Positions 1-64,000 of a stretch of DNA of 64,000 nt are shown one piece after another. The notes below the pieces were generated by a model. The model worked only from the letters and a program-made list of their open reading frames with translations. It was not told where the DNA came from and did not search any database. A program made the position numbers and the translations under genes. The first letter of the stretch is position 1. Every line of letters starts with the position of its first letter. Where the stretch lies: the NCBI GenBank assembly GCA_044892525.1, contig CM097885.1, forward strand, positions 248,001 through 312,000, read 5' to 3'. This stretch comes from Schmidtea polychroa. Lineage: Eukaryota.

Positions 1-3000
1 CCTATAATGTCCATATGCCAAACTTTGATTTTTATCCACCCAATTTCGCTTATCATCTCTACATGTCAAGGCTCTTTTATTATTTTTAATACTAAAAAGT
101 TGGTGATTTTTTGACGTTATTCTAAACTGAGGGACTGTGTATATTTTATCATTTAAATAACAATCTAGATACGACTGATGTGTTAGTCCAGTATCTTTCA
201 TACTTATCCCCTTAGCCTTCATACTTTCCTCATCACCCATCAAACTGTAACATTTAGGTCTCAAGAACACCCAATCTTTATATAATTACCCTTTATTCTC
301 GTCTTTGAATTAACCAATAACAGAATCAAGGTTCCTACTATATAAAGGATGATTTGGGTCATAATTCGAAGTATCTAATAATTGATCTCTAATCATCGCA
401 GGTAAAAGATGTCAAGACTACAATGTTTAATTTCCAAGAAGAAGGAATATGTGTCCCCAGCAACGATATTAATTTCGCAGTCGAATTCGTCGCGATATTT
501 TTGCAACTCTTCATACTGCAGCTGGTACATCCTGAGTTTGGATAATCTAGTACAGTTTGACCAATGTAACTAGGTCTATTCAAACACACTATGTCCTTCT
601 TCAATAAAACCGAAATCAAGTCATCATCGATTTTCGTGGATTTACGAAAAGTCGGTTTCGAACAGAATGTTAATAATCTCTGTGAAGAATTACACAGACG
701 TAAATTAATACGTTTTTTAAGATTTTCAACAGTCTTGCCGTAAAGACTGTTGTTTAATAATTTATAAAAAATTTTATCGAGTTTATTTGTCGACGCTGCT
801 CGTAACGCCGAATTTGTGTTAATATAATTTTTGAAAATTTTATCTTGTTTAAAATTAATTGCTCTATGTGTTTTTGATATTTTAACACCTAATTTAATAA
901 ATATTTGTAGAAGCCTCCAATGAAGAACGTAGTTCCTCTTGGGGCTGTGTGTAAGCAACAGCTTCTCTATTTTCGAACCCGGTACACACATCTTTTCAGC
1001 GGCAACGGGAAGATCGTCCAGTTTGTCGTGAATTGACATCGGTATTTCTAAATCCACTTTTATGGTATAACCATAATCAAGCAGATCTAAATCTACCATT
1101 GTGCATTCAACAATTATATTATTTAATAAATTATCATCAGTAACCCATTCAAAGTCACTGCAAGGTAATGGTTGACTTAAAGCCCAACCGTATAAATTAT
1201 TTATATCTATGTAAAGCAAAGCGGTATCCGGGTCTGTTTTTACATAATGTTTATTTACAAAAGTTAGTCCGCCACGGATACCGCCCTCGAAAAAGTTATA
1301 CATCTCCATATCGGTGAGGAGCTCAATTGGAGAGTTTAAAGTTAATAAGGCTGAATTCCAAGACATACCTGGAATCCCTAAGAAATTTAGTGGCTCTAGT
1401 CGGTTATGAGCAATGGACTTAGCTCTAAATTGCTGGAAAAAATCGGCAAAATGGAAAACATCAAGTTTTAAATAAACCATCATGTAATCGAAAAGTGATG
1501 TACATGAAGTTTCAACCCAAATTTGCTGAGCTGTCTCATATTCAGCGGGAGTCATATCTTTCCAAATAGGAGGTAACTGACGAGTGCTATGTAAAACCTC
1601 TAATGAAGTTGCGGCATCATAAGGAAAAATTCCCTTTGCAATTATTATTGTACCCTGAAATTTTGATTCGGTCAAGGGTAAAGATGATAAAGTTTTGACA
1701 GCATTATTTAAAGACTCGCTGACAAATTGATAAGAGTCTATAAATTTAACAGTTAATGAGTCAATCCTAGCAAAAAGACTAAGGAATTTCTCGCTGGTTA
1801 AAGGAATACAATAAATATTCCATGAATGATATTTTGAAAGGCCAAATTTCAAGATATGATGCAGATCATAACCCTTTAAATTATGAAATACTACAGGAAG
1901 GGTATGTCTAATTTGCCTCGACAGATTACAAGTTGTACAAGCGGCACCAAGATATAGACCGGTAAAATGATCATGGGCCCTAAATGGACTAACTAAAGGC
2001 TTATTGCACAAATAACATGATGTGCTGTTTTCAAACATTAATTGTTGCTCATCTGTAATTATCATTTTCTTTTGATAATTTTTATAATAATAAGGAGTTA
2101 CAATATATTTCCCTATCATTTCAATTTCAGTAAGAAATTGATCGACACAATCTAAACCGGTGAACGACTTATAAATTTTTACGCCCGTGAAATTATTAAT
2201 AAAAAGCATACCGGCAGAAATAGGCAGATGACGTTGAAAGTAGCGAGTGTCTTTAGGTAAGATAGTCTCAAAGTCAGCGTAAATAACAAAGGGAGGAGTG
2301 ACTGTTTACTCCAATCAGTAAATTCTAAATATTTATTTTTAGGCAATGTGTACAAGGTAGTACCAAGCTGATTTTTATCACAAAGACCCTTATGTCTATT
2401 AAAAGCGTCATCATACCTAAAACCGTTTAAACATCTAGGGCACCACTGACTACAAATCCTAACAGGAGTGATTGAACTATTCCTACAATTAAGGAATCTA
2501 TTTAGGTCTGTGATTCCAAGATAATGATAATTATCATTCTTTTCGATTAATAATAAATTGATAGGTATGGCTCCTACTATCTTACTCCTGTATATTATAT
2601 CAATAAAGGGATGTTTCATAACTGCATCTTCATCGGAAATGTCAATCAAAGCCTTTTCGTTATAAGTAAGAACAATAATACTATAACCCGGATTTTGTTG
2701 TTCAAATTTACTTATATTTGATAGTTTCATCGGCATATCATTAGGATCAAATTTAATTTCAGAAAGATTGTATGAATTAGGGCGATTTCTATCTTGCCTA
2801 TTTATACTATCATATTTAATAATTGACAAGAAACTATACAAAAGGCAGAAGTGGTCATTAATAACTACATTAACGAGACAGCTTAAGTTTCTTAAAGATT
2901 TTGGGGTTTCAATAAAACTTCTACCACTTAACCGACTTATTTCAGCAAATTTAGTCAGAACAAAGCTTATGTATTCTATTTTATAGTCCAATTACTACCT

Positions 3001-3242
3001 TTCTCATTAATTTTAATTATTTTTTCATTTAAACGAGCAATACCTTCGCCAATGAATGTATCGCTCCAAACTCGGGCGGAATTCGAGATTACAAAAGATT
3101 GTAACTCATCATCTTTTATAAATTCCACCTTTAGACAAAATTGAATTTTACATGATTTTAATTTATTTACATATAAATTTAATTTATTTATTAAAATGTC
3201 TGGTACAGAGACCGTTTTTAAATCTAAAGACGAAACGTCCAT
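1..3242 (-). pseudogene. Degenerate Maverick/Polinton protein-primed family B DNA polymerase (pPolB) with endonuclease VII-like Zn insert
   Basis: Consecutive ORFs 2976-3242, 2179-2991, 389-2209. Motifs: ADFE (exo I, in the shifted frame), CYLC..HDHFTG..C..CNL, FHNLKGYD, YIDINNLYG (pol A), KLLNNSLYGK (pol B). Frameshifts near 2990, 2305 and 545, and an in-frame TAA near 310. The C-terminus (..FAYGHYR) runs to the window start. Collinear with the PolB at 60178-63725. Confidence 0.93.
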
Positions 3243-3445
3243 TTTTAATATAATATGATTATTATTTAAATCACTGGTGACATCTACGATACCATAACCT
3301 ACTTGATTAATATTATTATAATTATTATTATTATTATTATTACCATTATTATAATAAATATTACTACTACTACTACTATTATTATTATTATTATTATCAA
3401 TTTCATCATCACTTATGTTGATTATTTCATCATCACTTATTGTGA

Positions 3446-3606
3446 TTACATCAATAACTTTAGATTTTTACTTGGTATTGAATTTATTTTTTCATTATTT
3501 TTTCTTTTATTCATATTAATAAGATTATTTATTTGATCATTTAATTTATTTACTTGATCTTTTAGATTATTTATTTCGTTTATATCATTATTATTGGTGC
3601 TGTTGA

Positions 3607-3652
<46 letters not shown>

Positions 3653-3774
3653 GATATTATTATTGTTGTTGATATTATTATTATTGTTGATATTATTGAT
3701 ATTGTTGTTGATATTATTATTATTATTATTGATATTATTTTTATTGCTGTTGATATTATTATTATTATTGTTGA

Positions 3775-3826
<52 letters not shown>

Positions 3827-4036
3827 GATATTATTATTATTGCTGTTGATATTATTATTGTTAACAAACGATTCATATAAGCTATAGAAAAGAGATTTCT
3901 TAGAAGGTTTAAATTGTTGGAGATGGAGTCTATGCTTATTATAAAATTCCTTATACGTTATAACTTCAATAACCTCACATTTAGGGCATAGGATGTAGGT
4001 GACACCGTTATATTTATGACTATAATATCTTTCCAT
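3446..4036 (-). CDS. Upstream/N-terminal segment of the Maverick pPolB locus with CxxC..HxxH motif and poly-Asn microsatellite expansion
   Basis: YILCPKC..FYNKHRLHLQQF aligns with YICPEC..FVRQHGHHLRRF in ORF 59741-60001, which is in the same position upstream of the other PolB. (AAT)n gives poly-N. Confidence 0.6.
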
Positions 4037-4501
4037 TATAATCGCAGTCGTTATGATATTGACTATTACAAAAGTTTTGGTATTTCAAACCTATGAAAAT
4101 ATTTTTATCATAAAATGTTTAAAAAATGTTAAGATAATTTTAATAATCATTTTCAAAGTTTAAGATATTTCGTAAGATATTATTCAAAATTGTCTTTTAA
4201 ATAGTATCTTATAAAAAATATTATAAAAAATAATATAAAATATATAATTTAATTCATTTTCATAAATAAATAATTCATTTTCTAAAATAGATTTTATTTT
4301 CATAAATAATTAAAATAAATTATGATTCCAAATAATATACAAAAGTTATTAATTATAATGTTCAAAATCATCATATTTAATAAATCTTCTTTTCATAAAT
4401 CTTCCTTTCAAAATCATCATAAATAAATAAATCTTCTTTTAAAATATCTTCTTTTCATGAATAAATCTTCTTTTCATATGTTTCTTTATAATCTTCTTTT
4501 A

Positions 4502-4609
<108 letters not shown>

Positions 4610-4659
4610 ATTGTTTAAAAAACTTAAAAACCTCAAAAACGTATAACAATAAATAAATA

Positions 4660-4948
4660 CTTACATTTTCGTCCTTTCGAAAGAAATTTTCCAGCATCAG
4701 AACCAGCAGAAGTTATTATTACATTTATATCTTAAAAAATAATAAAAATAATAATGATTATAATAGTAAATTATTACCATTTATTCTATTCATGTCTACA
4801 TTTTGTCCGTCGATATTCATTTTAATTTGTTGATTAGTACCTAATAATCATATTAAAAATAATAAAATAATAAAATAATAAATTTACCATTAATTCCTCC
4901 AACGATCTTTCCGACAACTCTTTGAATATTGTTGTTGTTGTTGTTCAT
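4660..4948 (-). CDS. Small multi-exon gene of unknown function, probably part of the left Maverick
   Basis: ATG at 4948; two short GT-AG introns join an open frame (MNNN..RVVGKIVGGIN/GTNQQIKMNIDGQNVDMNRIN/DINVIITSAGSDAGKFLSKGRK). 3' end uncertain. Confidence 0.35.
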
Positions 4949-5386
4949 GTTGTTAAATATTGTTAATAGATTTTTAAAAGTAATGAAAAAATGAAAGTGT
5001 AGACTATATAAGAGAGATATTACAGGTTTTATTAACCGACCAATGAAAATAGAGATAGGATAGGAAAAGACACTACATGTTTGTTTATACAAACCATGAC
5101 GAAATAATGGCCTTTACATGTCTTTATTACTCAGTGCTTTGTTACTTTGCACTGTGCATGCACTGAACATGTAATAGTATTACATAATATTTTTAAACAT
5201 AAAATTTAACAAATAATATTTTAAACATATAATAATAGTTAAATCCATCTTTAGATCCATCTTTAAATTTGCAGCAAAATCTTGAAACTAACAATATATA
5301 TTTTCTCAAAGAATTTATAAATAACAAATTTTAATTAATTCACAAAAACCGCAAATTCCTAATTATTAAAACAACCAGATATCTAA

Positions 5387-6370
5387 CTCTCCCCTTCTTA
5401 AGACTTTTTCCACTTTTTCAGCCACTCGATTCTTCTTTCTTTCGTTCCTTCTTGTGAATGTAGTTCGACTCGATGAGGTGATAGAAATCTGGCGATTTTA
5501 TATGGGCCATCGTATTGCATACCATCCTTGTGCCTGTTCTGCGGCTCTTTACGTACGAGTACCTCCTCCCCCACCTCGAAAACACGAGTGCCCCTCTTTG
5601 TCTTATCCATAGCTCTCATAGTGTCTGCGGCTTTACTCGAGTTAAATCTCGCGTCTTCGATTCTTTCGCTTCTTGATATCTCGGCTTGTTTCAGGTTAGA
5701 GTGTAGGTTAACACTCCGTCCATAAATTATCTCAAATGGTGATAAACCTGTAGCACTTTGTCGACTGCTATTTATAGTGAACTCTATTCTGGGTAGAAGT
5801 TCGTGCCAGTTTCTCTCTTCACATCCGCCTGCCAATGTTGCTGTAATAAGATCTCTTATCGTTCGTATGGCTCTTTCGGCTAAACCATTTGATTGGTGCT
5901 GATAGGGTGAGCTGAATTCCTGTTTGATTCCAAGTTTCTGTAGCTTCTGTCTTAGGAAATTCCTTTCGAATTTCGGCCTCTATCTGTTAAAGTACTCTTC
6001 GGTTTTCCAAATCGATAGATCCAACTATTAAGTATTTTTTTGAAAATGGTCCCTTCGTCTTGCTTTGTGATTGCCGTTAAAGAAATCAGTTTGCTAAAAC
6101 GGTCCACCATTACTACCATATATTTTTTTTGGCGTTTATTTCCATGTAAGCCACATCTATAACAATCTGTTCTAAGAATTCAGAGCTATATCTAGGAATA
6201 AATGTTTCCTTGGTTCTTGTCTGATCGATCTTTCTCTTAGCGCAGATCTCGCAACATTGTAAACAGAGTTGGATTGTTTCTTGCATTTTCGGCCAATAAA
6301 ATATCTTTTCCATATAATAAAATAATTTCTTAACTCCAATGTGACATAGTTCTTCATGTAGCGTTGTTGT
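5387..6370 (-). mobile_element. Ty3/Gypsy integrase remnant with polypurine tract
   Basis: Frameshifted pieces: FYWPKM..C..C (zinc-binding), IVIDVAY, SPYQHQSNGLAER, GLSPFEIIYGR, YDGPYKI (GPY/F). Minus-strand purine run AAGAAGGGGAGAG at the stop codon. Confidence 0.85.
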
Positions 6371-7101
6371 TAACAGTGTTAATGTGTAAATTCAAAATTG
6401 GTGTGCTAAAACGAAATCAAAATTTTGATCACGTCATATGCTTATAATATAAATAATTTAATTTCAAGAATCTAGAAATTTCTTATAAAAAAATTGAAAT
6501 TGATTACAAAATTGTAGATTAAAAAAAATTTAAATGTTACATATTCTCAGATTAAAATAAAAGTTAAAACATTGTGCAAATACCGATTAATATGTAGACA
6601 TTAAAAATAATTATAAAATTAATAAGTAGTGATAAAAAATAAAAATAGTTAATTTAAAGTAATTAAAATAAAATAAAAGTAAAACAACCAATTAAGAATT
6701 ATTAATTAAATAAAGTCAAGAATTTCAGAAAATATGATGGACCAAGGTAAACTATAGAGAAATAGAGAATCGTGAAAATTTCAAAAGTTAAATTATCATT
6801 TTCAATTAATATTTTAAAAACATAAAATTACAATTTTTGAAATTCTAAATATCTTGATTAACATTTTTTGCCATAAATTTTAAAAATACAAAAATTTTAC
6901 ACAATTTTCAAATTGAATATTAAATATTTTAAAAATTTTAGATTTGATATTCTTTATTCTTTTTTATGTTTATTCTTGATATGGTTTGCCCATGAGAAAA
7001 TTCACAATTGAACAAATGCAAAAACTTTAAATTTTAATTCTATAAAAAATACTTTTCAAAACCCCTTAAAGCTCTTGGGCAAAAGGAAAATACATTTTAG
7101 A

Positions 7102-7890
7102 CAGAAGCGTAGCTAGAAATCTTAGACCCCTATGCAATGAGTCATAGATGGGCCACCTATACTGCATACACAAGTGAAATATGTGCGGAGCACCATAGCG
7201 CCACAGGGAAAAATTTTTGGCCAACTTTGGAAGCACAACCAGGGTTTCCTAAACTTTTCCTGTGACGGAACACTTCGTAACTGTCAAAATTTTGATGGAA
7301 CACCTTGTTTATTTTGTACGGTATGAGACCAGTGGCGTAGGCCTACCCAATATTTTTTTTAAAAGGTAGGGGAGAGTGTTAATTGAAAGAAGGGCTTATC
7401 GTTACAGAGGAGTTTTGCGCCGCAGGCAAAACATTATTTGGGTCCTCTTTGGAAAGGCAATTTAATTAAATCAGTAGAGCTCAATATATGATATAACGGT
7501 AAATATCGTTAGAAAATGATAATAATGTATCAGGGACAGATGTGTATAGCCGACATGTGAAACAATTTTTTCGACCGTTATAAGAATGGACAATTTACAT
7601 AGATAACTAAAGTTCCTTGCTTATACAGTATATTATTAGCGAGGGAGAGGCAGAGGGGATTACATCAATAGGTAAAATGCAGGTAAATAATGTACTTAAT
7701 GCAATAAGTAAACAAAACACTGGAGCTTTATTACATAAAACCACAAATCGATCATTTGGAGGTCCTTGTTGACTGGTGCCTACCGTGCCATTGTTTTCTG
7801 AAGAAATTTAAGGAAACTTGGAAAAAAGGCCCCCTGTCTTGTGGGCCCCTATGCATTGCTTACTCTTGCTATATGGTACCTACGCCACTG
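7102..7890. mobile_element. Non-autonomous hAT-type element (MITE)
   Basis: Imperfect TIRs CAGAAGCGTAG (7102) and CTACGCCACTG (7890); 8-bp TSD ATTTTAGA on both sides; an extra internal CAGTGGCGTAGG end at 7330. Confidence 0.7.
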
Positions 7891-8251
7891 ATTTTAGAAT
7901 GTTAGTGAGTCAATTTCTTAATGAATTACAGAAGGGTATAGGACAATGTTCCAGTTCTCTATTTCGCATAATTTTATATCATAATATTTTATAAACATTT
8001 TCAATTAGAATTTGCAAATTATAAAAAAATATAAAAATTTTTATAAAGGAAACTTGGAAAAAAGGCCCCACCTGTAAAATTTAAAATAGAATATATTTAA
8101 ATACAAAAATACTGAAACTACATGAAAATATATCAAAATGTTTAAACAACTGACTTAAATTTAAATTAAAACCGAATTTTTCGAAATAATTTAATATTAA
8201 AAGTTAAATTTGTTTGAAAAATCAGTTTAAAATATATTAAACAAATTGCCA

Positions 8252-8725
8252 ATGTCTCAACAGGAATCAGAAGAAATGGAAATGTTATTGCATAACTTAT
8301 CTGAAGTTGTTAAAGAAGAAAAAAAAATAATCTATAAAATATCAATTCAAAAAGATGAAATTAATAAAACAATCAATTTAATTGAAAAACTACAACAATG
8401 TCACTGTGAACAACAGCAAATGCTTTCTAAAGTAAAATTAATTTCTCGACATTCTCTATTATTTATATCTAGTTTAAAGAAAAAGAGATGGATGTGGAAC
8501 TTAAGAAAAGAAAAATTAACCAAGGTAATATATATGTTGTAATACATTTAATATTTTTAGATATCCGAGATTTGAATGAAAGAGAAATTGCCAAACAAGT
8601 AGTGATTGGAGAATCAACAAGCCAATCACAATTAATTGAGTATGTTTGTATTTATGTTTTATCGATCATCAATATCACATAGGTTAAATGGCCATGAAAT
8701 AATTGATTTAACTGAAAGCGGGTAA
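8252..8725 (+). CDS. Small spliced coiled-coil protein gene, host-like, function unknown
   Basis: ATG at 8252, E/K/Q-rich exons separated by ~40 nt GT-AG introns, EIIDLT (SIM-like) near the end. Gene end uncertain. Confidence 0.35.
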
Positions 8726-8906
8726 ATTTTATTAATTGTATTTTATATTACACATTGAGATCGTTATGGAGTGAAATTTTATTTAATTACACTAATTTAT
8801 TTTAATTTAAATTATTTTTTTTTAAATTTTATTATTTAAAATCCTTAAATCTTTTTAATAAAAATTATATTTTACAATTATTAAAATTATTATATATACT
8901 ACTAAT

Positions 8907-9580
8907 CAGTGGCGGACCGAGGCAATGTTGCACCCCGGACGAACTCTTTGTTTTGGCGTCCCACAAATTTTCAATATTCTAAAATTGGTTGATGTAAAAA
9001 AAAATAAAATAATTAACAAATCAATTTTTATTCACAAAAGTAAGAAATAAAAACTTATAATTTACAATTATTTACAGTTACATTGATTTATTTCTAAGTA
9101 ATATTAATTCATTTAAAAATCATTTAAAAAAAATTAATTTTAAATCTGCAAATAATTTGATTCGTTCACTTATATCCACCTTCTGGGCATCTTCATTTTC
9201 AATTAATAATAAAGATAAAGAATTTTATCTTTCATTACTCATTGTCGATCGTAAATATATTGTTATAAGTTTCAATTTACTAAATTTTCATTCTGCTGTA
9301 GCGACCGTAATAGGAATGGTAAGCCAAATTCTTGACGCCACTCATTACTGTATTCTGTAAACTGGTGGTTTTTAAAAATTGTAATATTTTTAACAACGCA
9401 TCTGTATTTTTGTATACAGTGACACTTCACATTTTTTTTCACATTTTTTGGTTACAGTTTATTTTTCAGAAGATAAAAGGCCTTTATTTTATAAATTATT
9501 GATATGAATTTATTTGTATTTCCCAATTCTTATTTTGGCGCTCCTCTAACTCGGTCATCTCGACCGTTAATCCGCCACTG
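8907..9580 (-). mobile_element. Internally deleted hAT DNA transposon
   Basis: TIRs CAGTGGCGGA and TCCGCCACTG; 8-bp TSD CTACTAAT. Minus strand ~9130-9335 encodes a stop-containing hAT dimerisation domain (LTIPITVATAE*KFSKLKLI..YLRSTMSNER*NSLSLL.IE). Confidence 0.9.
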
Positions 9581-9769
9581 CTACTAATTTCATCAAGCAA
9601 CAATCATTTATCATTATTAACAAACAATTTCAAATATAATTATTACAATAATTGAAATTATTTTCATTTGTTTTTTTTGTTTTTGTTGTTGTTTGGTTTT
9701 TTGTTTTAATTTGCTAAAATCTGACAAACTAAATAATTTGGAAATTTCAAAAAAACTGTGGTTGATAAT

Positions 9770-12204
9770 CAAGATTTGATATTTCCCTTAAATGACTTAA
9801 TAAATATTTGAGTTTGCTAGCTCATACTACTGTAAGGTATTTTAACCAGGAAACAAATAAATTGTGGTTAGTAAACGTTTTTAATATGACATGGTCATTA
9901 TTTTTCAAAGGATAGGCGGATATGAGACATTGACTAGATCAACGAAAAATTCTTTGACACCGATTATAAGTAGCATTTGCACTTCACAGTTTTGCTAATG
10001 CACCTAAAAGTCAATATTAAAATTTCCTTATTGCGCTCTATCTCATTATGATCGTTATTGCACCAAAATATCTCCAAAAATTGGTCAACGGATTAATCAA
10101 TGCATTTTGAAAATCAATTTCTAAAAATATATTGCAATATTAAAAATTTAATTTTAGAGATGAGGAATCACAAAGAATATCAAAATTATACGCAATGGAA
10201 GACGGAGTCATCTCATCCGGTGAGAATGGATCCTTGGAACTTCACAAATGGAATGTAAGTTTTACTGAATAATAATTTCTCATCCAATACTTGACAATAT
10301 AAGGGCAATATCATTGATGTTTTACATTAGTAATGAATATCAGTAAATTCGAAACTTTAAGCAACTCAGTTAAAATGCAAACCAAATGGTGACCCAGGAG
10401 CTAGATAAAAATGTAACCTGCAACGTTACGGATTTCGTTATATATTTCGTAATTATATTTAAAACCATTTTCTTATATTTTTCTTATATTTTTCTTATAT
10501 TTCACATTGTAAACATTATTTTCTACGACCCTCCCAATTTGTCTACTTCCATACCGTCTGATTTCATTTGATTCTGTCTTGAAATTATCACATTTTACCT
10601 GATCTCAACAAATATGAAAGTTTTTTATTTCAATAATTTTCATATTAATGTATATTTATTTAATTTATAAATATACATATTCAGAACAATTAATGATAAT
10701 TAAGGTTTTAATTGGTAGCTCTCACAAAAATATCAATTTAATTTCCATAGCATAATACGCTCAAAAAATAGTATAAATAGCGACTTAAAATCACCTAAAA
10801 ATTGTAAGCTAAAATCAATTGAAATTTCAGTAATTGATATCATTTCGAGCATACAAAATTATTTAACCGACCTCAGGTAGCAACAAATAAGGATATAAAG
10901 CAAAAGAAACACAATAAGGAAAAATAAACAAAACAATTGTATAATTTTTATAAAAGGTGATTTTTGAACCAGTGTTTGTGTTCTTATTTATATAGGAGCC
11001 ATCAGGTTGATATTCTGTGAACATCAACAAAATGATTGAATTATAAAGATGAAACCAAAAATATGATAGATTTCTTTTATATTTTTTAATTAATAAAACC
11101 TTTGAAATATTTCATAATCATAAAATATACGGACTTGATCTGACTCCTTTACAGAACAATAAGGAACCAATACCATCAGGGACAACAGAAGATATATTAG
11201 ATTTTTATCTTATCAAAAAGAGGATCTTGGTATGTACATCATACGAAATTATTCTCACTGCTAGACCAGAAGTAAGGAAACCCAATTCAGAAAGAAATAC
11301 AATTTATGACTGATTTAGAAAAAAACACCCGTGAAAATTGTAAAGAGCTTTAAACCGCAGATAATCATTAATATCCAAAGAAATAACGACAAGTTCGAAA
11401 TAGCTCTACGAAACGGTGATATCTGGATTTATGATTTCCCTGAAGGCCCTTTTGTGAAGGTTTTCACTTGGAACTTCCAATTGAAATCAATAATCACAGT
11501 TAACAATCAATCGGTTGCGCTTTCCTCGGTAAATTCTTTATTCTTTCTTTTATTTGAATATTTTTCATGCAGAAATCCAAGGTCTATCAATCAACTAATT
11601 ATGAAAATGCTAATGAAATCAAATCTTTGGAAGGATGTCAACAAATTTATAGTGATACATCTTATAAACAGTTTTTAGCAACTTATATATCATCAATTCG
11701 AGTGATTAATTGGGAGGTACTTTTTATTTTATGTTGTTCGAGTGGTTCCATGGTCATGAAAGTATAACCACTAAAAGAATGATGATATATTCAAAGATCT
11801 TTGTTGTTATTGAGATCGTCATCACCTTATTATATATTATATATGAATAATAAATATTTTGCATTTAGAACTACAGCATTAAGCATGAAATACGAATTGC
11901 GGTTCCTCTGAAAAGTTTGTATTATTATTCGTCTTCCTTTGTGACAGTCGACATAGAAAACTATGTTACAATATTCAAGGTGAGATTAATTCATTAAATG
12001 TATTCATTGCCTCTATTGAAATTAGAAAACACCGAAGGGTTCCATAAATGTGGTTAGGAAATTTGTAGCAGAAAATGAAATAACTGCAATGTCAAACAAT
12101 TACTTTCAAAAGGTGAGACCAATTTATTCAATTGGGATATATTTATTGCATTTTAGATTTATATAGCAATTAACAATAAGATTCAGCTGCTCACCCTAAA
12201 CTAA
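9770..12204 (+). CDS. Multi-exon host-like gene, beta-strand-rich (possibly beta-propeller), product unknown
   Basis: Series of open exons (~10158-10253, 11155-11271, 11319-11528, 11572-11716, 11869-11979, 12025-12112, 12157-12204) with short GT-AG introns; AATAAA just after the stop. Start and some exons unresolved. Confidence 0.4.
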
Positions 12205-12795
12205 ACGCTTTTTGTTTACTAAATAAACTTTTTAATATATTTGTAATGTTTTGGTGATAAATTAAGGTCAATGAATTTTGTAATGTTGGGTTATTTGATT
12301 GGTGGTAATATTTAATTGTTGCCAATCAAATAGTTTCTATTAAAAGTTTCTATTTTATCAATCTAATTACTTATTTACAAATATTTCAAATTTTCTCTAT
12401 TGTTTGGTTCTGAATTATTTTCTCGATCAGTAAATGTTCTGATTCCATTAAGAAAACGACCTCACTTTCCCGACAGTTATGATAATTAATTTCTTTCATC
12501 CCTGTCCTCTCCATGTTTTGTACAGTTTCTGTATTATCACTAATATTTCTGCGTTCTGGAGAAATTGTGATTTTTTCATTTTTGTTTCTGGAATTTTCTA
12601 AACCTTTTTCTATTTCATCATGTTGGAGATGCTGTTTTTGTGTTTGTTTTCCAACTTTGGAATTTGTTTTTGATTTCTTGAACTTATTAATTAGCAATTA
12701 CCTTTCTCCGCTCTGTTGCCTGATTTCTTTTATTTGAACCTCTCCCATTTCTCAATTACTTTCTCTCCTGTTTTCTTTTTCAGGTTCTAGAGTCC

Positions 12796-15700
12796 TGTTG
12801 GCGTATGTGGGGAAAGAGAAAATATGCCCACCTGATCATCATACATCCCAAGTACTCTCTTCCGCTCCGATACTTCCCATACATACTCCAAAATGATCAA
12901 ATACATATTCCCACGTATGAGCCCGTGGTGGTGTTCCACGTTGGTGCTGCTCACACGGGTTGGAAAAGGTTAGCAGGTGAGCCCCTGCCTTAGGACTACT
13001 CCTAACCCTTTCTCGGTTCGGGTTCCATGGTGCCATAGAAGGTCTTACCCGTTTCTTCGCTCCTAATTCAGTCCAACCCTGGTCCAAAGGGACGACATTT
13101 GCGCTCGTACTATGTCTCCAGGAGCACCTTTTACTCAAATCAACCACAGCAAATCACACATACCATGAAAAAAAAAATCAAAGACTTCAAACAGTTGTAT
13201 TAAAGCGAAACATAAAAATACATTCACCATTAATTAAATAAGAACAAAACATCAAAGGTCATGTACAGGATAACGTCAACTTCTCCGAGTTCCTTCATAC
13301 CGCACAAAGATTGAGACAAATGAGAAAAAGGAATTCATTACGAAAACACTTCTCCTTCTGCGATCATTTCGTCAATGTCGACGGGCAACCGGCGATCTTC
13401 GAGGAATTTGATGCCGTCGGCCGGAACTACCCGAAATACTTCTTTCGTAGGGATAGAATGGGTGATTGTAATTTCCTTGATCGTCGATTTGGCTGCAGAT
13501 AACGATGCCTCGAGCGCGGCCATGGCGTTTCTGCGCTTCTGATTTTTCTCTGAGCGCGTCGGTCTCTTACGCTTTCGAGGTGGAAGAGTGGCTCCTGCTG
13601 GAGGCCGCGTGAGTGGCGACGCGAGGACTGGAGCCAAGATAGGGTCCGATGGACCGCCAGCCATAGGCCGATAGCCAGAAAGAACTGGGGCGGGAATTGG
13701 TGGCAATTGTAGGCCGTGTCCCTTGCAACTGATGGTTGATGAGGTTTCAGTGGATTGATGGTGTTCCGGGAACACGTTAGTCCCATCTTGTATTGGGTAT
13801 TCGCGAACTCGCTTCGCTATCTCGGATTCCGAATATACTTTGTGCAGTGCCTCTGATTGGGCTTTTATGGTTAGCCTCTGGCATCTGCTCTCCTCCAGGA
13901 GACTGTCACGGCAGTGCTCCAAACGTAGAATTTTTCTCTTCTCTTCCTTCATTTGTGGCGGGGAGAACCACGTGCCTTCGTAAAGGTCGATTCTTTTCTT
14001 TAAAGCCCCGATGTATAGATGAAGCTGCGCGATATCTGCGTTTTTATCTGCGCAGGAGAAACATGGGCGAAGAGTTTTCTCAGCAGTTGTAGGAGTAGTC
14101 ATCTAAAGAATGAGAAGTCCTTTATTTACATCATTAAAATCCTTTCTACTATTTGTTTTCTTTTTATCGTGAGCTTTATCCTGCCACATGTGCATACAAT
14201 CAGGATTGTCCCCCACATCCATACCTTTGACATCACTTAACTCATCCAAACCGTAAACCTTCAAATCAACTCATCATATCGTTCGTAAGGAAGAAAAAAA
14301 AATGAGAACCATCACACGTTATTTCTCTACCCATATTGATATTGTACCTAGGTTCCTGGGTCGACAGTTATCATCTAATCGCAATCAGTTACTCCTTACC
14401 ACTAATATATTTTTTCACTTTTATTTATTATGACCCATTGAAGGTGTGTCTACTCCCTTGCTATTATGGCTTATTGAGTTATGCCTGCTTTAATTTAGAA
14501 GAAGTAGTTCCATGCTGTTGATGCATTTTTGCGCTGTGTTAGGTTAAAACGAATGTGTTAAAAATTATTGTAAGTATTAATTTCCCCCATAAATTATAAT
14601 TTAATTATTTAAATTTTCGCATTTTATGTTGTCATAACGACGCATATTAGTATGTAGTTGTGTACTGGTTTCAGACTCTACCTGATGTGCGCTAATGTGT
14701 ATTATTTAGTTTTACTCAATTATCGCTGTCCTCTCTTAGCAAATTCTAGACATTGTGTCGGTTAGTGTACTTGATCTCGTCGCTTATTTATGCATGCCTA
14801 CGGACACATGCTACTATGACGCAATGATGATGTCGACTCACTCACGTCCCATGTATTAGTGGATTTATCTGTGTGTGGGTTTGGGTCTGCTTATCTCAGT
14901 TATAACATTATTAGCAGATGGGCTAGACGAACGGAAGATAAGGAGTCAGACTTATAGAAATAACGATTGTTATGATTTCAAGATGGCCTAAATCTGTTAT
15001 CGGGTAGCAAATGGATTTAATTTCTATCTCTCTCGTGAATGTTGACTATTCTCAAAAACCTAATCGTTTCATCGACTTGGCGCAAATCGTTCCACAATCG
15101 AACCGCTGGAATATTTTATCTACGCTACTTGCCTCTCTGCAATAGTCGTTTCTCGATCAGATGGAAAATTTATTGATAATTTGTTCGGAATGGTCGATGA
15201 AAATTTCCTTTAGGACTGTAGTAAGTGCTTATGATTAATTAGAACTTTGCTGTTTACTTTCCTGTCAGGACGAATCCTTATCGATGACAGTAGCTAATCG
15301 AAGGTTGATAACTAAGTCTCCTACTCGTCCAATAACATATCACCGCGACGGGTTGAATCGCTAACGTTCTCTTAATTTATCAATTCTTGGAAATATAGAA
15401 TGCTCCAGATTTTTTATCATTCATCAAGAAAACGAAAATGGACGTTAGAATTATCAGTGAGGTTCGAGAATTTCATTACCCTCAAGGATAGTCGGTGTTC
15501 ATATTCTGACGAAAAGAAGTCACCTAGCTCTAAATTGAATATGGCCGAACTCAAACTCGGATTAAATATCGAGAAATGTCGTCAATCTCCTAGAATTTTC
15601 AGTCAGCACGTTGTCGGCATCGAAACAGTATCGCTCAGAAGTTTCCTCAATCGAAAGTTTGCGACGGCTAATTCTCCAGATAGCACTCGATGAAAGGATC

Positions 15701-17040
15701 ATTGACTCGATTCGTTTTCTCTCACAGGGTTTCCTCACCCCTCACAACCCACCCAAGGACAGTACGCATTTCTGCCCACTGCCCTTGGACCGTCGTGAAG
15801 GACAACTCGACCCGACTTATCTCAAATCCTTCTCCAATAAATGTGCAATTAATAAATTCATATATGATCAAACAAATATGGGAATAATGAAATTAAAAGA
15901 AAAATCAAATAAATAAATGTTTACCTGGTGGCCACGCCAGCCGGATTCTGGGTATGATGACTCTTGCTAACGTAGGTTTTTACATTCATTTAGCAATCAT
16001 TGTAATACTAATATCCATGTAGATACTTGGCTGGTTCGGTCAGTGCAATTTCTGAGTATTCATATTCATAAGCTCTCTCTGAAAATGCATACGTAATTTA
16101 GCCGCATCATACCCGAGCTCCAGAGGACGTCGTCGCCAGCATCATAGAGAGAAAGCAACATCTTTTGGTTTTAAATATAAATTTTATTGAAAAATAAAAC
16201 GTCTTTTGATATTAAATTCATAATAAACATTAAAAATATCATACTAAAATTCAAAACATAATTTACCAAAATTCTCCGAAGGTGTTGAGATTGAAATCAA
16301 AGTCTTGTAAATTTTTCCTTAACGTTTTATTCTTCTCAACTGGATTCGATCTCGACTATTATCTGCCTCTAAGTAATATCTGTTATGTCCAAGTATGAAT
16401 ATTGTTCGTAAGTCTGTGCTCGTGAGTGGTTCCTAGCTTAGTCCTGTAGAGTTTCGGGTTAGAATGATAATTTTAAATAAATTTTACCTGTAGAGTTTCG
16501 GGTTAGAATGATACTCTACAGAGTTTTGTTGCTCTTTATATATATTTTTCCGTCCAATCAGGACACACCTTGCTTGTAATTTTGTTATTTATTATTATTT
16601 TATGTTTTTTCTTATCGTAGTATATTATATTTTAATGACCCTACCTATTTCTATTATTGTTTTATTTATTTTCCTATTTTTTATTATTTTTCTCCTATTT
16701 TTCTGTGGTTTTATTGCTATTTTATTTGTAACTTCATTTTTTGTTTTAATTAACCTTATGGATGATTTTATTTTTATTTTGTTTTCCTTTAGTTTTCGTT
16801 TGTTTTTCTTAAATTTTGTGCCATTTTATTTCTCTTTTACTGTTGTGCTCATTGGGTGCCTTCCCTTTTGTCTTATTTCCCCTTTACAGGTTTTGTTATT
16901 TTATTTAGTTATTCTTGTTTCTTTATGGATGTTTAATTTGTTTCTTCCTATGTTTCTCGTAATTTTTATATGTTTTTATTTTATTTACTCTATCTCTTCC
17001 TGGGTTCGTTTTTCCAACACCTTCAGAGCTTGGCCCAACA
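12796..17040 (-). repeat. 3' LTR (4245 bp)
   Basis: Direct repeat of 39113-42807; begins TGTTGG, ends CCAACA. Confidence 0.97.
13338..14102 (-). CDS. 254 aa protein encoded inside the LTR (CxxC, coiled coil, Pro-rich, basic NLS-like PPRKRKRP)
   Basis: ATG directly preceded by the acceptor-like TTCTTTAG; intact only in this LTR copy. Confidence 0.6.
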   Translation of the reverse strand: MTTPTTAEKTLRPCFSCADKNADIAQLHLYIGALKKRIDLYEGTWFSPPQMKEEKRKILRLEHCRDSLLEESRCQRLTIKAQSEALHKVYSESEIAKRVREYPIQDGTNVFPEHHQSTETSSTISCKGHGLQLPPIPAPVLSGYRPMAGGPSDPILAPVLASPLTRPPAGATLPPRKRKRPTRSEKNQKRRNAMAALEASLSAAKSTIKEITITHSIPTKEVFRVVPADGIKFLEDRRLPVDIDEMIAEGEVFS

Positions 17041-17295
17041 AATCACTCCGGGGGCCGTTAAAATTGCGTCCCGCAATTCACACAATATCATACATTTAGA
17101 TCATATCTTCTTTCGGTATAACCCATAATCTCACAATCAAAATCCACACAAACATAAAATCAAATTAACAAAAAAATACTTTAATTAAACAGAGAAAATG
17201 ACAAATATAAGCAAGCAGTGGCCACTTAAGGTGACCGGTTTCATCAGAAGATAATAAAACAGCAAAAATTTTGTCAATAGTTACAGTTCGAAATG

Positions 17296-17955
17296 TTATG
17301 TTTGTTGTTCGGTTGCCGTTGATGATGGATGATTTGGTTGTTGGGTTTCGATGTTGTAGTATATTCGGCGACTTGTGGACGGTCTGACTGTTTCTGCGAT
17401 GGAGGTTCGTTGTCGGAGATTTTCTTGGATTACGTCAGCCATATTAGCTTCTTGGGATCTTCGAGACGATCTTTCCGGTACGGGGTGACTTTTCTTCCAA
17501 ACTTGGTAGATATTATGGATTTTTAGGAGGATGATTACCATGATTACGGTGGTTTCGACGATTACCACGTAGAGGAGTTCATGGTGGTCATTTATTTCTT
17601 TGGCGATTTCTACTGGTTCGACTGGGTTTTGTATTTCTTGATGTTGGACCTGCTGTTCTAGCTGATCGAGTTGGTGAATTTGGTCCAGGATTCTTTTATC
17701 AATGATTTTGCACATGGGGTGGTTATTATAGATTAATCTGATATTGTTGACGTACGTTCGGGTAACTCGAATGTTGTCGGTAAGACGGGTTTTTATGATA
17801 CTTGGATAGAGGCATGATTTGGCTGTTGGTTCGGTCTTTTGGTGGGATTTTCTGCTGTCTCGAATATGTTCAATTTCGGGCTTTACGGGTTGTCGCCTTG
17901 TCAGATCAAGGATTATTGTCATCATCAGAATTATTATGATTGGTTTGTTTTTCAT
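17296..17955 (-). CDS. Accessory ORF: predicted type I membrane protein
   Basis: N-terminal hydrophobic run (PIIIILMMTIILDL), second hydrophobic run (LLYVVIVETTVIMVIILL), acceptor ATATCAG just before the ATG at 17955. Confidence 0.7.
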   Translation of the reverse strand: MKNKPIIIILMMTIILDLTRRQPVKPEIEHIRDSRKSHQKTEPTAKSCLYPSIIKTRLTDNIRVTRTYVNNIRLIYNNHPMCKIIDKRILDQIHQLDQLEQQVQHQEIQNPVEPVEIAKEINDHHELLYVVIVETTVIMVIILLKIHNIYQVWKKSHPVPERSSRRSQEANMADVIQENLRQRTSIAETVRPSTSRRIYYNIETQQPNHPSSTATEQQT

Positions 17956-18014
17956 ACTACTGATATACATTTAGTAATTTTACACACATTTATATACATC
18001 GCTTTTTGTCGGTT

Positions 18015-18722
18015 TTAATTTTGTCGTTTCTTTTTAGGGTTTTTCTCCCGGATTCGCATTAATTTAGACTCCGCTTTAATGACTCTATGTCGGAGTTCCG
18101 GCAACATTTCTAGTTGCCTCTCTTTCTCCTGGACCTTGTCTGTCAAGTGTCTTATCTCTCTTTTCAAGGTTTTTATCTCCTTCTTCTTTTCTTTCAGGTT
18201 CCGTTCCAGTTCCAATTGTAGGAAATCATTTTCCTCTGGGTCGTTTGTCTTTGAGTTTTGTTTCTGCCGTTTTGTTTCTATTTCTCGATATTTACTATTC
18301 CATTTCTCCATTTCTGTACTTTCTTGTACTTTTACTTCCAGCTGGTTTTCCAACTCCTTGATGGTTTCTTGTCGTTTCCTTGCTTCCGTTTTCCAATAAT
18401 CTTCGATTACTTCGTTTTCCTTGAAACTGGCTCTCTCCTGCCATAATTCTTCCGCGATCTTTTCCCAATTTCTCCCTCGCTTTCTTTGTTCGTGAAGCCA
18501 TTCGTTTTCTACTTCTACTTCTTTCTTTATTTCCTCCAATGTTTTGCATTCCCTTTTTAGCACCTTTATCATTCTTCGATCATCCATATATTTGTCTATC
18601 ATCCTTTCTTTTTCCTGTTTCTCCTCTATCAACTCGTCCTTCGGCGTTTTCATTTTTATGGGGTCTGTTTCAATTTCTCCCTCTTCTAGCTCGGTCATGG
18701 TGGATATTTCTTCTATTTTCAT
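18015..18722 (-). CDS. Accessory ORF: coiled-coil protein
   Basis: E/K/R-rich heptads; likely start MKIEEIS after the acceptor TTGTAG. Confidence 0.75.
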   Translation of the reverse strand: MKIEEISTMTELEEGEIETDPIKMKTPKDELIEEKQEKERMIDKYMDDRRMIKVLKRECKTLEEIKKEVEVENEWLHEQRKRGRNWEKIAEELWQERASFKENEVIEDYWKTEARKRQETIKELENQLEVKVQESTEMEKWNSKYREIETKRQKQNSKTNDPEENDFLQLELERNLKEKKKEIKTLKREIRHLTDKVQEKERQLEMLPELRHRVIKAESKLMRIREKNPKKKRQN

Positions 18723-18883
18723 GTCTACAATATTTACAATTAATAGTGCGCTACAGTGCGGCTTATACTTATACATTTATAGGTAATTTTATATAATCAG
18801 GGTAAATATTTTTATCGTACTAATAATTTTTTGTTGGGATACAGGTCCCGATTTTTTATATATTTTATCTTTTCCATTTATCT

Positions 18884-19921
18884 TTATGCAAAGGTTTCTT
18901 CCTGGCCTACGTATCCCTCATCGCTTTCTACTGACGTTTGTAGTTGGAGTGCGATGGGATCGAATGGGATGTAGTACCGGGGAATCTGCGCTCTAAGCTC
19001 CTGAACTTCGTCTCTTAGCGCTCTTGACACGTTGAGTTCCTCGTCCAACAGGTATGTTAGATACCTGGTTTCGTCGTCCCTTACCTCGATCTGTTTTTCT
19101 AACTCCTCCGCCTTTTCGCCGTTCTCCCATTTTTTGATCTCCTTTTCGAGGTTCTTGATATTTTCGTCATACATCTTTCTCTCGTTTTCCAATTTCTTGT
19201 TCTTACCGGCTAGCACTATATTCCTTTGTTCTAGTGCCCCCTTATAGCCGTTATTGTCTCTTTCAAGATCTGCCACCTTGTTTACGAGTTCGACGATTCT
19301 ACCTGACTGTTGTAGGATCATCTCTTCCATGGCGGTATTCTCCTGTTCCTTTATAGACAGTTTCATGGCCAGATGCCTTTCAAATTCCATGGCCTTGGTC
19401 TGCCAGGTTTGACTTCTAGCTGCTACTTTCCGGAGCCTTCTTAGCTCTTCTTTCTGATCCAGGTTTTCTTCCCATTTCCCTTGATTACTCTCGTGTTCCA
19501 ATCTCTGCGGTAATTCTCTCATCTCTTTTTGGATTTCTCGATGTTGTTTTTTCCACTTTCTGGCTTCTGCTAGTAGTTGGCGGGTCTTTCTTTCCTCCTT
19601 TTGTTTTTCTATTTCCCGCTTCTTATTCTCATCCGTTAGTCTTTTTCTTGACTCTTGTACCAGCTGCTTCAGGTAATGCCCGTGTGCCTCTTGCCTGGTA
19701 TTTTCTAATGCCGACCATTTGGCGGCTCTTTTGCAGGCCTCGGCCTCCGCCCGTAAATTCTGTACTAACCACTGGAACTGGTGGTTTTCCCACTCTCTTG
19801 CCTCCTCGAGGTAATTTCGTGTTTGATTTGATAATTGTGCCATCACTTTGGCCCATCTTTCTCTATGTATTCTACTGATGTTTATTTCGTTATTTGGGGC
19901 TTCCGTTTGATCTTGAGTCAT
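18884..19921 (-). CDS. Accessory ORF: 345 aa coiled-coil protein
   Basis: Long uninterrupted ORF, heptad pattern, acceptor TATTTAG 6 nt before the ATG. Confidence 0.8.
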   Translation of the reverse strand: MTQDQTEAPNNEINISRIHRERWAKVMAQLSNQTRNYLEEAREWENHQFQWLVQNLRAEAEACKRAAKWSALENTRQEAHGHYLKQLVQESRKRLTDENKKREIEKQKEERKTRQLLAEARKWKKQHREIQKEMRELPQRLEHESNQGKWEENLDQKEELRRLRKVAARSQTWQTKAMEFERHLAMKLSIKEQENTAMEEMILQQSGRIVELVNKVADLERDNNGYKGALEQRNIVLAGKNKKLENERKMYDENIKNLEKEIKKWENGEKAEELEKQIEVRDDETRYLTYLLDEELNVSRALRDEVQELRAQIPRYYIPFDPIALQLQTSVESDEGYVGQEETFA

Positions 19922-20139
19922 CTTTGTCTAAATAACGATATCATTAACTCAACGTTGTACGCTTATATCTGGTTTATTATTTATTTATTTTTACAATTCG
20001 TTATAGGAGTTGTTTTAGAAGTTTTACGCTTAAGTTTACTTTTAGTAGATTTGGGGGATTTTTCTACACTACTATATAATGTTTTACGGGGTATATATGC
20101 CGATATTTACAATTAGTATATACAAAATTATTCGTCTCT

Positions 20140-21528
20140 CTACTCAGTCCTACTCTTCCCGTCTCGCCTCACCGCTATTTTTATGTATATAGTGTCGTTT
20201 CTCGTCATGTCTTCTACTTTCCGCTGTAGGATGAAATTCGGTGCTCCAGTTGCTGGTCCTTCTTCTTCCAAGGGCCTTTGGTAACATACGAGGTTTCCCG
20301 CTGTATGGAAACTCTGTTCATGTATACTTTGATAGTTCATCATTGCGAGGTCTATTTTTGCTTTGAATGGCCATTCTATTAACTCGTCGTATAGCCCTTT
20401 GCACATCAAGAAAAATACTGAGAAATGCGTTCCGTATGCACTTCCATCCCCATTGGGGTATGCTTTCATTTTCATTTTATACCCGTTTTTCCATGAGTAG
20501 AATGCTGGACTTAGTAATGTTGTATCCTTTCCATTTCTCGCTCTCTGCATCTTCTCTTTTACTCCCGTTATTTTCCATATGTATGGCGCCGTTGGTATTA
20601 ATTCGTTGAGGTTTAATTCGCTTACTCTTTGATGTAGTTCTTTCACCATAATGTTGCTAGTTTCCACTAGGTCTGTCTGTATCTTTGTACTTGTTCTCGC
20701 CTCCTCAAATGCTTCCTTTTCTTCCAATAACTCTTTTACCAACGCTTTTAGCGAGACCATTTCTTTCTCTAAGTTTTCGGTTTTCCTTTCGTTTTCTTGT
20801 AATACCGTTGACCATATTTCCGCGTGTGTTGATACGTTTTCTGCTAGATGTTGGGGTAATTCTCCTCGGTGTAATTGTTTCTGACATCCCCATTTTCCTA
20901 GCACACACGTTATCTTTTTCCTTTCACATTCTCTGAGATGTTGAGCGAGTCTTATTACTCCAGATTTATCGCATTTATTGGGACATTCTCCTCTGAACCC
21001 TGCGCACACTTTCTCCTCTTGTATGTTGTGATGTTGACTGATTAATTTTTTCCAGGTGTCGGTTTCTCCGCAATACTCACATTTCTCCAGTCTTTCTTCG
21101 CATCGACTTTGATGTTCTGCTTCTTCATTGACTTTAATCTCTTCTTGGCAACGTTTGCATTGACTGATTTTATATTCACATTGCTCCATATGTTGCCTCA
21201 CTTCCCATATCCCTCCTCGCCAATTGCATGGGGTGTTTTTACATCCTAAATTTGAATTTAACATATCTTTCACGGCTGCTTTATCTTCGTTTGTATCTCC
21301 CAAACTTGTTATCATGGTTTCTTTACATACTGGGCACCATTGTGGTCCCTTCTTTATTATCTCCTCTACACATTCTCTGCACATTCTGCATCCACATCTG
21401 GTTTGGTGAGGTTCTCTTAATAAGCTCTTGCATATTCCACACGTTACATGGTTGTGTATTCGAATTGTGGTGGACTTTCTGACTTGTTCAACAATTTCTT
21501 TGAATTCTTCTCGTTGTCGCTTATCCAT
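20140..21528 (-). CDS. TRAF: TNF receptor-associated factor (TRAF)-like E3 ligase/adaptor, intronless
   Basis: RING (CGIC..LLREPHQTRCGCRMCRECV..CPVC), several TRAF zinc fingers, coiled coil, MATH domain (YIWKI..LLSPAFYS..GYKM..YPNGDG..GTHFSVF..GLYD..WPF..NDTIYIK). Confidence 0.95.
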   Translation of the reverse strand: MDKRQREEFKEIVEQVRKSTTIRIHNHVTCGICKSLLREPHQTRCGCRMCRECVEEIIKKGPQWCPVCKETMITSLGDTNEDKAAVKDMLNSNLGCKNTPCNWRGGIWEVRQHMEQCEYKISQCKRCQEEIKVNEEAEHQSRCEERLEKCEYCGETDTWKKLISQHHNIQEEKVCAGFRGECPNKCDKSGVIRLAQHLRECERKKITCVLGKWGCQKQLHRGELPQHLAENVSTHAEIWSTVLQENERKTENLEKEMVSLKALVKELLEEKEAFEEARTSTKIQTDLVETSNIMVKELHQRVSELNLNELIPTAPYIWKITGVKEKMQRARNGKDTTLLSPAFYSWKNGYKMKMKAYPNGDGSAYGTHFSVFFLMCKGLYDELIEWPFKAKIDLAMMNYQSIHEQSFHTAGNLVCYQRPLEEEGPATGAPNFILQRKVEDMTRNDTIYIKIAVRRDGKSRTE

Positions 21529-21617
21529 TTCTATAATTATATATATACATATATTCGTTACTGGTACAGTTTCGTATTTTTATTTACAGTTATTTACATT
21601 GCTATTTTAGGTTATAT

Positions 21618-21977
21618 TTATTGGCTGGAAGAGTCGGCCTCTTGTCCGCCCTCTTCCCTACTGGTTAACCATTCTGACCAGTCTTCTATCTCCTCTCGCT
21701 CCATCTCTTCCGCGATTCTTATTAACTCCTCTTCTTGCACCTGGCTGTATCGTGATATTCGGTCTATCTCTCGCTGCATTTGTTCTATTTTTATTCGTTG
21801 GTCTTCGATTATTCTTACATAACTGAAGCCTTTATTTAAACTTTCGACTAAGCTTCTTTGTACAGCGAGTCCTTGTTCCTGTAAATTCGAAATCACTTGA
21901 GTTAACATTGCACATTGTTGTTTCCACATTTCCTCGGTTGTCGTACTGTGATTTACTTCCTCGCCTATTCGCTCCAT
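21618..21977 (-). CDS. Accessory ORF: small acidic coiled-coil protein
   Basis: Open frame between pol and TRAF; first ATG at 21977. Confidence 0.6.
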   Translation of the reverse strand: MERIGEEVNHSTTTEEMWKQQCAMLTQVISNLQEQGLAVQRSLVESLNKGFSYVRIIEDQRIKIEQMQREIDRISRYSQVQEEELIRIAEEMEREEIEDWSEWLTSREEGGQEADSSSQ

Positions 21978-22145
21978 TCTTAATTTATATATACTTTTCA
22001 ACCCTTATCCAATTTTATTTTTATATTATTTATCCCCATCGTTATATAATATTGATACCGCGGTTATATAAAAATATATCATACTGTTATATAAATAAAT
22101 ATTATCTACTTACTTTTTACAATCTATATACAGTCATAATCCTTT

Positions 22146-25100
22146 CTATATACGTGAGCTTGGAGGGCGCTGAGCATTCCAGGCCTCCACCCACTGTTCC
22201 TGCTTGATATTACTTGGTCGTTTTACATGATGTTGAAAATTTCTTATTCTGGCCATTTCTAGTTCTCCGCGATGCCGTCTATCTTTGATTATTTTTATTG
22301 TCCCCCCCGTTATGATTAAAAAGGCCCCTGTTATTATTATGCCGCTGATCCACATCATCTGTTTTACGCTTATAATTTCCGCTTTTTCCTTGTTCATTAT
22401 TGTTGATATTGCCTCTGTGCTTTTTAGATTACCGTCTTTGCCATTTCCTTTTATCATTCCTCGTATTCTTGCTATTTCCTCGTTCATACCTTCCTTTGCC
22501 ATTTTTTGTATTTTCTCCATCTCTTCCTCTGATACATAATTGACCTGATATTTCTCACCGGTTTTCTTGCGTTTTCCTTGCTCATCTTTTTCATCATTGA
22601 TTTTTCTTTTCTTCCCTCTTTTCCCAGGGTATCGTCGACATTCTCTTTCTGGACCGTTTCTCAGGATATAGACCGTATATTCCTTTGGTGGTTGTTGTTG
22701 CGTTACGTATTGTAGACAATTTTCTCCTGGTCCTAGCCTTGAAATACACACTTTGTGCTCTTTTCTTGGTTGAAGCTGTGTTATCACTATTTCACCTCCT
22801 TTACTTAGGTGTACCTCTTTCCATTTGACTTTTGTTATTTTCTTCCCGTTTCGATGTTGGTATGCTTCTTGTATTCCCACTTCCGTTATTGGTTCTGCAT
22901 CTTCATTTTTTAACACTAGTCTCTGATAAGCTCTAGACATACATCTTCCTAATATACACCTTTCTTTTAAATCCCATTCCTCTTTTAGATCCCATTGCTG
23001 CTCTTGTACTTGTTTTTTCTTTTCTTGTTTTAGTTCTTCCTCTTTGTTGTCCTTATTTTCCGTTTCTTTGGCTTCTTTTATCGTTCTCATTCCTCCCTGG
23101 GCTGTTATCATTTCCACCATTGTTAATACGAGTATCATTATCATCATATTTGTCTCCATTTCTTTGTTGGTAAAAAGTAGACATACCCTCTGTTTTCCAC
23201 TATTCGTCTTTTCTTCTTGCTTTATTCGGTTTCTCGGGTTATTTTCCTCTTTTTTCCTACTCGCGTCGTTATTTTCTTGATTATTCTCCTCTGATTTCTC
23301 TTTCTCTTTATTCCCGTTTCGACCTTTTTCGTTATTATCGTCGTCTTTATCGTCTTTATCTCCCCCGCTATCGTTTAAAATGTCGTCCTCGACATTTATA
23401 TCATTCAACAATCTGCGGTATGCCGTTAGCACTCTGTTTCTTGCTAATTTTGCTTCGAATTCGAACTCCTTTCTGCCTGTTGCTACATGTCTCTTTCTTT
23501 TCCATTCTTTCACTAATTCTCTTAATTGTATCCGACGATGTTTTCCGATTCGCTTTTGTTCGTTTAGATTCTGCGTGAATTTGAGATCTTCCCTGTTTAA
23601 TACGATCATTATGATTTTTGGAGTTCCTCCTTTTGTTAGTGTATTTTTAACCATAGCATTTTCTCCGTTTTCGTAAAACTCATTTATATTTATTGCATAT
23701 TTATTGCTTTGCGGTATTTTCCATGTTAACAATAACTTCATGGCTTCTAAGCTCATCCGTATCGTGTTCCATTGGAACTGCGACGTGTTTTTACAGATAT
23801 TTTCTACCTCAGTTCTTGTAGCATTTTTACAAATGAATCTAATCATTTCCAAGTTTGGTTGTATTGTTGCCCAATCCATGGCAGAATTTCCTTCGTTTGA
23901 TATTTCGTCAAGTCTCGAACCTGATTGATGTAGTATATGTAAGGTTTTCGGGTGTATCTTTGTTATTGCTGCATACATCATTGCTGTTTCTCCTTGTTCA
24001 TTTTTTGCATTAGATTCTTCTCCCAAGTCTCTAAGAATTCTTATGATGGTTATTGCTCTGTTTTCTTTTGCTGCTAAAATGGCTTGTTGTAATGGTGTTC
24101 TTGAATCTTTTGTTGGTAAGGTGAATGCTAGTGGTATAAATGCTTTTATTTTTCCTATGTCTAGATTTGTGGTCTGGTCTCTCGCGTAGGTGTGTACTGC
24201 TTTTGTTATTTTTGCTAGTATCGCTTCATCGGATAGATCTTGCATTTCTTCAAAGAATACTTCTTTAGCCTTACGTATTACTATCTCTTGGTCGGAGTTT
24301 ATTATCTTTGGTTTACTTGTTGTTGCTATATCGCTTATTATTTGATCGACTCGTTTCTCAGACTCTCTTACTGTTATTTTCTTGATTTTTATCTTTTTCT
24401 TGTTCGAACTGTTAATGCGTTCCTCTGCCGTTAGAACTTGAATAATACTTAGGTAAGTTTCTCGAATGTTATTCATATTTTCCATCATATATAATACACT
24501 CACGGTTTCCCAAAATTTTACTTGTACTTTATCGGTAAATTGAGATATAGCTTTTTCGAAGTCGGTAATTCGTTTTCTGATTAGTTGTTCGTCTTTGTGA
24601 TTTGAGAACTTTATGCCACGTTGTAGTAGTTGATTTGGAATTTCGAATAGGTGATGTCCTCTCATCGCTTCTCTCATCAAGGTGTTTTCTCCTTTGGTAA
24701 ATGTTTCGTTTATATCTACCATATAATCGTTTTTGATCGGGTTCCTCCATGCAATTAGTAATCCAGCAATTGTTATTAATTTCTCTTTGATTGCAGTTAA
24801 TAGCCCGTCATACATGTTTCCTATCTCCCTATTATCCTCGTATGATAATAGATCTACTAAGATTATGAAGGCTTTCGTACTTTTCCCTTCGATTGCATGA
24901 TGTAGTGCATTTTTCTGGTTGTCATCCTGTGTGGTTATCTTTGACCCAGTTTCAAGTAATGCGATAATAATATCTTTAGCTTTATCCCGATTGGCTGCTA
25001 TCATTAGTGGAGTGTAACCTTGGTTGTTTTCTTGATCCGTCGAAATGTTACAGTCGCGAAATGCTTCGATCGTTTCCAGTATTTGTTCATTATTCCCGAC

Positions 25101-28100
25101 CTTTAAAAGTTTGTGCAGCGGTGTATCTCCATAATGGTCTGTGATCGTAAATAATATAGGCCATTGACTTTTTACTACCCTGAGTAATGGGTGTGTTCTT
25201 TCTCGGTTTGCATAGTTTTCGATCATGGTTAGCAGACCTCCCAATATCTCAAAATCTAATCGGTCTTTTGCCCATCCGGGCATTTTAGCTTTCACTTCCT
25301 TTATGATTTTCTCGGCTTCTGATGGTTGTAACCCCAATCGGTTACCTGTTGGTTCGTTTATCTGCTGTAACATATTTATTCTATATGTTTGTGATCTTGT
25401 TGTTAATGTTCGCCCTTCCGGCTGGCTGGTGGCTGTTTTCGGTATTGGCTTACATCGTGCCACATTTACATATATTGGCCTCGTGAAGGGGTTGTTTACC
25501 AATCGTACTCTCACATTGGTTTCTCCGACGAATAAAATCTCATACGGACCTTTACCGTTTCGTTGTAATTTTTTGGTGGTTCCTGGAATTAATTCTGGTG
25601 TTTCGATCATCACCCAATCACCGGTTTGAAATGTATGTTGTTTAACGTTTTTCTTTCTATCATGCAGATCTTTGTAACTTTCCTGATAAAACTTTATATT
25701 TAATCCCGCAGTTTCCCAGATTTCTTGCATTCTTTCCTTGAACTTGGTTACATAATCGTCTATTTCCATGTATTGTGATATTGGTGGCTGATATTCTAAA
25801 TCCATTGGCATATTGCATTCTCTGCCGTACATCAACTTAAACGGACTCATCTTTGTGGACGCGTGAATCGACATTCTGTAAGCCATTAAACATAATTTTA
25901 TATACTCGTCCCAGTCGCGTTGATGGCGATCGACGTAATTTGATAACATTTGAATCAGTGTTCCATTGAATCTTTCTGTCATACCATTAGTTTGTGGATG
26001 GTACGGTGATGTTCTTAATTTTGCGATCTTGAAGTAGTTGGTGACTTCGCTCATTATTTCACTCATGAAGTTTGTTCCTTGATCAGTTAATATCTGTTTT
26101 GGTGTTCCATATCGACAGCATATCTCCTCTACTAGTATTTTTGCGATTGTTCTTGCTTTCTGATCTGCCATAGCGAATGCTTCGGGGAATTTTGTCAAAT
26201 AATCTGTGATTACCAATATATATATATATATATTCCCTCTATCTGATTCTGGTAGTGGACCGACTACGTCCATTGATATCACTGTCATTGGTTCTGCTGG
26301 TACTGGCATTGGCTTTAATGGTGCCTTCCATTTTGTTCCCGTGTTTTTTCTGGTTGCGCAGGTTATGCAATTTTTCACCCATTCCGTTACATCCTCGGTC
26401 AATGTAGGCCAGAAGTATTTTTGTTTCATTCGTGCCAACGTCTTTTTAGATGACATATGTCCTCCGAGTCTTCCGTCATGGTATTGTGTTAGCAGATCTT
26501 TACGTCTATTCTCGGGAATGCACATCAGTCTTTTCTCGCCATCCATTATCAATAACCAATCTTTCTCTATTATATATCGATGTCGATGTTTATCCATGTG
26601 CTCTTTCAATTTTTGATCTTTCTCATATACCTCTACTTTCCCTGTTTTCACATATTCAATGATTTGCTTCAACTCTGTATCCTCTTGTTGGTCTTTCCGT
26701 AATTGGCAAAAATCTAAATCTTCCGCCACCATCAGACATATTCGTTGCATTTCGTGATCTACTAAATCTGGAAAGATAAATCTTGACATACAATCTGCAT
26801 TGGCATTCGCTCTTCCCGCTTTGAATTTTATGAACGGTGAATATTCTTGTAACTGCATTGCCCATCGCATCAATCTACTTGAAGCTTCTTTGTGTTGGCC
26901 AAGCCATACTAGTGGTTGATGATCTGTTGTGATACATATTTCGTGTCCCCATAACAAATATCGAAAATGTTTAATCGCTTGTATAATTGCTAACGCTTCT
27001 CTCTCGGTTACGGAATAGTTTTTCTCATGCTTTTTAAACGTTCTGCTGTAGTATCCAATCACTCTTTCTTTTCCTTCTTCATCCAGTTGTCCTAATATTG
27101 CTCCGGCTGCATATCCACTTGCATCTGTTGCTAATAAGAACGGTTTCTTGAAATCAGGATGTACCAGTATTGGGGCTTCAATTAATTTATCTCGCAATGT
27201 CTCAAATGCTTTTTGTTGTTCTGCACCCCAAATAAATGAAATATCCTTTTTCACTAATTCCTGTATTGGTTTCGCAATACCTGCATAGTTTTTGATGAAT
27301 TTTCGATAATATCCGCATAATCCGAGAAATTCTTGAACTTGGGTGACAGTTTTTGGTGCTGGACATGTTTTTATTTTTTCTATGTTTCTTGGATCTGGTT
27401 CTTTGCCTTTTGCTGACACTATGTGTCCTAAGAACGTAACTTTTTCTTTTGCCCAATCACACTTTGATGGTTTGAGTTTCAATTTCCATTGTCGTAATCG
27501 AACGAACACGTTTCTGATATCTTCCAAATGTTGTTCGAATGTTGCTGAATATATTAATAAATCATCAATATATACCATGCACTGCTTGATCCCGTGCGTG
27601 ACGAAATTCATACATCTCTGAAATGATGCTGGGGCATTGGTCAGTCCAAATGGCATTTTCCTGAATTGATACAGGTCTCGACCCAACGTGAAGGCCGTTT
27701 TCTCCTTGTCTTCCTCTTTAACTTTGATCTGCCAATATCCGCTTTTTAGATCTAAAGACGTAAAATATGCGGCCCCTTGCAGCATAAGTAACATCTCATT
27801 GATGTCTGGTAACGGGTATGTGTCTCTTTTTGTTACTGCATTTAGTTTCCGATAATCGATACAGAATCTCTGGGTACCGTCTTTTTTCTTCACCATGACT
27901 ACTGGAAATTGCCATGGCGAACAACTTGGTTCGATCACTTGTGCATCTAGCATTTTTTGTACTTCTGCTTCGGCTATCTCTTTTTGCTTCTCTGCTAGTT
28001 TGTATGGACGTAGTGCGATTGGAGTTTCGTCTATTAATGGTATTGCGTGTAATGTAACATCGCATGCTCCCAAATCTAAGTCCGAAATAGCGAATATATC

Positions 28101-29945
28101 TTTATATTCTATCAATAATTGTTGAAGTCTTTCTTTTTCCTTTTCCGTTAGCAATGTGCTATCGATTGTCCATAATTCGTCAGCTTTCGTTGTTTCATTG
28201 GTGATTTTTGGTAATTCGATGTCTATCATGGGTGTCAATCTACCCAATCTTTCATTTTCATATATGATCTTGTCTTCTTCCTCGAAATTTGTGATGTTAA
28301 TTGGTATTTCCCCTTCGTCATTAATTGTTATTATTTCTCTTGCTAATGGTAATTCTCGTCGTTTTTCGAATGATTTGCTTGGCTCAAAAATGGCTTCTCC
28401 TTCCATTCCTGCATCCACTTTTATTTGACATATCATCTGGGATTTTGCTGGTACAATTATTTTCTCCGGACATCTGATTATTGCGTTCATTTTGCATATT
28501 CTACCCATTTTATCTTTTAGGCACATTGTTGTTAGATCTATTACTACTTCTTTGAACAATTCCGGCATTAAATCCGTTCCGATTATACATGGTTCACTCA
28601 GTTTGGGTATCACCGCCAGATACGTTTCAATTTCATTATCTTGATATCGTAACGTAGTCCACCATCTTCCTACTACGTCTACGGTTTCTTTACTGCATGC
28701 AATAATATGGATAGTTGTTTGTTCGATGTCTTTCCAACATTTACTGGGTATTTGGTTTATTGCTATTGCTGATACATTTGCTCCGGTATCTATCATTGCG
28801 CTTGTCTCTTTCCCGTTGATTTGGATCATGACTGTTACTGCCGCGCCTCCTGGTGAACTCATTACTGCTATTGTTCTGACGTCATCCGCTTGGTCTACAC
28901 TTTTCGTTCTTCGGGTCGGCATATAGTTCATACCTGGTTGACTTGGTAACTGTGGATACATATTTTGTGTCATGGTCAAAGCTGTTTGTTGTCCAACGAT
29001 ATCTGGTGGTATATAACTTCCGTTGGCTATCCAGGTATTCGTTTTTTCTTTCTCCCAAAATGGTGCTGTTTCTATTGGCTTTTCATTCGGGTTTCTACTT
29101 GGATATGGATATTTGTCATTCCCATTGTCGTCATCATCACTATCGCTGCTGTTTGATCGATTTCTAAATCTGTCTAAAAATTTTGGTTTGTTCTTTTTCA
29201 GTTGTGTCCTTGTTGCTTCATCATACATTGTTTTCCGAAATCGTCTACCGACTTCCTCGTCAGTCCCTTTTATTTTTGTCAGTATTTTTATTAATCGTTT
29301 TATTCTGTGTATATCTTTAGAATGACCGTGTAACACCATTGTTTTTGCCAAAAATGGTAGAAAACCTACTATCAACTTCCAATTTACTTTCTTTTCTCTC
29401 TTATAGATATCGAAACACGCTAACATTTGAGTCAATATTACTCTGACAATCTGAATAATTAAGATGATTCCCAGTATTCCTGCCATCATTTGACCGAACA
29501 CTAGAAATCTTCCCCACATTGCTTTCATCATGTTTGACGTGGCTTGTTGAAAATGATCGGGTGACAATAATAGTTCGTAATTGGGACCTGATTGGAAATT
29601 CGTTCCCCCAGTTATGGTAACCATATTTGATAGAATGGATTCTCGCCTTGCTGGGAATAGTACGTTTAGTCGTGCCGTTTCTAAATCCTCTGCTGAGTAC
29701 ATACCTGCTTTTGACACATCAATTGGTTTGAAATCTTGCTCCGTTGCGAGTTCTATTAATCCAAACTTTTTAGGCTCTTGTACTTCGGTTTTTACCGGTA
29801 ACATTATCCATTTCCCATCGGGTTTTTCATATAACGGTCCGTATGCATTTGAACAGTTGAAGGTGTTCGGATAAAATCCAATTGGGTTCATAATTCTAGT
29901 GACGGGTTGAACGAATCTGTTTTGCCCTTTGTAACTAATTTCCAA
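22146..29945 (-). CDS. pol: Polyprotein part 2: Env C-terminus/TM - aspartic protease - RT - RNase H - integrase - ankyrin repeats - C-terminal membrane protein
   Basis: IDTGA (28782-28790), YIDD (27561-27572), TDASG..YSVTEREALA..TDH, HHCC + D,D,E + GPY. Ankyrin motifs (GDTPLH, GYTPLMIAA, KNALHHAI, RTPLQQAI, GETAMMYAA, GNSAMDWA) at ~23600-25170. Hydrophobic segments at ~23100-23147 and ~22290-22357. Confidence 0.95.
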   Translation of the reverse strand: MEISYKGQNRFVQPVTRIMNPIGFYPNTFNCSNAYGPLYEKPDGKWIMLPVKTEVQEPKKFGLIELATEQDFKPIDVSKAGMYSAEDLETARLNVLFPARRESILSNMVTITGGTNFQSGPNYELLLSPDHFQQATSNMMKAMWGRFLVFGQMMAGILGIILIIQIVRVILTQMLACFDIYKREKKVNWKLIVGFLPFLAKTMVLHGHSKDIHRIKRLIKILTKIKGTDEEVGRRFRKTMYDEATRTQLKKNKPKFLDRFRNRSNSSDSDDDDNGNDKYPYPSRNPNEKPIETAPFWEKEKTNTWIANGSYIPPDIVGQQTALTMTQNMYPQLPSQPGMNYMPTRRTKSVDQADDVRTIAVMSSPGGAAVTVMIQINGKETSAMIDTGANVSAIAINQIPSKCWKDIEQTTIHIIACSKETVDVVGRWWTTLRYQDNEIETYLAVIPKLSEPCIIGTDLMPELFKEVVIDLTTMCLKDKMGRICKMNAIIRCPEKIIVPAKSQMICQIKVDAGMEGEAIFEPSKSFEKRRELPLAREIITINDEGEIPINITNFEEEDKIIYENERLGRLTPMIDIELPKITNETTKADELWTIDSTLLTEKEKERLQQLLIEYKDIFAISDLDLGACDVTLHAIPLIDETPIALRPYKLAEKQKEIAEAEVQKMLDAQVIEPSCSPWQFPVVMVKKKDGTQRFCIDYRKLNAVTKRDTYPLPDINEMLLMLQGAAYFTSLDLKSGYWQIKVKEEDKEKTAFTLGRDLYQFRKMPFGLTNAPASFQRCMNFVTHGIKQCMVYIDDLLIYSATFEQHLEDIRNVFVRLRQWKLKLKPSKCDWAKEKVTFLGHIVSAKGKEPDPRNIEKIKTCPAPKTVTQVQEFLGLCGYYRKFIKNYAGIAKPIQELVKKDISFIWGAEQQKAFETLRDKLIEAPILVHPDFKKPFLLATDASGYAAGAILGQLDEEGKERVIGYYSRTFKKHEKNYSVTEREALAIIQAIKHFRYLLWGHEICITTDHQPLVWLGQHKEASSRLMRWAMQLQEYSPFIKFKAGRANANADCMSRFIFPDLVDHEMQRICLMVAEDLDFCQLRKDQQEDTELKQIIEYVKTGKVEVYEKDQKLKEHMDKHRHRYIIEKDWLLIMDGEKRLMCIPENRRKDLLTQYHDGRLGGHMSSKKTLARMKQKYFWPTLTEDVTEWVKNCITCATRKNTGTKWKAPLKPMPVPAEPMTVISMDVVGPLPESDRGNIYIYILVITDYLTKFPEAFAMADQKARTIAKILVEEICCRYGTPKQILTDQGTNFMSEIMSEVTNYFKIAKLRTSPYHPQTNGMTERFNGTLIQMLSNYVDRHQRDWDEYIKLCLMAYRMSIHASTKMSPFKLMYGRECNMPMDLEYQPPISQYMEIDDYVTKFKERMQEIWETAGLNIKFYQESYKDLHDRKKNVKQHTFQTGDWVMIETPELIPGTTKKLQRNGKGPYEILFVGETNVRVRLVNNPFTRPIYVNVARCKPIPKTATSQPEGRTLTTRSQTYRINMLQQINEPTGNRLGLQPSEAEKIIKEVKAKMPGWAKDRLDFEILGGLLTMIENYANRERTHPLLRVVKSQWPILFTITDHYGDTPLHKLLKVGNNEQILETIEAFRDCNISTDQENNQGYTPLMIAANRDKAKDIIIALLETGSKITTQDDNQKNALHHAIEGKSTKAFIILVDLLSYEDNREIGNMYDGLLTAIKEKLITIAGLLIAWRNPIKNDYMVDINETFTKGENTLMREAMRGHHLFEIPNQLLQRGIKFSNHKDEQLIRKRITDFEKAISQFTDKVQVKFWETVSVLYMMENMNNIRETYLSIIQVLTAEERINSSNKKKIKIKKITVRESEKRVDQIISDIATTSKPKIINSDQEIVIRKAKEVFFEEMQDLSDEAILAKITKAVHTYARDQTTNLDIGKIKAFIPLAFTLPTKDSRTPLQQAILAAKENRAITIIRILRDLGEESNAKNEQGETAMMYAAITKIHPKTLHILHQSGSRLDEISNEGNSAMDWATIQPNLEMIRFICKNATRTEVENICKNTSQFQWNTIRMSLEAMKLLLTWKIPQSNKYAININEFYENGENAMVKNTLTKGGTPKIIMIVLNREDLKFTQNLNEQKRIGKHRRIQLRELVKEWKRKRHVATGRKEFEFEAKLARNRVLTAYRRLLNDINVEDDILNDSGGDKDDKDDDNNEKGRNGNKEKEKSEENNQENNDASRKKEENNPRNRIKQEEKTNSGKQRVCLLFTNKEMETNMMIMILVLTMVEMITAQGGMRTIKEAKETENKDNKEEELKQEKKKQVQEQQWDLKEEWDLKERCILGRCMSRAYQRLVLKNEDAEPITEVGIQEAYQHRNGKKITKVKWKEVHLSKGGEIVITQLQPRKEHKVCISRLGPGENCLQYVTQQQPPKEYTVYILRNGPERECRRYPGKRGKKRKINDEKDEQGKRKKTGEKYQVNYVSEEEMEKIQKMAKEGMNEEIARIRGMIKGNGKDGNLKSTEAISTIMNKEKAEIISVKQMMWISGIIITGAFLIITGGTIKIIKDRRHRGELEMARIRNFQHHVKRPSNIKQEQWVEAWNAQRPPSSRI

Positions 29946-32900
29946 CTCGTTTGCGCATTTCCCTGGTGGTATTGTGGGTTTTCTTGGCAGTCGCGCAAAC
30001 GTCTTGGTACATACATTACCTCTCCCACCATTCTACCAAAATGTCCATCCGGTAACGGGAGTGATGGCATTGTGTTATCTGGGTGTGTTATTGCGATGGC
30101 TAATTTTGTTTTTAGTATCTCTTTATTCAATGAACAGTCATTTTGTATAAGATCGTAGTATACTTTTTGCATTGTCGTTTGTCCTCGATGAAATAAAAAG
30201 TCCATTTTGTTGTTGGCATAAAGGTACAACTTCACGTCCTCCGTTGATACTTTTCCTACTGCTCGGTCTATTACTTGCCTTGACATGTAGATACCTGCGT
30301 AGTTCGTCCGATATACTATGCTGTCACATTCGGTGGTCTCTTTTTCTCTGATGAATCTCATACCGATATCTGGATCATCTGTAATTAATGCCGTTGGTGT
30401 TTTTTGTGTTGTGAGTCTCTTTTCTTTGGGGGATGGTGGAACTGGTTTCCCATTTCGCATCCTTACGTTTCCATTCTCTTCATCGTCATCCTCGTTTTCG
30501 TAAATTTCTCCTTTTACTTCATTGAATAGAGCACTTTTTAACAATTGGAGTCGGCATTTTTGGGTGTTAGCTTCATATATTATAGTCGAAATTCCCGTTC
30601 TACACACGTTTTCCGTAGCTCTGCATGCTGGGTTGGTTTTCATTTGATAGTTGTTTGCGTCGAATTGTGCTTCGTATTCCTTCAACTCCACTGTGTAGGA
30701 CTCAATTACTACTACTCCCGAGATCACTTCTCCTCTGATCGTATATGTGCCTCCGTTACATGATCCATCAGTTGATTTTACTCGTCCGGCTACATAGATA
30801 CTTTCCGTCTTGATCATTCCGCTTTGTCCGTGTATTGTTACTCCATCCCTGATTCTCATCGCTCCGGTTCTAAAAAGCTCTTTACAGTCTTCCCGTTGTA
30901 TAGGTACTATTTCTTTATCTAATCCAGGTAATATGAGAGTTGAATACGAATATTGTCCACAGTAATATGCCAACACTTTCTTCGATACTACGCATTCTCT
31001 AGCTTGCGTCCTAATGAAATCTGATTCTTGGTATACGTGATAGGAGACTTTCTTTTTTACTATATCTAATTTATTCGGAGATGCCTGTCTACATTCCTCT
31101 ATATCTCTCAGGGAGTATCTTTCTCCTATTATTGAATTGTCACAGTCGTAAATTGTAAATCCAGCTGCTCCACTGGTGCAGAGCATCCATATCATCATGG
31201 TCATCATTAGTGAATTAATCGACGCTTTTCTGCTGGCTGGGTCTTTCAATGGCAATTCCCATTCCAGTTCGTTTAGCAATTTCTTCAACCGAATTTGCAT
31301 CGATCTCTCTTGCTCGTTTTTTCGTGGCGCTTGTATGAGTCTTTTCCACCCACCGGCACGGATAATATGTGGTTCGATTGTATTTTCAATGATTGTAACG
31401 GTCATTTCTACATGATTTGCGAATTGTTTGTTAGGTATTTTCCTTGCTGCTAATCCCATCAAATTGTACATTAGATACGTTAATACTACTAAATGATGTT
31501 CGTCGTCGTTTGCGTTTAAAGTTAATTGTTCAATTACCCTTCTTGTCTCTTCCCAATCGGTTTTAGTGGTTTTTGTCTTCTCTTTGATTAATTTCGGAAT
31601 TATTCCGGATATTGTATTCCATAGCTGTCTGGCATCTACGCTTGCTACTTTTCGTTGCCATAACCGTCGCAATTGTGGGTTCGTTATTATTAGCATATCT
31701 TTTACTAGCTCTCGTATCCATTTTTCGCCTCTTTCGATTGTTGGCTGGGCCTCTTTCAGATCCCACACTATTTTATCCAGTTTCTTCAATCTGACTTGTC
31801 CTTGTTCTTGTTTCAGTTGTTCTCTGGTTTTAAATTCTGGTTTTTCTCCTTGCTTCTTGGGTCTTCCTTTTGCCCGTTTCTCCATCATTGTTCCAGCTTC
31901 TCTTGTCGTTTCATAATTCGGGTTTCTCTCGTTATCTGTTCTTGGCAATGAGCTATCGTTGTTTCTCAGCCACTCATTCCATTCGTCTATTATTTTGTCC
32001 GTTTGACCTTCTGGTGTTGCTTTCGTCGGTCCTTTTGGTCGTTGGAATTGTTCGTCGGTTTCGGTTTCTGTTGTATTATCGATAATTTCCTCTATGTTCA
32101 GCTTATTTGGTTGTTGATAGCTAGTTGACGGTTGGCTTGTTGTCCATATTTCGGCTCCTGTCGGCCATCTTACCAGAATTGGTGATCTTTCTCCAGCTCC
32201 TTCATCGCTGTCTTCTAATATGATTTCCTCGATTTCCTCGGTTTCATTCGATTTACTCGCCACTTTGTTAGGGCTTGGTGTACTCAAGCTACCTTTCGTA
32301 GTTTTGCTGGATTTGCTCTTCCTTTTAATCGGTTTTCCCAATGTTTCTGCCATTGTCAATACATTGATCTCCCCCAATCTCATGGGTGTTATTCCGACAT
32401 CTGCATTATCATCTAACGATTTTCCGAATAGTTGTAGGTGAAATGGAGTTTCGTATGCTAACTTCTTTTTTAACTCTCTGATCTTTGTTGTTGGATGTAC
32501 TTCTATATCCTCAATGCTTTTGTCGGGATACTTGACTCGGATACGATACCTTTCCTGGGTATCTTGTGCCCATTCTTGGTTTCTCCATTTCCTAATAATT
32601 TGTTCTAGCTGTTCTGGGTACCATTCGTTATATTGTCGGTATTCCTCAATCGCTTTCGCCATTTCTCTTAGATTGTGGATATTCTCTGATGTCTTTAGGA
32701 TGATGTTAGCCAATGCTACTACTTGTCGTTTTTGATTTTTTGTTCCCGTTGCTAAGATGTCACCTAATTGTTTATATCTTTCCTTCTCTTCTCGTTCTCG
32801 AGCTTCCATCGCTTCTTCGCTGTCCATATCGGCATATTCGCGTTCCTTCTTTCTCATCGCATGAATATGTCTGGTTTCCGTTTCACTTTCGGACGTGACG

Positions 32901-35900
32901 TCCGTTTCGCTTTCCTCGTCCGATACCGGTTCTTTCTCTTCCTCTTCGTATTTTGGAGGTTCGTCTTCCTCTTCTTCTGATTTACTTTCGGTCTCGCCAA
33001 TGTCTGTTTCTACGAAAATTCCTTTCCTGACTTCCCACTCTTTATTTTCCGCATTCCACATCCTTTCCCAGGGAGTTCGTCTGCAAGATCTAGTACTTAG
33101 TTTCTTTATTTTTCCTTGTAGTTCCTTTTCCTTTAACCACTGTTGATGAATTTCAATTATCTCTACTGATTTTTGGTATAGCGTTTTCATCCTGTCCCGT
33201 ATCTCTTTCTGGTAGGTTACATCTCTTGTTCGGAATTCGTCCATGGGCAATATTCTAATTATTTGATGATTATCCCACATTCCCATTTCGCTTAACGATG
33301 TGTCGTCTTCAGCCCGTAATATTATTTTATCGTACATCATGACTACATCATCTATCATCCCGTCGCTACTCTCGCTTCGTACTTTTTCCGTTATCTCTTG
33401 GTTTATCTTGGTTACTAAGTCATCCACCGTACTCTGATTACTCATCTTTATTCGTCGTTTCTCCTCGTTTGGTAACCATATGGTTATTTCTAATTTCTGC
33501 GGTTGCGTTTCTTTTAATCTTCCGTATTTGTGGATCAAATTTATGGTTCTCCAATCGCTCATCCTGAGCAATTCTGTATCTCGTAATCGGCTCATTAGTT
33601 CATGCATATCTGGAGTTCGTCTTGCTATGAGTAAATCCCAGTTATCTTCGACTTGTTCTTGAATTTGTTTGATTAGTTTATCTAGATTCCGCCTTAAAGT
33701 GCATTGTTTTATTTGTTCCAATTTCAGCTTGATATTGAAATCGTATTCAGCCTTGGCGTCTTTAGCCCATTCATGAACATTAGTTGGTTGCTTCTCTTTA
33801 TGCAACTTCAATATTTGAGTTTCTCCTGGCCAGATCAATGCATCTATTAGGTGCATGTCTGGCTTAATTTGTTCTCCTTGGTATTGATATAAATACTCTT
33901 TCTTTCTCGAGCTGCCCAAATGTTCTCTTATCCAATCGAAAAGATCGTCTGTAACTGTATTTTTTATCCATATTCTCTCGAGTCCTTTACTCGTTCCGAT
34001 TTTATTACGTATTTTTTCCATATACTTCTTTATTATCGCTTTCTCCTCGCTTGGTATTAAATCTTTTTCGTTTCTTTCCAGTTTCATTATCTTTTGTATG
34101 AAGCGTCTGTATGGTATGATGTCAATGAAATCCTGGTTTCTTACCACCACTGGAAGTATTTCTTTTACTTGTTTTATCGCCTCTTCTTTTTCCTTTCTCA
34201 GTTTCATCTCGATATTCTCATCTTCACTTTCGCTTGCCACATCGCTTTCACTTTTCTCCTCATCTTCTCCGATCTTTTTCTTTAGTTGTTCGATATTTTC
34301 ATTTAACTGCAATATTTCTCCACCCAGGCTACTCACATTATCCTCATCGTCATCTGTTGACAATACCTTCTTTGTCGTCCTCATCATATTAATTCGTAAA
34401 TTCCTCATCCTTGGTACTTTCTTTAGCTTCTGGTTCTCGAATATCGTTAGCTCCTCTGAGTCTAATTCTTGTATCATATTATGATTTAGATGATTAATCT
34501 GCTTCTCATTTTCGTTATTTTCCGCTTCTACTCCGGTTTTGATTTTCTCGTGTTCCTTTTCGATTTTATCTTTTATCTTTTTCCAGAATATTTTCTGAAT
34601 TCTCTGATTCCCTTTTAATGGTGTTGTTGGGTTTTCCTTTTTCGCTTCTGTAATCGTTTCTTTCGGTGTCTCTGGTTCGATCAATGGGACTACTCTTGGA
34701 TTTTTCCCGTAATTGTAACAATATTGCTCTTTTATCTCCTTTACCATCCTCATCATATTTATTCGTAATGGTTGTTCTTGTCGCTGCTGAATTCGCTCTC
34801 TTTTTATTCTCTCTTCCTCAGCTTGTAGTCTCTGCCATTCTTGTGCATGTTGTTGTACTTCATAATTGTTAAGATTCTCGGTGCTCCTCATCAGGCGTAT
34901 ATTCTGAGTTTGTTGTGGTACTGGTTCTTGTCTTGGCCTCATCATTTGTTGCATCATTTGTTTCATTTGAGAAATTTCTTGCATCACATTCATTTGTTTT
35001 CCCTCACTGGGGTTACTTTGTCGTTGCGGATTTGGTGCATAATTATTGTTTCGTTGTGGTGGTCGTTGTTGTTGGCCCCTTTCTCGGCAATCTCTTGAGA
35101 TGTGACCTGGCTGACCGCAGTTAAAGCATCCTCTCAACTGGCATATATTTTCCGTGTGTCCTCGTCGTCCGCATCTATTACAATTTGCGTTTCGGTAACA
35201 ATCTCTGTACCAATGTCCTGGTTTACCGCATGTTCGGCATTGTTTGTTATCGTTCGTATTTCGTCGATTATTAAAATTATTTCCATTGTTCGAGTTGTTG
35301 CGTTCGCTGTTATTCCCGTTTGATCGTCCTTGCGGTGGTTTGAAAATTTGATGCGCACCTGGTATAAACTGATTCATCTTCGGTTCATGATTATTGTTAT
35401 CTCCATTTTCTGTTTTCGCCGTAGCTGCTGCGATTCTTCCCTCCTCTTGCATGACATTCATTTGTGCCGGGAGGTGTAGTTCGCATCTTGTGGCCCAATC
35501 TATGGCCTCCTCTAGTGTTTTACACATCTGACATCCCACCGAGGCTCTTACCTCTTCCCGGCGTAGTCCTTCTATGAAATAACCAATTAGGTTCTCTTCC
35601 GGCAAGTTTCCGTTCATGGCCTTCGTTGCCAATCTTCGCAATTCGCTTGCGTATAACGTTATTGATTCATTGGCTCTTTGTTTTCTACTCGCTAATTCTC
35701 CTAGGGCTTGATTTATTGGTTTGCTGGCCCCGAATGTTTTTCTCAAAAATGTTTTGATGTTTTCCCAATTGTCTAATTTCGTATTTCTTTCTTTTGCTTC
35801 TAGATACACTTCGAGTGCGCTATCGCACAAAAACAGAGGCATTCGTTTACTAATTGCTTCCGCTGTCCATCCGCACACATCGATATAGACTTCAAAATTT

Positions 35901-35992
35901 GTTATGAACGTTGCCAACTTGTTCGCATTCCCGTTAAACGGTTCGCCTCTAAATTTTTCTTTATACTCGTCGGTTTTTACCACATTCATCAT
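29888..35992 (-). CDS. gag: Polyprotein part 1: Gag (capsid, 3 CCHC knuckles) - ubiquitin-like domains - Bcl-2-like domain - envelope glycoprotein ectodomain
   Basis: Retrotransposon capsid motifs (PFNG..F..F..GW..L..SA..W..F..RKQ..ESI..Y..FIEGL) and three CX2CX4HX4C at 35087-35239. The frame stays open without an ATG up to ~36415. Env-like part starts after the hydrophobic MMTMMIWMLCTSGAAG at 31207. Confidence 0.9.
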   Translation of the reverse strand: MMNVVKTDEYKEKFRGEPFNGNANKLATFITNFEVYIDVCGWTAEAISKRMPLFLCDSALEVYLEAKERNTKLDNWENIKTFLRKTFGASKPINQALGELASRKQRANESITLYASELRRLATKAMNGNLPEENLIGYFIEGLRREEVRASVGCQMCKTLEEAIDWATRCELHLPAQMNVMQEEGRIAAATAKTENGDNNNHEPKMNQFIPGAHQIFKPPQGRSNGNNSERNNSNNGNNFNNRRNTNDNKQCRTCGKPGHWYRDCYRNANCNRCGRRGHTENICQLRGCFNCGQPGHISRDCRERGQQQRPPQRNNNYAPNPQRQSNPSEGKQMNVMQEISQMKQMMQQMMRPRQEPVPQQTQNIRLMRSTENLNNYEVQQHAQEWQRLQAEEERIKRERIQQRQEQPLRINMMRMVKEIKEQYCYNYGKNPRVVPLIEPETPKETITEAKKENPTTPLKGNQRIQKIFWKKIKDKIEKEHEKIKTGVEAENNENEKQINHLNHNMIQELDSEELTIFENQKLKKVPRMRNLRINMMRTTKKVLSTDDDEDNVSSLGGEILQLNENIEQLKKKIGEDEEKSESDVASESEDENIEMKLRKEKEEAIKQVKEILPVVVRNQDFIDIIPYRRFIQKIMKLERNEKDLIPSEEKAIIKKYMEKIRNKIGTSKGLERIWIKNTVTDDLFDWIREHLGSSRKKEYLYQYQGEQIKPDMHLIDALIWPGETQILKLHKEKQPTNVHEWAKDAKAEYDFNIKLKLEQIKQCTLRRNLDKLIKQIQEQVEDNWDLLIARRTPDMHELMSRLRDTELLRMSDWRTINLIHKYGRLKETQPQKLEITIWLPNEEKRRIKMSNQSTVDDLVTKINQEITEKVRSESSDGMIDDVVMMYDKIILRAEDDTSLSEMGMWDNHQIIRILPMDEFRTRDVTYQKEIRDRMKTLYQKSVEIIEIHQQWLKEKELQGKIKKLSTRSCRRTPWERMWNAENKEWEVRKGIFVETDIGETESKSEEEEDEPPKYEEEEKEPVSDEESETDVTSESETETRHIHAMRKKEREYADMDSEEAMEAREREEKERYKQLGDILATGTKNQKRQVVALANIILKTSENIHNLREMAKAIEEYRQYNEWYPEQLEQIIRKWRNQEWAQDTQERYRIRVKYPDKSIEDIEVHPTTKIRELKKKLAYETPFHLQLFGKSLDDNADVGITPMRLGEINVLTMAETLGKPIKRKSKSSKTTKGSLSTPSPNKVASKSNETEEIEEIILEDSDEGAGERSPILVRWPTGAEIWTTSQPSTSYQQPNKLNIEEIIDNTTETETDEQFQRPKGPTKATPEGQTDKIIDEWNEWLRNNDSSLPRTDNERNPNYETTREAGTMMEKRAKGRPKKQGEKPEFKTREQLKQEQGQVRLKKLDKIVWDLKEAQPTIERGEKWIRELVKDMLIITNPQLRRLWQRKVASVDARQLWNTISGIIPKLIKEKTKTTKTDWEETRRVIEQLTLNANDDEHHLVVLTYLMYNLMGLAARKIPNKQFANHVEMTVTIIENTIEPHIIRAGGWKRLIQAPRKNEQERSMQIRLKKLLNELEWELPLKDPASRKASINSLMMTMMIWMLCTSGAAGFTIYDCDNSIIGERYSLRDIEECRQASPNKLDIVKKKVSYHVYQESDFIRTQARECVVSKKVLAYYCGQYSYSTLILPGLDKEIVPIQREDCKELFRTGAMRIRDGVTIHGQSGMIKTESIYVAGRVKSTDGSCNGGTYTIRGEVISGVVVIESYTVELKEYEAQFDANNYQMKTNPACRATENVCRTGISTIIYEANTQKCRLQLLKSALFNEVKGEIYENEDDDEENGNVRMRNGKPVPPSPKEKRLTTQKTPTALITDDPDIGMRFIREKETTECDSIVYRTNYAGIYMSRQVIDRAVGKVSTEDVKLYLYANNKMDFLFHRGQTTMQKVYYDLIQNDCSLNKEILKTKLAIAITHPDNTMPSLPLPDGHFGRMVGEVMYVPRRLRDCQENPQYHQGNAQTSWKLVTKGKTDSFNPSLEL

Positions 35993-37270
35993 GACTGGTT
36001 CTTGTAACTCTATTGTTTCTTTTAAATTTTCCAGCGGTGTCGCTAAATTATGGACGGATAATTCTTCTGTTGACCCGGTTAGGTTGTTTGATATATCGGA
36101 TAGGCTTTCTCTGCTTCTAGATCGACTAGGGGTGTATCCGAGGTTTTCTTGGTCAAATGTTGGTACTTGATTTGTTCTTTTTGCTCCTTGTGATCTTCCT
36201 CTTTGCTGTTTTATGGATCGTCCTCTTCTGAGCTGTTCTAGTTCGTCTCCTGAAATTAATACGTCTCTCGACTTACTTGAGGATCTGAGATTCAGTTTCT
36301 CCGTGGTTCCTTTATACGCCTCTCTATCGTCTCTTAAGGGTTTCTCGGCAATTATCGGCTGCTGACTTGAGCGAATTCGGTTTTGTCGGTGTTCCGAGTC
36401 CTTGGCAATTGGTTGTTAGCGTTATGAGACGTCTTCCGTTCTTGGAATCTTCGGGTTGTGTTACTCCTACTGAGCGGGTTCTGGATTGGTTATTTCTAGT
36501 TGGTCGTTGATTTCTTCGAATTCCTTTGTGCAGGTTCTGGATTGGCTTGATTGACTGGATTGGTTTGGTATCTAAAATGAAAAAATGATCTCGTGTTGCA
36601 TCTGCTCACACGACTTCATCATTCTTTCTTCAACATTCAAACACAGACACCGTTTAGGGCCTCTGTTATACTTCTCCTTATTTCCCCATACAATTTCTCG
36701 TGGATTATAGTCACCCATCAACCCATAGTTTTCGTCGATTTTAAATTATCTATTTAGGGTAGTAATAATTATCTATATGGTCGTATGAATCATCTATAAT
36801 TATCATTTATAATATCGATAGGTCGTTGTCAGTTACTGCTTATCACCCCCCATATTCTCTTAATCCTTTTACGCGGTTCCGCTATTTTACTTAATCTTTC
36901 GTCTCTGTTCCCCTTCACTCGGTTCTACTCTGAACCAAAAAAAAAAAAAAAATCGGATTCGTTTATCCGGTTTAAACCAAAATTCTGTAGACTTTTGTCT
37001 ACTTACTTGGGATCCCCTTTAATTAATTAATTACCTTCCTTTTTACTCGTCATTTATTCCCACTTATTCTCTACTTTTACTATCTCTTCAATTCATTTTC
37101 CTTTTCTGATTCTCCTTTTCTACTAAAAGGGTTTTACTTTCATCTTCTACGAGCTCGTTTAATCCTTTCTAAATTCGACTTCTCGTATCCCAATTCAATT
37201 TGTTTCTAGCTAGCTTAATATTCTATCTCATTATCAACTTAAATATTATCCAATCATTTTCTAGGCCTTT

Positions 37271-37625
37271 ACGACTGGCTGGCACTTTTCAACAGCTCAA
37301 TCTTCTTCCTTCTGACCGGTTGGACTATTCGACAACTCGATCTTACGACTGGCTGGCACTATTCAACAGCTCAATCTTCTTCCTTCTGACCGGTTGGACT
37401 ATTCGACAACTCGATCTTACGACTGGCTGGCACTATTCAACAGCTCAATCTTCTTCCTCTCCAAACTGGCTGGACTTTTCACAGCTCAGTTTTTAATTTT
37501 TTTTCCTGACCGGCTGGACTTCTCGACAGCTCGGCCTTAATATCTCCCGACTGGCTGGACTTTTCACAGCTCAGTTTCAATTTCCCTGGCCGGCGGGACT
37601 ATTCAACAGCTCGGCCTTAATATCT
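37271..37625. repeat. Tandem repeat in the 5' leader (74-bp unit built from ~35-39 bp subunits)
   Basis: ACGACTGGCTGGCAC.. recurs at 37271, 37345 and 37419; degenerate (C/T)GGCTGGAC..TTC.ACAGCTC subunits continue to ~37625. Confidence 0.9.
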
Positions 37626-38198
37626 TCGACTCTGCATGCTGCTATCTTTTCTTTACCTTTATTCTAGACTGTCATCTCTCCTTTTATTTTTACTTTTTAT
37701 TTGTCGATCTAATCTGTGCCGCTTGAGAATGTTTCCCCTTTCCCCCCTTGCTCAAAACGCAAAACGATCGCATTGATCCATTTCTACATTGGTATGGTGA
37801 TCAGTCATACCGCAGAAACTTTTCAATATTCGCGATGGTACCTCGCCTTACATCTCTTACTCGGGGTGATCGGTTATCCCTTCCCAACCGGTTTTCGTGT
37901 ATCGTACCTCCCGAAGGTGGCTCGGTTTATTCCCCCTTTACTCCTATGTTGGGACTAGCTCCACTTTATTTTATTTGTTCAAATTAAATTTATAGATGCT
38001 CTCTCTCTATGGTGAAAATTATCATAAAGTTACTGAATTCACAATAAAATGAACACGCAAAACATTCTATTCATTAGTTGGCTTAAATCACATGCAATAT
38101 ACAAATTTACTAGAAAATTGTTGATACATCAATTAAATATAAAGGATTTAGTCAAATCGTCAATCAGATCAATTCTTTCACCGAGTGCTGCTCGCGTG

Positions 38199-38678
38199 TT
38201 AACTGAAGTAAATCGTGTGCTTCTCCTTTATTGCACATACACATAAAGAACAATGCGTTAAACTGACGGCGCATTCGTCGCAATGGCTAAGGTGTCCACA
38301 AGGTAGCATTAGAATTCTGGCAGGTCGCGTCTTACAAATGTTACAAGTTCTCAAGGCCGCTGCTTTTTCTATTATCGAGGTTCGTATTCTCTGAGATAGA
38401 GTTTTTACTTGTTCGCGTATTTTCACATATTCGAGGTTCAGAGCGGGGTCGTCGAGTCGTTGCTGCATCCATTGGTAATGGACAGACAAGTCGGTGTCGG
38501 TATTTGTTGACCCCAATCTGTCGGTTAGAAAGTTTTGTTTGGATATCAGCGGTGCGTTGTGGCGTTGTTGCTCTAGGGTTTCTATTTGTTGCAGTTTTTC
38601 TCTTAACGTCTTTATGGAATCGTTTTCTATGTCGACGAACCGGCTTAGTCGTTGTAGATGTTTCCTAGCTTCTGACAT
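38199..38678 (-). CDS. Coiled-coil + C-terminal IAP-type RING finger protein, upstream of gag
   Basis: CNIC..ARILMLPCGHLSHCDECAVSLTHCSLC..IKEKHTIYFS* matches the C-terminal RING layout and aromatic tail of IAP-like ligases; no BIR domain; acceptor TTTTTTAG 2 nt before the ATG. Confidence 0.85.
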   Translation of the reverse strand: MSEARKHLQRLSRFVDIENDSIKTLREKLQQIETLEQQRHNAPLISKQNFLTDRLGSTNTDTDLSVHYQWMQQRLDDPALNLEYVKIREQVKTLSQRIRTSIIEKAAALRTCNICKTRPARILMLPCGHLSHCDECAVSLTHCSLCVCAIKEKHTIYFS

Positions 38679-39087
38679 ATCTAAAAAAGTATGTTGTCAT
38701 TACTCGGTCTCACTTATAAAAATAAAAATAATATTATCGTGTTATAATCAATGTTCGTTTGGCTTTGTTCGCTATTGTTTCTAGTTTATGTATTTTATTC
38801 AATCTCTAATAATTCTTTTTTAATTTAATTCATTTAAAATTAAACAAAATTAGTCAATTCCCATTTTCTCTTCTCTTCATATTCAATCACATTCATTCAA
38901 ACTTATTTAGGTTCGTTTTTGTTCATAGCATGTTCTATTTTACGCAAAGACAGTTCGCATCATCATCTTAATACACTATAATATCAATTCATTTCAGTCC
39001 CGATTCCCTTTTTTATTATAATTAATTAAATTGTTAGTCTAACACATCGTAATACAGTAATAGGCAATCAAACAATTCGAAATCACA

Positions 39088-39105
39088 ATCCCGGCTGAGC
39101 CCCCA
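39088..39105 (-). promoter_or_regulatory. Primer binding site complementary to tRNA-Pro 3' end
   Basis: Minus strand TGGGGGCTCAGCCGGGAT, 16/18 identical to the classical tRNA-Pro PBS TGGGGGCTCGTCCGGGAT; 7 nt from the 5' LTR. Confidence 0.85.
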
Positions 39106-39112
39106 AAAATCA

Positions 39113-42100
39113 TGTTGGCGTATGTGGGGAAAGAGAAAATATGCCCACCTGATCATCATACATCCCAAGTACTCTCTTCCGCTCCGATACTTCCCATACA
39201 TACTCCAAAATGATCAAATACATATTCCCACGTATGAGCCCGTGGTGGTGTTCCACGTTGGTGCTGCTCACACGGGTTGGAAAAGGTTAGCAGGTGAGCC
39301 CCTGCCTTAGGACTACTCCTAACCCTTTCTCGGTTCGGGTTCCATGGTGCCATAGAAGGTCTTACCCGTTTCTTCGCTCCTAATTCAGTCCAACCCTGGT
39401 CCAAAGGGACGACATTTGCGCTCGTACTATGTCTCCAGGAGCACCTTTTACTCAAATCAACCACAGCAAATCACACATACCATGAAAAAAAAAATCAAAG
39501 ACTTCAAACAGTTGTATTAAAGAGAAACATAAAAATACATTCACCATTAATTAAATAAGAACAAAACATCAAAGGTCATGTACAGGATAACGTCAACTTC
39601 TCCGAGTTCCTTCATACCGCACAAAGATTGAGACAAATGAGAAAAAGGAATTCATTACGAAAACACTTCTCCTTCTGCGATCATTTCGTCAATGTCGACG
39701 GGCAACCGGCGATCTTCGAGGAATTTGATGACGTCGGCCGGAACTACCCGAAATACTTCTTTCGTAGGGATAGAATGGGTGATTGTAATTTCCTTGATCG
39801 TCGATTTGGCTGCAGATAACGATGCCTCGAGCGCAGAAGAGTTTTCTCAGCAGTTGTAGGAGTAGTCATCTAAAGAATGAGAAGTCCTTTATTTACATCA
39901 TTAAAATCCTTTCTACTATTTGTTTTCTTTTTATCGTGAGCTTTATCCTGCCACATGTGCATACAATCAGGATTGTCCCCCACATCCATACCTTTGACAT
40001 CACTTAACTCATCCAAACCGTAAACCTTCAAATCAACTCATCATATCGTTCGTAAGGAAGAAAAAAAAAATGAGAACCATCACACGTTATTTCTCTACCC
40101 ATATTGATATTGTACCTAGGTTCCTGGGTCGACAGTTATCATCTAATCGCAATCAGTTACTCCTTACCACTAATATATTTTTTCACTTTTATTTATTATG
40201 ACCCATTGAAGGTGTGTCTACTCCCTTGCTATTATGGCTTATTGAGTTATGCCTGCTTTAATTTAGAAGAAGTAGTTCCATGCTGTTGATGCATTTTTGC
40301 GCTGTGTTAGGTTAAAACGAATGTGTTAAAAATTATTGTAAGTATTAATTTCCCCCATAAATTATAATTTAATTATTTAAATTTTCGCATTTTATGTTGT
40401 CATAACGACGCATATTAGTATGTAGTTGTGTACTGGTTTCAGACTCTACCTGATGTGCGCTAATGTGTATTATTTAGTTTTACTCAATTATCGCTGTCCT
40501 CTCTTAGCAAATTCTAGACATTGTGTCGGTTAGTGTACTTGATCTCGTCGCTTATTTATGCATGCCTACGGACACATGCTACTATGACGCAATGATGATG
40601 TCGACTCACTCACGTCCCATGTATTAGTGGATTTATCTGTGTGTGGGTTTGGGTCTGCTTATCTCAGTTATAACATTATTAGCAGATGGGCTAGACGAAC
40701 GGAAGATAAGGAGTCAGACTTATAGAAATAACGATTGTTATGATTTCAAGATGGCCTAAATCTGTTATCGGGTAGCAAATGGATTTAATTTCTATCTCTC
40801 TCGTGAATGTTGACTATTCTCAAAAACCTAATCGTTTCATCGACTTGGCGCAAATCGTTCCACAATCGAACCGCTGGAATATTTTATCTACGCTACTTGC
40901 CTCTCTGCAATAGTCGTTTCTCGATCAGATGGAAAATTTATTGATAATTTGTTCGGAATGGTCGATGAAAATTTCCTTTAGGACTGTAGTAAGTGCTTAT
41001 GATTAATTAGAACTTTGCTGTTTACTTTCCTGTCAGGACGAATCCTTATCGATGACAGTAGCTAATCGAAGGTTGATAACTAAGTCTCCTACTCGTCCAA
41101 TAACATATCACCGCGACGGGTTGAATCGCTAACGTTCTCTTAATTTATCAATTCTTGGAAATATAGAATGCTCCAGATTTTTTATCATTCATCAAGAAAA
41201 CGAAAATGGACGTTAGAATTATCAGTGAGGTTCGAGAATTTCATTACCCTCAAGGATAGTCGGTGTTCATATTCTGACGAAAAGAAGTCACCTAGCTCTA
41301 AATTGAATATGGCCGAACTCAAACTCGGATTAAATATCGAGAAATGTCGTCAATCTCCTAGAATTTTCAGTCAGCACGTTGTCGGCATCGAAACAGTATC
41401 GCTCAGAAGTTTCCTCAATCGAAAGTTTGCGACGGCTAATTCTCCAGATAGCACTCGATGAAAGGATCATTGACTCGATTCGTTTTCTCTCACAGGGTTT
41501 CCTCACCCCTCACAACCCACCCAAGGACAGTACGCATTTCTGCCCACTGCCCTTGGACCGTCGTGAAGGACAACTCGACCCGACTTATCTCAAATCCTTC
41601 TCCAATAAATGTGCAATTAATAAATTCATATATGATCAAACAAATATGGGAATAATGAAATTAAAAGAAAAATCAAATAAATAAATGTTTACCTGGCGGC
41701 CACGCCAGCCGGATTCCGGGTATGATGACTCTTGCTAACGTAGGTTTTTACATTCATTTAGCAATCATTGTAATACTAATATCCATGTAGATACTTGGCT
41801 GGTTCGGTCAGTGCAATTTCTGAGTATTCATATTCATAAGCTCTCTCTGAAAATGCATACGTAATTTAGCCGCATCATACCCGAGCTCCAGAGGACGTCG
41901 TCGCCAGCATCATAGAGAGAAAGCAACATCTTTTGGTTTTAAATATAAATTTTATTGAAAAATAAAACGTCTTTTGATATTAAATTCATAATAAACATTA
42001 AAAATATCATACTAAAATTCAAAACATAATTTACCAAAATTCTCCGAAGGTGTTGAGATTGAAATCAAAGTCTTGTAAATTTTTCCTTAACGTTTTATTC

Positions 42101-42807
42101 TTCTCAACTGGATTCGATCTCGACTATTATCTGCCTCTAAGTAATATCTGTTATGTCCAAGTATGAATATTGTTCGTAAGTCTGTGCTCGTGAGTGGTTC
42201 CTAGCTTAGTCCTGTAGAGTTTCGGGTTAGAATGATAATTTTAAATAAATTTTACCTGTAGAGTTTCGGGTTAGAATGATACTCTACAGAGTTTTGTTGC
42301 TCTTTATATATATTTTTCCGTCCAATCAGGACACACCTTGCTTGTAATTTTGTTATTTATTATTATTTTATGTTTTTTCTTATCGTAGTATATTATATTT
42401 TAATGACCCTACCTATTTCTATTATTGTTTTATTTATTTTCTTATTTTTTATTATTTTTCTCCTATTTTTTTGTGGTTTTATTGCTATTTTATTGTAACT
42501 TCATTTTTTGTTTTAATTAACCTTATGGATGATTTTATTTTTATTTTGTTTTCCTTTAGTTTTCGTTTGTTTTTCTTAAATTTTGTGCCATTTTATTTCT
42601 CTTTTACTGTTGTGCTCATTGGGTGCCTTCCCTTTTGTCTTATTTCCCCTTTACAGGTTTTGTTATTTTATTTAGTTATTCTTGTTTCTTTATGGATGTT
42701 TAATTTGTTTCTTCCTATGTTTCTCGTAATTTTTATATGTTTTTATTTTATTTACTCTATCTCTTCCTGGGTTCGTTTTTCCAACACCTTCAGAGCTTGG
42801 CCCAACA
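39113..42807 (-). repeat. 5' LTR (3695 bp; 550 bp shorter than the 3' LTR)
   Basis: Direct repeat of 12796-17040 lacking 13518-14068; adjacent to the PBS. Confidence 0.97.
42211..42330 (-). promoter_or_regulatory. Putative LTR core promoter and first mini-intron (same in the 3' LTR at ~16443-16562)
   Basis: CCAAT box (42322-42326), minus-strand TATATAAAG (~42303-42313), Inr-like TCATTC ~30 nt downstream, then a 44-nt GT..AG segment (42255-42212). Confidence 0.5.
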
Positions 42808-43120
42808 GTCCTATCCTAATCCCCCTACCTTTTTTACCCCAAGTTATTTTATTTATGATACTATTCATTATTTAGGTATCTTCATCAATATTATTGTTTA
42901 GTAATTATAATATAATAAATTCTTTCGGGTTTTCCTAATTTAATTTTCTTTTAGATATCTTTTTGGCATTATATTTATTAAAAGCTTGACCATCCGAAGT
43001 GGTTTTTGGCGCGTTTAAAAAGTCCCCTTATTTGTTTTATTTTTAATTGTCTTGTCCCTTATTTTTGCCTTCCTGTGGATGCTGCTGTGTGAGCTGTACG
43101 ACTGAAAATGACAATAAATA

Positions 43121-43180
43121 GATTTGAACCGCTAGGTTCCAAATTATCAGTCGATAACACGCACCGCTGCACCATCCGGC
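43121..43180 (-). other. tRNA-derived remnant (SINE head or tRNA pseudogene), 3'-truncated
   Basis: GCCGGATGGTGCAGCGG (A-box-like), CTGATAA loop, GGTTCAAATC (B-box); no 3' acceptor stem. Confidence 0.4.
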
Positions 43181-43339
43181 AGTGATTATGTAGAAAATTA
43201 TTGACATTTCAGGGGAAAATTCCAGAAATTTTTATCAATGGTTATACGTTAGTAGATGGATTGGGCACCGCTAGCACAGTACCCCCTCCCCCTCCCCCCG
43301 GTCGTAAAATTTTCAAAAAATTCTAAGTCTAAAAGTACA

Positions 43340-43860
43340 TTTTTTTTCAAGGTCAAATTTAAACAAAGACATATGACTCATCAAGGTCATTGAAACAAAG
43401 ACCATGGCTCACCAGATGACTCATCAAATTTCTCAAGGGCATTTAAACAAAGACCATGACTCATCAAGGTCATTTTCAAGGTCGTATGACTCATACTATG
43501 ACTCACCAAGGTCATTTTCAAGGTCATATGACTCATCTGACGAGTCATAAAAATTTTAAAGGTCAGTCTCAAGGTCATATGACTCATCCGATGAGGCATA
43601 AAAATTTTCAAGGTCATTTAAACAAAGACCATGATTCATTCTCAAAGTCATATGACTCATTCAAGGTCATTCTCAAGGTCATATGACTCATTCAAGGACA
43701 TTCTCAAGGTCAAATGACTCATTCACGGTCATTCTCAAGGTCATATGACTCATACTATGACTCATCAAAAATTTTCAAGGTCATCTGAGGCACCCTATGA
43801 CTCATCAAGACCATTTTCAAGGTCGCATGACTCATCTAAGGCCATTCTCAAGGTCATATT
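43340..43860. repeat. Subterminal repeat array of TGACTCA and TCAAGGTCA motifs
   Basis: More than ten copies of each motif (some with one mismatch), interleaved with AAACAAAGAC. Confidence 0.92.
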
Positions 43861-44067
43861 ATTATTTTTAAAAAATATTATTATTTTTATTATTATTTTT
43901 AAAAAATATTATTATTTTTATTATTATTTTTAAAAAAAATTATTATTTTTAATATTTTCAAAGTTCCCGTCAACGAAAATTAATATTCGATAGCTCATTT
44001 TAAAGCTCAATTCAAGGCCTTTCGAATGAGCCATATATCCTGTTATTATGATTATTATTTCTAAAGA

Positions 44068-44269
<202 letters not shown>

Positions 44270-44456
44270 CTATATACACCGAGTCTATATACTCCGAGTC
44301 TATCCGACAAAATATTTTGTCCCCCTATGGGTAATGCTCACAAGGGTACTGGTCACGCTCAACAAATCAACAAATTAACAAAGGTAAACTAAATATTGAT
44401 GTACTACTATTCGCAGCAATATTGTTAGAAATTGGTAACGTTGAATTGATTTTCCA

Positions 44457-44769
44457 CTACCATCCGAGAGATTAAGACTGAACGCCTCTAAGTCTGAATC
44501 TCGCCTAAAAATCATGATATTTTGTGCCATCCTCGTAATGAGGCAATTTTATTATTCATTAACGCAAGTTAGTGGATGTGGCTTAGCCATATATTTAAAC
44601 TCTAACCATTCTATGAAAATAGTTTGGATGTTTGAATCATTTTTAATGATTTACGTGTTGGCATTAAATCGTTTGTAGACGACTTACTTTACGGTCGGGG
44701 AAGCGTAAGAATTCGAGTGGTGTAAACTGCGAGATTTTGAACTTCATCCCCATCTGACGCGATGATTTG
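44457..44769 (+). rRNA. Fragment of the 3' end of eukaryotic 28S (LSU) rRNA, non-functional copy
   Basis: CTACCATCCGAGAGATTAAGACTGAACGCCTCTAAGTCTGAATCTCGCC and TAAATCGTTTGTAGACGACTT..GGTCGGGG..CGTA..GAG..CTGCGA..TTGAA..TCATCCC match conserved LSU 3'-terminal blocks in the correct order. Confidence 0.88.
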
Positions 44770-44941
44770 ATTCTTTAGGAATCATTCATTGTGTAGATAT
44801 GTATTGAGTCTTTATGATTCATTAATGTCTTTTTTAAAATTAACTTTAAATTTCTAGATTGAAATTTAGATTAACTAATTGCCTGCATATTATAGTTTAT
44901 TAACTATATTATGTGGGCTTTTATGCTAAGAAAATTTTCAA

Positions 44942-45161
44942 GGCATTCGGTTAACTGGCTATTGGATGTTTTTTAACCACCATAAGCCAATTAACCCGTG
45001 GTAATAGTGTTTTCAATGCATTCGGTTAACTGGCTATTGGATGTTTATTAACCACCATAAGCCAATTAACCCCGTGGTAATAGTGTTTTCAATGCATTCG
45101 GTTAACTGGCTATTGGATGTTTTTTAACTACCATAATCCAATTAACCCAGTGGTAATAGTC
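44942..45161. repeat. ~77-bp tandem repeat, about 3 copies, overlapping the 3' end of ORF 45128-45562
   Basis: GCATTCGGTTAACTGGCTATTGGATG..CCATAAGCCAATTAACCC.GTGGTAATAGT repeated. Confidence 0.9.
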
Positions 45162-45562
45162 AATTGATATTCTATTGATCCTTTGATTGTTTGAATTTCT
45201 CTTAATAATAATTCAATCTTTTTTAACAAATAATCATGCTTCTTATCAATAATTTTCATATTCTTTTTATTTTCAGCAATAGAGTTATTGAAAACCTCAA
45301 TATGATCAATCAATTTAATTTTTATATTTTGTATATATTCAAATGTTAGTTCATAACTGTTTTCTAAATTCTCCAATCTTTGAGATATTCTTTTTCCTGG
45401 ATGCTTTGACCATTTTGGTTTATCGAGAATATATAAAATATCCATCAACTTGGCTGTATTCGGACAAACACATATTGATTTATTAAAAGACTCCAATGTT
45501 ATTGTTGTATTGTGTGAGCACACACTCGTTATAATAATTAGCAATATGAATATAGTTTTCAT
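45128..45562 (-). CDS. Predicted secreted coiled-coil protein (Maverick accessory gene)
   Basis: Signal peptide MKTIFILLIIITSVCS, CVCP motif, heptads; divergent from the Bcl-2-like gene across a CCAAT/TATA-containing spacer. Confidence 0.65.
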   Translation of the reverse strand: MKTIFILLIIITSVCSHNTTITLESFNKSICVCPNTAKLMDILYILDKPKWSKHPGKRISQRLENLENSYELTFEYIQNIKIKLIDHIEVFNNSIAENKKNMKIIDKKHDYLLKKIELLLREIQTIKGSIEYQLTITTGLIGLW

Positions 45563-45667
45563 GGTGTATCAAATCAAAACCTTTCTTTTACATTTATAGT
45601 CTATCAACCAATCAAAATCATACAGTATTAGTATAAATAAAACATCATATTTTAAATTATTGTAAAA

Positions 45668-46182
45668 ATGTCTCATTTTATGGAAAATCTTTTAAGAGAA
45701 CTCGTCAACAAGAATATTATGGAAAGCCTAAGTTTCCTGGTCGATCGGACCGAAAAGATTATAGAAGGTAATCACATTGATTATGAAGATGTGATCAATT
45801 CTGATTGTCTCGAAACCAAAAAATTCTATTTTAATAGAATTTTTAACTGTCTATGCGACGATCAGATGAAGTGGACCCGAATACTAGTAGGGTTCGCTTA
45901 TATGAAAATAATAATCCAAAGAAGTCTATGGGACTCAGAGCACTATTATCAGTGGTCTCAAGAAGTAATACTTTTATAATCTATATTTTAATAATATTTA
46001 TTTTCTAGATAATCAAGTCAAAGTTTCAGCCATGGATTGAAGCCAATGGCGGATGATGCGTGCTGAATCAACTCGCCAGAAATGCCAAGGAAGTAGATCA
46101 ACAGAAAATCAAATTTAAAAACTATTTAAAATTTGCAACAGGTGTTGCTATTTTGTATGTTTTACGTCGGTTTTTTAAATAA
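45668..46182 (+). pseudogene. Bcl-2 family homologue, two exons, nonsense codon in BH2
   Basis: BH1-like FNRIFNCLCDDQMKWTRILVGFAY; 44-nt intron 45965-46008; exon 2 IIKSKFQPWIEANGG*(TGA 46054-46056, expected W) then ..LKFATGVAILYVLRRFFK* tail anchor. Confidence 0.8.
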
Positions 46183-46259
46183 AAATTAATAAAGTTATTT
46201 TGTTTGATTTTTAAATAAAATTTTAAATAAATTTACAAACACTAATTAACTAAGATTTA

Positions 46260-46633
46260 TTAATTAACACATTTGCAGTCTTCATCTCCACATTTCATTA
46301 TATTTTCAACGACATGATCAATACAATCATTCGTAATATTATCTTTAGATTCATCTTTAGGTTCCTCTATAGGTTCATCTATAGGTTCATAGATTTTTTC
46401 TAGAGTTTCTTCCTCATCAATTTCTTGAGTTTCTTCCTCATCATCAAATCCTGTATCTTGACTCTCAACTAACCAGCCGATATTTAAGGCATTTGTAATA
46501 GATAATATGTCCTCAATTTTCAAACCAGATATTTCTGCTAACTTTTCCAACAAAAAGTTGATTAAAAATTCTAAATAATAAATAATTCGGTAATTAATTA
46601 ATCATGTTAACCTTTTTCTGCAGTCATTTTCAT
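46260..46633 (-). CDS. Small acidic protein, two exons, function unknown
   Basis: MKMTAEK exon, 41-nt intron ~46571-46611, then an acidic EE/EP-rich exon ending CGDEDCKCVN. Confidence 0.5.
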
Positions 46634-46759
46634 CACTTTAAAACTATATTATAAGTTTGTTTATAGATTTTCTTTGTTAAATTTGCATGTCATTTGCATT
46701 TATGTTGCAATTAATAAAGAAAAAAACAAATCTGACTAATACATTTATTAAATATAACA

Positions 46760-47170
46760 TTAAAATATTTGTGAAAGTCTAGCAGACATAATTTTCCAAA
46801 TAGGAGAATATACATCATTATTATCAACTTTATATCCCTGGATTGCAATTGTTATATACCAATTTTCATTTTCTTTGAAACTGATTTCATCAAAAGCATC
46901 ATAAAATCTTGCATATCTATTAATGAACCACGCATGTTGATTACACGATAGATTCGAATCTATCCGTTTAAAAACATCATCAATAGTTTTGACATCAATC
47001 ATTGAAAGCGTGCCGGATAAGAATTCAAATTTAGTTGGAATTAGCTTGACTGGTGCAACCAATTTCATATTGATTTCTTCTTTCAAAAAATACATTTTGT
47101 AGTTGTGGAACATTTGAACTGGTTGTACCATTTCTTTCGGTTTTTCGGTGCTTGAAATTTTCTTGGTCAT
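46760..47170 (-). CDS. Hypothetical Maverick protein (136 aa)
   Basis: Clean ATG ORF with upstream TATA and CCAAT and downstream AATAAA. Confidence 0.6.
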   Translation of the reverse strand: MTKKISSTEKPKEMVQPVQMFHNYKMYFLKEEINMKLVAPVKLIPTKFEFLSGTLSMIDVKTIDDVFKRIDSNLSCNQHAWFINRYARFYDAFDEISFKENENWYITIAIQGYKVDNNDVYSPIWKIMSARLSQIF

Positions 47171-47467
47171 CGTGAATAATGAATAAATTTAAATGTTACA
47201 GGGTTTTTATACCTTTGACTCATTCCTATCAACCAATCAGATTATAGTATGTCTTTTTTTAAATTGCATTCAAAATGCATTGATGTTGCATTGTCACATG
47301 TTCTATTATTTTTATTAATGTTTTATTATTAATGTTTTATTATTATTAATGTTTTATTATTTCTATTATTATTATTATTATTAATGTTTTATTATTTCTA
47401 TTATTATTATTATTATTACTATTATTATTTCAAATATAAAAAAGATAAAACACAATAAAAAATACAT

Positions 47468-47880
47468 TTATTGGTAACCTAAATCTACAATCCGGGAGTA
47501 GTGAATCCTTCTCAGAGTTTTCACTAACTCCCATTCGACATATCGCCGATATCGATCGGCACAGCATGAGCATCCGATGATGCATTGGTACTCCGGCTCC
47601 ATTTGCTTCATTGTTCTGTTGATTTTCACATCCCATAAAAATTGGTGAAAGACTATTATTCTAATTTGCGTGGCATAAAAAATCAAATCTGGTATGATTT
47701 CCGGTTCCCGATCTTTGATTACTTCAGCAATTTGCGAATAATAATATTTTATCCTATTGATCATTATTTCTAAATATTTTTCTAAAATAATAAATATAAA
47801 AAAATGTGAAAATAAAAATTTTAAATTTACCATAATCATCAATATCCTTCATGAGATTCGCGGCGCTCGGAATTTTGTAC
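47468..47880 (-). CDS. Hypothetical Cys-motif protein, probably two exons
   Basis: Main exon with QCIIGCSCCADRY; AT-rich GT..AG segment at ~47782-47830. Start uncertain. Confidence 0.45.
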
Positions 47881-47954
47881 ATAGTGAAATAAATGAATCC
47901 TAAACAAAAAACCGTTTGTTTAAATCAATCAATAACCAATTAGAAATTAACCAA

Positions 47955-48392
47955 TTAGAAATCGACCAATGAAATTATCTCATTTCGAACCTTGTCAACA
48001 AATTCTCTATACTCCAAATTTCTCAACCCCAACATGACAACCTTTCCACTAGCAAACACGTTGACACATATAGGGTTATATTTTAATAGTCTTAGTGCCG
48101 AAAACAATTCCGGTTCAAACATACAATCACATTTTTTCGACATGTTATATAGATTGATACTATGTCCCATATCCATAGTAACGGTAATTGATTGGATTAT
48201 AATATTATTTATTCGATATTGTAATTTATTAATATCCAAAGGTTTCTTACATCCCATGATTCTGCATTTACCAGTCTTGAAAAATATTATCGGATATTTC
48301 CCGCTTCTATCGATAATTTGCTGGGGTTTCCCTGGTGGGAACCTCATATTCGATACATCAAAATTTCCTCGATAATTTATATTTGCTAACAT
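47955..48392 (-). CDS. TATA-box-binding protein (TBP)-like, minimal and intronless
   Basis: Both TBP repeats recognisable: IIFFKTGKCRIMGCK; IQSITVTMDMGHSINL; FEPELFSAL; VNVFASGKVVMLGLR (cf. LIFSSGKMVCTGAK, YEPELFPGL, LLIFVSGKVVLTGAK). Confidence 0.88.
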   Translation of the reverse strand: MLANINYRGNFDVSNMRFPPGKPQQIIDRSGKYPIIFFKTGKCRIMGCKKPLDINKLQYRINNIIIQSITVTMDMGHSINLYNMSKKCDCMFEPELFSALRLLKYNPICVNVFASGKVVMLGLRNLEYREFVDKVRNEIISLVDF

Positions 48393-48491
48393 TATTAAAT
48401 CATTTATGAAAATTAGTCTTTATATACAAATTGAGCACGAGTTCATTAAATCATCGAATATAAACAAATACACATATATAAAATTTTTGAA

Positions 48492-49118
48492 ATGGAATTA
48501 AGAAATGATGCAGTATACCAAATCGTTGGTCCGAGTGGTAATGGAAAAACATTATTTGTTTGTAAATTACTAAAATCAAATTTATTCAAATCAAAATTCA
48601 ACAGGATTTATTGGCATAGGGGTGCTGATGAAGAACATGGATTAACTCAATCAAGTTTTTGTAAATTAAAAAACATGAAAATTGTAAAGGGATTCGATAA
48701 AAACTGGTCCAGCCGATTAAAGAAAGGTGATGTCATTATTATCGATGATTTGTATCAAGAAGCTAATAAAGAAAAAGATTTTAATAATTTATTTACAAAG
48801 ATCAGCAGACATGTCGGTGTAACAGTTATTTTCATAACACAAAATCTATTTCATCAAGGTGGGGCACATCGAACACGTAATTTAAATGTACAATATTTAG
48901 TTATTTTCAAGAATCCTAGAGATGCAACAGTGATTGATTTTCTTGCACGTCAAGCATACCCTAACAATCGTAATTTTCTTATCAGTGCATTTCAAGATGC
49001 AACAAAAATACCTCATGGATATATATTTCTTGATTTCACACAACAATGTTCCGATGATTTACGAGTAAAACCAGATATTTTCAACCCAAAAGGTGCCATG
49101 GTTTATAAACAAAGTTGA
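48492..49118 (+). CDS. A32-like (FtsK-HerA) genome-packaging ATPase
   Basis: Walker A GPSGNGKT, Walker B IIIDD, SRH, TQNLF, FKNPRD. Confidence 0.93.
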   Translation: MELRNDAVYQIVGPSGNGKTLFVCKLLKSNLFKSKFNRIYWHRGADEEHGLTQSSFCKLKNMKIVKGFDKNWSSRLKKGDVIIIDDLYQEANKEKDFNNLFTKISRHVGVTVIFITQNLFHQGGAHRTRNLNVQYLVIFKNPRDATVIDFLARQAYPNNRNFLISAFQDATKIPHGYIFLDFTQQCSDDLRVKPDIFNPKGAMVYKQS

Positions 49119-49136
49119 AAACCTCTATGAATAATA

Positions 49137-49670
49137 ATGTTTCTAAAAGCAAGGGTGAAAAATATTAGGAAATTAAGAAAAAGTATTAGAAAGAGTATTA
49201 AAGTTCCAAAAGTTCCACCAACAACTAGTTATACACCGTCTAAAAAACTTGTAACTGAAAATTTCTCTGCAATGAATCTTATTTCGAAAAATCCTAAACC
49301 TAAACGTAAAACCCGTAAAACTCGTAAAACCGGTAAAAAAGTAGTTAAAAATCATCGCAGTTTTCCATTTTTTAATGCATTGTTAAAGGCCCCGAGTATG
49401 AAAAGAATGAATATATTGCAATCATTCCCAAATTTTGTTGTCGATGATTTACTCAATATTATACTTAAAGTAGTCAAAGGCAAAATTAAAATCAGTAAAT
49501 CAAAAAAGAATTTATTGAGCAAACATAGGAAACCTTTATTATCTTTAGTAAATAATAAAAATCGTAAGCAAATGAGGAAAATTATATATAAACAACAATG
49601 TGGATTTATTGGTGCCTTGATACCTCTGGCATTATCATTATTAGGTGGAGTTGTAGGAAATCAATCATAA
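49137..49670 (+). CDS. Basic core/DNA-condensing protein of Maverick
   Basis: Very K/R-rich; C-terminal QQCGFIGALIPLALSLLGG resembles the QxGGF + hydrophobic tail of Maverick core proteins. Confidence 0.6.
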   Translation: MFLKARVKNIRKLRKSIRKSIKVPKVPPTTSYTPSKKLVTENFSAMNLISKNPKPKRKTRKTRKTGKKVVKNHRSFPFFNALLKAPSMKRMNILQSFPNFVVDDLLNIILKVVKGKIKISKSKKNLLSKHRKPLLSLVNNKNRKQMRKIIYKQQCGFIGALIPLALSLLGGVVGNQS

Positions 49671-49731
49671 ACAATTGGTGCTAATCCTTCATTGCCTGAC
49701 ATTAAATTTAATTTTAAATCTTCTTGTTGTA

Positions 49732-50846
<1,115 letters not shown>

Positions 50847-50850
<4 letters not shown>

Positions 50851-51254
50851 ATTTTTATATTATTTTACCTAGCAATAGCTGTCCACTTATTCATCCAGAT
50901 AATAAAGCCAGCAAATTCAGGGTCAATCTTCAAAATCCGATATATTTGGATAATAGCTGGGAAGTTGCTCTGTTGGATTTTACATTTGTATACCAAGCCT
51001 TTCCATTTTATAGTAAGGCTAAAATTGGATACAAAAAGAATGAGTGGCAGGATAGATTATTGTCTATGATCATTGATAATGCAGATGATGAAGTTCGGTT
51101 GTCTAATTCAACTGATCCAGCTGTGAAAATGTATATTAACCATCCATATATAGTAGTTGAATGTAAACATTATCCTTTTACTGTAAAATTTGATAGTTTG
51201 GAAATGGCAAAACGATTGGAATTAAAAACCCAAAGTCATAAAAGTAGTGAATAG
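50847..51254 (+). CDS. N-terminal part of Maverick minor capsid (penton-like) protein, truncated
   Basis: MNFYIILPSNS..PDNKASKFRVNL..PIYL..WEVAL is the typical N-terminus; ATGA overlap with the integrase stop; followed by non-coding AT-rich DNA. Confidence 0.7.
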
Positions 51255-51485
51255 TAAGGACTCCAACTCACTTTCAAGGTCATGGAATATCAAGATCAAA
51301 TATAGACCAATCGAATCATTTATTTTTTAAATTAACATTTTATTTAATTACTTCTTTTTAATTTTATTAATTAATTATTTTATGATGTTATATTTTAATT
51401 ACTTACTTTAGTTAATTTTTAATTTATTACATTTAATTAATTTATTAGTTTATTAATATTTTATTTTAATTACTTACGCCTTTTA

Positions 51486-51518
<33 letters not shown>

Positions 51519-51757
51519 TTTAATTTTATTTAATTACTTCTATTTTTTTTTCTCTTTAATTTTATTAGTTAATTATTTTATGATGTTATACTTTAATTAC
51601 TTATTTTAGTTAATTTTTAATTTATTACATTTAATTAATTAATTTGTTTATTAAAACTTTATTTTAATTGCCAACGTTATTTAATTATTATTTATTTTAT
51701 TTATTTATTTTTTAATTTTACATTATATTCTAACAAGAGCGTAAATTATAACAATAA

Positions 51758-54700
51758 TATTTCAATTTGAATAAAATTTTAATTGGTAATTATCATAAAA
51801 TAAAGCTGTGTTAATTTAAATAAAATGGGCATTAATTTTTCAAAACAAAGCAAAGTTTTTCATGATAAATAATAATTCTTACTTAAAACTAATTATCTAA
51901 ATTAATTGGACAAATGAATTATTAAATGATAAAACATATTTTAATTAACGAAGTCAAATAATTCACAATATATATTTTATTATTCACATAAATTTAATTG
52001 TTAAAGTTCTTGTTTCGATTTGCATTCATTTGTAGACGGAGCAGTTGCGATATGCATTTGACGAATCTTATAGTGACCGTAGGCATAGCTTTCATTAGAA
52101 TTGAACCAATACCTTTTTTCATCCAAACATTGGAGAGCTCGTTTTTCAGTAATGAAAGTATACAACTGATGACTAACACTTCCTATTCTCTTTTGTTCGA
52201 TGCTCACTGTTCCACCATCAGTATACACTTTTTTATAGGCTTCATGGGTGATATTAGAATTTGTAAGACTTATTCCTTTGGCTTTTAGAGTGTTTTTATC
52301 TCCTTGGAGTGAGTAGCACTTGGGTCGAAGAAACACCCATTCTTTATATTGATTTCCTTTATTCTCATCCTTGAATTTCCCGATTACCGAACAAATTTTA
52401 TCTGAGAACAATGGATCAGTCACCGGATAATTTGAAGTATCTAGGAGCCCATCGGCAATCATTTTTGGATACAGTTGTAAGCGTAAATCAACATTTTTAC
52501 ACTCTAAAAAGAAGGAATCTGTGTCACCGGCTACGATATTAATTTGACAATTGAATTCTTCTCTATAACTCTGTAGTTCTTTATATTGAAACTGGTACAT
52601 GCGAAGTTTAGATAAATCAAGTACGGTTTGTCCAATATACATTGGTCTATCTAAACACACCATTTCCTTATCAAGTATAACAGCAATGAGATCATCCGCA
52701 ATCTTGATGCTACGACGAAACATAGGATTACTACAATAAGTTATCAATCTTTTGCTTTTGCTGCATAATCTCAAATTTATACGTTTCTTAAGGTTTTCCA
52801 CGGTTTTACCATATAAACTGTTGTTCTTTAACTTATAATAATCTCGCTGAAATGAATCTGTACTAGCTGCTCTCATTTGAGTATTGTAATCAATATAGCG
52901 TTTGAAAATAGCTACTTGCTTGAATTCTACAGCACGATTAACTTTTGTGACTTTTGCGCCTTAACTCAACCACTCTGTCAAAACTCTACCATTAACTACA
53001 TAGTTTTTCTTAGGCTCATGAGTTAACAACAGCTTTTCAACTTTACTACCAGGTGGATAACAAAGCTCAGGAGCTATAGGTAAATCATCTAGCTTATCTT
53101 GTATACTATCAGGAATGACGATGTCAACCTCTAGAACATATCCACGATCTCCATCAAACTCATCCCCATTTGCACATCTTTCAACAATACCATTCATTTC
53201 AGTCTGATCATTTATCCATCTAAATTCACCAATAGGAAGTTTTTGCGACAGCGCCCATCCATATAAATTATTAACATCTAGGTATGACATTTGTGTTGAT
53301 TCATCAGCTTCAACATGATGTTTGTTGATAAATGTCATTCCACCACGAATACCAGCTTCAAATAAACGGTAAAGCTCTGGATCTTGAATAAGTTCTACCG
53401 GTTCAGGTAACTGTTTAATAGCTGATGCCCAACTTAATCCGGGTATGGAAACAAACGATAAAGCCTCAAGTCCATCTTCGTCAAATGTTTTTTCTCTGAA
53501 AGCTTCAAAAACATCGGCCAACACAAAAACATCGGCCAACACAAAAACATCCAACTTGAGATATACTAGCATGTAATCTAGCAGTGTCTCACAGTTATAT
53601 TGTCGCCAGATTTGATTTGCATGTATATAATCTTCTTGACTAACTCCCTCCTAAATCGATGGTAATTCTGTTATTGACTGTAAAACATCCATTGACGTAG
53701 CAATATCATAAGGAAATATGCCTTTACCAGTTATTAGATGCGAATTGAAAATCTTTGAAGTAAGTGGAAGACGTGGCAAGTTTTTTGATAAATTTGCCAA
53801 GCTGCTATTTAAAAATTGTAAAGAATCAATGAATCTAATTCTTCTGCCTTTCGATGTCGCTGTAAGTGTGAGAAACTTTTCTGTTGATTGAGGAATAACA
53901 ATTAAATTCCAATCTGGGAATTTTCCAATTGCATATTTTAATATATGATGAATGTCATATCCACGAAGATTATGAAATACAACAGGTAAAGACGGATTGA
54001 TTCTTCTAGCCAAATTACAATCTTGACACGCTGCTCCGAGATATTGACCAGTAAAATGATCATGATCTCGAACAGGTATATTGATAATCTTTTTACAAAG
54101 GTAGCAATGAGTTTGAGTCGTGAATTCTTCCTGCTCTTCCCAAGTGAGTTCCATCATTTCCTTTGATCCATTAATTTTATACCACGGATAAACTATGTCT
54201 GTAGCTATATCATCCAATGCTTGTATGAACTGAATGATACAGTTTTTCCCAACAAATGTTTCATTTCGGATCGGACAACCTTGATGGAGAAGCACAAATT
54301 CAGATGCAATCGGCTCATGTTTTTGGAAGTGTTTGTCATCTAGAGGTAATATCGATTCAAAGTCCGCGTAGACAACAAACTGCTGTTTTATAGTTTTACT
54401 CCAATCTTTAAATTCGATATATTTATTCTCTGGCATTGAGTATAGAGTCGTACGCTCCACATTCTTCCTACAAAGACCTATATGTCTTTCAAAAGCAGGA
54501 CGTTTTTGAAACCCATGAAGACACGTATGACACCAATGTGATTGGATTCTGACTCCTTCTACTCTATCTCTGTAATTCAGCAGTCGATCGAGATTAGTTA
54601 CAGCCAAAAAATGATAATTTAATTCTAAATTTAGTTAATATTTTTAATGATTAAAGGAAATATTACCTTCTTCAATCAATAGGAGATATATCTGAGATCC

Positions 54701-54911
54701 CGTCGAAGTACTTCTATATACCAAGTCAATGAACGGATTCTTGAAAATATCATTAGTTTTTTGTTTAATTGGATCTTTATTATATTTGAGAACATTGATC
54801 GCTAGATTTGGATTAATTGCTTCAAATTGGCAAATGTTAACCAACTTCATCGGAAACCATTCAAATTTCCATTTTAAGTCTTAAAAACAAAATTCAATGA
54901 TTTATGACATT

Positions 54912-54968
<57 letters not shown>

Positions 54969-57176
54969 CCACTTAAGTTATATTTTGTTGTTCTTTCTCT
55001 ATTCCGACGTATATCATCATAACGTAACACAGCTAGTATGCTATATAAAAAACAGAATTGATCATTGTTTTGAACATTAACTAAAGCCTGACAGTTTTTC
55101 AGGTAATTTGGCGTTTTAATGTAACTTGAACCTAAGTAATCTCTTGATTTATATATATAATAATGTAAATAATCTTACCAGATACATGTATTATGTCTGA
55201 TAATTTAGTTAAAATCATAGTAACTTCTAATATTTTATGAATTCTCCACCCACTACTTTGTTGAGTGTATTTCTCCAACTTTCTTTTAATTTTTCAATTC
55301 CATCATTAATAAATGAAGATGACATTGTAATTGCTTTATTCGACAAACACCATTTTTTAATTTCACCATCCTCTTTGATAAACTCTGCACAAAGTCCAAA
55401 TTGGATTTTTACTGTCCCCATTCGTTGAATATGATCTTCTATTTCTTTGATGAGACAATCTGGAACAACAATGTCAGGAGAATTAATTGCAGATACATCG
55501 CTTGTCAATTCAACACGAGAACCGTTTAAGTCAGACTCCCGACGTGGACACAATTGTATATTAGAGTCTCCATTTCCGTAAAATATTGACTTTCGTTTTG
55601 TGGTGCCAGAGTTTTGTCTAACTATATTTATAATTAATATTAAACAACTTAAATAACATAACTTGTAACATAATCTTTAATCTCCTTAGGATCGTATGAT
55701 GTATTCATTTTCGATTGTACTATAAAAAATTAATAATTGTTAATAGTAGAAAGAGTATTACTTTTAGTGATCATCCTGCTCTTCGTTTCTTCGAATCTTC
55801 TAAGATGGTGTCCGTGTTGTCGTACAAACATTAACCACCTACCTGGTGTTATAATGAGACATTCCGGACATATGTAACCCGATAAGGTAGAGTCATTTAT
55901 CTTGAAATATGATGATGTAACTGATTTACAGTTCTCCACATCTTCATGACTTTCGGCAATACAAAATTTATATAAACTGCATCCGTTCACTAAAAAATAA
56001 TCATTAATATTAGATAGAGAATAAAAATTTATTCACTTATATAAGTTAAATTAAAAGTTTAAATGACAAACATTTGAAAAGTTACTGCTTATATATTACA
56101 CATGATTAAATTCTGACCAATCAAAATCAAGGAAGGGGTAGGAAAAATAAATATATTCTGACCAATCAAAATCAAGGAAGGGGTAGGAAAAATACATGCA
56201 TTACATTGCAGTATTTTAAAACTTAAATTTTAAAACACATTTTGACGCTAAAGTTGACTTATTTAACATTTTCATAATAATTTAATAAAAATAATGTGTT
56301 GAACTCACAAAGTAATATCATTTTTTCATCAAATTGCAAAACAGTAATAACGTTTTCATAAAATTGTAACAAAGTAATAACATATTTCAGATAAATTTTC
56401 AACAGTTGTAAAATATTTAAACAAATTGTAACAAGATTAGAAAATATTACAACAAAGTAGTAACATATTTCAGAAAATTTCAACAAAGTTGTAAAATATT
56501 TATCAAATTGTAACTAAAATAATAAAAATATTGCAACAAAGTAATAAAATAATGATGTTAATTGGGACAAATCAATACATTATTTCGAAGACGGACAACA
56601 AATTAAAAAAGAATATTGTAATAAATTGTGAAGTCTTTCAGTAAATTACAACAAAGTAATAACATATTTCGGAAATATTTCACCAGATGTAAAATATTTA
56701 AGCAAATTGTTATAAGATTATAAAAATATTGCAACAAAGTAATAAAATAATACAACATTTTAAACTCTAGATCAATCCATTTTATAGAAAATTAAATTTT
56801 ATCTCTATAATATATGAATAAATATACAAGGAAATTACGTTAACGTATAATAAATACAAATTTATCGTAAAAACATGTGTGTATTACACACAAAACAAGA
56901 TACATAATTTCTAATCAATCCATTTTATAGAAAATTAAATTTTATCTATATATCATATGAATAAAATCCTAAGAAAATTACGTTAACCGCGCGAAAAATA
57001 CAAATTTATTGTAAAAACATGTGTGCATTACACACAAAGCACCAAACTGAAATTGTAATTGCGCCGTGTTGTAGAGAATTAAATTCTGCCTATACATTGT
57101 TACACTTAAATTTCGATCAGACCTGTGAAAAGAGACATAAAAGAGAAAGAACAGTAGAGTAGTATGATTGGGGCCA
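51758..57176 (-). repeat. Left arm of a long inverted duplication (mirror of 58411-64000)
   Basis: Reverse-complement near-identity; mirrored ORFs 55730-55990/59741-60001, 54644-54850/60894-61100, 56259-56486/59245-59472. The outer limit cannot be fixed because the right arm leaves the window. Confidence 0.96.
52001..55990 (-). pseudogene. Inactivated copy of the Maverick pPolB
   Basis: Versus the plus-strand copy: TGG>TAG (53651-53653), TAC>TAA (52961-52963), 18-nt duplication (VFVLAD twice), 1-nt deletion near 55280. Confidence 0.93.
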
Positions 57177-58428
57177 TCCAGACCAGGAGCTCCCCTGGCC
57201 ACATACACCCCCTCCCCCCCCCGGAAAAAAAAATTTTTAGAACGATGCCACATATTTTTAGAACTATTACGTAATCGATGCCACATATTTTTAGAACTAT
57301 TACGTAATCGATGGTACATACTTTTAGAACGACGCCACATATTTTTAGAACTATTACGAAATCGATGCCACATATTTTTAGAACGATGCCATGTTATTAG
57401 TGGCCCAGCGGGCTCACACTTTTTTTTCATCCCAAAAGTTAATGTTCCCGCCATCAGATTTTATTGGACGATACCTCATCTTAAAGCCCAGTGCAGGACC
57501 TTTAAGATGTGCTATAGGTATTTTATATATCTTTAATAGTTTTAATGTTATTAACATTTAATGACCACCATCTTTTCAAAGTTAAATTATTATTATTTGT
57601 CAAAATATTATTAATTGGCCCAGCGGGCTCACACTTTTTTTCATCTCAAAGATTAATGTTCCCGCCAACATATTATATTGATCGATAGCTTATTTTAAAG
57701 CTCTGTGCAAGAACTTTCTAATGAGATATAGATTTTTATCATACGATGACTCATCACATTTTTAGAACAAAGACAGTGACTCATCATATTTTTAGAACTA
57801 TTACGTAATCAACGCCTAATATTTTTAGAACGATGTCTAATATTTTTAGAACGATTACGTCATATTTTTAGAACGATGCCTCTTATTTTTAGAATGATTA
57901 CGTCATAATTTTAGAACGATGCCTCTTATTTTTAGAATGATTACGTCATAATTTTAGAACGATGCCTAATATTTTTAGAACGATGCCTCTTATTTTTAGA
58001 ATGATTACGTCATAATTTTAGAACGATGTCAAATATTTTTAGAACGATGCCTCTTATTTTTAGAATGATTACGTCATAATTTTAGAACGATGCCTAATAT
58101 ATTTAGAACGATGCCTATTATTTTTAGAATGATTACGTCATAATTTTAGAACGATGTCTAATATTTTTAGAACGATGCTTAATATTTTTAGAACTATTAC
58201 GTAATTTTTTTTTTTAAATTAATTGGTCCAGCGGTGACCTACTTTTTTTCTTCCCAAAAGTAATGTTTCCATCATCCGAATTTATTAATCAAACACTTAT
58301 TTTAAAGCCCAGTGCAAAATCTATATACTGATATATAAATATTATTATTAACATTATTTTACACACGGGGGGAGAGGGTATATGTGGCCGAGCGGGCTCC
58401 TGGCCAGGCGGGCCCCAATCATACTACT
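57158..58428. mobile_element. 1271-bp segment bounded by Maverick-like termini, filled with short repeats
   Basis: AGTAGTATGATTGGGGCC.. and ..GGCCCCAATCATACTACT, with imperfect inverted similarity for ~60 bp including a C-tract; internal TTTTTAGAAC, TTACGTAA and TTACGTCA repeats. Confidence 0.7.
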
Positions 58429-60763
58429 CTACTGTTCTTTCTCTTTTATGTCTCTTTTCACAGGTCTGATCGAAATTTAAGTGTAACAATGTATAGGCAG
58501 AATTTAATTCTCTACAACACGGCGCAATTACAATTTCAGTTTGGTGCTTTGTGTGTAATGCACACATGTTTTTACAATAAATTTGTATTTTTTCGCGCGC
58601 TTAACGTTATTTTCTTGGATTTTTATTCATTTAATATATAGATAAAATTTAATTTTCTATAAAATAGCTTGATTAAAAATTATGTCTCGTATGTTGTGTG
58701 TAATACACACATGTTTTTACGATAAATTTGTATTTTTCGCGCGGTTAACGTAATTTTCTTAGGATTTTATTCATATGATATATAGATAAAATTTAATTTT
58801 CTATAAAATGGATTGATTAGAAATTATGTATCTTGTTTTGTGTGTAATACACACATGTTTTTACGATAAATTTGTATTTATTATACGTTAACGTAATTTC
58901 CTTGTATATTTATTCATATATTATAGAGATAAAATTTAATTTTCTATAAAATGGATTGATCTAGAGTTTAAAATGTTGTATTATTTTATTACTTTGTTGC
59001 AATATTTTTATAATCTTATAACAATTTGCTTAAATATTTTACATCTGGTGAAATATTTCCGAAATATGTTATTACTTTGTTGTAATTTACTGAAAGACTT
59101 CACAATTTATTACAATATTCTTTTTTAATTTGTTGTCCGTCTTCGAAATAATGTATTGATTTGTCCCAATTAACATCATTATTTTATTACTTTGTTGCAA
59201 TATTTTTATTATTTTAGTTACAATTTGATAAATATTTTACAACTTTGTTGAAATTTTCTGAAATATGTTACTACTTTGTTGTAATATTTTCTAATCTTGT
59301 TACAATTTGTTTAAATATTTTACAACTGTTGAAAATTTATCTGAAATATGTTATTACTTTGTTACAATTTTATGAAAACGTTATTACTGTTTTGCAATTT
59401 GATGAAAAAATGATATTACTTTGTGAGTTCAACACATTATTTTTATTAAATTATTATGAAAATGTTAAATAAGTCAACTTTAGCGTCAAAATGTGTTTTA
59501 AAATTTAAGTTTTAAAATACTGCAATGTAATGCATGTATTTTTCCTACCCCTTCCTTGATTTTGATTGGTCAGAATATATTTATTTTTCCTACCCCTTCC
59601 TTGATTTTGATTGGTCAGGATTTAATCATGTGTAATATATAAGCAGTAACTTTTCAAATGTTTGTCATTTAAACTTTTAATTTAACCTATATAAGTGAAT
59701 AAATTTTTATTCTCTATCTAATATTAATGATTATTTTTTAGTGAACGGATGCAGTTTATATAAATTTTGTATTGCCGAAAGTCATGAAGATGTGGAGAAC
59801 TGTAAATCAGTTACATCATCATATTTCAAGATAAATGACTCTACCTTATCGGGTTACATATGTCCGGAATGTCTCATTATATCACCAGGTAGGTGGTTAA
59901 TATTTGTACGACAACACGGACACCATCTTAGAAGATTCGAAGAAACGAAGAGCAGGATGATCACTAAAAGTAATACTCTTTCTACTATTAACAATTATTA
60001 ATTTTTTATAGTACAATCGAAAATGAATACATCATACGATCCTAAGGAGATTAAAGATTATGTTACAAGTTATGTTATTTAAGTTGTTTAATATTAATTA
60101 TAAATATAGTTAGACAAAACTCTGGCACCACAAAACGAAAGTCAATATTTTACGGAAATGGAGACTCTAACATACAATTGTGTCCACGTCGGGAGTCTGA
60201 CTTAAACGGTTCTCGTGTTGAATTGACAAGCGATGTATCTGCAATTAATTCTCCTGACATTGTTGTTCCAGATTGTCTCATCAAAGAAATAGAAGATCAT
60301 ATTCAACGAATGGGGACAGTAAAAATCCAATTTGGACTTTGTGCAGAGTTTATCAAAGAGGATGGTGAAATTAAAAAATGGTGTTTGTCGAATAAAGCAA
60401 TTACAATGTCATCTTCATTTATTAATGATGGAATTGAAAAATTAAAAGAAAAGTTGGAGAAATACACTCAACAAAGTAGTGGGTGGAGAATTCATAAAAT
60501 ATTAGAAGTTACTATGATTTTAACTAAATTATCAGACATAATACATGTATCTGGTAAGATTATTTACATTATTATATATATAAATCAAGAGATTACTTAG
60601 GTTCAAGTTACATTAAAACGCCAAATTACCTGAAAAACTGTCAGGCTTTAGTTAATGTTCAAAACAATGATCAATTCTGTTTTTTATATAGCATACTAGC
60701 TGTGTTACGTTATGATGATATACGTCGGAATAGAGAAAGAACAACAAAATATAACTTAAGTGG

Positions 60764-60832
<69 letters not shown>

Positions 60833-63800
60833 AATGTCATAAATCATTGAATTTTGTTTTTAAGACTTAAAATGGAAATTTGAATGGTTTCCGATGAAGT
60901 TGGTTAACATTTGCCAATTTGAAGCAATTAATCCAAATCTAGCGATCAATGTTCTCAAATATAATAAAGATCCAATTAAACAAAAAACTAATGATATTTT
61001 CAAGAATCCGTTCATTGACTTGGTATATAGAAGTACTTCGACGGGATCTCAGATATATCTCCTATTGATTGAAGAAGGTAATATTTCCTTTAATCATTAA
61101 AAATATTAACTAAATTTAGAATTAAATTATCATTTTTTGGCTGTAACTAATCTCGATCGACTGCTGAATTACAGAGATAGAGTAGAAGGAGTCAGAATCC
61201 AATCACATTGGTGTCATACGTGTCTTCATGGGTTTCAAAAACGTCCTGCTTTTGAAAGACATATAGGTCTTTGTAGGAAGAATGTGGAGCGTACGACTCT
61301 ATACTCAATGCCAGAGAATAAATATATCGAATTTAAAGATTGGAGTAAAACTATAAAACAGCAGTTTGTTGTCTACGCGGACTTTGAATCGATATTACCT
61401 CTAGATGACAAACACTTCCAAAAACATGAGCCGATTGCATCTGAATTTGTGCTTCTCCATCAAGGTTGTCCGATCCGAAATGAAACATTTGTTGGGAAAA
61501 ACTGTATCATTCAGTTCATACAAGCATTGGATGATATAGCTACAGACATAGTTTATCCGTGGTATAAAATTAATGGATCAAAGGAAATGATGGAACTCAC
61601 TTGGGAAGAGCAGGAAGAATTCACGACTCAAACTCATTGCTACCTTTGTAAAAAGATTATCAATATACCTGTTCGAGATCATGATCATTTTACTGGTCAA
61701 TATCTCGGAGCAGCGTGTCAAGATTGTAATTTGGCTAGAAGAATCAATCCGTCTTTACCTGTTGTATTTCATAATCTTCGTGGATATGACATTCATCATA
61801 TATTAAAATATGCAATTGGAAAATTCCCAGATTGGAATTTAATTGTTATTCCTCAATCAACAGAAAAGTTTCTCACACTTACAGCGACATCGAAAGGCAG
61901 AAGAATTAGATTCATTGATTCTTTACAATTTTTAAATAGCAGCTTGGCAAATTTATCAAAAAACTTGCCACGTCTTCCACTTACTTCAAAGATTTTCAAT
62001 TCGCATCTAATAACTGGTAAAGGCATATTTCCTTATGATATTGCTACGTCAATGGATGTTTTACAGTCAATAACAGAATTACCATCGATTTGGGAGGGAG
62101 TTAGTCAAGAAGATTATATACATGCAAATCAAATCTGGCGACAATATAACTGTGAGACACTGCTAGATTACATGCTAGTATATCTCAAGTTGGATGTTTT
62201 TGTGTTGGCCGATGTTTTTGAAGCTTTCAGAGAAAAAACATTTGACGAAGATGGACTTGAGGCTTTATCGTTTGTTTCCATACCCGGATTAAGTTGGGCA
62301 TCAGCTATTAAACAGTTACCTGAACCGGTAGAACTTATTCAAGATCCAGAGCTTTACCGTTTATTTGAAGCTGGTATTCGTGGTGGAATGACATTTATCA
62401 ACAAACATCATGTTGAAGCTGATGAATCAACACAAATGTCATACCTAGATGTTAATAATTTATATGGATGGGCGCTGTCGCAAAAACTTCCTATTGGTGA
62501 ATTTAGATGGATAAATGATCAGACTGAAATGAATGGTATTGTTGAAAGATGTGCAAATGGGGATGAGTTTGATGGAGATCGTGGATATGTTCTAGAGGTT
62601 GACATCGTCATTCCTGATAGTATACAAGATAAGCTAGATGATTTACCTATAGCTCCTGAGCTTTGTTATCCACCTGGTAGTAGAGTTGAAAAGCTGTTGT
62701 TAACTCATGAGCCTAAGAAAAACTATGTAGTTAATGGTAGAGTTTTGACAGAGTGGTTGAGTTACGGCGCAAAATTCACAAAAGTTAATCGTGCTGTAGA
62801 ATTCAAGCAAGTAGCTATTTTCAAACGCTATATTGATTACAATACTCAAATGAGAGCAGCTAGTACAGATTCATTTCAGCGAGATTATTATAAGTTAAAG
62901 AACAACAGTTTATATGGTAAAACCGTGGAAAACCTTAAGAAACGTATAAATTTGAGATTATGCAGCAAAAGCAAAAGATTGATAACTTATTGTAGTAATC
63001 CTATGTTTCGTCGTAGCATCAAGATTGCGGATGATCTCATTGCTGTTATACTTGATAAGGAAATGGTGTGTTTAGATAGACCAATGTATATTGGACAAAC
63101 CGTACTTGATTTATCTAAACTTCGCATGTACCAGTTTCAATATAAAGAACTACAGAGTTATAGAGAAGAATTCAATTGTCAAATTAATATCGTAGCCGGT
63201 GACACAGATTCCTTCTTTTTAGAGTGTAAAAATGTTGATTTACGCTTACAACTGTATCCAAAAATGATTGCCGATGGGCTCCTAGATACTTCAAATTATC
63301 CGGTGACTGATCCATTGTTCTCAGATAAAATTTGTTCGGTAATCGGGAAATTCAAGGATGAGAATAAAGGAAATCAATATAAAGAATGGGTGTTTCTTCG
63401 ACCCAAGTGCTACTCACTCCAAGGAGATAAAAACACTCTAAAAGCCAAAGGAATAAGTCTTACAAATTCTAATATCACCCATGAAGCCTATAAAAAAGTG
63501 TATACTGATGGTGGAACAGTGAGCATCGAACAAAAGAGAATAGGAAGTGTTAATCATCAGTTGTATACTTTCATTACTGAAAAACGAGCTCTCCAATGTT
63601 TGGATGAAAAAAGGTATTGGTTCAATTCTAATGAAAGCTATGCCTACGGTCACTATAAGATTCGTCAAATGCATATCGCAACTGCTCCGTCTACAAATGA
63701 ATGCAAATCGAAACAAGAACTTTAACAATTAAATTTATGTGAATAATAAAATATATATTGTGAATTATTTGACTTCGTTAATTAAAATATGTTTTATCAT

Positions 63801-64000
63801 TTAATAATTCATTTGTCCAATTAATTTAGATAATTAGTTTTAAGTAAGAATTATTATTTATCATGAAAAACTTTGCTTTGTTTTGAAAAATTAATGCCCA
63901 TTTTATTTAAATTAACACAGCTTTATTTTATGATAATTACCAATTAAAATTTTATTCAAATTGAAAAATTACTAATTAAAATTTTATTCAAATTGAAATA
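58411..64000 (+). repeat. Right arm of the inverted duplication
   Basis: Mirror of 51758-57176; has one extra ~145-bp tandem unit (58560-58960 array) and a longer (TA)n. Confidence 0.96.
59741..63725 (+). CDS. Apparently intact, intron-containing Maverick protein-primed DNA polymerase B
   Basis: Introns 60554-60600, 60763-60864 and 61078-61119 join one open frame. Motifs YADFES, CYLC..DHDHFTG..C..CNL, FHNLRGYD, YLDVNNLYG, KLKNNSLYGK, GDTDS, KFKDE, PKCY. 5' exons upstream of ~60114 unresolved. Confidence 0.92.

Follow-up and report, generated by a model that had tools for sequence, protein, structure and literature searches.

What is the giant repeat-flanked structure on contig CM097885.1 of Schmidtea polychroa, and what are its many extra genes for? 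We analysed a window of 64,000 nucleotides (positions 248,001 to 312,000 of the contig), in which a preliminary description made from the letters alone had recognized a Gypsy element with a cell-death and NF-kB signalling cargo. We conclude, with a probability of roughly 0.7, that window positions 12796-42807 hold a young but defective Burro-type giant Ty3/gypsy endogenous retrovirus-like element, the cargo of which most likely acts on host ubiquitin/TRAF/apoptosis pathways.

Architecture of the element

The claim of a giant element of about 30 kb with LTRs, a PBS-like site, gag and pol genes and a target-site duplication is borne out by the repeats, the flanks and Pfam (Table 1). The LTRs have TG...CA termini, the 4-bp GGAC duplication lies on either flank, and the internal region between the LTRs (17041-39112) measures 22,072 bp. 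The two LTRs are 99.8% identical, differing by 7 substitutions, two 1-base indels and one 550-base indel. The earlier count by eye, about six substitutions plus small indels, came near the first two figures and missed the third: 550 bases at about 39835 are missing from the 5' LTR and are present in the 3' LTR and in other copies. The complement of the PBS-like site resembles a tRNA 3' end (...CCCGG CTGAGCC C CCA). A search for a tRNA gene matching this site found none; the motif is common to more than 2,000 sites, and the matches are other repeats.

Table 1. Features of the element, in window positions
Feature	Position	Strand	Description
Whole element	12796..42807	-	30,012 bp, Ty3/gypsy-type LTR element
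5' LTR	39113..42807	-	3,695 bp, TGTTGG...CCAACA; direct-repeat comparison
3' LTR	12796..17040	-	4,245 bp; direct-repeat comparison
Target-site duplication, 5' side	42808..42811	-	GGAC on the element's strand, read directly
Target-site duplication, 3' side	12792..12795	-	GGAC
PBS-like site	39088..39105	-	18 nt, 7 nt past the 5' LTR end
IAP-type RING ORF	38199..38678	-	159 aa; coiled-coil N-terminus and C3HC4 RING; 5' of gag
Internal tandem repeats	37269..37612	.	units of 34/74 nt and 41 nt; leader region from RING ORF to gag
ORF1	29888..35992	-	2,034 aa; gag aa 52-145, CCHC knuckles aa 251-303, N-terminal glycoprotein part
Class III-type viral fusion glycoprotein	29400..31285	-	Pfam Monjiviricetes_fusion; split over ORF1 and ORF2 in the window copy
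Private 10-base deletion site	30011..30013	-	gag-env-pol frame broken inside the glycoprotein domain
ORF2	22146..29891	-	2,581 aa; C-terminal glycoprotein part with TM, pol, ankyrin blocks
119-aa ORF	21618..21977	-	no family assigned; 19/20 sibling copies intact
Full TRAF	20140..21528	-	462 aa; RING, TRAF-type zinc-finger region, coiled coil, MATH
345-aa coiled-coil ORF	18884..19921	-	intact in 15/20 sibling copies, among them variants of 78% nt identity
253-aa coiled-coil ORF	18015..18776	-	7/17 found copies intact (crude extraction)
224-aa ORF	17296..17970	-	one TM segment aa 133-151; intact in 8/12 copies found, among them variants of 82-83% nt identity
LTR sense ORF	13338..14102	-	254 aa, LTR positions 2939-3703 (3' LTR)

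The core genes are recognized by Pfam models at or above their cut-offs (Retrotrans_gag, zf-CCHC, Monjiviricetes_fusion, RVP, RVT_1, RT_RNaseH, Integrase_H2C2 and rve), as are three parts of the cargo: Ank_2/Ank_4 in two blocks, MATH and RING in the 462-aa ORF, and zf-C3HC4_3 in the 159-aa ORF. The pol order is PR-RT-RNase H-IN, with Ty3-type RT_RNaseH and Integrase_H2C2 models.

A broken gag-env-pol polyprotein

The element had been called intact. It is not: a 10-base deletion splits the polyprotein into ORFs of 2,034 and 2,581 aa, and the 5' LTR is short by 550 bases. All 29 sibling copies have 10 extra bases at the deletion site, and 14 of the 29 are open across the entire 4.2-kb stretch around it. 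The final ~40 aa of ORF1 are out of the family's frame, and the frame of ORF2 stays open upstream to 30032. In sibling copies gag, extra domains, glycoprotein, PR-RT-RH-IN and ankyrin form a single frame of about 4,600 aa. Because the deletion falls within the glycoprotein, the full polyprotein cannot be made from the window copy.

ORF1 contains gag (Retrotrans_gag 40.5 bits, zf-CCHC 34.9 bits). Pfam places PR at ORF2 aa 354-445, RT at 667-825, RNase H at 888-1017 and integrase at 1125-1317, and finds no dUTPase-like match between PR and RT in this element. Two ankyrin blocks follow, as had been claimed, at ~1606-1680 and ~1980-2019, both matched by generic ankyrin models. The C-terminus of ORF2 holds a Cys-containing segment between hydrophobic stretches at aa 2249-2267 and 2509-2535.

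In the glycoprotein, a signal-like hydrophobic stretch is followed by a Cys-rich ectodomain and then by a TM anchor at ORF2 aa 135-153; the earlier reading of an envelope was correct on both model score and anchor. Monjiviricetes_fusion scores 123.8 and 74.5 bits in the two pieces of the window copy and 245.5 bits (E 1e-72) in the one-frame stretch of a sibling, where PR follows in frame. A PDB search by sequence gave no match for the glycoprotein. N-glycosylation sequons are almost absent, with one in about 600 aa.

The extra domains between gag and glycoprotein are where the preliminary description went beyond what profile searches support: its TRAF, RING, ankyrin and envelope calls pass, and its Bcl-2-like and ubiquitin-like calls are sub-threshold. 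The Bcl-2-like stretch (ORF1 aa ~1498-1549) scores 13.1 bits against a cut-off of 31.4, with E 0.14 over profile positions 49-100. The ubiquitin-like stretches (ORF1 aa ~827-873 and ~1151-1185) give sub-threshold E values of 0.083 for ubiquitin and 0.089 for PI3K_rbd. Neither call found a match among 1.84 billion proteins, and a PDB search was likewise unsupportive. A low-confidence single-sequence fold (pLDDT 40) is helical over the Bcl-2-like region and has a strand-strand-helix arrangement at the second ubiquitin-like site.

Accessory genes and their conservation

The TRAF is complete, with RING, zinc fingers, coiled coil and MATH all present by Pfam and PDB comparison. Pfam assigns MATH_2 (88 bits; MATH at aa 316-453) and zf-C3HC4 (RING at aa 30-68). 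PDB matches are to TRAF3, TRAF2 and TRAF6: TRAF3 coiled coil and TRAF-C align to aa 243-453 (TRAF3 E 3e-28), and TRAF6 RING-ZF chains align to aa 27-157 (E 1e-14). The 159-aa ORF is an IAP-type RING protein, as had been proposed, with zf-C3HC4_3 at 34.6 bits and the RING domains of cIAP1/2 and XIAP matched in the PDB at E 1e-8. We rejected an IAP identity for it: Pfam detects no BIR domain in this ORF or elsewhere in the element, the interval from 5' LTR to gag has no additional ORF able to hold one, and the likeness to IAPs is confined to the C-terminal RING. The coiled-coil and membrane ORFs of the earlier account are also present, as the 345-aa and 253-aa ORFs and the 224-aa ORF with its TM segment; like the TRAF and the 119-aa ORF, they lie 3' of pol.

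The cargo is neither confined to one copy nor evolving neutrally; most siblings are open. All 40 scored TRAF DNA matches, window copy included, are 96-100% identical, and 84 of 92 scored copies encode the TRAF protein without stops. The RING ORF is free of stops in 131 of 150 scored genomic copies, at identities from 100 down to 43% (hand count). Pairwise Nei-Gojobori dN/dS, calculated from intact copies only and from the best-scoring matches, and so on a biased sample, is 0.16 for the 119-aa ORF, 0.14 for TRAF, and 0.07, 0.17 and 0.35 for the 345-, 253- and 224-aa ORFs. Within the polyprotein it is 0.050 for the pre-glycoprotein segment with the Bcl-2-like part, 0.023 for the glycoprotein, 0.029 from TM to PR and 0.053 from PR onward. 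Judged from these sequence comparisons, purifying selection acts on the cargo, with pairwise dN/dS of 0.02-0.35 throughout. Since its ORFs are in addition open in most copies, they serve the element.

A member of the Burro kind

The family, its cargo set and the host-manipulation hypothesis are already known, so the novelty that the preliminary description implied does not stand. The text of PMC6431247 on Burro/GYPSM1 of Schmidtea mediterranea gives the same architecture, cargo list and hypothesis; the 'tinkerer' idea, that such elements act on host survival or immunity, was put forward by Jurka 2007 and Arkhipova & Yushenova 2019 (PMC6431247). Burro elements are described there as more than 30 kb in total, of which the internal region takes up more than 20 kb (up to 25 kb), and as present in thousands of copies. 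They encode gag with CCHC knuckles and PR-RT-RH-IN; between gag and pol, and in frame with them, lies env, a fusion glycoprotein of mononegavirus type. Their cargo comprises ankyrin, MATH/TRAF, an IAP-related RING motif, BCL2-like (reported for Burro-2, -3 and -4), ubiquitin-like and coiled-coil 'Smc' parts (PMC6431247). In part of another account BURRO1 is called 'highly abundant and active' and is de-repressed on smedwi-2 RNAi (PMC8532177).

The element in our window resembles these in its 30,012 bp, its 22,072-bp interior, TRAF, RING, ankyrin and in-frame env, whereas its BCL2-like and ubiquitin-like stretches are only sub-threshold. On the published descriptions it is of the Burro kind; its assignment to a named Burro subfamily would be tentative. 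Burro1 is described as having a 4,873-aa ORF1 that contains MATH_TRAF_C, and a dUTPase-like domain is reported (PMC6431247). By contrast, the polyprotein here is about 4,600 aa without MATH, the complete TRAF has an ORF of its own downstream of pol, and neither a BIR nor a dUTPase-like match is present. The same genome contains another class, with MATH inside open frames of ~4,791 aa, which fits the Burro1 description.

Two further groups invite comparison. GAG-ENV-POL Ty3/gypsy 'errantiviruses' with class III (HSV gB-type) fusogens occur in Platyhelminthes, Nematoda and Bryozoa (PMC13524379). Our element shares with them an env between gag and pol and a class III-type fusogen, the latter by Pfam rather than by structural comparison. 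The available text of PMC13524379 names neither Schmidtea nor Burro and mentions neither signalling cargo nor 30-kb sizes; its search took GAG up to 5 kb upstream of ENV-POL, and here gag begins about 4.7 kb upstream of the glycoprotein. The giant Ty3/gypsy elements Ogre/Retand also have very long LTRs and extra ORFs, as described in parts of PMC6431247 and PMC11963269, but they belong to plants, carry extra ORFs of unknown function and lack both envelope and signalling cargo.

What the cargo may do

Baculoviruses, asfarviruses, poxviruses and herpesviruses carry IAP, Bcl-2, ankyrin/IkB-like or TRAF-like genes. The Burro-type element likewise has cell-death and ubiquitin modules of the same kinds on a mobile genome, although the carrier here is an endogenous multi-copy retroelement whose internal region spans about 22 kb. 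It is plausible that this cargo interferes with the survival or immunity of the host, in the way that large DNA viruses use their counterparts. In the life cycle that we propose, the element would replicate as an LTR retroelement, by tRNA-primed reverse transcription and integrase insertion. Its polyprotein would thread the membrane: gag and the extra domains would stay in the cytosol, the ectodomain of the glycoprotein would enter the lumen by way of the signal-like stretch, and PR-RT-IN would be returned to the cytosolic side by the TM anchor. The threaded chain would then be cut by the signal peptidase of the host and by the protease of the element, and the glycoprotein could let the element spread from cell to cell. 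Meanwhile the producing cell would be kept alive or quiet by the RING, TRAF, Bcl-2-like, ubiquitin-like and ankyrin parts, via host ubiquitin/TRAF/apoptosis pathways.

Could the cargo instead serve the element's own assembly or trafficking? RING/TRAF E3 activity and Gag-linked ubiquitin-like domains might supply ubiquitin signals for budding, and ankyrin and coiled-coil parts might mediate nuclear import/export or particle scaffolding. Retroviral budding depends on ubiquitin, the ubiquitin-like stretches are located on the Gag side of the polyprotein, and purifying selection on all cargo shows use by the element, not which use. We nevertheless think this unlikely. A TRAF whose MATH is closest to TRAF3/TRAF2, an IAP-type RING and a possible Bcl-2-like domain converge on one host pathway, and the set mirrors the host-modulating genes of large DNA viruses. 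A precedent for the alternative, in which accessory ORFs serve the element itself, is the accessory protein of C. elegans Cer1, which is required for export of genomic RNA according to part of PMC10309623.

Two more sceptical accounts fare far worse. LTR retroelements do capture host sequence, and some of the 3' ORFs diverge strongly among copies (76-83% nt identity), as pieces of host genes drifting neutrally in a subset of copies might. Such inert passengers are already contradicted by ORFs that most copies keep open even where identity is down to 43-83%, by the dN/dS values given above and by the 3-15 stops in the remaining five frames of the LTR ORF, and we consider them very improbable. 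That the whole structure arose by chimeric assembly, or from unrelated repeats nested in one another, would be more surprising still. Giant repeats are hard to assemble, and the window copy has two odd private deletions; but one 4-bp duplication is common to both ends, and a 1.2-kb junction query is matched whole by 29 other copies (26 over all 1,201 bases, 3 from base 2). Moreover, TRAF, RING and LTR ORF matches recur at corresponding spacings on all four large contigs, with many LTR ORF copies paired at ~26.3 kb.

A gene within the LTR

The LTR contains a sense ORF whose conserved N-terminus is helical and contains Cys/His; it also has a Pro-rich linker, a basic stretch (RKRKRP..KNQKRR) and an acidic C-terminus. 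It is stop-free in 133 of 149 scored genomic copies, at 79-100% aa identity (hand count), and its dN/dS among 16 sequences is 0.175 as a ratio of means, with a median of 0.106. It has neither a Pfam nor a PDB match. Its helical Cys/His N-terminus, basic stretch and acidic tail would suit a nuclear protein. The poly(A)-like hexamers all lie upstream of the ORF, which may therefore sit in U5 rather than U3.

Complex retroviruses have accessory genes, some of which, like that of MMTV Sag, are encoded in the LTR. The Burro-type element is similar in having several accessory ORFs beside gag-pol-env and one ORF within the LTR; it differs in belonging to Ty3/gypsy, not Retroviridae, and in a cargo of recognisable cellular signalling modules. 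The text of section 7 of PMC6431247, Figure 2A aside, makes no mention of an LTR-borne ORF. A conserved LTR-borne gene, seemingly undescribed for Ty3/gypsy elements, may thus be an addition to the Burro picture.

A bolder proposal, which we offer tentatively and consider somewhat doubtful, is that Burro-type elements are 'complex retroviruses' with eight genes, within the Ty3/gypsy lineage. Their 4.2-kb LTR would encode, in U5 and as the first ORF of the genomic RNA, the nuclear-looking 254-aa protein as a candidate expression regulator, and their open TRAF genes (hundreds, in at least three architectural classes) would form part of the published planarian 'TRAF expansion'. Element-borne TRAF genes in such numbers may inflate the expansion that has been reported. 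In the window copy, the 5' LTR has lost most of the LTR ORF.

Identity of the element

The element is a Burro-type giant Ty3/gypsy LTR retroelement. The preliminary description had presented it as an intact 30-kb Gypsy element carrying a cell-death and NF-kB signalling toolkit, an observation that is real and largely correct. The element family, its cargo and its proposed role have already been published, and our main finding re-discovers Burro. Our additions are modest: selection figures, the varying location of the TRAF module, and an ORF borne by the LTR.

The Burro elements of Schmidtea mediterranea were named by Grohme et al. 2018 and described by Arkhipova & Yushenova 2019, whose section on them (PMC6431247) gives a length above 30 kb, an internal region of up to 25 kb and thousands of copies, with Burro1 and GYPSM1 (Jurka 2007) sharing about 97% identity. 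The same section lists gag with CCHC knuckles, AIR1, Smc, MATH_TRAF_C, BIR, ankyrin, BCL2-like, Ubi2/SUMO-like and dUTPase-like parts. It places an env with mononegavirus fusion glycoprotein matches in frame between gag and pol, and proposes that Burro may interfere with apoptosis and ubiquitination in the host. For Platyhelminthes, a 2026 eLife paper (PMC13524379) describes Ty3/gypsy elements of GAG-ENV-POL order whose fusogens are class III. The passages of Li et al. 2021 on BURRO1 (PMC8532177) call it 'highly abundant and active', intestine-enriched and up on smedwi-2 RNAi. Burro elements are the largest known LTR retroelements, and a rare case of retroelements with apoptosis and ubiquitin signalling modules.

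Structure and gene content

A repeat scan and BLAST delimit two long direct repeats. The long ORFs that they enclose are all on the minus strand, and the element therefore reads right to left. On the element strand both repeats start with TGTTGG and end with CCAACA, and GGAC flanks the element at both sides. The element totals 30,012 bp, of which 22,072 bp separate the two LTRs, and its G+C (0.36–0.40) is higher than that of the flanks (0.23–0.35). Across 3,694 aligned positions the LTRs differ by 7 substitutions (K = 0.0019); they also differ by two 1-base indels and one 550-base indel, their lengths being 3,695 bp (5') versus 4,245 bp (3').

An 18-nt PBS-like site, whose complement is shaped like a tRNA 3' end, lies 7 bases past the 5' LTR. 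With its T-loop extension the motif occurs at 2,269 sites in the genome searched (781 Mb, four chromosome-scale contigs). No tRNA gene matching the motif was found, and the two motif sites fetched both lacked a tRNA gene or Rfam family; one inspected site looks like the PBS of another repeat. The complement of the motif is also repeated every 475 bp within a long tandem array on genome contig 1 (G000:C1:130900000-130945000). No canonical polypurine tract is evident immediately upstream of the 3' LTR.

The gene set begins with a 159-aa ORF that has an IAP-type RING at its C-terminus (Pfam zf-C3HC4_3, 34.6 bits); this RING matched the cIAP1, cIAP2 and XIAP RING chains at E 1e-8. A BIR domain is absent, and upstream of gag no other ORF could carry one. 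ORF1 (2,034 aa) has Pfam matches to Retrotrans_gag, CCHC knuckles and, after a long unannotated middle, the first part of a Monjiviricetes_fusion glycoprotein. ORF2 (2,581 aa) holds the remaining glycoprotein with its membrane anchor, followed by protease, RT, RNase H, integrase and two ankyrin blocks, and ends in a Cys-containing segment flanked by two hydrophobic stretches. The glycoprotein, which is followed by a hydrophobic anchor, found no match in a PDB sequence search. Its ectodomain has 14 cysteines but only one N-x-S/T sequon in ~600 residues, unusual for a viral glycoprotein. Five ORFs (119, 462, 345, 253 and 224 aa) lie 3' of pol. The 462-aa ORF is a complete TRAF with RING: its zinc-finger region aligns to TRAF6 RING-ZF chains, and TRAF3 aligns to the coiled coil plus MATH domain (E 3e-28).

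The Bcl-2-like and ubiquitin-like calls of the preliminary description correspond to Pfam matches that are all sub-threshold: Bcl-2 at 13.1 bits (E 0.14), ubiquitin at E 0.083 and PI3K_rbd at E 0.089. The segment containing both found no homologue among 1.84 billion representative proteins, a library evidently without planarian repeat proteins, and the Bcl-2-like piece had no match in a PDB sequence search. ESM Atlas scores of 0.80 and 0.84, the segment search among them, are at noise level. A single-sequence AlphaFold model of ORF1 residues 1130–1575 has a pLDDT of 40, too low for a fold search; in it the ubiquitin-like site takes a strand-strand-helix form, and the Bcl-2-like region is modelled as eight or nine helices.

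Lesions in this copy

This copy is defective rather than intact. The boundary between ORF1 and ORF2 falls inside the glycoprotein domain, and all 29 other copies fetched there have 10 extra bases at about window position 30011. In 14 of these 29 the 4.2-kb stretch around the boundary is fully open, and in the window itself the ORF2 frame stays open upstream beyond the deletion point. In one sibling copy, the unbroken stretch gives a glycoprotein match of 245.5 bits (E 1e-72) that continues in frame into the protease. From the 10-base surplus and the open sibling frames it follows that in this family a single frame of ~4,600 aa spans gag, the extra domains, env and pol, and that the split into two ORFs is a lesion private to this copy. 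The 550 bases missing from the 5' LTR are a further private lesion, because many other elements have that stretch in both LTRs.

The closest sibling element, G000:C2:122385953-122421865 on contig 2, is 99–100% identical in the TRAF, the RING leader and the LTR ORF. Its LTR ORF pair lies 35.15 kb apart versus the usual ~26.3 kb, which suggests an insertion or rearrangement.

Conservation and selection of the cargo

The cargo ORFs are not private to one copy: they recur, mostly open, in sibling copies. TRAF DNA gave at least 360 first-look candidates in the genome, and all 40 that were scored, the window copy included, are full-length at 96–100% identity. By hand count, 84 of 92 scored TRAF protein copies are stop-free, as are 131 of 150 scored copies of the RING ORF, at identities from 100% down to 43%. 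Among 20 further copies, drawn from the best TRAF matches and thus biased to near relatives, the 119-aa ORF is intact in 19, the TRAF in 16 and the 345-aa ORF in 15. Where found, the 253-aa ORF is intact in 7/17 and the 224-aa ORF in 8/12, counts weakened by crude extraction of diverged variants. Several intact cargo variants differ by 17–24% at the DNA level.

Nor does the cargo evolve neutrally, with dN/dS between 0.023 and 0.35 (pairwise Nei-Gojobori); as only intact copies were compared, these values are biased downward, by less than an order of magnitude. Across copies, purifying selection acts on each of the cargo ORFs and on the cargo portion of the polyprotein. These figures give quantitative support to the published 'tinkerer' idea.

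Features of the element and its flanks, in window positions. The dN/dS values of polyprotein segments come from the 14 copies open across the 4.2-kb stretch.
Feature	Position	Strand	dN/dS	Remarks
Element	12796-42807	-		
3' LTR	12796-17040			
5' LTR	39113-42807			
LTR ORF, 254 aa	14102..13338	-		sense, in 3' LTR; LTR positions 2939-3703
ORF1	29888..35992	-		
ORF2	22146..29891	-		
Pre-glycoprotein segment			0.050	includes Bcl-2-like part
Glycoprotein (dN/dS for ectodomain)	29400-31285		0.023	
Anchor to protease			0.029	
Protease onward			0.053	
119-aa ORF			0.16	3' of pol; no family
TRAF, 462 aa			0.14	
345-aa ORF			0.07	3' of pol; coiled-coil, no family
253-aa ORF			0.17	3' of pol; coiled-coil, no family
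224-aa ORF			0.35	3' of pol; membrane ORF, one TM segment
Protein-primed B-family DNA polymerase (PF03175)	389-2991	-		two overlapping frames
Asparagine-rich low-complexity coding repeats	3279-4700			9-15-nt periods; upstream of left-hand polymerase gene
193-aa open frame	5398-5979	-		
154-aa open frame	47955-48419	-		TATA-binding protein domain, PF00352, E 3.6e-14
A32-like packaging ATPase and rve integrase with poly-isoleucine interruption	48450-49118; 49657-50850	+; +		
Protein-primed B-family DNA polymerase (PF03175)	52001-54634	-		broken across three frames
Inverted duplicates	55227-55676; 60055-60600	-; +		
Protein-primed B-family DNA polymerase (PF03175)	61110-63725	+		open over 871 aa
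Tandem units and microsatellite	57755-58224; 58444-58876; 51315-51710; 43930-44392			21-22-nt, 144-nt and 198-nt units; long ATT-type microsatellite

Position of the TRAF module

Burro1 has MATH_TRAF_C within its 4,873-aa ORF1, whereas the polyprotein of the window element is without MATH and its TRAF has an ORF of its own downstream of pol. When the genome was searched with a MATH profile and the best 150 of 1,551 candidates were scored, 13 of the 150 lay in open frames of at least 2,405 aa, six of them exactly 4,791 aa; this class fits Burro1. A dispersed class with 487-aa frames accounts for 51 of the 150 (hand count). The TRAF class of the window (479-aa frames) lies outside the scored 150 because of its lower score, 88 bits against the MATH profile. 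The module is thus polyprotein-borne in one class and separate in another, so that its position appears to differ between Burro classes within one genome, classes here being assigned from open-frame lengths. In PMC6431247 the Dugesia (Girardia) tigrina element is described with a TRAF module as an upstream ORF.

MATH exons in frames of ~190–200 aa form dense clusters on contig 2 (G000:C2, ~110–124 Mb and 3–5 Mb). These resemble host TRAF/MATH genes in tandem and differ from the dispersed copies that elements carry. Swapna et al. 2018 (PMC6109357) report that MATH/TRAF is expanded in the transcriptome of S. mediterranea (99 transcripts, 121 domains); the text examined draws no link to transposons, and 'Burro' occurs in it only within 'Burrows-Wheeler'. 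Part of such counts may come from element-borne copies, since at least 84 copies of one TRAF are open and another class has dozens; this is a lead, not a result. Counts of planarian TRAF/MATH families should mask these elements first.

An ORF inside the LTR

A protein search of the genome with the LTR ORF gave 7,020 first-look candidates. Of 149 scored copies, 133 are stop-free at 79–100% identity (hand count), often paired ~26.3 kb apart as the two LTRs of full-length elements. Its dN/dS is 0.175 as a ratio of means and 0.106 as a median (16 sequences, 79–100% identity), and the five alternative reading frames contain 3–15 stops. The N-terminal part of the protein, which contains Cys and His, is invariant, and the sequence includes a basic RKRKRP...KNQKRR stretch; the protein matched nothing in Pfam or, by profile search, in the PDB. 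An AlphaFold model from a shallow alignment (pLDDT 57.8) predicts helices as the only secondary structure, at 17–42, 50–89, 92–101 and 183–215, and a disordered Pro-rich middle. Coiled helices modelled at this pLDDT match unspecifically in fold searches.

Every AATAAA or ATTAAA hexamer in the LTR precedes the ORF, the most downstream one being at LTR position 2915. If polyadenylation uses such a hexamer, the ORF would lie in U5 and come ahead of all other ORFs in the genomic RNA. We found no mention of an LTR-borne ORF in section 7 of PMC6431247 or in the literature listings; a figure there or Grohme et al. 2018 may show one. The conserved ORF is a candidate for transcript and protein work.

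Proposed mechanism

We propose that the polyprotein threads the membrane from cytosol to lumen and back to cytosol, and would then be cleaved by signal peptidase and the element protease. The glycoprotein would mediate cell-to-cell spread, and the RING, TRAF, Bcl-2-like, ubiquitin-like and ankyrin parts would target the ubiquitin, TRAF and apoptosis pathways of the host. The part of this scheme that has direct support comprises the retroelement hallmarks, the single polyprotein frame of the family, the selected cargo and the hydrophobic anchor after the glycoprotein. The main alternative is that the cargo modules serve particle assembly and trafficking.

Four sets of contigs, of unspecified kind, cover all 30 bins; they do not inform on transcription or on transcript starts and ends. 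Contig joints such as 37802-39086 (three sets) and 22032-38716 (one set) end non-canonically and are short-sided, and other copies of the element with variant DNA may account for them.

Flanking sequence

Maverick/Polinton-like genes lie on both flanks of the element in the window. By eye, the 193-aa frame on the left resembles the C-terminal portion of an integrase from a retroelement. At E 0.001 it matched no Pfam family, and it may be a piece of a different LTR element. The TATA-binding-protein-like frame adjoins the Polinton-like ATPase, and the Polinton-like element may carry it as cargo.

Follow-up and report, generated by a model that had tools for sequence, protein, structure and literature searches.

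Burro elements (GYPSM1), as described in the available sections of Arkhipova and Yushenova 2019 (PMC6431247), are more than 30 kb long and have multi-kb LTRs, a CCHC Gag and an env lying in frame between gag and pol. They also carry ankyrin, TRAF-MATH and RING/IAP-type domains together with accessory ORFs, and occur in thousands of copies (PMC6431247), features in which the element analysed here resembles them. Sections of PMC8532177 report that BURRO1 is expressed and PIWI-controlled. Those available from the Burro description are silent on the expression of the accessory ORFs, on acceptor-like starts, on a gene-end motif and on the gag leader (PMC6431247). Acceptor-like starts, the gene-end motif and an ATG-free gag leader were likewise not found in the literature searched, which did not extend to Grohme et al. 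2018.

Partial parallels come from other systems. Cer1, a Ty3/gypsy element of C. elegans, is also an LTR retroelement in a host with spliced-leader (SL) trans-splicing; sections of PMC3315495 describe a subgenomic 2.4-kb mRNA carrying SL1 at a defined acceptor and a full-length gag-pol RNA that skips the splice sites. As described there, Cer1 differs in having a single SL site that yields a single spliced product, with neither an accessory array nor gene-end signals, whereas in the Burro element the gag mRNA itself looks spliced. The SL operons of flatworms and nematodes, most of which comprise two genes in flatworms, are similar in that same-strand cistrons lie 300 nt or less apart, a threshold taken from sections of PMC12582326, and in that the 3'-end signal of the upstream gene is near the next acceptor and the acceptor near the AUG (PMC12582326; host relics), both being putative in the Burro element. 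In contrast to these operons, the present arrangement lies inside a mobile provirus, after a 14-kb polyprotein gene, and would need read-through for genomic RNA. SL-bearing retrotransposon transcripts of Schistosoma mansoni were an incidental observation for which the authors left an assembly artefact possible, and no gene-by-gene punctuation was described for them, unlike in the Burro element. In complex retroviruses and gypsy-type elements with a spliced env, acceptors lie just before the AUG, a single major cis donor gives rise to 3'-coterminal mRNAs, and the unspliced RNA serves both for gag expression and as the genome. We know of none among these elements in which every gene is followed by an internal poly(A)-type signal.

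The window, which is the whole 64,000-nt stretch of Schmidtea polychroa DNA analysed, contains on its minus strand a full-length Burro-type giant Ty3/gypsy LTR retroelement of 30,012 bp, a young member of a known family. The original prediction was right about gag (Retrotrans_gag by Pfam) and about the LTRs, which are flanked by a target duplication; its likeness to a complex retrovirus gives way to this known type. Features are listed below from high to low coordinates, a slash marking each candidate junction.

42808..42811, minus strand: target-site duplication GGAC, with its second copy at 12792-12795
39113..42807, minus strand: 5' LTR, 3,695 bp, TGTTGG start and CCAACA end
39088..39112, minus strand: primer-binding-site-like stretch right after the 5' LTR
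38199..38682, minus strand: RING ORF and acceptor-like site, acttttttag/at ATG (38678), AG 38682-38681 and 2 nt before an ORF of 159 aa with a C-terminal RING (IAP-type)
37269..37625, minus strand: leader tandem repeats in 74-nt units, donor-like GTC/GTAAGA in every unit
35995..36586, minus strand: gag-leader site, acceptor-like attttttcattttag/ (AG 36573-36572; ttttttcattttag/atacc at 36572), then the gag leader
29888..35992, minus strand: ORF1, 2,034 aa, with Gag (Retrotrans_gag, CCHC knuckles), a long segment of unknown nature and the N-terminal portion of env, a Monjiviricetes-type fusion glycoprotein
22146..29891, minus strand: ORF2, 2,581 aa, with the remainder of env and its membrane anchor, protease, RT, RNase H, integrase and two ankyrin-repeat blocks
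21618..21980, minus strand: 119-aa ORF and site, aaattaag/a ATG (21977), AG 21980-21979, 1 nt
20140..21532, minus strand: TRAF-like ORF, 462 aa (RING + MATH), and site, aattatag/aa ATG (21528), AG 21532-21531, 2 nt
18884..19929, minus strand: 345-aa coiled-coil ORF and site, gttatttag/acaaag ATG (19921), AG 19929-19928, 6 nt
18015..18726, minus strand: coiled-coil ORF and site, atattgtag/ac ATG (18722), AG 18726-18725, 2 nt; 253 aa from 18776
17296..17961, minus strand: ~219-aa ORF with a hydrophobic N-terminus, and site, tatatcag/tag/t ATG (17955), AG 17961-17960 and 17958-17957
12796..17040, minus strand: 3' LTR, 4,245 bp, TGTTGG and CCAACA ends, holding the intact LTR ORF
14103..14130, minus strand: LTR-ORF site, gene-end-like TGTAAATAAA from 14130, then cttctcattctttag/ with AG 14104-14103 directly before ATG 14102
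14102..13338, minus strand: LTR ORF, 254 aa, intact in the 3' LTR

Pfam domains follow the gypsy order (Retrotrans_gag, zf-CCHC, RVP, RVT_1, RT_RNaseH, Integrase_H2C2, rve), and MATH, RING and Ank domains were also matched. Monjiviricetes_fusion is matched by the last part of ORF1 and the first part of ORF2, which places an env-like glycoprotein between gag and pol. In this copy the two ORFs are separated by a frame break within env; a single frame of 4,724-4,817 aa runs across that break in 55 of 150 other copies (hand count). Within the polyprotein, no acceptor-like site of the kind described here precedes the env signal peptide. Five of the accessory genes follow one another after pol, a RING gene lies between the LTR and gag, and a further gene is contained in the LTR. 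Because the 5' LTR lacks 551 nt present in the 3' LTR, the LTR ORF is truncated in it; the signals of this ORF are repeated there (gene-end-like at 39897; AG 39871-39870). The accessory ORFs are real genes, since their dN/dS is low (0.03-0.17, with dS of 0.17-0.82, in 15 pairwise comparisons) and the TRAF ORF is free of internal stops in 84 of the 92 copies scored.

The original prediction had placed a splice acceptor a few bases before nearly every accessory ATG. All eight of its AG motifs were located on the minus strand where it had put them, behind the AT-rich spacers that it had reported (59-218 nt between genes here, 76-154 nt in a second Burro family). An AG lies 0-6 nt before the ATG at 7 of 7 accessory starts here and at 7 of 8 first ATGs in the second family, or 8 of 8 if the second ATG of one gene is used. 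The motifs are thus present; worded for a bare AG, the claim goes only weakly beyond chance, with P about 0.001 for all eight sites, as 42% of the element's sense-strand ATGs (282 of 671) and ~47% of the spacer ATGs that do not begin an ORF (33 of 70) have a bare AG at this distance. A stricter TAG criterion, set after the sites of the window had been seen, separates starts from background more sharply. Here 6 of 8 starts have a TAG 0-6 nt before the ATG; in the second family, which served as the out-of-sample set, 6 of 11 do, and this alone gives P = 1.4e-3. The combined 12 of 19 real starts compare with 21 of 178 decoy ORF starts (Fisher P = 1.6e-6), and background ATGs in the second-family copy score 69 of 777. 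When 819 YAG sites were ranked by how pyrimidine-rich their preceding 12 nt are, the LTR-ORF site came first, the gag-leader site fell within the first four distinct sites and the RING site was one of the best 25 listed. Pyrimidine tracts are poor at four of the eight sites, and the site at 21977 is AAG rather than YAG.

Chance alone would explain the motifs if AT-rich spacers, rich in TAG and TAA, had supplied them and fitting ATGs had been picked. Besides the high frequency of bare AGs, this account can point to two of the eight ATGs, which had been preferred over an earlier in-frame ATG: the first ATGs of the mechanical ORFs are at 18776 and 17970, and 18722 and 17955 were used instead, a choice that comparison of subfamilies supports. 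The decoy-ORF and background controls, the out-of-sample family, the conservation and the ATG-free leader in both families all speak against it, and we consider it very improbable. The AG was retained in 171 of 172 cells of a comparison of four starts in 43 copies. Across copies, the 345-aa start has TAG in 27 and CAG in 16, while the 253-aa and 224-aa starts each have three spacer variants, all with a YAG 1-4 nt before the ATG, one of these variants having an upstream ATG out of frame. Outside the 20 nt of the primer-binding-site-like stretch (39107-39088) that are identical in both families, little else upstream can be compared: the LTR and leader of the second family are alignable only at the primer-binding site and three small patches. 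Its accessory proteins are nonetheless collinear orthologs at 27-33% identity, and their starts read TTTTGTAG/AA, TTAATTAG/, AAATAG/GA, ATTGTAG/A, TTATTATAG/, TTATTTAG/ACA, TTTTTGTAG/AT (second ATG) and TGTAAAG/. The two families share descent, and the recurrence between them is in part inherited, not independent.

Judged by the TAG/CAG swaps, the recurrence at orthologous starts and the ATG-free gag leader, the AG motifs behave like selected signals at exact gene starts. This much of the splice-acceptor interpretation is supported, while splicing of RNA at the motifs is its predicted part. The motifs may also be functional without being splice sites, either as part of a compact promoter or initiator belonging to each gene or as a UAG/A-AUG translation context. 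TATA-like TATATAA or TATAAAT lies 10-30 nt before several ATGs, and whole spacers diverge by 0.035-0.18, well under the dS of 0.39-0.82, as promoters would; gene-end signals are also compatible with independent transcription units. Yet transcription starting at or after the motifs leaves a leader of 0-6 nt or falls within the ORF, as little as about 40 nt separates the last gene-end motif from the ATG, and what is conserved is specifically YAG with Y-to-Y swaps. A role in translation context is further at odds with the gag-leader site, 579 nt from the gag ATG, and we consider non-splicing functions improbable as a whole. Given how ribosomes scan, a leader of 0-6 nt would hardly suffice if transcription began there, yet it is usual behind a spliced 5' exon, which makes such an exon the more natural reading.

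The region before gag offers a second line of evidence. The 606 nt from 36598 to 35993 form the longest ATG-free stretch of the element and reach the gag ATG; only 4 of 10,000 shuffles of this sequence were free of ATG. In the second family the corresponding stretch measures 523 nt, and a strong TTTTAG/A sits 27 nt (here) and 24 nt (second family) into it. Upstream lie the RING ORF and many ATGs. The gag-env-pol mRNA would start at this candidate junction, 579 nt upstream of its gag ATG, and splicing there would remove the RING gene with its many AUGs.

Gene ends carry a signal of their own. UGUAHAUA occurs within 45 nt after stops six times against 0.10 expected here and seven times against 0.14 expected in the second family, all first copies lying 14-20 nt past the stop; in the window flanks it is found once per 4,854 nt. 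Of the stops tested, 4 of 7 here and 5 of 8 in the second family have the motif at its fixed position. It is often extended to AAUAAA and often doubled, the second copy appearing as UGUAAAUAAA. Examples lie 14 nt after the pol stop (22132), before the 119-aa ORF; 20 and 30 nt after the stop preceding the TRAF-like ORF (21598, 21588); and 16 and 29 nt after the TRAF stop (20124, 20111), while UGUAUAUA lies 17 nt after the stop preceding the ~219-aa ORF (17998). We infer that UGUAHAUA/AAUAAA may act as 3'-end or mRNA-control signals. UGUAHAUA is also the Pumilio-type binding motif and need not mean 3'-end formation. Under either splicing reading, cis or trans, it offers a clean, testable signal, as a poly(A) site or as Pumilio-type control.

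The host uses SL trans-splicing (sections of PMC12582326 and PMC10899757). With the SL exon end taken from the supplement of PMC10899757, 121 genomic places were found where it is joined to non-gene sequence, against none for the control. An ATG follows the junction by 0-6 nt in 24 of 60 such relics versus 9 of 60 at control offsets, and this AG-to-ATG distance matches the 0-6 nt geometry of the element. The planarian SL ends in AUG, which would be an out-of-frame upstream AUG at 9 of 15 Burro sites; in host relics it is likewise out of frame in 11 of 24. No genomic relic with the SL joined to a predicted Burro exon start was found among 88 exact SL-end matches and 60 flanks (overlapping sets), and no splice joint at these AGs was seen in the contigs examined, which may derive from RNA or from DNA. 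None of the sequencing runs recorded as RNA contained the stretch.

On the favoured reading, each accessory gene and gag would have its own mRNA, made through 3' splice sites and gene-end signals and most likely by SL trans-splicing, a reading that we put at slightly under even odds (about 0.45). The (U-rich) UAG/A sites 0-6 nt before each downstream gene would be genuine 3' splice sites. Processing would then turn a single long precursor into separate mRNAs, each capped and tailed and each serving one gene, with unspliced RNA kept as the genome. The 5' exon would most likely come from the host SL, in operon-like trans-splicing. Splicing and polyadenylation at these sites, with the SL as 5' exon, are inferences from sequence; what is observed is the motifs with their statistics and conservation, selection acting on the genes and the SL geometry of the host. 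For the 26-kb genomic RNA the internal gene-end signals would need to be bypassed, a point against this reading. Other points against it are the poor pyrimidine tracts at four sites and the AAG at 21977, the out-of-frame AUG that the SL would often bring, the negative search for SL-Burro relics, the missing site before env, the shared descent of the two families and the TAG criterion set after the fact.

The other mechanism originally put forward was retrovirus-style cis-splicing, in which a single 5' donor, situated in the LTR or leader, joins alternative acceptors to give nested mRNAs ending in the 3' LTR. The acceptor evidence applies to it equally. Flatworm acceptors often serve both cis- and trans-splicing (sections of PMC12582326), and Cer1 has a cis-spliced 2.4-kb mRNA (sections of PMC3315495). 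Donor-like CAA/GTAAGT is present at 37006 and 36276, and, besides the GTC/GTAAGA of each 74-nt leader repeat here, the leader repeats of the second family hold donor-like GTT/GTGAGA. Against this, none of the donors keeps its position from one family to the other, the alignable leader being so limited, and a gag leader free of ATG from the acceptor on demands that the 5' exon be short and ATG-free. Gene-end signals after genes are, moreover, needless for 3'-coterminal mRNAs. Together with the AG-to-ATG distance resembling that of host SL junctions, the absence of a conserved donor and the needless gene-end signals favour SL trans-splicing, which appears to fit better; we regard cis-splicing as unlikely.

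These signals bear on the way in which a 30-kb retroelement such as Burro can express at least six genes in addition to gag-pol. Burro elements account for a considerable part of planarian genomes and show activity in somatic tissues. More tentatively still, the element may run its own multi-gene operon on the SL and poly(A) machinery of the host, punctuated by UGUAHAUA 14-20 nt after the stop and UAG/A 0-6 nt before the AUG. A transcript of ~26 kb would be resolved into six to eight mRNAs, that of gag-env-pol being trans-spliced, the unprocessed RNA would serve as genome, and the punctuation would let host-derived genes (TRAF, IAP/RING) enter or swap as cassettes. The motif coordinates are exact enough for a direct test in existing planarian RNA-seq. 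Should the sites turn out to be cis acceptors, Burro would represent a counterpart of complex retroviruses among invertebrates. If the punctuation works as proposed, the element would be the first example of a retroelement built as an SL-resolved operon, and the continued uptake of host-derived apoptosis and ubiquitin genes as cassettes would be explained.

The accessory genes examined here belong to a minus-strand element of 30,012 bp, whose LTRs start with TGTTGG, finish with CCAACA and are flanked on both sides by a 4-bp GGAC duplication. The two LTRs are 99.6-99.8% identical outside one 551-nt gap, and a TGG-containing primer-binding-like site lies directly after the upstream LTR. Between the LTRs, ORFs of 2,034 and 2,581 aa encode a Gag with CCHC knuckles and a Monjiviricetes-type fusion glycoprotein, together with protease, RT, RNase H, integrase and ankyrin repeats. 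Giant gypsy-like planarian retroelements named Burro, with an in-frame env placed between gag and pol, were described by Arkhipova & Yushenova (available text of PMC6431247); because its anatomy, including the in-frame env, matches that description as far as the available text goes, the window element is a Burro-type element and as such already known.

Features of the window element (window coordinates or ORF length)
42807-39113, minus strand: upstream LTR, 3.7-kb direct repeat
17040-12796, minus strand: downstream LTR, 4.2-kb direct repeat
159 aa: RING ORF, between LTR and gag
119 aa; 462 aa (TRAF-like, RING+MATH); 345 aa; 253 aa; 224 aa: five ORFs after pol
254 aa: ORF inside the LTR

The 551-nt stretch (13518-14068) is confined to the 3' LTR (vs 39835 in the 5' LTR), and since it is missing from the 5' LTR, the 254-aa ORF is cut and frame-shifted there. 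The short LTR form was seen in one contig of sequencing run X2; an intron was rejected as the source of the difference, its ends not being GT..AG. Many copies of the element occur in the host genome (781 Mb, four very large contigs). The gag-env-pol frame of the window copy is broken within env at 29888-30040, with the first ORF stopping at 29888 and the second frame open over 2,628 aa, while a single frame of 4,724-4,817 aa runs across this site in 55 of 150 other copies (hand count); the window copy thus combines near-identical LTRs with a split polyprotein. Relatives ranking highest for the TRAF-like ORF in the protein database were 24-29% identical proteins from ENA assemblies, with no planarian entry among them. 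The host genome (G000) contains a dense cluster of MATH-domain exons with open frames of 179-206 aa (G000:C2:114.7-121.5 Mb) and, elsewhere, several single-frame TRAF-like genes of 454-473 aa; these are possible host relatives or sources of the element's TRAF-like gene. Outside the element, 43367-44324 holds 31/42-nt repeat arrays (units CAAGGTCAT...ATGACTCAT) and a long array of 9-nt period.

The original prediction held that nearly every accessory ORF has a splice acceptor a few bases before its ATG. All the motifs it listed, including one upstream of gag (36572), were located where it had placed them. As worded, the claim is weak, since a bare AG a few bases before an ATG is common, occurring at 282/671 sense-strand ATGs of the element and at 33/70 spacer ATGs that start no ORF. 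The TAG form is not weak: TAG lying 0-6 nt ahead of the ATG was found at 6 of 8 window sites, as against 69/777 background ATGs (in a copy of a second Burro family) and 21/178 decoy ORFs, which were taken from other reading frames and the opposite strand and begin at the first ATG to follow a stop. When 819 sense-strand YAG sites are ranked by the pyrimidine content of the preceding 12 nt, that of the LTR ORF comes first and the one ahead of gag falls within the top four distinct sites. Pyrimidine tracts are poor at four sites (119-aa, TRAF-like, 253-aa and 224-aa ORFs), one of them an AAG, and no acceptor-like site was found before the env signal peptide. The gene starts resemble 3' splice sites such as occur in AT-rich genomes, and we infer splicing there.

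Conservation was assessed by aligning 42 other copies, 87-99% identical to the window over the accessory region. Purifying selection on the accessory ORFs is strong (dN/dS 0.03-0.17, dS up to 0.82, 15 pairwise comparisons), and the TRAF-like ORF has no internal stop in 84/92 copies. Spacer divergence (0.035-0.18) is far below that of synonymous sites, hence the spacers are constrained as a whole. Across four starts in 43 copies, the AG was kept in 171 of 172 cases. The 345-aa start reads TAG in 27 copies and CAG in 16, and the 253-aa start exists in three versions (TGTAG/AA, TATAG/AAA and TACAG/AA, the slash standing after the AG); because an upstream ATG (window 18776) is out of frame in the second of these, this ORF starts at the ATG behind the AG. 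At the 224-aa ORF, an AG lies 1-4 nt before the ATG in 14/14 covering copies although the upstream sequence is a replaced cassette, and most of them lack the earlier ATG of the window (17970). The family has cassette variants elsewhere too: contigs of runs X3 and X4 swap the 119-aa ORF block for 36 other letters (21556-22122), and several subfamilies carry another version of the entire 224-aa ORF together with the 253-aa ORF end (17245-18351).

The second Burro family was found by a MATH-domain search, its MATH domain lying within a 4,791-aa frame, and one copy was read in overlapping pieces. Its LTR and leader align to the window only at 20 nt of the primer-binding site and three short patches. 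Its accessory proteins are collinear orthologs of those in the window, with 27-33% identity (second family/window: RING; 152/119 aa; TRAF-like 475/462 aa; 533/345 aa; 262/253 aa). The family carries an additional BIR-RING gene, and its last position is taken by a membrane protein.

Starts of second-family genes (slash after the acceptor-like AG)
LTR ORF: TTTTGTAG/AA ATG
RING: TTAATTAG/ATG
152 aa: AAATAG/GA ATG
TRAF-like, 475 aa: ATTGTAG/A ATG
BIR-RING, 393 aa: TTATTATAG/ATG
533 aa: TTATTTAG/ACA ATG
262 aa, at its second ATG: TTTTTGTAG/AT ATG
329 aa: TGTAAAG/ATG

Counting first ATGs only, TAG occurs within 6 nt at 6/11 of its starts (binomial P = 1.5e-4 against the background of the same copy; Fisher P = 1.4e-3 against decoys). 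When both families are pooled, the TAG form is present at 12/19 starts (P = 1.6e-6 vs decoys). Chance is a most improbable explanation of the motifs. A third Burro family has env in a 3,334-aa frame, and one 3.5-kb piece of it, taken at a wrongly guessed place, contained no sense-strand ORF of at least 50 aa and showed no resemblance to the accessory proteins.

Gene ends carry a motif of their own. UGUAHAUA occurs 14-20 nt after the stops of pol and of the majority of accessory genes, where a second copy, reading UGUAAAUAAA, is frequent at 29-30 nt; the motif also stands 17 nt ahead of the LTR-ORF acceptor (motif positions 22132, 21598, 21588, 20124, 20111, 17998, 14130 and 39897). Within 45 nt of stops, there were 6 motifs for 7 stops in the window (0.10 expected) and 7 for 8 stops in the second family (0.14 expected); in the window flanks the frequency is once per 4,854 nt. 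At the second-family 533-aa ORF (locus L056, G000:C1:203546513-203546560), the motif runs into about 36 A, either an expanded A-run or a poly(A)-tail trace of mRNA-mediated cassette gain. Read as UGUA plus AAUAAA, the motif is a putative 3'-end signal; it is identical to the Pumilio-type binding motif, the two being indistinguishable here, and it could serve mRNA control instead of, or besides, polyadenylation. For the motifs at gene starts, another function, or transcription of the ORFs from their own promoters, is improbable; a gap of 0-6 nt between AG and AUG suits a 5' exon added by splicing, not a transcription start. Taken together, the evidence shows selected signals placed precisely where genes start and end.

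The gag leader displays a related pattern. In the window element, no ATG-free stretch is longer than the 606 nt that run from 27 nt ahead of ATTTTTTCATTTTAG/A (36572) up to the gag ATG; from composition, about 7.5 ATGs would be expected, and 4 of 10,000 shuffles lacked ATG. The second family has a 523-nt ATG-free stretch before gag, starting 24 nt before TTAATTATTTTAG/A, so that in both families the ATG-free zone opens at a strong acceptor-like site. Just upstream of this site lies ATG-rich sequence with the RING gene. Such a pattern would be expected if the gag mRNA opened with a short 5' exon of foreign origin, attached at this site. A 60-nt patch, 80% identical between families (36738-36797 vs G000:C1:203526600-203526656), is found about 165 nt upstream of the site in both, the leaders being otherwise unalignable. 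Tandem repeats also lie between the RING gene and gag in both families (37269-37625; second-family locus L053, ~203525500-203525850), and each unit has a donor-like GT(A/G)AGA, which may be a U1-binding site or a real donor.

Retroviruses, and some LTR elements, routinely make spliced subgenomic mRNAs. Cis-splicing from a leader donor to the acceptors ranks second among the explanations, as a possible but rather unlikely one. A donor-like AAAAA/GTAAGT, located 33 nt beyond the pol stop, is retained by 42/43 copies of the window's family and absent from the second family. Of the two mechanisms offered by the original prediction, the better reading of these sequences is trans-splicing of a polycistronic precursor with the host spliced leader (SL), to which we give a probability of about 0.45. 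It is favoured because a putative gene-end signal follows pol and most accessory genes, because no donor is conserved in position between families, and because the 5' exon must be ATG-free. The precursor would receive the SL at each gene start, the upstream gene would be closed by its gene-end signal before the next trans-splice site, and the gag mRNA would begin with a short foreign 5' exon at the gag-leader acceptor. Internal gene-end signals would be bypassed to make genomic RNA, a necessity that is awkward for SL trans-splicing.

SL trans-splicing is established in Schmidtea (available text of PMC12582326 and PMC10899757), and the SL gene, with an exon ending in ...TTATATG before GTA, is printed in the supplement of PMC10899757. 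A whole-genome search for this exon end with any base but G next to it returned 121 places, as against 0 for the reversed sequence. In the flanks (loci L058-L117), the full SL is joined to diverse sequences, which argues for relics of reverse-transcribed trans-spliced mRNAs; the places are either such retro-copies or repeats with the SL as 5' end. Several form multi-copy families, for instance those continuing TCGAGTATATCAGA, AAATGCATAATTAA, CAAAAATGGAACGT and ATGTTTGAAAGAGA. An ATG lies 0-6 nt after the junction in 24/60 relics (12/35 families) vs 9/60 at control offsets. The AG-to-ATG distances of the element sites (0, 0, 0, 0, 1, 1, 2 six times, 3, 4 and 6) thus have the host's usual trans-splice geometry. 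The terminal AUG of the SL would be out of frame at 9/15 sites, which is awkward for SL use, and is likewise out of frame in 11/24 host relics. No relic continued into a predicted Burro exon among 20 with 100 nt of flank, 40 with 24 nt, or 88 exact matches to the SL end (wildcard pattern, overlapping the 60 flank-read relics), which is weak negative evidence against SL use. Three positional near-matches among the 40 were rejected as belonging to other relic families. Contigs from four runs of unknown kind covered 12700-32699, thus the acceptors of the LTR ORF and of the ORFs after pol but not site 38680, site 36571 or the 5' leader; among the 15 joints listed none was a minus-strand GT..AG or lay at a claimed acceptor, and none of the 24 loose ends listed lay at an acceptor, a result uninformative either way.

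In retroelements of other animals, a 2.4-kb mRNA of Cer1 of C. elegans bears SL1 (available text of PMC3315495), and a schistosome study suggested that retrotransposons might bear the SL (available text of PMC5832876). Neither a retroelement gene array with fixed gene-end and gene-start punctuation nor a spliced gag leader in Burro was found in the literature searched, which included the available text of PMC6431247 but not Grohme et al. 2018, a paper that may bear on both. Read from sequence, the punctuated array and the putative spliced gag leader are of interest to both the retroelement and the flatworm gene-expression fields.

Follow-up and report, generated by a model that had tools for sequence, protein, structure and literature searches.

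A complete TRAF gene is a fixed part of a giant Burro-type LTR retroelement in the planarian Schmidtea polychroa

A full-length, intron-free TRAF gene is a fixed part of a giant LTR retroelement in the genome of Schmidtea polychroa. We consider it probable (about 0.75) that a Burro-type element has long carried this open reading frame (ORF) as an accessory gene, which descends from the planarian TRAF radiation, is kept under selection and serves the element. The analysis started from a window of 64,000 nucleotides (GenBank assembly GCA_044892525.1, contig CM097885.1, positions 248,001 to 312,000). All coordinates below are positions in this window, and all ORFs, domains and LTRs of the element lie on its minus strand.

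The TRAF ORF (20140-21528) is a single ATG-to-stop frame of 462 amino acids plus stop, and its domains were assigned by Pfam, by phmmer searches against PDB sequences and by alignment of zinc ligands. The RING (aa 30-68; 21325-21441) matched PF00097 with 22.6 bits against a cut-off of 21 and has eight Cys ligands (C4C4). The translation bears out the initial annotation in that the fourth of these is Cys (CGCRMC) in place of His. The RING ligands were invariant in 30 of 30 element copies, and likewise in a six-row alignment of the window TRAF, two other element TRAFs and three host TRAFs. Ligand positions define five zinc fingers of the TRAF type (aa 96-235; 20824-21243), and these ligands were all invariant in the same six rows except C127, which varied in one row. 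Residues 27-157 matched the RING-zinc-finger fragment of TRAF6 (E 1.1e-14). The Pfam zf-TRAF model gave no match to the window protein even at E<=10; the orthologue in element family B, described below, matched PF02176 (E 1.2e-7). The zinc fingers are followed by a helical linker (aa 243-312; 20593-20802), probably a coiled coil, since phmmer aligned aa 243-315 to the coiled coil of TRAF3; its heptad a/d occupancy was 0.545 compared with 0.436 in shuffled sequences, a weak test in which 78 of 2000 shuffles scored as high. The C-terminal MATH/TRAF-C domain (aa 316-453; 20170-20583) was recognized by PF22486 (E 8.1e-25) and, over aa 336-450, by PF21355 (88 bits against a cut-off of 27.4, E 8.4e-25). 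Linker and MATH domain together (aa 243-453) matched TRAF3 at E 3.3e-28, within a TRAF3/TRAF2 range of E 1e-28 to 1e-25.

In vertebrate TRAF2, TRAF3 and TRAF6 the RING is likewise followed by five zinc fingers, a coiled coil (probable in the element protein) and TRAF-C, but they are only about 25-35% identical to the element protein. Their fourth RING ligand is His, whereas the planarian protein has Cys, is encoded by a retroelement and escapes the zf-TRAF model. In the phmmer alignment, the stretch of the element TRAF that corresponds to TRAF3 serines, which we take to be peptide-binding residues, differs from TRAF3. A protein homologue search with the element TRAF returned only TRAFs of 24-29% identity among ENA records, and no protein representatives at >=50% identity were found.

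The ORF lies inside a complete LTR element of 30,012 bp (12796-42807) with an internal part of 22,072 bp. The 5' LTR (39113-42807; 3,695 bp, ending TG...CA) was delimited by direct-repeat comparison and reading of its termini. The 3' LTR (12796-17040) measures 4,245 bp and holds 551 extra bases (13518-14068) that are absent from the 5' LTR. The two LTRs are 99.6-99.8% identical, both have TG...CA ends, and the flanks carry a 4-bp target-site duplication, GTCC (12792-12795 and 42808-42811). Together with the ORF call and the Pfam and PDB matches, these repeats confirm the earlier description of a complete RING-zinc-finger-MATH gene within LTR boundaries. Between the 5' LTR and gag stands a 159-aa leader ORF (38199-38678) with a C-terminal IAP-type RING (zf-C3HC4_3, E 1.7e-8; RINGs of cIAP1, cIAP2 and XIAP in PDB, E 1e-8 to 2e-7). 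ORF1 (29888-35992; 2034 aa) encodes gag (Retrotrans_gag, with CCHC knuckles) and the N-terminal portion of a glycoprotein, separated by a long region without a domain assignment. ORF2 (22146-29891; 2581 aa) continues with the C-terminal glycoprotein part, protease, RT, RNase H, integrase and two ankyrin blocks. The split glycoprotein is of the Monjiviricetes-type fusion type, with PF24664 matches at aa 1594-1798 of ORF1 and aa 11-164 of ORF2, and with E 4e-64 in the family C element. The TRAF ORF follows 3' of pol, on the same strand as gag-pol. Directly upstream of it is a 119-aa accessory ORF (21618-21977), which is 32% identical to a 151-aa ORF at the equivalent place in family B. Three more accessory ORFs lie on its other side: a charged, helical ORF of 345 aa (18884-19921), with 69% identity to the ORF that follows TRAF in family C, and ORFs of 253 aa (18015-18776) and 224 aa (17296-17970), all three without a Pfam family. 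A sister element family carries a BIR ORF.

By architecture, the element, which is Ty3/gypsy-like and resembles an endogenous retrovirus, matches the published description of the Burro/GYPSM1 giant gypsy-like planarian elements. The shared features are a length of about 30 kb, LTRs of several kb, a CCHC gag, high copy number, a fusion-glycoprotein-like env between gag and pol followed by PR-RT-RH-IN, ankyrin repeats, RING and MATH_TRAF_C motifs, and accessory ORFs. That such elements contain RING, MATH_TRAF_C, ankyrin and BIR motifs is already in print: the portions of PMC6431247 consulted list them with BCL2-like motifs, place env between gag and pol, and suggest that the elements meddle with host apoptosis and ubiquitination. 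An increase of BURRO RNA is reported for smedwi-2(RNAi) animals (PMC8532177). The placement of the TRAF sequence differs. In the same portions, the MATH_TRAF_C of Burro1 lies within a 4,873-aa polyprotein and that of a Dugesia tigrina element in an upstream accessory ORF (PMC6431247), whereas the window element has a whole, free-standing TRAF 3' of pol. A second MATH domain in ORF1, as in Burro1, was not found by Pfam at E<=5 or by BLASTP.

We assessed how regularly element copies carry the gene. With the TRAF itself as query (1871 first-look candidates), at least 92 full-length copies of 91-100% identity were recovered, of which 84 were stop-free, a fraction biased upward because copies were ranked by protein score. 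Pol through TRAF was colinear with the window in all 12 diverged copies compared. A sample independent of the TRAF was drawn by searching for the pol C-terminus and the downstream ORF, yielding 91 pairs. The spacing was 2203-2288 nt in 87 of these (window: 2228), and one further pair was normal once a truncated match was allowed for, so that 88/91 keep the spacing that holds the TRAF. The initial annotation had held that an LTR retroelement carries and multiplies the gene and had named its absence from sister copies as the contrary finding; these counts substantiate the former and show retention in sister copies. The remaining three of the 91 copies have deletions in the interval, one of them lacking 1320 nt of the TRAF ORF, so a copy of the element can be TRAF-less, regardless of whether it lost the gene before inserting or afterwards. 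Two contig joints, 22032->38716 and 20163->21485, were considered as introns; their ends are non-canonical, and they were read as deletion variants; copy L059 shows the second to be a deletion in the DNA itself.

The gene is also shared between element families. In families B (L049) and C (L050), too, a TRAF ORF stands at the equivalent place behind pol. Between the window family (A) and family C, pol is 94% and TRAF 69% identical, with pS saturated in both (0.73 and 0.75, respectively) and dN of 0.032 in pol and 0.177 in TRAF. Among the four parts of the TRAF, the RING had the lowest dN in this comparison (0.115, compared with 0.178-0.247). Between families A and B, RT is 89.5% and TRAF 33% identical. 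The shared position and the saturated synonymous sites strongly support entry of TRAF into the element lineage before the three present-day families split, which would place any capture long ago, in their ancestor.

Selection was assessed in 41 ungapped copies (820 pairs), in which mean dN was 0.0196 and mean dS 0.189, giving a dN/dS of 0.10 for the TRAF ORF; copies had been ranked by protein score, and decayed ones are under-sampled. In the 12 diverged copies, dN/dS was 0.106 for TRAF, 0.106 for the pol C-terminus, 0.067 for the 119-aa ORF and 0.036 for the 345-aa ORF. These codon comparisons strongly support purifying selection on the TRAF ORF about equal to that on the C-terminal part of pol. 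A neutral passenger that is intact merely through the youth of its copies would fit the near-identical LTRs of the window copy and the 96-99% identity of many copies. However, copies at dS 0.2-0.43 from the window are still stop-free with dN/dS of 0.08-0.13, and family C keeps a full-length frame and 69% protein identity at saturated synonymous sites. Both observations contradict neutrality, which we regard as extremely improbable.

The host comparison covered 13 TRAF loci of this genome, among at least 87 zf-TRAF matches, with three TRAFs from tandem arrays. Real host tandem TRAF arrays exist in the genome. All 13 RING-bearing TRAF types sampled have the CGC RING, so the Cys ligand is not special to the element. 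Planarian host TRAFs (L043, L044, L051-L058; Dendrocoelum lacteum TRAF-2 and TRAF-4) also share its domain order; they differ from the element TRAFs in being single or low copy, in host-like base composition and in forming clades apart. The best host match to the element TRAF among the sampled loci was 28% identical (host range 26-31%). Base composition of the TRAF ORF (A 0.41, T 0.18, GC 0.40) resembles that of gag and pol, compared with A 0.34-0.39, T 0.28-0.34 and GC 0.32-0.36 in host TRAFs. The element TRAFs formed one group in a 24-row tree (98/91) and in a 22-row tree (94/91, not starred), where their placement relative to the host groups was without resolution. In a 39-row tree they formed one group with three database proteins (SH-aLRT 100), and the host clades included the named D. 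lacteum TRAF-2 and TRAF-4. Family B and C rows have long branches and an odd amino-acid make-up in all three trees, and this shared composition could partly help the grouping of the element rows. Taken together, the sequence comparisons strongly support descent of the TRAF ORF from the planarian TRAF radiation with a Cys fourth RING ligand, and they point to an ancient acquisition from that radiation by the element lineage.

Two other histories were weighed against ancient acquisition. The initial annotation had proposed capture via mRNA, and a processed host TRAF message copied into the element family shortly before its burst of copies would account for an intron-free frame inside a retroelement and for the radiation and Cys ligand shared with host genes. 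This route is not supported. Neither a poly(A) remnant nor flanking direct repeats were found on either side of the ORF, and the 13 host loci include no intron-bearing parent gene of high identity (best 28%). The base composition, moreover, is that of gag and pol and unlike that of host TRAFs. The intron-free frame is uninformative about the route because the closest sampled host TRAFs also run from RING to MATH on a single exon. Recent capture is contradicted above all by the position common to three families, with synonymous divergence saturated, and we judge it very improbable. The transfer may instead have run in reverse: the TRAF would then belong in the first place to the element or a virus, and certain low-copy "host" TRAFs with a single exon would be domesticated element TRAFs. 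The 24-row tree places the element TRAFs as sister to the low-copy single-exon host TRAFs (90/87), the two groups agree in their CGC RING and in the number of their zinc fingers (five), and the tree rooting is compatible with transfer in either direction. Against this stand the host clades that hold named orthologues from another planarian family, the host-like base composition of the host TRAFs, and the grouping of intron-bearing array TRAFs with low-copy host TRAFs in the 22-row tree (83/85). In addition, an in-frame start ahead of the RING is missing from several low-copy host TRAFs, which points to a 5' exon joined by splicing, and TRAFs are ancient cellular genes. The reverse direction thus appears improbable, though less so than recent capture.

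On the preferred reading, an anciently acquired and selected accessory gene, the TRAF protein would be made from element transcripts, to the element's benefit. It would assemble through its coiled coil and MATH domain and act on those host pathways of survival, stress or immunity that depend on TRAFs, alongside the ankyrin blocks, the IAP-type RING ORF and, in the sister family, the BIR ORF. Cells expressing it might be kept alive, or their responses blunted. Judging from residue conservation, the element TRAF is probably an active E3 ligase or adaptor acting on host survival or immune signalling, since the RING and zinc-finger ligands are its best conserved parts. It might alternatively be a decoy or dominant negative, which would enter host TRAF trimers, or tie up the partners of host TRAFs, and block signalling with no need for ligase activity. 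The MATH domain and helical linker are of the TRAF-oligomerizing kind, and both diverge faster than the RING between families, as would be expected of a partner-tracking surface. Conversely, the RING is the most conserved part of the protein, with the lowest dN, and conservation across families extends to all eight ligands of the RING and to those of the zinc fingers, which argues against a passive, RING-dead decoy. Classical dominant-negative TRAFs, by comparison, are RING-less. We hold the decoy reading to be rather unlikely.

Cell-derived regulators carried by viruses and kept under selection include baculovirus IAPs, viral Bcl-2 homologues and retroviral oncogenes. They occur mostly in DNA viruses or as recent, replication-defective retroviral captures, whereas the element TRAF is old and sits 3' of pol beside full-length gag-pol frames.

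These findings bear on the counting of planarian TRAF genes. At least about 280 full-length TRAF frames, most of them intact, lie in three element families of this genome. The sections consulted of PMC6109357, PMC7586133 and PMC8807557 describe for planarians a large TRAF/MATH expansion that lacks an explanation, with counts between 121 and 282 transcripts, and the element-borne frames outnumber these published MATH transcripts. The searched texts of these three papers contained no mention of transposons, the supplement text of PMC6109357 contained neither "PF00917" nor "MATH", and no link between element TRAF ORFs and the planarian "TRAF expansion" was found among the papers searched. It is plausible, as the initial annotation anticipated, that element copies inflate TRAF counts in the host annotation. 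A broader and distinctly speculative scenario, which we think improbable as a whole although somewhat less so than domestication of element TRAFs by the host, is that Burro elements carry a working TRAF E3 ligase within a host-signalling toolkit of IAP-type RING, BIR and ankyrin modules. The "TRAF expansion" would then consist partly of element genes counted as host transcripts and partly of a host response, in which arrays of shortened TRAFs, drawn into a prolonged conflict with the elements, act as restriction factors or decoys.

TRAF gene counts, and RNAi or expression studies that use TRAF probes, should separate element-borne from host copies. Very long, selected retention of a complete RING-bearing TRAF would make these elements a natural case for studying how retrovirus-like agents manage the survival of cells in an animal in which, for asexual strains, the germ line consists of the stem cells.

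The TRAF ORF occupies 20140-21528 on the minus strand as one ATG-to-stop frame of 462 aa, within a 30,012-bp element bounded by direct repeats at 12796-17040 and 39113-42807 (minus strand) that are mutually 99.6-99.8% identical. These LTRs end in TG...CA, a GTCC duplication stands on both flanks, and a tRNA primer-binding-site-like sequence adjoins the 5' LTR. All coding order is given on the minus strand. The first ORF after the 5' LTR (159 aa, 38199-38678), in the 3-kb leader before gag, carries a C-terminal RING (Pfam zf-C3HC4_3, E 1.7e-8) nearest to those of cIAP1, cIAP2 and XIAP (PDB, E 1e-8), with no BIR domain detected in it; the element thus codes two RING proteins, one of TRAF type and one of IAP type. 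ORF1 (2034 aa) encodes gag and CCHC knuckles, then a long unassigned region with a faint resemblance to ubiquitin, and the N-terminal part of a Monjiviricetes-type fusion glycoprotein, which ORF2 (2581 aa) completes before encoding PR, RT, RH, IN and two ankyrin blocks (Pfam). A 119-aa ORF separates ORF2 from TRAF, and three ORFs of 345, 253 and 224 aa, none matching a Pfam family, lead to the 3' LTR.

The gag-env-pol frame is broken into ORF1 and ORF2 at 29888-29891 in the window copy. A single open frame of 4,724-4,817 aa reaching the pol end, resembling the polyprotein described for Burro1, was found in 41 of 116 sister copies retrieved with the pol C-terminus. The rhabdovirus-type (Monjiviricetes) glycoprotein is encoded in frame with gag and protease, between the two (29891-31213; L050:7751-9901 in the related element family C). 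The available portion of the review PMC6431247 already describes this glycoprotein domain and the giant gypsy-like Burro/GYPSM1 elements of Schmidtea mediterranea, whose anatomy our element shares; the motifs it names are RING, MATH_TRAF_C, BIR, ankyrin and BCL2-like, and it places an env between gag and pol.

The 3' LTR holds 551 bases (13518-14068) missing from the 5' LTR, spanned by a 254-aa ORF (13338-14102, minus strand) without a Pfam family. In contigs of sequencing runs X2 and X3, 22032 was joined to 38716, skipping 16,683 bases, with a short side of 21 letters and non-canonical ends; this joint may represent a gag-pol-deleted derivative keeping the leader and accessory ORFs. Maverick/Polinton-type ORFs flank the element (389-2736, minus; 48492-50850, plus; 52001-54436, minus; 61308-63725, plus), including protein-primed family B DNA polymerase (PF03175, E 5e-28 and 6e-32), A32-like ATPase, rve integrase and an endonuclease VII motif. 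The AT-rich flanks also contain tandem repeat arrays (3279-4700, 57755-58224 and 58444-58876) with periods of 9-15, 21-22 and 144 bases.

Within the TRAF protein, Pfam identified a RING at aa 30-68 (22.6 bits, cut-off 21) and a MATH/TRAF-C domain at aa 316-453 (E 8e-25). Among PDB sequences, aa 27-157 matched a TRAF6 RING-zinc-finger fragment (E 1.1e-14), and aa 243-453 matched TRAF3 (E 3.3e-28) and TRAF2. For the coiled coil, the indications were the alignment to TRAF3 and a weak heptad pattern, which 78 of 2000 shuffles equalled. The Pfam zf-TRAF model did not match the window protein even at E<=10, and did match its orthologue in element family B. In an alignment of six TRAFs (the one described here, two more from elements and three from the host), all eight RING ligands were invariant, as were the five zinc-finger ligand sets, C127 in one row excepted. 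Our reading bore out the unusual Cys ligand (CGCRMC) of the initial annotation and placed it fourth in the RING. This CGC variant occurred in all 13 RINGs seen in this genome (element families A, the window's own, B and C, seven low-copy and three array host genes), and among 80 database matches with a readable RING the residue was Cys in 19 and His in 61.

A search with the TRAF protein gave 1871 first-look candidates, 92 of which were full-length matches at 91-100% identity; among these 92, 84 had no stop. The eight RING cysteines were kept in the 30 best copies, and all 12 most diverged copies among those listed were colinear with the window from pol through TRAF, as far as about 18352. Since this sample had been chosen by TRAF, we sampled again with its neighbours: the C-terminal 350 aa of pol, which gave 116 matches, and the 345-aa ORF downstream, which gave 117. 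These formed 91 pairs. The spacing was 2203-2288 nt in 87 pairs (window, 2228 nt), and one pair at 2376 nt was normal after allowing for a truncated match. The remaining three were short (926, 1538 and 1952 nt). The shortest (L059, G000:C1:82936100-82937300) has a clean 1320-nt (440-codon) deletion corresponding to window 20165-21484, which removes nearly the whole TRAF ORF and spares 44 bases at its start and 25 at its end; one contig of run X4 has an identical joint. With normal spacing in 88 of 91 pairs chosen independently of TRAF, the ORF is present in sister copies; its absence from them would have contradicted the initial annotation. Rare derivatives with TRAF deleted do occur.

Nei-Gojobori estimates for 41 ungapped TRAF copies (820 pairs) gave a mean dN of 0.0196, a mean dS of 0.189 and a ratio of 0.10, in a sample where decayed copies are under-represented because copies were ranked by protein score. 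Ratios of 0.08-0.13 persisted in copies at dS 0.2-0.43 relative to the window; neutral decay is therefore ruled out as their source. Among 12 diverged copies, dN/dS was 0.106 for both TRAF and the adjacent pol C-terminus, 0.067 for the 119-aa ORF and 0.036 for the 345-aa ORF.

Families B and C were found by searching the genome with host-like TRAFs. Family B gave at least 105 matches 95-100% identical to the TRAF L047, 98 without stops; the family C type comprised 84 rows, dispersed in the genome and each with a frame open over 470-483 aa, and one of them (L050) was inspected. Family B runs PR, RT-RH, IN with ankyrin, a 151-aa ORF, TRAF (474 aa) and, directly 3' of it, a BIR ORF (L049:8906-9901, plus strand; PF00653, E 5.7e-18), a TRAF-next-to-IAP arrangement. 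Family C runs glycoprotein, PR-RT-RH-IN, a 333-aa ORF, TRAF (462 aa) and a homologue of the 345-aa ORF. Between A and C, protein identity was 94% for pol (dN 0.032, pS 0.73, saturated) and 69% for TRAF (dN 0.177, pS 0.75, saturated); between A and B it was 89.5% for RT (dN 0.066) and 33% for TRAF (dN 0.65), both with saturated pS. Judged from these divergences and its same place behind pol in all three families, the TRAF gene is older than their split. On sequence comparison its protein evolves at five to ten times the rate of pol, yet is constrained, and the RING is its least changed part between families.

Host TRAFs are plentiful: of 909 candidates 150 were scored, and 87 of these matched zf-TRAF, with many lying in tandem arrays on contigs C1 and C2. 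We sampled 13 loci: seven low-copy, three array and three known by their C-terminal exon only. The low-copy genes (L043, L044, L051-L055) carry RING to MATH on one exon; several have no in-frame Met before the RING, which makes a 5' exon likely. The arrays of short TRAFs (G000 C1:68-78 Mb, C1:258-268 Mb and C2:3-4.3 Mb) show a CGC RING, fewer zinc fingers, a coiled coil and MATH on a second exon, with an intron before it in the three genes sampled (L056-L058). In phylogenies with host TRAFs, a check that the initial annotation had proposed, element TRAFs formed one group apart from the host clades (98/91 in 24 rows, 94/91 in 22 rows, SH-aLRT 100 in 39 rows), with a treekit warning of long branches and unusual composition in some element rows. 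The 24-row tree placed this group sister to the low-copy single-exon host TRAFs (90/87), a placement that the 22-row tree did not settle. The nearest named database proteins came from the planarian Dendrocoelum lacteum, whose TRAF-2 and TRAF-4 sit within low-copy host clades. Three database proteins (P0019, P0025 and P0032) fell inside the element group in the 39-row tree; their best matches in this genome were 36% and 41-42%, so, lacking a close copy here, they come from another species.

The initial annotation had taken the lack of introns as a sign of capture via mRNA. This state is uninformative, because the nearest host TRAFs are also single-exon over the RING-MATH region, and recent capture found no support: neither a poly(A) tract nor flanking repeats were found in the sequence on either side of the ORF, and the best identity to a sampled host locus was 28%. 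The base composition of the element TRAF (A 0.41, T 0.18, GC 0.40) is like that of gag and pol and unlike that of host TRAFs. Some host TRAFs may instead have been domesticated from element TRAFs, a direction compatible with the trees and opposed by the host-like composition of host TRAFs, their orthologues in another planarian family and their likely 5' exons. The evidence points to an old descent of the element TRAF from the planarian TRAF radiation, followed by evolution as a gene of the element.

TRAF/MATH and RING motifs of Burro elements are already in print (available portion of PMC6431247; Jurka 2007 and Grohme 2018 as cited therein), the only full-text source found on Burro elements and TRAF in planarians. 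The texts of PMC7586133 (transposons, Burro or retroelements) and PMC8807557 (transposons or retroelements) contain no mention of these terms, and PMC6109357 has two 'Burro' string matches, 'Burrows-Wheeler' among them. We did not find in print a free-standing full five-finger TRAF ORF 3' of pol, the selection on and age of the element TRAF, its single clade, the CGC RING common to element and host TRAFs, or a connection with the TRAF expansion reported for planarians; these points are refinements of something known.

The RING and zinc fingers of the element TRAF are strongly conserved; constraint also holds, more loosely, in the MATH domain and linker. Its host-like companions are ankyrin blocks and the IAP-type RING ORF, with the BIR ORF added in family B; TRAF2 works with cIAPs. 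Conservation and companions together fit an active E3 ligase or adaptor, and suit an inert decoy less well, dominant-negative TRAFs being those without a RING. As an active ligase or adaptor, the element TRAF would engage host TRAF-dependent survival or immune signalling.

Follow-up and report, generated by a model that had tools for sequence, protein, structure and literature searches.

A core subset of a short recurrent motif in the giant polyprotein of a planarian LTR retroelement most likely marks the sites at which the element's own aspartic protease, with its catalytic DTGA, would cut that polyprotein. The element lies on the minus strand of the window, the 64,000-nucleotide stretch of Schmidtea polychroa DNA analysed here, and the core subset consists of QMNVMQE (twice), LRINMMR (twice), RHIHAMR, RTIAVMS, QRICLMV, YRINMLQ and probably QRVCLLF, giving the working consensus [R/Q]-[I/M/V]-[N/C/H/A]-x-[M/L]. 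We assign a probability of roughly 0.6 to the explanation as a whole, in which the region holds the coding part of a young Ty3/gypsy-type LTR retroelement of the Burro/GYPSM1 kind, encoding in its intact form one polyprotein of about 4,600 amino acids (4,615 aa). What the sequence shows is enrichment of the motif, constraint on it at the protein level, placement at homology-block edges and a conserved position at two borders within pol; from this we infer that cutting takes place, as well as the protease responsible and the bond.

The LTR element measures 30,015 bp (12793-42807 of the window, minus strand) and all of the motif strings lie inside it. A blastn self-comparison of the 3' LTR against 39110-42807 gave 99.6-99.8% identity in two blocks, with an extra segment of about 551 bp (13518-14068) present in the 3' LTR and missing from the 5' LTR. 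Two open frames on the minus strand, 36415..29888 and 30032..22146, hold the polyprotein of this copy. The main features are as follows.

12793..17040, minus strand: 3' LTR, 4.2 kb (blastn self-comparison and direct repeats)
20140..21579, minus strand: accessory ORF downstream of the polyprotein, TRAF-like with RING and MATH (Pfam TRAF-mep_MATH 8e-25, zf-C3HC4 9.9e-5)
22146..30011, minus strand: second frame, from the remaining env and its membrane anchor to the C-terminal membrane glycoprotein (translation and Pfam; stop at 22146-22148)
29990..30032, minus strand: frameshift inside env that splits the polyprotein of this copy into two frames (comparison with sister copies and relatives)
30011..35992, minus strand: first frame from its first Met (M142), from gag to the N-terminal two thirds of env (translation and Pfam)
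38199..38696, minus strand: accessory ORF upstream of gag with a C-terminal RING finger (Pfam zf-C3HC4_3 1.8e-8)
39110..42807, minus strand: 5' LTR, 3.7 kb (blastn self-comparison and direct repeats)

The first frame encodes gag, three CCHC knuckles, a coiled and acidic spacer, two ubiquitin-like regions, an AT-hook-like GRP motif, a Bcl-2-like region and the N-terminal part of env. Pfam recognized Retrotrans_gag (3.6e-10), zf-CCHC (1.8e-8) and Monjiviricetes_fusion (4.1e-39) in it, together with sub-threshold matches to ubiquitin (E 0.074), Bcl-2 (E 0.13) and PI3K_rbd (E 0.015). The second frame contains the end of env with its membrane anchor, followed by protease (PR), RT, RNase H, integrase (IN), an ankyrin protein and a C-terminal membrane glycoprotein (RVT_1 8e-37, RT_RNaseH 2.7e-39, Integrase_H2C2 1.6e-20, rve 3.1e-12, Ank_2 7.5e-17). 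A retropepsin is thus encoded (Pfam RVP, E 9e-8, second-frame residues 401-492, IDTGAN), and its active site aligns to that of HIV-1 PR. The domain order given by Pfam is PR-RT-RNase H-IN, not the PR-IN-RT order of Ty1/copia elements. The env is of the class III fusion type (PF24664) and is sited between gag and pol.

At the frameshift site env is read in a single frame in all eight sister copies and in the distant relatives, and positions 241-628 of the Pfam env profile also lie in one frame in other families of the genome. The intact polyprotein would accordingly run from gag through NC, spacer, two ubiquitin-like parts, Bcl-2-like part, class III env, PR, RT-RNase H and IN to the ankyrin protein and a second membrane glycoprotein. 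Among the joints in contigs of unspecified kind from four runs, none had minus-strand GT..AG ends, a result that speaks neither for nor against a spliced env message or expression.

The element and its in-frame gag-env-pol polyprotein are already published, and what is new here is the prediction of cleavage sites for a known element. Planarians harbour giant LTR retrotransposons of gypsy-like type, named Burro and GYPSM1 (Jurka, 2007; Grohme et al., 2018, as reviewed in PMC6431247). In the available part of that account they exceed 30 kb, carry LTRs of several kb, occur in thousands of copies and encode one giant polyprotein with gag, CCHC knuckles, ubiquitin-like and Bcl-2-like parts, an in-frame env between gag and pol, PR-RT-RH-IN and ankyrin, as well as MATH/TRAF and RING domains, all of which resembles the present element; the same part of the text says nothing on cleavage sites (PMC6431247). 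Its Burro-1 polyprotein is 4,873 aa long, compared with about 4,615 aa here, and MATH/TRAF is found here in a separate downstream ORF, so that the element, compared by description only, may belong to another Burro family. A class III env between gag and pol is likewise shared with the GAG-ENV-POL errantiviruses of Platyhelminthes, Nematoda and Bryozoa, whose env is of the gB type; the available portion of that account concerns ORF arrangement and env structure and mentions neither processing sites nor extra cargo domains (PMC13524379). The literature searched did not cover how a retroelement polyprotein of some 4,600 aa, carrying cargo related to apoptosis and ubiquitin, is processed.

The earlier note had listed 12 strings as candidate protease sites releasing cargo proteins, and all of them are present where it placed them, on the minus strand and within the two frames.

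35975..35992, minus strand: MMNVVK, gag start codon region (first Met of the frame, residue 142)
35444..35464, minus strand: QMNVMQE copy 1, candidate CA/NC site (downstream of Retrotrans_gag, 193-286, and upstream of the first knuckle at 392)
34976..34996, minus strand: QMNVMQE copy 2, candidate site where NC ends C-terminally (exact 7-mer repeat)
34748..34768, minus strand: LRINMMR copy 1, candidate spacer site (exact 7-mer repeat)
34379..34399, minus strand: LRINMMR copy 2, candidate spacer site (exact 7-mer repeat; only synonymous variants)
32852..32872, minus strand: RHIHAMR, candidate site between the two ubiquitin-like regions (after the acidic tract)
31202..31225, minus strand: ASINSLMM, env signal peptide n-region and a doubtful protease site (signal-peptide-like segment directly after it)
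28857..28877, minus strand: RTIAVMS, candidate protease N-terminus (distance to catalytic Asp; HIV-1 PR alignment)
28476..28508, minus strand: GRICKMNAII, two overlapping matches at the C-terminal end of PR, weak candidate (position at PR end)
26727..26747, minus strand: QRICLMV, candidate RNase H/integrase site (aligned columns of relatives)
25365..25385, minus strand: YRINMLQ, candidate site where integrase ends and the ankyrin protein follows (aligned columns of relatives)
23172..23192, minus strand: QRVCLLF, candidate site separating the last membrane glycoprotein from the ankyrin protein (position ahead of a signal-peptide-like segment)

Across the 4,803 aa of both frames the loose pattern [IMV][NCHA].[MLVI] matched 39 times against 25.2 expected, a count reached in 4 of 1000 global and 5 of 1000 local shuffles, while the reversed pattern gave 20 matches against the same 25.2. 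A tighter form, [RQ][IMV][NCH].[ML], which was defined after inspection of the data, matched nine times against 0.9 expected (0 of 1000 shuffles reached nine; reversed control, 1 against 0.9), and by inspection none of these nine falls within a Pfam domain stretch. The loose pattern is not border-specific: of its 27 matches absent from the earlier list, at least 10 fall within stretches assigned to Pfam domains (zinc knuckle, env, PR, RT, IN, ankyrin). No 7-mer of the 4,615-aa polyprotein is repeated apart from QMNVMQE and LRINMMR, with 0.015 repeats expected per shuffle, and the members of each pair have unrelated flanks and codons that differ only synonymously. When positions were compared with six homology-block edges, in categories picked by the analyst, motif matches lay nearer to the edges than random, with only 25 of 20,000 placements equalling them (17 of 20,000 without the gag start). 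The CA/NC border, the NC end, the PR N-terminus, the RH/IN border and the IN end each have one motif, as judged by position against the Pfam stretches, and the gag/NC block has its median end 17 residues away from QMNVMQE copy 2. The earlier observation of a motif at domain borders is confirmed in part. An unbiased search for a 6-mer shared by three border windows was not significant in this element (34 of 300 shuffles) and picked acidic stretches.

Conservation within the family gives modest support for the core 6-mers. Among 29 sister copies, the synonymous variants of five core 6-mers were carried by 1, 3, 6, 8, 10 and 10 copies and all five non-synonymous variants are singletons; the five differing cells compare with 39.8 for random 6-mers, and 636 of 20,000 random sets equal this value (p about 0.03). 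LRINMM of the first copy is unchanged at the codon level in 29 of 29 sister copies, QMNVMQE copy 1 is near-invariant among 26, and no other words of the spacer are conserved as well as the two LRINMMR copies and RHIHAMR, whose variants, where several copies share them, are all synonymous. Two further spacer matches, KQINHL and ENIHNL, are under no such restraint among the sister copies and differ freely (22 and 8 differing cells). For the second half of the polyprotein, where eight sister copies were compared and two elements of other families were read, conservation is uninformative because the copies are too uniform (2.7% divergence).

The distant relatives, 18 elements at 37-47% identity, allow the pol borders to be compared. 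The columns of QRICLMV are hydrophobic-x-x-hydrophobic in 16 of 18 relatives and those of YRINMLQ in 15 of 18, which places them at ranks 1 and 2 of 185 linker-like positions, although at the RH/IN border this arrangement could be a structural element of integrase instead of a cut site. When the site strings of the RH/IN border and the IN end were compared, those of one element resembled each other no more than those of different elements did (2050 of 5000 permutations). At the PR N-terminus, most of 17 relatives with sequence show hydrophobic-x-x-hydrophobic in or near register by eye and five in exact register; the strict column test found it in 3 of 18, a figure explained by an alignment gap. 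The spacer sites fall in regions without alignable relatives. The loose pattern is not enriched overall in 14 relatives (258 matches against 262.7 expected), repeated hexamers carrying the motif were found in none of 13, and the unbiased search for a 6-mer shared by three border windows, a search without power, was significant in only one of 18 elements. Env and the parts resembling ubiquitin, AT-hooks and Bcl-2 are old features common to the whole clade of such elements, not recent captures. The idea that captured host-like domains had been fitted with cleavage sites consequently holds only in part, as these parts are old and clade-wide and the relatives have neither the same words nor an overall enrichment.

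Not every listed string is equally convincing. MMNVVK was rejected as a cleavage site: it begins at M142, the first Met of the frame, and is thus the start codon and not a border site; its second Met (M143) is Thr in 11 of 26 sister copies. ASINSLMM is followed by MTMMIWMLCTSGAAG and then by the conserved x-x-Y-D-C start of env, and it is unchanged in eight of eight sister copies, with relatives inconsistent at its position. QRVCLLF lies nine residues upstream of the signal-peptide-like segment of the last glycoprotein and has L changed to P in two of eight sister copies. Since ASINSLMM and QRVCLLF adjoin signal peptides, host signal peptidase would be the simpler source of the N-termini of the two membrane glycoproteins. 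At the C-terminal end of PR, extrapolating a weak alignment to ASPRV1 (E 0.46) as far as the chain end places the end of the fold near GRICKMNAII, and the KMNAII pattern is kept in 0 of 18 relatives. The proposal that all 12 strings are protease sites hence survives for the core set, and three of the 12 instances, the start codon and the two beside signal peptides, are probably something else.

HIV-1-type retroviral sites are short and degenerate and lie at domain borders, often with Asn two residues before the cut and a hydrophobic residue at it; the present sites differ in having no Pro after the cut and a strong preference for Met. The N-terminus of HIV-1 PR lies about 24 residues before the catalytic Asp, a register supported here by alignment: residues I388-M391 of RTIAVMS are 27-24 residues upstream of that Asp, HIV-1 PR residue 11 aligns to V401 (E 0.005) and residue 1 falls on M391 by ungapped extrapolation. 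Two positions are possible for the scissile bond: behind the second motif residue, which is where Ty1 is cut (I-N↓N-V), or behind the third, in which case M391 would be protease residue 1. The mapped Ty1 protease sites are VPTIN↓NVHTS, IHLIA↓AVKAV and TARAH↓NVSTS, with P2 Ile (Ala in one), P2' Val and small polar residues at P1 (Asn/His/Ala) and P1', and two of the three, I-N-N-V and I-A-A-V, fit the loose pattern literally, as far as the available part of the source goes (PMC6952103). In the present element, by contrast, Met or Leu usually fills the fourth position, and the motif is often preceded by Arg or Gln. Ty1 is a copia element with the order PR-IN-RT and the present element is Ty3/gypsy with PR-RT-RH-IN, so the likeness is one of site shape only and not of family membership. 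With statistics, position, partial conservation and this site shape taken together, an aspartic-protease code at the borders is probable for the candidate sites.

An alternating signal-anchor-signal-anchor layout would hold gag, PR, RT and IN on the cytosolic side, and retropepsin and signal peptidase cuts together would yield about 12 products. The expectation of ten or more mature proteins is plausible in this light, about 12 predicted pieces being counted. Possible, if somewhat doubtful, is a more specific version in which the single polyprotein is threaded through membranes in a flavivirus-like manner and gives its roughly 12 products via signal peptidase and a retropepsin of Ty1-like specificity (hydrophobic-Asn-x-Met). 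Two internal signal peptides and two anchors would then place env and the second glycoprotein in the ER lumen, and gag, the enzymes and the cargo (two ubiquitin-like, Bcl-2-like and ankyrin proteins) would stay cytosolic. The Bcl-2-like protein would be tail-anchored, its anchor also serving env as a signal peptide, and paired borders would be cut at equal rates owing to their exact heptad pairs.

Chance combined with selective reading is the least probable of the alternatives weighed. About 25 loose matches are expected in 4,800 aa, from which the border ones could have been picked, and the 27 unlisted matches with at least ten in folded domains, the start codon at MMNVVK and the unconserved KMNAII would all agree with this. 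The excess of 39 over 25.2 with a reversed control of 20, the two exact 7-mer repeats, the block-edge result and the top two ranks at the RH/IN border and IN end argue against it and largely rule it out for the core set, whereas MMNVVK, and perhaps KMNAII and ASINSLMM, can still be put down to it. A motif that is real and constrained could also be read by another partner, as a host-factor docking site, a sorting or degradation signal or a host protease site. Enrichment and protein-level constraint are silent on which partner reads it, the relatives have a homologous protease without overall enrichment of the pattern, and no co-variation of site and protease was detected. We nevertheless consider this unlikely: we know of no host motif of the form hydrophobic-[NCHA]-x-hydrophobic, instances occur at exactly the known retroelement protease borders (CA/NC, NC end, PR N-terminus, RH/IN and IN end), and the motif has the shape of the Ty1 sites, as given in the part of PMC6952103 available.

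It is similarly improbable that only those canonical borders are cut, with the spacer and the ubiquitin-like, Bcl-2-like and ankyrin parts staying fused, so that there would be no cargo-release cassette and the spacer heptads would serve another role. In favour of such restricted cutting, clade-wide conservation can be demonstrated only at the RH/IN border and IN end, the spacer sites lack alignable relatives, and KQINHL and ENIHNL are free to vary. Set against this, both LRINMMR copies and RHIHAMR are the words that the spacer conserves best, their shared variants being synonymous only, and the LRINMMR core recurs in YRINMLQ at the integrase end.

Under the preferred reading, in which the element's protease cuts at the core sites, the site map yields testable product sizes and termini, and planarian proteomics can be searched for the predicted new N-termini. 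The map would also single out the cargo domains that function as separate proteins. Judging from the resemblance to Ty1 sites, retroelement proteases with a hydrophobic-Asn-x-hydrophobic specificity may have a longer history and a wider spread than a view centred on HIV would imply.

The region that holds the motif belongs to an LTR element on the minus strand, bounded by direct repeats at 12793-17040 and 39110-42807; these repeats are 99.6-99.8% identical and delimit a young element of 30,015 bp. The repeat at 12793-17040, the 3' LTR, carries about 551 bp (13518-14068) absent from the 5' LTR, and this extra segment is spanned by a minus-strand ORF of 254 aa (13338-14102) for which Pfam gave no match. 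About 1.2 kb outside the 5' LTR is a tandem-repeat array of 9-12-nt units (43995-44324). Between the LTRs, two very long consecutive frames are open, and their domains follow below in polyprotein order, with the accessory ORFs.

Features of the element, all on the minus strand
38199-38696: RING-finger protein, separate accessory ORF upstream of gag
36415..29888: first long open frame (translation P0001)
30032..22146: second long open frame (translation P0002)
First in polyprotein order: Retrotrans_gag (Pfam 3.6e-10)
After Retrotrans_gag: CCHC zinc knuckles (Pfam)
Both frames: class III viral fusion glycoprotein, env, PF24664 (Pfam 4.1e-39 in the first frame, 5.9e-26 in the second)
After env: retropepsin, PR (Pfam 9e-8)
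After retropepsin: reverse transcriptase, RT (Pfam 8e-37)
After reverse transcriptase: RNase H, RH (Pfam 2.7e-39)
After RNase H: integrase, IN (Pfam 1.6e-20 and 3.1e-12)
After integrase: ankyrin repeats (Pfam 7.5e-17)
20140-21579: TRAF-like RING-plus-MATH protein, separate accessory ORF downstream of the polyprotein

At relaxed thresholds, the stretch between knuckles and env gave sub-threshold Pfam matches to Bcl-2 (E 0.13) and to ubiquitin-like domains (E 0.074, with E 0.015 for PI3K_rbd). The Bcl-2-like region, which has a GGW motif (P0001 about 1626-1755, window about 31150-31540), directly adjoins the env signal peptide. By eye, an AT-hook-like G-R-P lies in a basic stretch between the second ubiquitin-like and the Bcl-2-like regions (P0001 about 1478-1492) and at the matching place in two distant relatives (P0004 and P0009). 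Pfam gave no match for further ORFs of the element at 18884-19927, 18015-18776 and 17296-17970, the first two of which look coiled-coil-like by eye. The layout fits the published picture of Burro/GYPSM1 giant gypsy-like retrotransposons of planarians, as far as the available portion of that report describes it (PMC6431247), and likewise matches GAG-ENV-POL errantiviruses with a gB-type env from Platyhelminthes (PMC13524379, available portion).

The assembly (781 Mb, with four very large contigs) holds 2,580 candidate env matches and at least 369 candidate copies of the window family; the 40 copies scored, one being the window itself, were all 90-100% identical. Env is divided over two frames in the window. 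Because its halves share one frame in 8/8 sister copies, and env is also in one frame in distant relatives and in other families of the genome, the window copy carries an env frameshift near 30011 (29990-30032, minus strand). Three of the eight sister copies are open through all 8.4 kb examined and the other five are interrupted at other places. Since the first frame has its first Met at residue 142, the intact polyprotein would be about 4,615 aa long. The same genome also holds other families of such elements (stretches L031-L034; contigs C4 and C52), which share 21-36% identity with the window in gag and env, and in L033 a protease-like domain is joined straight to the integrase C-terminus, so that this element looks like an internally deleted derivative.

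The earlier note had listed twelve strings as candidate cleavage sites at domain borders, and all were found where it had placed them. The loose pattern [IMV][NCHA].[MLVI] has 39 matches against 25.2 expected, a count reached by 4/1000 global and 5/1000 local shuffles, while its reversed control has 20 against the same expectation. A tighter pattern, [RQ][IMV][NCH].[ML], written post hoc after inspecting the data, has 9 matches against 0.9 expected (0/1000 shuffles; reversed, 1 against 0.9). The motif has the shape of a hydrophobic residue, Asn/Cys/His/Ala, any residue and Met/Leu, often with Arg or Gln ahead. Only two 7-mers recur anywhere in the polyprotein, QMNVMQE and LRINMMR (0.015 expected); segmental duplication as their origin is ruled out because the flanks of each pair share nothing and the codon differences are all synonymous. 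By eye, two other-family elements of this genome (gag and env identity 26-36%) show words such as G-V-N-V-E and A-M-N-V-Q after gag, and Y-S-M-M before the protease.

Comparison with predicted boundaries and across copies had been proposed as a check. The borders used were the median limits of the homology blocks found by BLASTP against 20 relatives, the categories being chosen after the layout had been seen. The nearest loose match lies 17 residues from the gag start, 17 from the NC end, 0 from the env start, 2 from the env end, 8 from the PR start and 21 from the IN end; random placements of 38 matches came equally near these post hoc borders in 25/20,000 cases (17/20,000 without the gag start). 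The loose pattern alone is nevertheless no border mark, since at least 10 of the 27 matches beyond the listed strings fall within Pfam domain stretches. MMNVVK, which had been counted as a border site, is the start codon; in 11 of 26 sister copies Thr replaces its second Met. The observation as a whole was partly confirmed.

Across residues 1-1638 of the first frame, 26 distinct sister copies average 94.1% protein identity. Five core 6-mers (QMNVMQ twice, LRINMM twice, and RHIHAM) have 5 differing cells in all, where random sets of five 6-mers average 39.8; 636/20,000 such sets were as conserved. Since synonymous variants at core 6-mers are shared (carried by 1, 3, 6, 8, 10 and 10 of 29 copies) and the five non-synonymous variants are all singletons, the constraint acts on the peptide and not on RNA. 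The unlisted spacer matches KQINHL and ENIHNL vary freely among sister copies. The second half of the polyprotein, with only 2.7% divergence among 8 copies, is little informative on constraint.

A search with the PR-to-IN region retrieved long single-ORF polyproteins of metagenomic origin (2,294-4,057 aa, 37-47% identical), forming a clade with the same order as the window: gag, knuckles, spacer, env, PR, RT, RH, IN and a C-terminal membrane glycoprotein. The ankyrin block is mobile: in the window and in the relative P0023 it follows IN, whereas P0004 has it between env and PR. The cargo domains, described in the earlier note as captured host-like domains, are old features common to the clade and not fresh captures. 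Extra retropepsin-like domains (D-T/S-G-S) follow the integrase in P0006, P0007, P0009, P0012, P0013, P0016, P0017 and P0023, all of them metagenome-derived, and some of these also have such domains ahead of the main protease, after env.

In a MAFFT alignment of 18 relatives and the window, scored for hydrophobic-x-x-hydrophobic columns, the ICLM columns at the RH/IN border have this shape in 16/18 relatives and the INML columns at the IN end in 15/18, ranking 1 and 2 among 185 positions with flanks <15% identical. The second motif position is highly variable in the relatives, where N, A, C, S, L, D, E and G occur. The PR N-terminal site scores 3/18 by strict columns owing to an alignment gap; right-aligned on the catalytic Asp, most relatives show the shape, by eye, at or within a few residues of that register. 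The PR C-terminal site scores 0/18. Several tests failed to support the idea of a cleavage motif: 14 relatives showed no enrichment of the loose pattern (258 matches against 262.7 expected), no repeated motif words were found in the relatives, a blind search for a common 6-mer in three border windows per element was significant in 1/18 elements, and RH/IN and IN-end strings are no more similar within than between elements (2050/5000 permutations).

The motif is enriched, constrained at the peptide level and placed at the edges of homology blocks, and conservation at two of the borders extends across a deep clade. Cutting at short hydrophobic sites is textbook behaviour of retroelement proteases. 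Cleavage by the element's own retropepsin, as the earlier note proposed, is partly supported: the statistics, the block-edge position and the two conserved borders speak for it, but the PR C-terminal site and the 14 relatives do not. On balance, the core sites (QMNVMQE twice, LRINMMR twice, RHIHAMR, RTIAVMS, QRICLMV, YRINMLQ and probably QRVCLLF) are more likely than not to be protease sites, with a probability of roughly 0.6. Their shape is that of mapped Ty1 protease sites, VPTIN*NVHTS, IHLIA*AVKAV and TARAH*NVSTS, in which Val or Ile predominates at P2 and P2' and hydrophilic residues occupy P1 and P1' (PMC6952103, available portion). By this analogy the scissile bond would follow the second motif residue; the HIV-1 register would place it after the third. 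RTIAVMS lies 24-27 residues ahead of the catalytic Asp, and a weak HMMER alignment (E 0.005) places HIV-1 protease residue 11 on V401, which, extrapolated without gaps, would put mature protease residue 1 on M391, the last motif residue of RTIAVMS.

The polyprotein has four main hydrophobic segments.

Hydrophobic segments in polyprotein order
P0001 about 1735-1755: signal
P0002 182-200: anchor
P0002 2296-2314: signal
P0002 2556-2582: anchor

P0004 and P0009 have all four as well; the first signal segment is below threshold in P0006 and in the window, where it is Met-rich and was taken from the translation. This suggests a membrane-threaded polyprotein, a layout that would carry env and the last glycoprotein into the ER lumen and leave all other parts cytosolic. 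Given the alternation of signals and anchors, signal peptidase would be the simpler source of the two glycoprotein N-termini, and the Bcl-2-like part may retain the env signal peptide as a tail anchor. ASINSLMM and QRVCLLF, on the cytosolic side of the predicted signal peptides, may or may not be cut.

Cutting at the core sites would yield about 12 pieces: CA, NC, three spacer pieces, one piece that joins the second ubiquitin-like and Bcl-2-like regions, env, PR, RT-RNase H, IN, the ankyrin protein and the last glycoprotein. Predicted sizes are about 20 kDa for CA, 18 kDa for NC, 9, 15 and 60 kDa for spacer pieces and 83 kDa for a free ankyrin protein. The kind of element, its size, cargo domains and in-frame env were already known (PMC6431247, PMC13524379, available portions). 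Since a full-text literature search found no site map or cleavage motif for Burro/GYPSM1-type elements, nor did the portions of these two reports available to us contain one, the predicted site map is a new, plausible and testable prediction on a known element.

Follow-up and report, generated by a model that had tools for sequence, protein, structure and literature searches.

A chuvirus-like envelope glycoprotein with a predicted class III fold between Gag and protease of a giant Ty3/gypsy element in Schmidtea polychroa

Envelope-bearing elements and the Schmidtea polychroa locus

The insect errantiviruses, such as gypsy and ZAM, express a class I, baculovirus F-like Env from a separate 3′ ORF via a spliced mRNA, and they are presumed to pass from soma to germline by infection. 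A different arrangement, in which env sits between gag and pol in the same reading frame, has been described for the planarian Burro/GYPSM1 elements (Arkhipova and Yushenova 2019, PMC6431247, where Grohme 2018 and Jurka 2007 are cited for these elements), and a later survey lists GAG-ENV-POL elements with gB-type envelopes in Platyhelminthes, Nematoda and Bryozoa, six of them from Schmidtea mediterranea (eLife 2026, PMC13524379). The initial annotation of the present locus treated this arrangement as new, but publications describe it from 2019 onwards for Burro and from 2023/2026 for flatworm GAG-ENV-POL elements generally (PMC6431247; PMC13524379). BURRO1 RNA has been detected in the intestine and increases after smedwi-2 RNAi (PMC8532177), and mosquito BEL/Pao elements have captured a chuvirus glycoprotein (Dezordi 2020, PMC7642597; cited in PMC13524379).

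The window analyzed here is a 64,000-nucleotide stretch of the S. polychroa genome (positions 248,001 to 312,000 of contig CM097885.1, assembly GCA_044892525.1), and all positions below are counted within it. Window self-blastn and direct reading of the ends delimited a complete LTR element of 30,012 bp at 12796-42807 on the minus strand, which starts with TG, ends with CA and is flanked by the 4-bp target-site duplication GGAC, also read directly (upstream copy 42808..42811, downstream copy 12792-12795). The 5′ LTR (39113..42807, 3,695 bp, TG to CA on the element strand) and the 3′ LTR (12796..17040) are 99.8% identical, with 6 mismatches and 3 gap columns over 3,696 columns; the latter contains an extra 551-bp segment (13518-14068) missing from the former. 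A candidate primer-binding site, recognized from its sequence, begins with TGG 7 nt past the 5′ LTR (39087..39105). Among four sets of contigs aligned to 22000-40000, one of them only guessed to be of RNA origin, the listed joints include none that links the leader with the env start; two joints in the guessed-RNA set end near 39086-39088 and have short sides of 26 nt and non-canonical ends.

The coding region, also on the minus strand, is divided into two open frames. The first (29888..36415) runs from Gag through the N-terminal ~2/3 of env and includes Gag (35839-35558), three CCHC knuckles (35239-35087), two ubiquitin-like stretches (33493-33242 and 32551-32351; E 0.017) and a Bcl-2-like stretch (31507-31337; E 0.13), the ubiquitin-like and Bcl-2-like matches being sub-threshold in Pfam. 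The second (22146..30032) carries the C-terminal 1/3 of env, protease (28832-28557), RT (27893-27417), RNase H (27230-26841), integrase (26519-25995), ankyrin repeats (25076-23835), a second signal-like stretch (23159-23097) and a hydrophobic helix at the C terminus (22358-22296). The Pfam families along the polyprotein (PF03732, PF00098, PF00077, PF00078, PF17917, PF17921 and PF00665) give the order gag, CCHC, PR, RT, RNase H, IN, and no BEL/Pao-type family is among the matches listed for the element. Together with the TG..CA LTRs and the short target duplication, this is the composition of a Ty3/gypsy (Metaviridae) element, and the placement of env between Gag and protease of a Gypsy-lineage element by the initial annotation is borne out by the Pfam order, the LTRs and the 4-bp duplication. 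Accessory ORFs, all on the minus strand, flank the polyprotein: an upstream one with a C3HC4 RING finger (38199..38696; PF13920, E 1.8e-8), a downstream one with RING and MATH/TRAF domains (20140..21579; PF21355 E 8e-25, PF22486 E 8.7e-25, PF00097 E 9.9e-5), and three further downstream ORFs (17296-17970, 18015-18776 and 18884-19927) without a Pfam match at E up to 0.01.

The element is best explained as one young copy of a giant Burro-like Ty3/gypsy endogenous retrovirus in a planarian-type genome. It resembles Burro/GYPSM1 in its size (>30 kb with LTRs there, in thousands of copies), in a single ORF of ~4,800 aa (4,873 aa reported, compared with 4,731-4,817 aa in the sister copies here), in a Gag with three CCHC motifs, in ubiquitin-like and Bcl-2-like parts upstream of env, in an env in frame between Bcl-2 and PR, and in ankyrin repeats, MATH/TRAF and RING (PMC6431247); the ankyrin and MATH/RING matches are strong, the ubiquitin and Bcl-2 likenesses sub-threshold. 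There are also differences, since MATH/TRAF lies in ORF1 of GYPSM1 but here only in the separate downstream ORF 20140-21579, and at E up to 0.01 our polyprotein has no match to BIR, dUTPase or MATH, all of which have been described in GYPSM1 (PMC6431247). Furthermore, the planarian env was linked to gypsy Env by HHpred at 96.7% (PMC6431247), whereas the env described here matches only PF24664 in Pfam and has a predicted class III, gB-like fold. The term Burro-like refers here to size and domain architecture.

The envelope module and its predicted fold

The envelope glycoprotein module occupies 29331..31207 on the minus strand, as delimited by Pfam PF24664, hydropathy and the fold of an open sister copy. 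Hydropathy indicates a signal peptide at 31207-31160, whose first Met codon starts at 31207, a transmembrane helix at 29507-29412 and, after it, a short conserved hydrophobic tail helix at 29375-29331; the start proposed by the initial annotation coincides with this Met codon, and its end at 29330 lies one base beyond the tail helix. The motifs quoted there are all present in the minus-strand translations (MMTMMIWMLCTSGAAG, FTIYDC, YSLRDIEEC, YYCGQYS, GEVMY, CANELEISY, AGMYSAEDL and WGRFLVFGQMMAGILGIILII). A Cys-rich ectodomain lies between the signal peptide and the transmembrane helix. The second hydrophobic stretch after the transmembrane helix, LIVGFLPFLAKTMVL, recurs in relatives.

The claimed chuvirus-type identity is upheld by both profile and structure searches. 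Even in the window copy, the two halves of env match PF24664 far beyond chance (N-half E 4.1e-39, C-half E 5.9e-26; best listed stretches at profile positions 3-208 and 395-579), and an uninterrupted sister copy matches this family of Monjiviricetes fusion glycoproteins at E 5.9e-73 with 246.3 bits against a cut-off of 27, in two stretches of which the best-scoring spans positions 244-571 of the 653-position profile. No other Pfam family, including any baculovirus F-like one, was found in the sister-copy env at E up to 1. Fourteen env cysteines (C22, C39, C72, C83, C108, C150, C195, C202, C218, C294, C358, C403, C421 and C455) are kept, each at least 90% conserved among 100 aligned relatives, so that the module combines the cysteine framework of the PF24664 family with a signal-like stretch and a transmembrane helix, the last two by hydropathy. 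In alignments with stand-alone glycoproteins of ~650 aa, the first residue of the module pairs with their residues ~4-25, which indicates that a whole viral ORF has been embedded.

The comparison with chuvirus G and class III fusogens that the initial annotation had proposed was made with an AlphaFold2 model of the env of a naturally open sister copy (pLDDT 89.8, pTM 0.67), which contains a 48-residue central helix at residues 327-374. Herpesvirus gB was the best Foldseek match in the PDB (E 1.9e-14, TM ~0.41), and all 50 entries shown by VIA-align were herpesvirus gB as well, with Z 7.0-9.9 over ~390-440 residues. The resemblance emerged from fold comparison only, as a sequence search of PDB chains with env returned nothing below E 1. 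Among viral models in BFVD, the best matches were chuvirus G proteins, led by that of Tacheng tick virus 4 (E 1.3e-38, TM 0.66) and followed by those of dermapteran chu-related virus 142, soybean thrips chu-like virus 4 and Wenling crustacean virus 14 (TM 0.69). These results support a chuvirus-like glycoprotein with a class III, gB-like predicted fold, multi-domain and built around a long central helix.

Selection, relatives and integrity of the envelope frame

Among 12 genomic copies, mean pairwise dN/dS was 0.044 for env, 0.087 for the upstream region and 0.062 for the tail with PR and RT; as these copies are the best DNA matches to the window env, env divergence is lowered (dS 0.074 versus 0.14-0.18 in the flanks), the ratio not obviously so. 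These ratios show very strong purifying selection on env across the genomic copies, at least as strong as that on pol. Such selection shows function but not which one, and env could have been retained for an intracellular role, such as ER tethering or assembly, or for cell–cell fusion without free particles, the element spreading as a retrotransposon only within stem or germ cells. An in-frame env, which forces equimolar Env, Gag and Pol, would suit a structural or tethering role, and the 600-aa module has one N-glycosylation sequon only, a low number for a glycoprotein on a viral surface. Nevertheless, the entire class III ectodomain is conserved, with its 14 family-wide cysteines and long central helix, and env is nearest to the entry proteins of exogenous chuviruses, and we regard a role other than extracellular infection as rather unlikely.

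The gag-env-PR order, which the initial annotation had suggested seeking in other copies and taxa, was found both in the aligned copies and in database polyproteins whose env is 29-42% identical to the window env. Four of the 13 long database relatives carry env-PR-RT-RNaseH-IN in one protein and four carry env-protease, with gag or CCHC upstream of env in 3/13; of eight diverged polyprotein records, seven are ENA metagenome contigs and one is labelled as a bacterial MAG protein. Ten diverged relatives were inspected by eye, and in at least nine of them a hydrophobic, signal-like stretch immediately precedes the conserved [YF]DC motif (the printed stretch of relative P0013 stops short of the motif); an internal signal peptide thus appears to be conserved in relatives with env only 29-42% identical. 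In an unrooted tree, the window family groups, with 100% local support, in a set of 16 rows that includes 13 long polyproteins. Since the tree has no root and places the envs embedded in retroelements together on one side of a branch with good support, its topology would fit either direction of transfer, including one in which the retroelement clade was the source and chu-like RNA viruses took their G gene from it. The stand-alone forms of ~650 aa are, however, far more numerous and diverse than the embedded ones among 996 env matches, which is not decisive, and we consider this reverse flow quite improbable.

A single open gag-env-pol frame is the normal state of the element family. Among 11 other loci of 4.9 kb, three are open from end to end. 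Scoring of 73 env matches out of 2,837 candidates showed that env is free of stops in 68, and that in 38 it forms part of an uninterrupted frame of at least 4,700 aa. The main gene of intact copies is best explained as a single polyprotein of ~4,700-4,800 aa, in which a complete class III glycoprotein of the chuvirus kind is embedded. Arthropod genomes commonly contain inserted glycoprotein genes of chuvirus origin (PMC7642597, PMC10084718), and env might by analogy be a fragment of an endogenous chuvirus, or a nested mobile element, that inserted into the window copy without any relation to the retroelement. The initial annotation had named a separately inserted element with its own ends and TSD as one finding that would overturn its reading. 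Searches for terminal repeats around env (28300-32300) gave chance-sized direct or inverted matches of 14-22 nt only, the 12 aligned copies all share the env junctions and remain colinear over 4.9 kb, most scored copies have env in one frame with the flanking domains, and the 29-42% identical relatives have the same domain order. A recent nested insertion is refuted by the shared junctions, the shared frame and the lack of flanking repeats, and the broader idea of an unrelated fragment is very hard to sustain; the capture assumed in our best explanation is an ancient one.

The window copy itself departs from the normal state. Its env is split over the frames 29888-36415 and 22146-30032, which overlap by 145 nt (29888-30032), and the split hinted at by a slash in the motif pattern of the initial annotation is real, although that annotation went no further than the hint. 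The alignment of 12 copies places a 10-base gap, and with it a frame shift inside env, at approximately 30012..30013 on the minus strand: all 11 other aligned copies have 10 more bases there and their frame runs straight through, and a search of the 781-Mb genome that allowed up to 1 mismatch finds the 36-nt junction of the gap a single time. The window env is split because of this gap private to the window copy, and it is broken by this lesion; owing to the frameshift, the copy is unable to make Env-Pol. That the overlap, near which a 15-nt inverted repeat lies (29942-29956/29993-30007), reflects a programmed −1/+1 ribosomal frameshift rather than damage is refuted by a frame change in none of the 11 other copies, the unique junction and the long uninterrupted frames around so many scored env matches, and this reading can be dismissed with near certainty.

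Proposed expression and place among known elements

It is reasonable to suggest, with a probability of roughly 80%, that the locus is a copy of a Burro-like element in which a class III fusogen, embedded in the Gag-Pol chain, is routed to the ER and mediates entry by fusion. The internal signal peptide, on leaving the ribosome, would send the nascent chain to the ER, where host signal peptidase could cut after ...TSGAAG and free the cytosolic Gag part. The env ectodomain would pass into the lumen until the transmembrane helix stops transfer; Pol would for that reason stay cytosolic, membrane-tethered until released by the element protease. Env trimers might then mediate particle fusion and entry into other cells, for example from differentiated tissue to stem or germ cells. 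If the second hydrophobic stretch LIVGFLPFLAKTMVL spans the membrane, Pol would be lumenal and the proposed topology would fail. A 1:1:1 output of Gag, Env and Pol is unusual for retroviruses, and a spliced env or env-pol mRNA may be an alternative output route.

A more tentative possibility, which we would sooner doubt than endorse, is that Gag-Env-Pol is a polytopic ER polyprotein cut by signal peptidase like those of flaviviruses and pestiviruses, maybe with a second signal or anchor at its C terminus, and that Env moves the element from PIWI-poor differentiated cells to stem or germ cells. If true, this would make the element a retrovirus-like agent that expresses its membrane protein in the manner of an RNA virus. 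The arrangement itself is striking, in that a retrovirus-like element carries the fusogen of a negative-strand RNA virus and Gag, Env and Pol are translated as one chain. To this our results add a class III env with a predicted gB fold that is chuvirus-like and not gypsy-F-like, very strong purifying selection on env, a putative internal signal peptide and a gag-env-pol order kept in distant relatives, and the explanation of the two-frame appearance of the window env as a private lesion. In combination, these findings make it easier to test whether the giant elements of planarians are infectious proviruses.

Among described systems, the GAG-ENV-POL 'errantiviruses' resemble the element in their Ty3/gypsy pol and in a class III env of gB type that precedes pol (PMC13524379). 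Judged by eye only, the partial ENV sequences of the six S. mediterranea elements are visibly homologous to the window env; all six differ from the window family, and element 5 looks nearest. The listed elements measure ~14.5-18 kb, against 30 kb here, and the single fused reading frame present in our family is not discussed for them in the relevant portions of that source (PMC13524379). The G proteins of Chuviridae/Jingchuvirales (PF24664) resemble env at ~20% identity, with TM 0.6-0.69 to their models and a common cysteine pattern. In mosquitoes, the carrier of the captured glycoprotein is a BEL/Pao element (PMC7642597), whereas here it is Ty3/gypsy and env is fused in frame between gag and pol; the two captures may be independent. 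Herpesvirus gB has the same overall multi-domain fold and long central helix (Foldseek E 1.9e-14, VIA Z 9.9) but only 10-12% identity and no sequence-level PDB match, and partners of the gH/gL type are not evident for the element env. With the insect errantiviruses, finally, the element shares an env gene aboard a Ty3/gypsy element, but in place of an F-type env the window has one that lies 5′ of pol, in frame, with a predicted gB-like fold.

An embedded glycoprotein of the chuvirus kind

The initial annotation had placed a chuvirus-like envelope glycoprotein inside a polyprotein, which belongs to the giant Ty3/gypsy-type element at 12796-42807, and every motif it listed was present in the minus-strand translations; its start of the signal-like peptide (31207) was exact, and its module end (29330) was near, lying one base beyond the short hydrophobic helix behind the transmembrane helix. 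The polyprotein of this copy occupies two minus-strand open frames overlapping at 29888-30032. The first (29888-36415, 2,175 aa) contained Pfam domains for Retrotrans_gag, three CCHC knuckles and the N-terminal part of PF24664, the Monjiviricetes (chuvirus-type) fusion glycoprotein (E 4.1e-39). The second (22146-30032, 2,628 aa) contained the C-terminal part of PF24664 (E 5.9e-26), a retroviral protease, RT, RNase H, an integrase (H2C2 and core) and, after the integrase, ankyrin repeats. Ubiquitin-like and Bcl-2-like stretches just upstream of env were both sub-threshold in Pfam.

The env of an open sister copy, a genomic copy without the frame break, is 600 aa long, signal peptide and membrane anchor included, and matched PF24664 at 246 bits (E 5.9e-73), with no other Pfam family at E up to 1 and no sequence-level relative in the PDB. 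A HMMER search of 1.84 billion representatives gave 996 matches at E up to 1e-3, the best ~20 being long proteins or fragments (29-47% identical) and the rest stand-alone proteins of ~650 aa (20-27% identical), with whose N-termini the internal signal peptide of env aligns, indicating that a whole viral ORF was embedded. One related database protein, P0121, has immunoglobulin domains fused to a PF24664 glycoprotein. Fourteen near-invariant cysteines were kept in a 100-sequence alignment, from which AlphaFold2 gave a confident, beta-rich model with a 48-residue central helix (pLDDT 89.8, pTM 0.67). The top Foldseek match in the PDB was herpesvirus glycoprotein B (gB), a class III fusogen (E 1.9e-14, TM ~0.41); gB made up all 50 matches listed by VIA-align (Z 7.0-9.9 over ~390-440 residues), and the top BFVD matches were chuvirus and chu-like glycoproteins (E 1.3e-38 to 1e-35, TM 0.52-0.69). 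Because these three fold searches agree, the env module can be classed as a chuvirus-type fusogen of class III, and PF24664, the model and the gB and chuvirus fold matches all bear out the earlier guess of a chuvirus-type glycoprotein.

The giant element and its flanks

Comparison of the window with itself (blastn) returned direct repeats at 12793-17040 and 39110-42807, in which the 5′ LTR (42807 to 39113) and 3′ LTR (17040 to 12796), both on the minus (element) strand, start with TG and end with CA when read directly. The GGAC target duplication was read directly at both flanks of the 30,012-bp element, and a TGG-initiated candidate primer-binding site was read 7 nt past the 5′ LTR on the minus strand. 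Aligned over ~3,695 bp, the two LTRs show 6 mismatches and 3 gap columns (99.8% identical), which makes this a young insertion. The 3′ LTR also holds a 551-bp extra segment (13518-14068), missing from the 5′ LTR and with no second copy elsewhere in the window. A small C3HC4 RING ORF (38199-38696, minus) lies in the 2.7-kb leader; a TRAF-like RING+MATH/TRAF ORF (20140-21579) and three unassigned ORFs, also on the minus strand, lie downstream of the polyprotein. The RING ORFs, RING+MATH, ankyrin, ubiquitin-like and Bcl-2-like parts look like mimics of host pathways (apoptosis, ubiquitin). Towards its C-terminus, the polyprotein has a region without Pfam match (23159-22296, minus) in which another hydrophobic, signal-like stretch, METNMMIMILVLTMVEMITAQ, is followed after ~250 aa by a hydrophobic helix, MMWISGIIITGAFLIITGGTI, the part between being highly charged with several cysteines; this region might give the precursor a second membrane module.

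DNA-transposon copies surround the giant retroelement, with Maverick/Polinton-like genes at 389-2305 (minus), 48450-50850 (plus), 52001-54634 (minus) and 61110-63725 (plus), among them an A32-like packaging ATPase and an rve integrase. Three ORFs in the flanks encode protein-primed DNA polymerases of family B (PF03175, best E 6.7e-32), and an endonuclease VII motif is present in two of them (53651-54634 and 61110-63725). Long arrays of short tandem repeats occur at 3279-4700 and 57755-58876, with periods of 9, 12 and 15 nt inside minus-strand ORFs at 2976-4084 and of 21-22 nt and 144 nt near 57.7-58.9 kb.

Reading frame, constraint and age of the arrangement

A DNA search of the 781-Mb genome gave 628 candidates, 40 of which were scored (95-100% identical, on four contigs). 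In an alignment of 12 loci of 4.9 kb, comprising the window copy and 11 others, 10 bases at ~30012/30013 were missing in the window copy alone, and three of the other 11 loci were open across all 4,886 nt. A genome-wide search for the window's 36-nt junction, allowing up to 1 mismatch, gave a single occurrence. A two-frame split by design was thus rejected in favour of damage private to this copy. A protein search of the genome, with env from an uninterrupted sister copy as query, gave 2,837 candidates; among the 73 scored, 68 had env without a stop, and in 38 the open frame around env reached 4,700 aa or more, most commonly 4,811 aa, indicating that a single Gag-accessory-Env-PR-RT-RH-IN-Ank frame is the normal state. 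Mean pairwise Nei-Gojobori counts over 12 aligned copies gave dN 0.0033, dS 0.0737 and dN/dS 0.044 for env, whose divergence is lowered by the choice of copies for similarity to the window's env, compared with 0.0157, 0.1801 and 0.087 for the upstream 500 aa and 0.0090, 0.1435 and 0.062 for tail+PR+RT. These ratios indicate that most copy differences arose in lineages that were replicating, under a constraint on env no weaker than that on pol.

The proposal of a fused gag-env-pol rather than a separately inserted element is upheld by the lack of terminal repeats around the env module and by the gag-env-PR order, which is kept in the genomic copies and in some of 13 long database relatives. Four of these 13 have env-PR-RT-RNaseH-IN in one protein, four have env then protease, three place gag or CCHC ahead of env, three have env only and one has an Ig-domain fusion; of eight looked up, seven came from metagenome contigs and one was labelled a bacterial MAG. 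In an unrooted FastTree tree of 128 env regions, the window family fell within a set of 16 rows, 13 of them long polyproteins, with 100% support (FastTree local support only). By eye, a hydrophobic signal-like stretch with a small-residue end directly precedes [YF]DC in at least nine of ten diverged embedded envs, the printed stretch of the tenth (database protein P0013) stopping short of this motif, and a GGW (BH2-like) motif is kept upstream in several. The embedded env is therefore an old, conserved architecture and not a nested insertion.

The hydrophobic motif W-K/R-L-x-x-G-x-x-P-x-L-x-K after the Env anchor (29375-29331) also occurs in the related proteins P0004, P0006, P0009, P0012 and P0015, often accompanied by Cys-Cys. 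The motif may form a second span or, instead, a helix that is interfacial or palmitoylated, and its nature matters for Pol topology. In P0005 and P0007, also diverged relatives, env is followed by a pair of aspartic protease domains, of which the first, right behind the Env tail, is DDI-like and the second retroviral.

Possible mode of action and relation to published elements

Basic residues lie ahead of the internal signal peptide, which has a hydrophobic core MMIWMLC and small A-A-G before the predicted cut; it would probably direct the nascent chain to the ER, where signal peptidase cleavage would set the cytosolic Gag part free. The ectodomain would pass into the lumen until the 32-aa hydrophobic helix stopped transfer, and Pol would remain cytosolic, anchored through the Env tail up to its release by the protease of the element. 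BURRO1 RNA, as the available part of one report describes, is enriched in intestine by FISH and de-repressed after smedwi-2 RNAi (PMC8532177), and Env might give such an element access to stem or germ cells. However, a second hydrophobic stretch after the transmembrane helix could invert Pol topology, and the single N-glycosylation sequon found in env and the lone K-E-K-R site, which falls in a loop that is acidic and modelled with low confidence, count against this scheme or leave it open. The boldest reading, to which we give a probability of about 0.3, is tentative and rather doubtful: the Gag-Env-Pol precursor would be polytopic in the style of flaviviruses, host signal peptidase would process it, and Env would be required for soma-to-stem-cell spread.

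The observation made from sequence alone is confirmed and its interpretation supported, and the in-frame env arrangement is already known. Burro/GYPSM1, published planarian giant gypsy-like elements with env in frame between gag and pol, are described in the accessible part of Arkhipova & Yushenova 2019 (PMC6431247) as >30 kb long, with a 4,873-aa ORF1, a Gag with three CCHC knuckles, and MATH_TRAF_C, SUMO/ubiquitin-like, BCL-2, ankyrin and BIR domains. Compared with that description, the window element has its MATH/TRAF in a separate ORF, gave no BIR or dUTPase match, and has an env whose predicted fold is class III instead of gypsy-F-like. The accessible part of a further report (eLife 2026, PMC13524379) describes GAG-ENV-POL elements from Nematoda, Bryozoa and Platyhelminthes whose ENV is of the gB type, lists six Schmidtea mediterranea elements, and notes that in arthropods, too, chuvirus-like glycoproteins adjoin gypsy pol genes.
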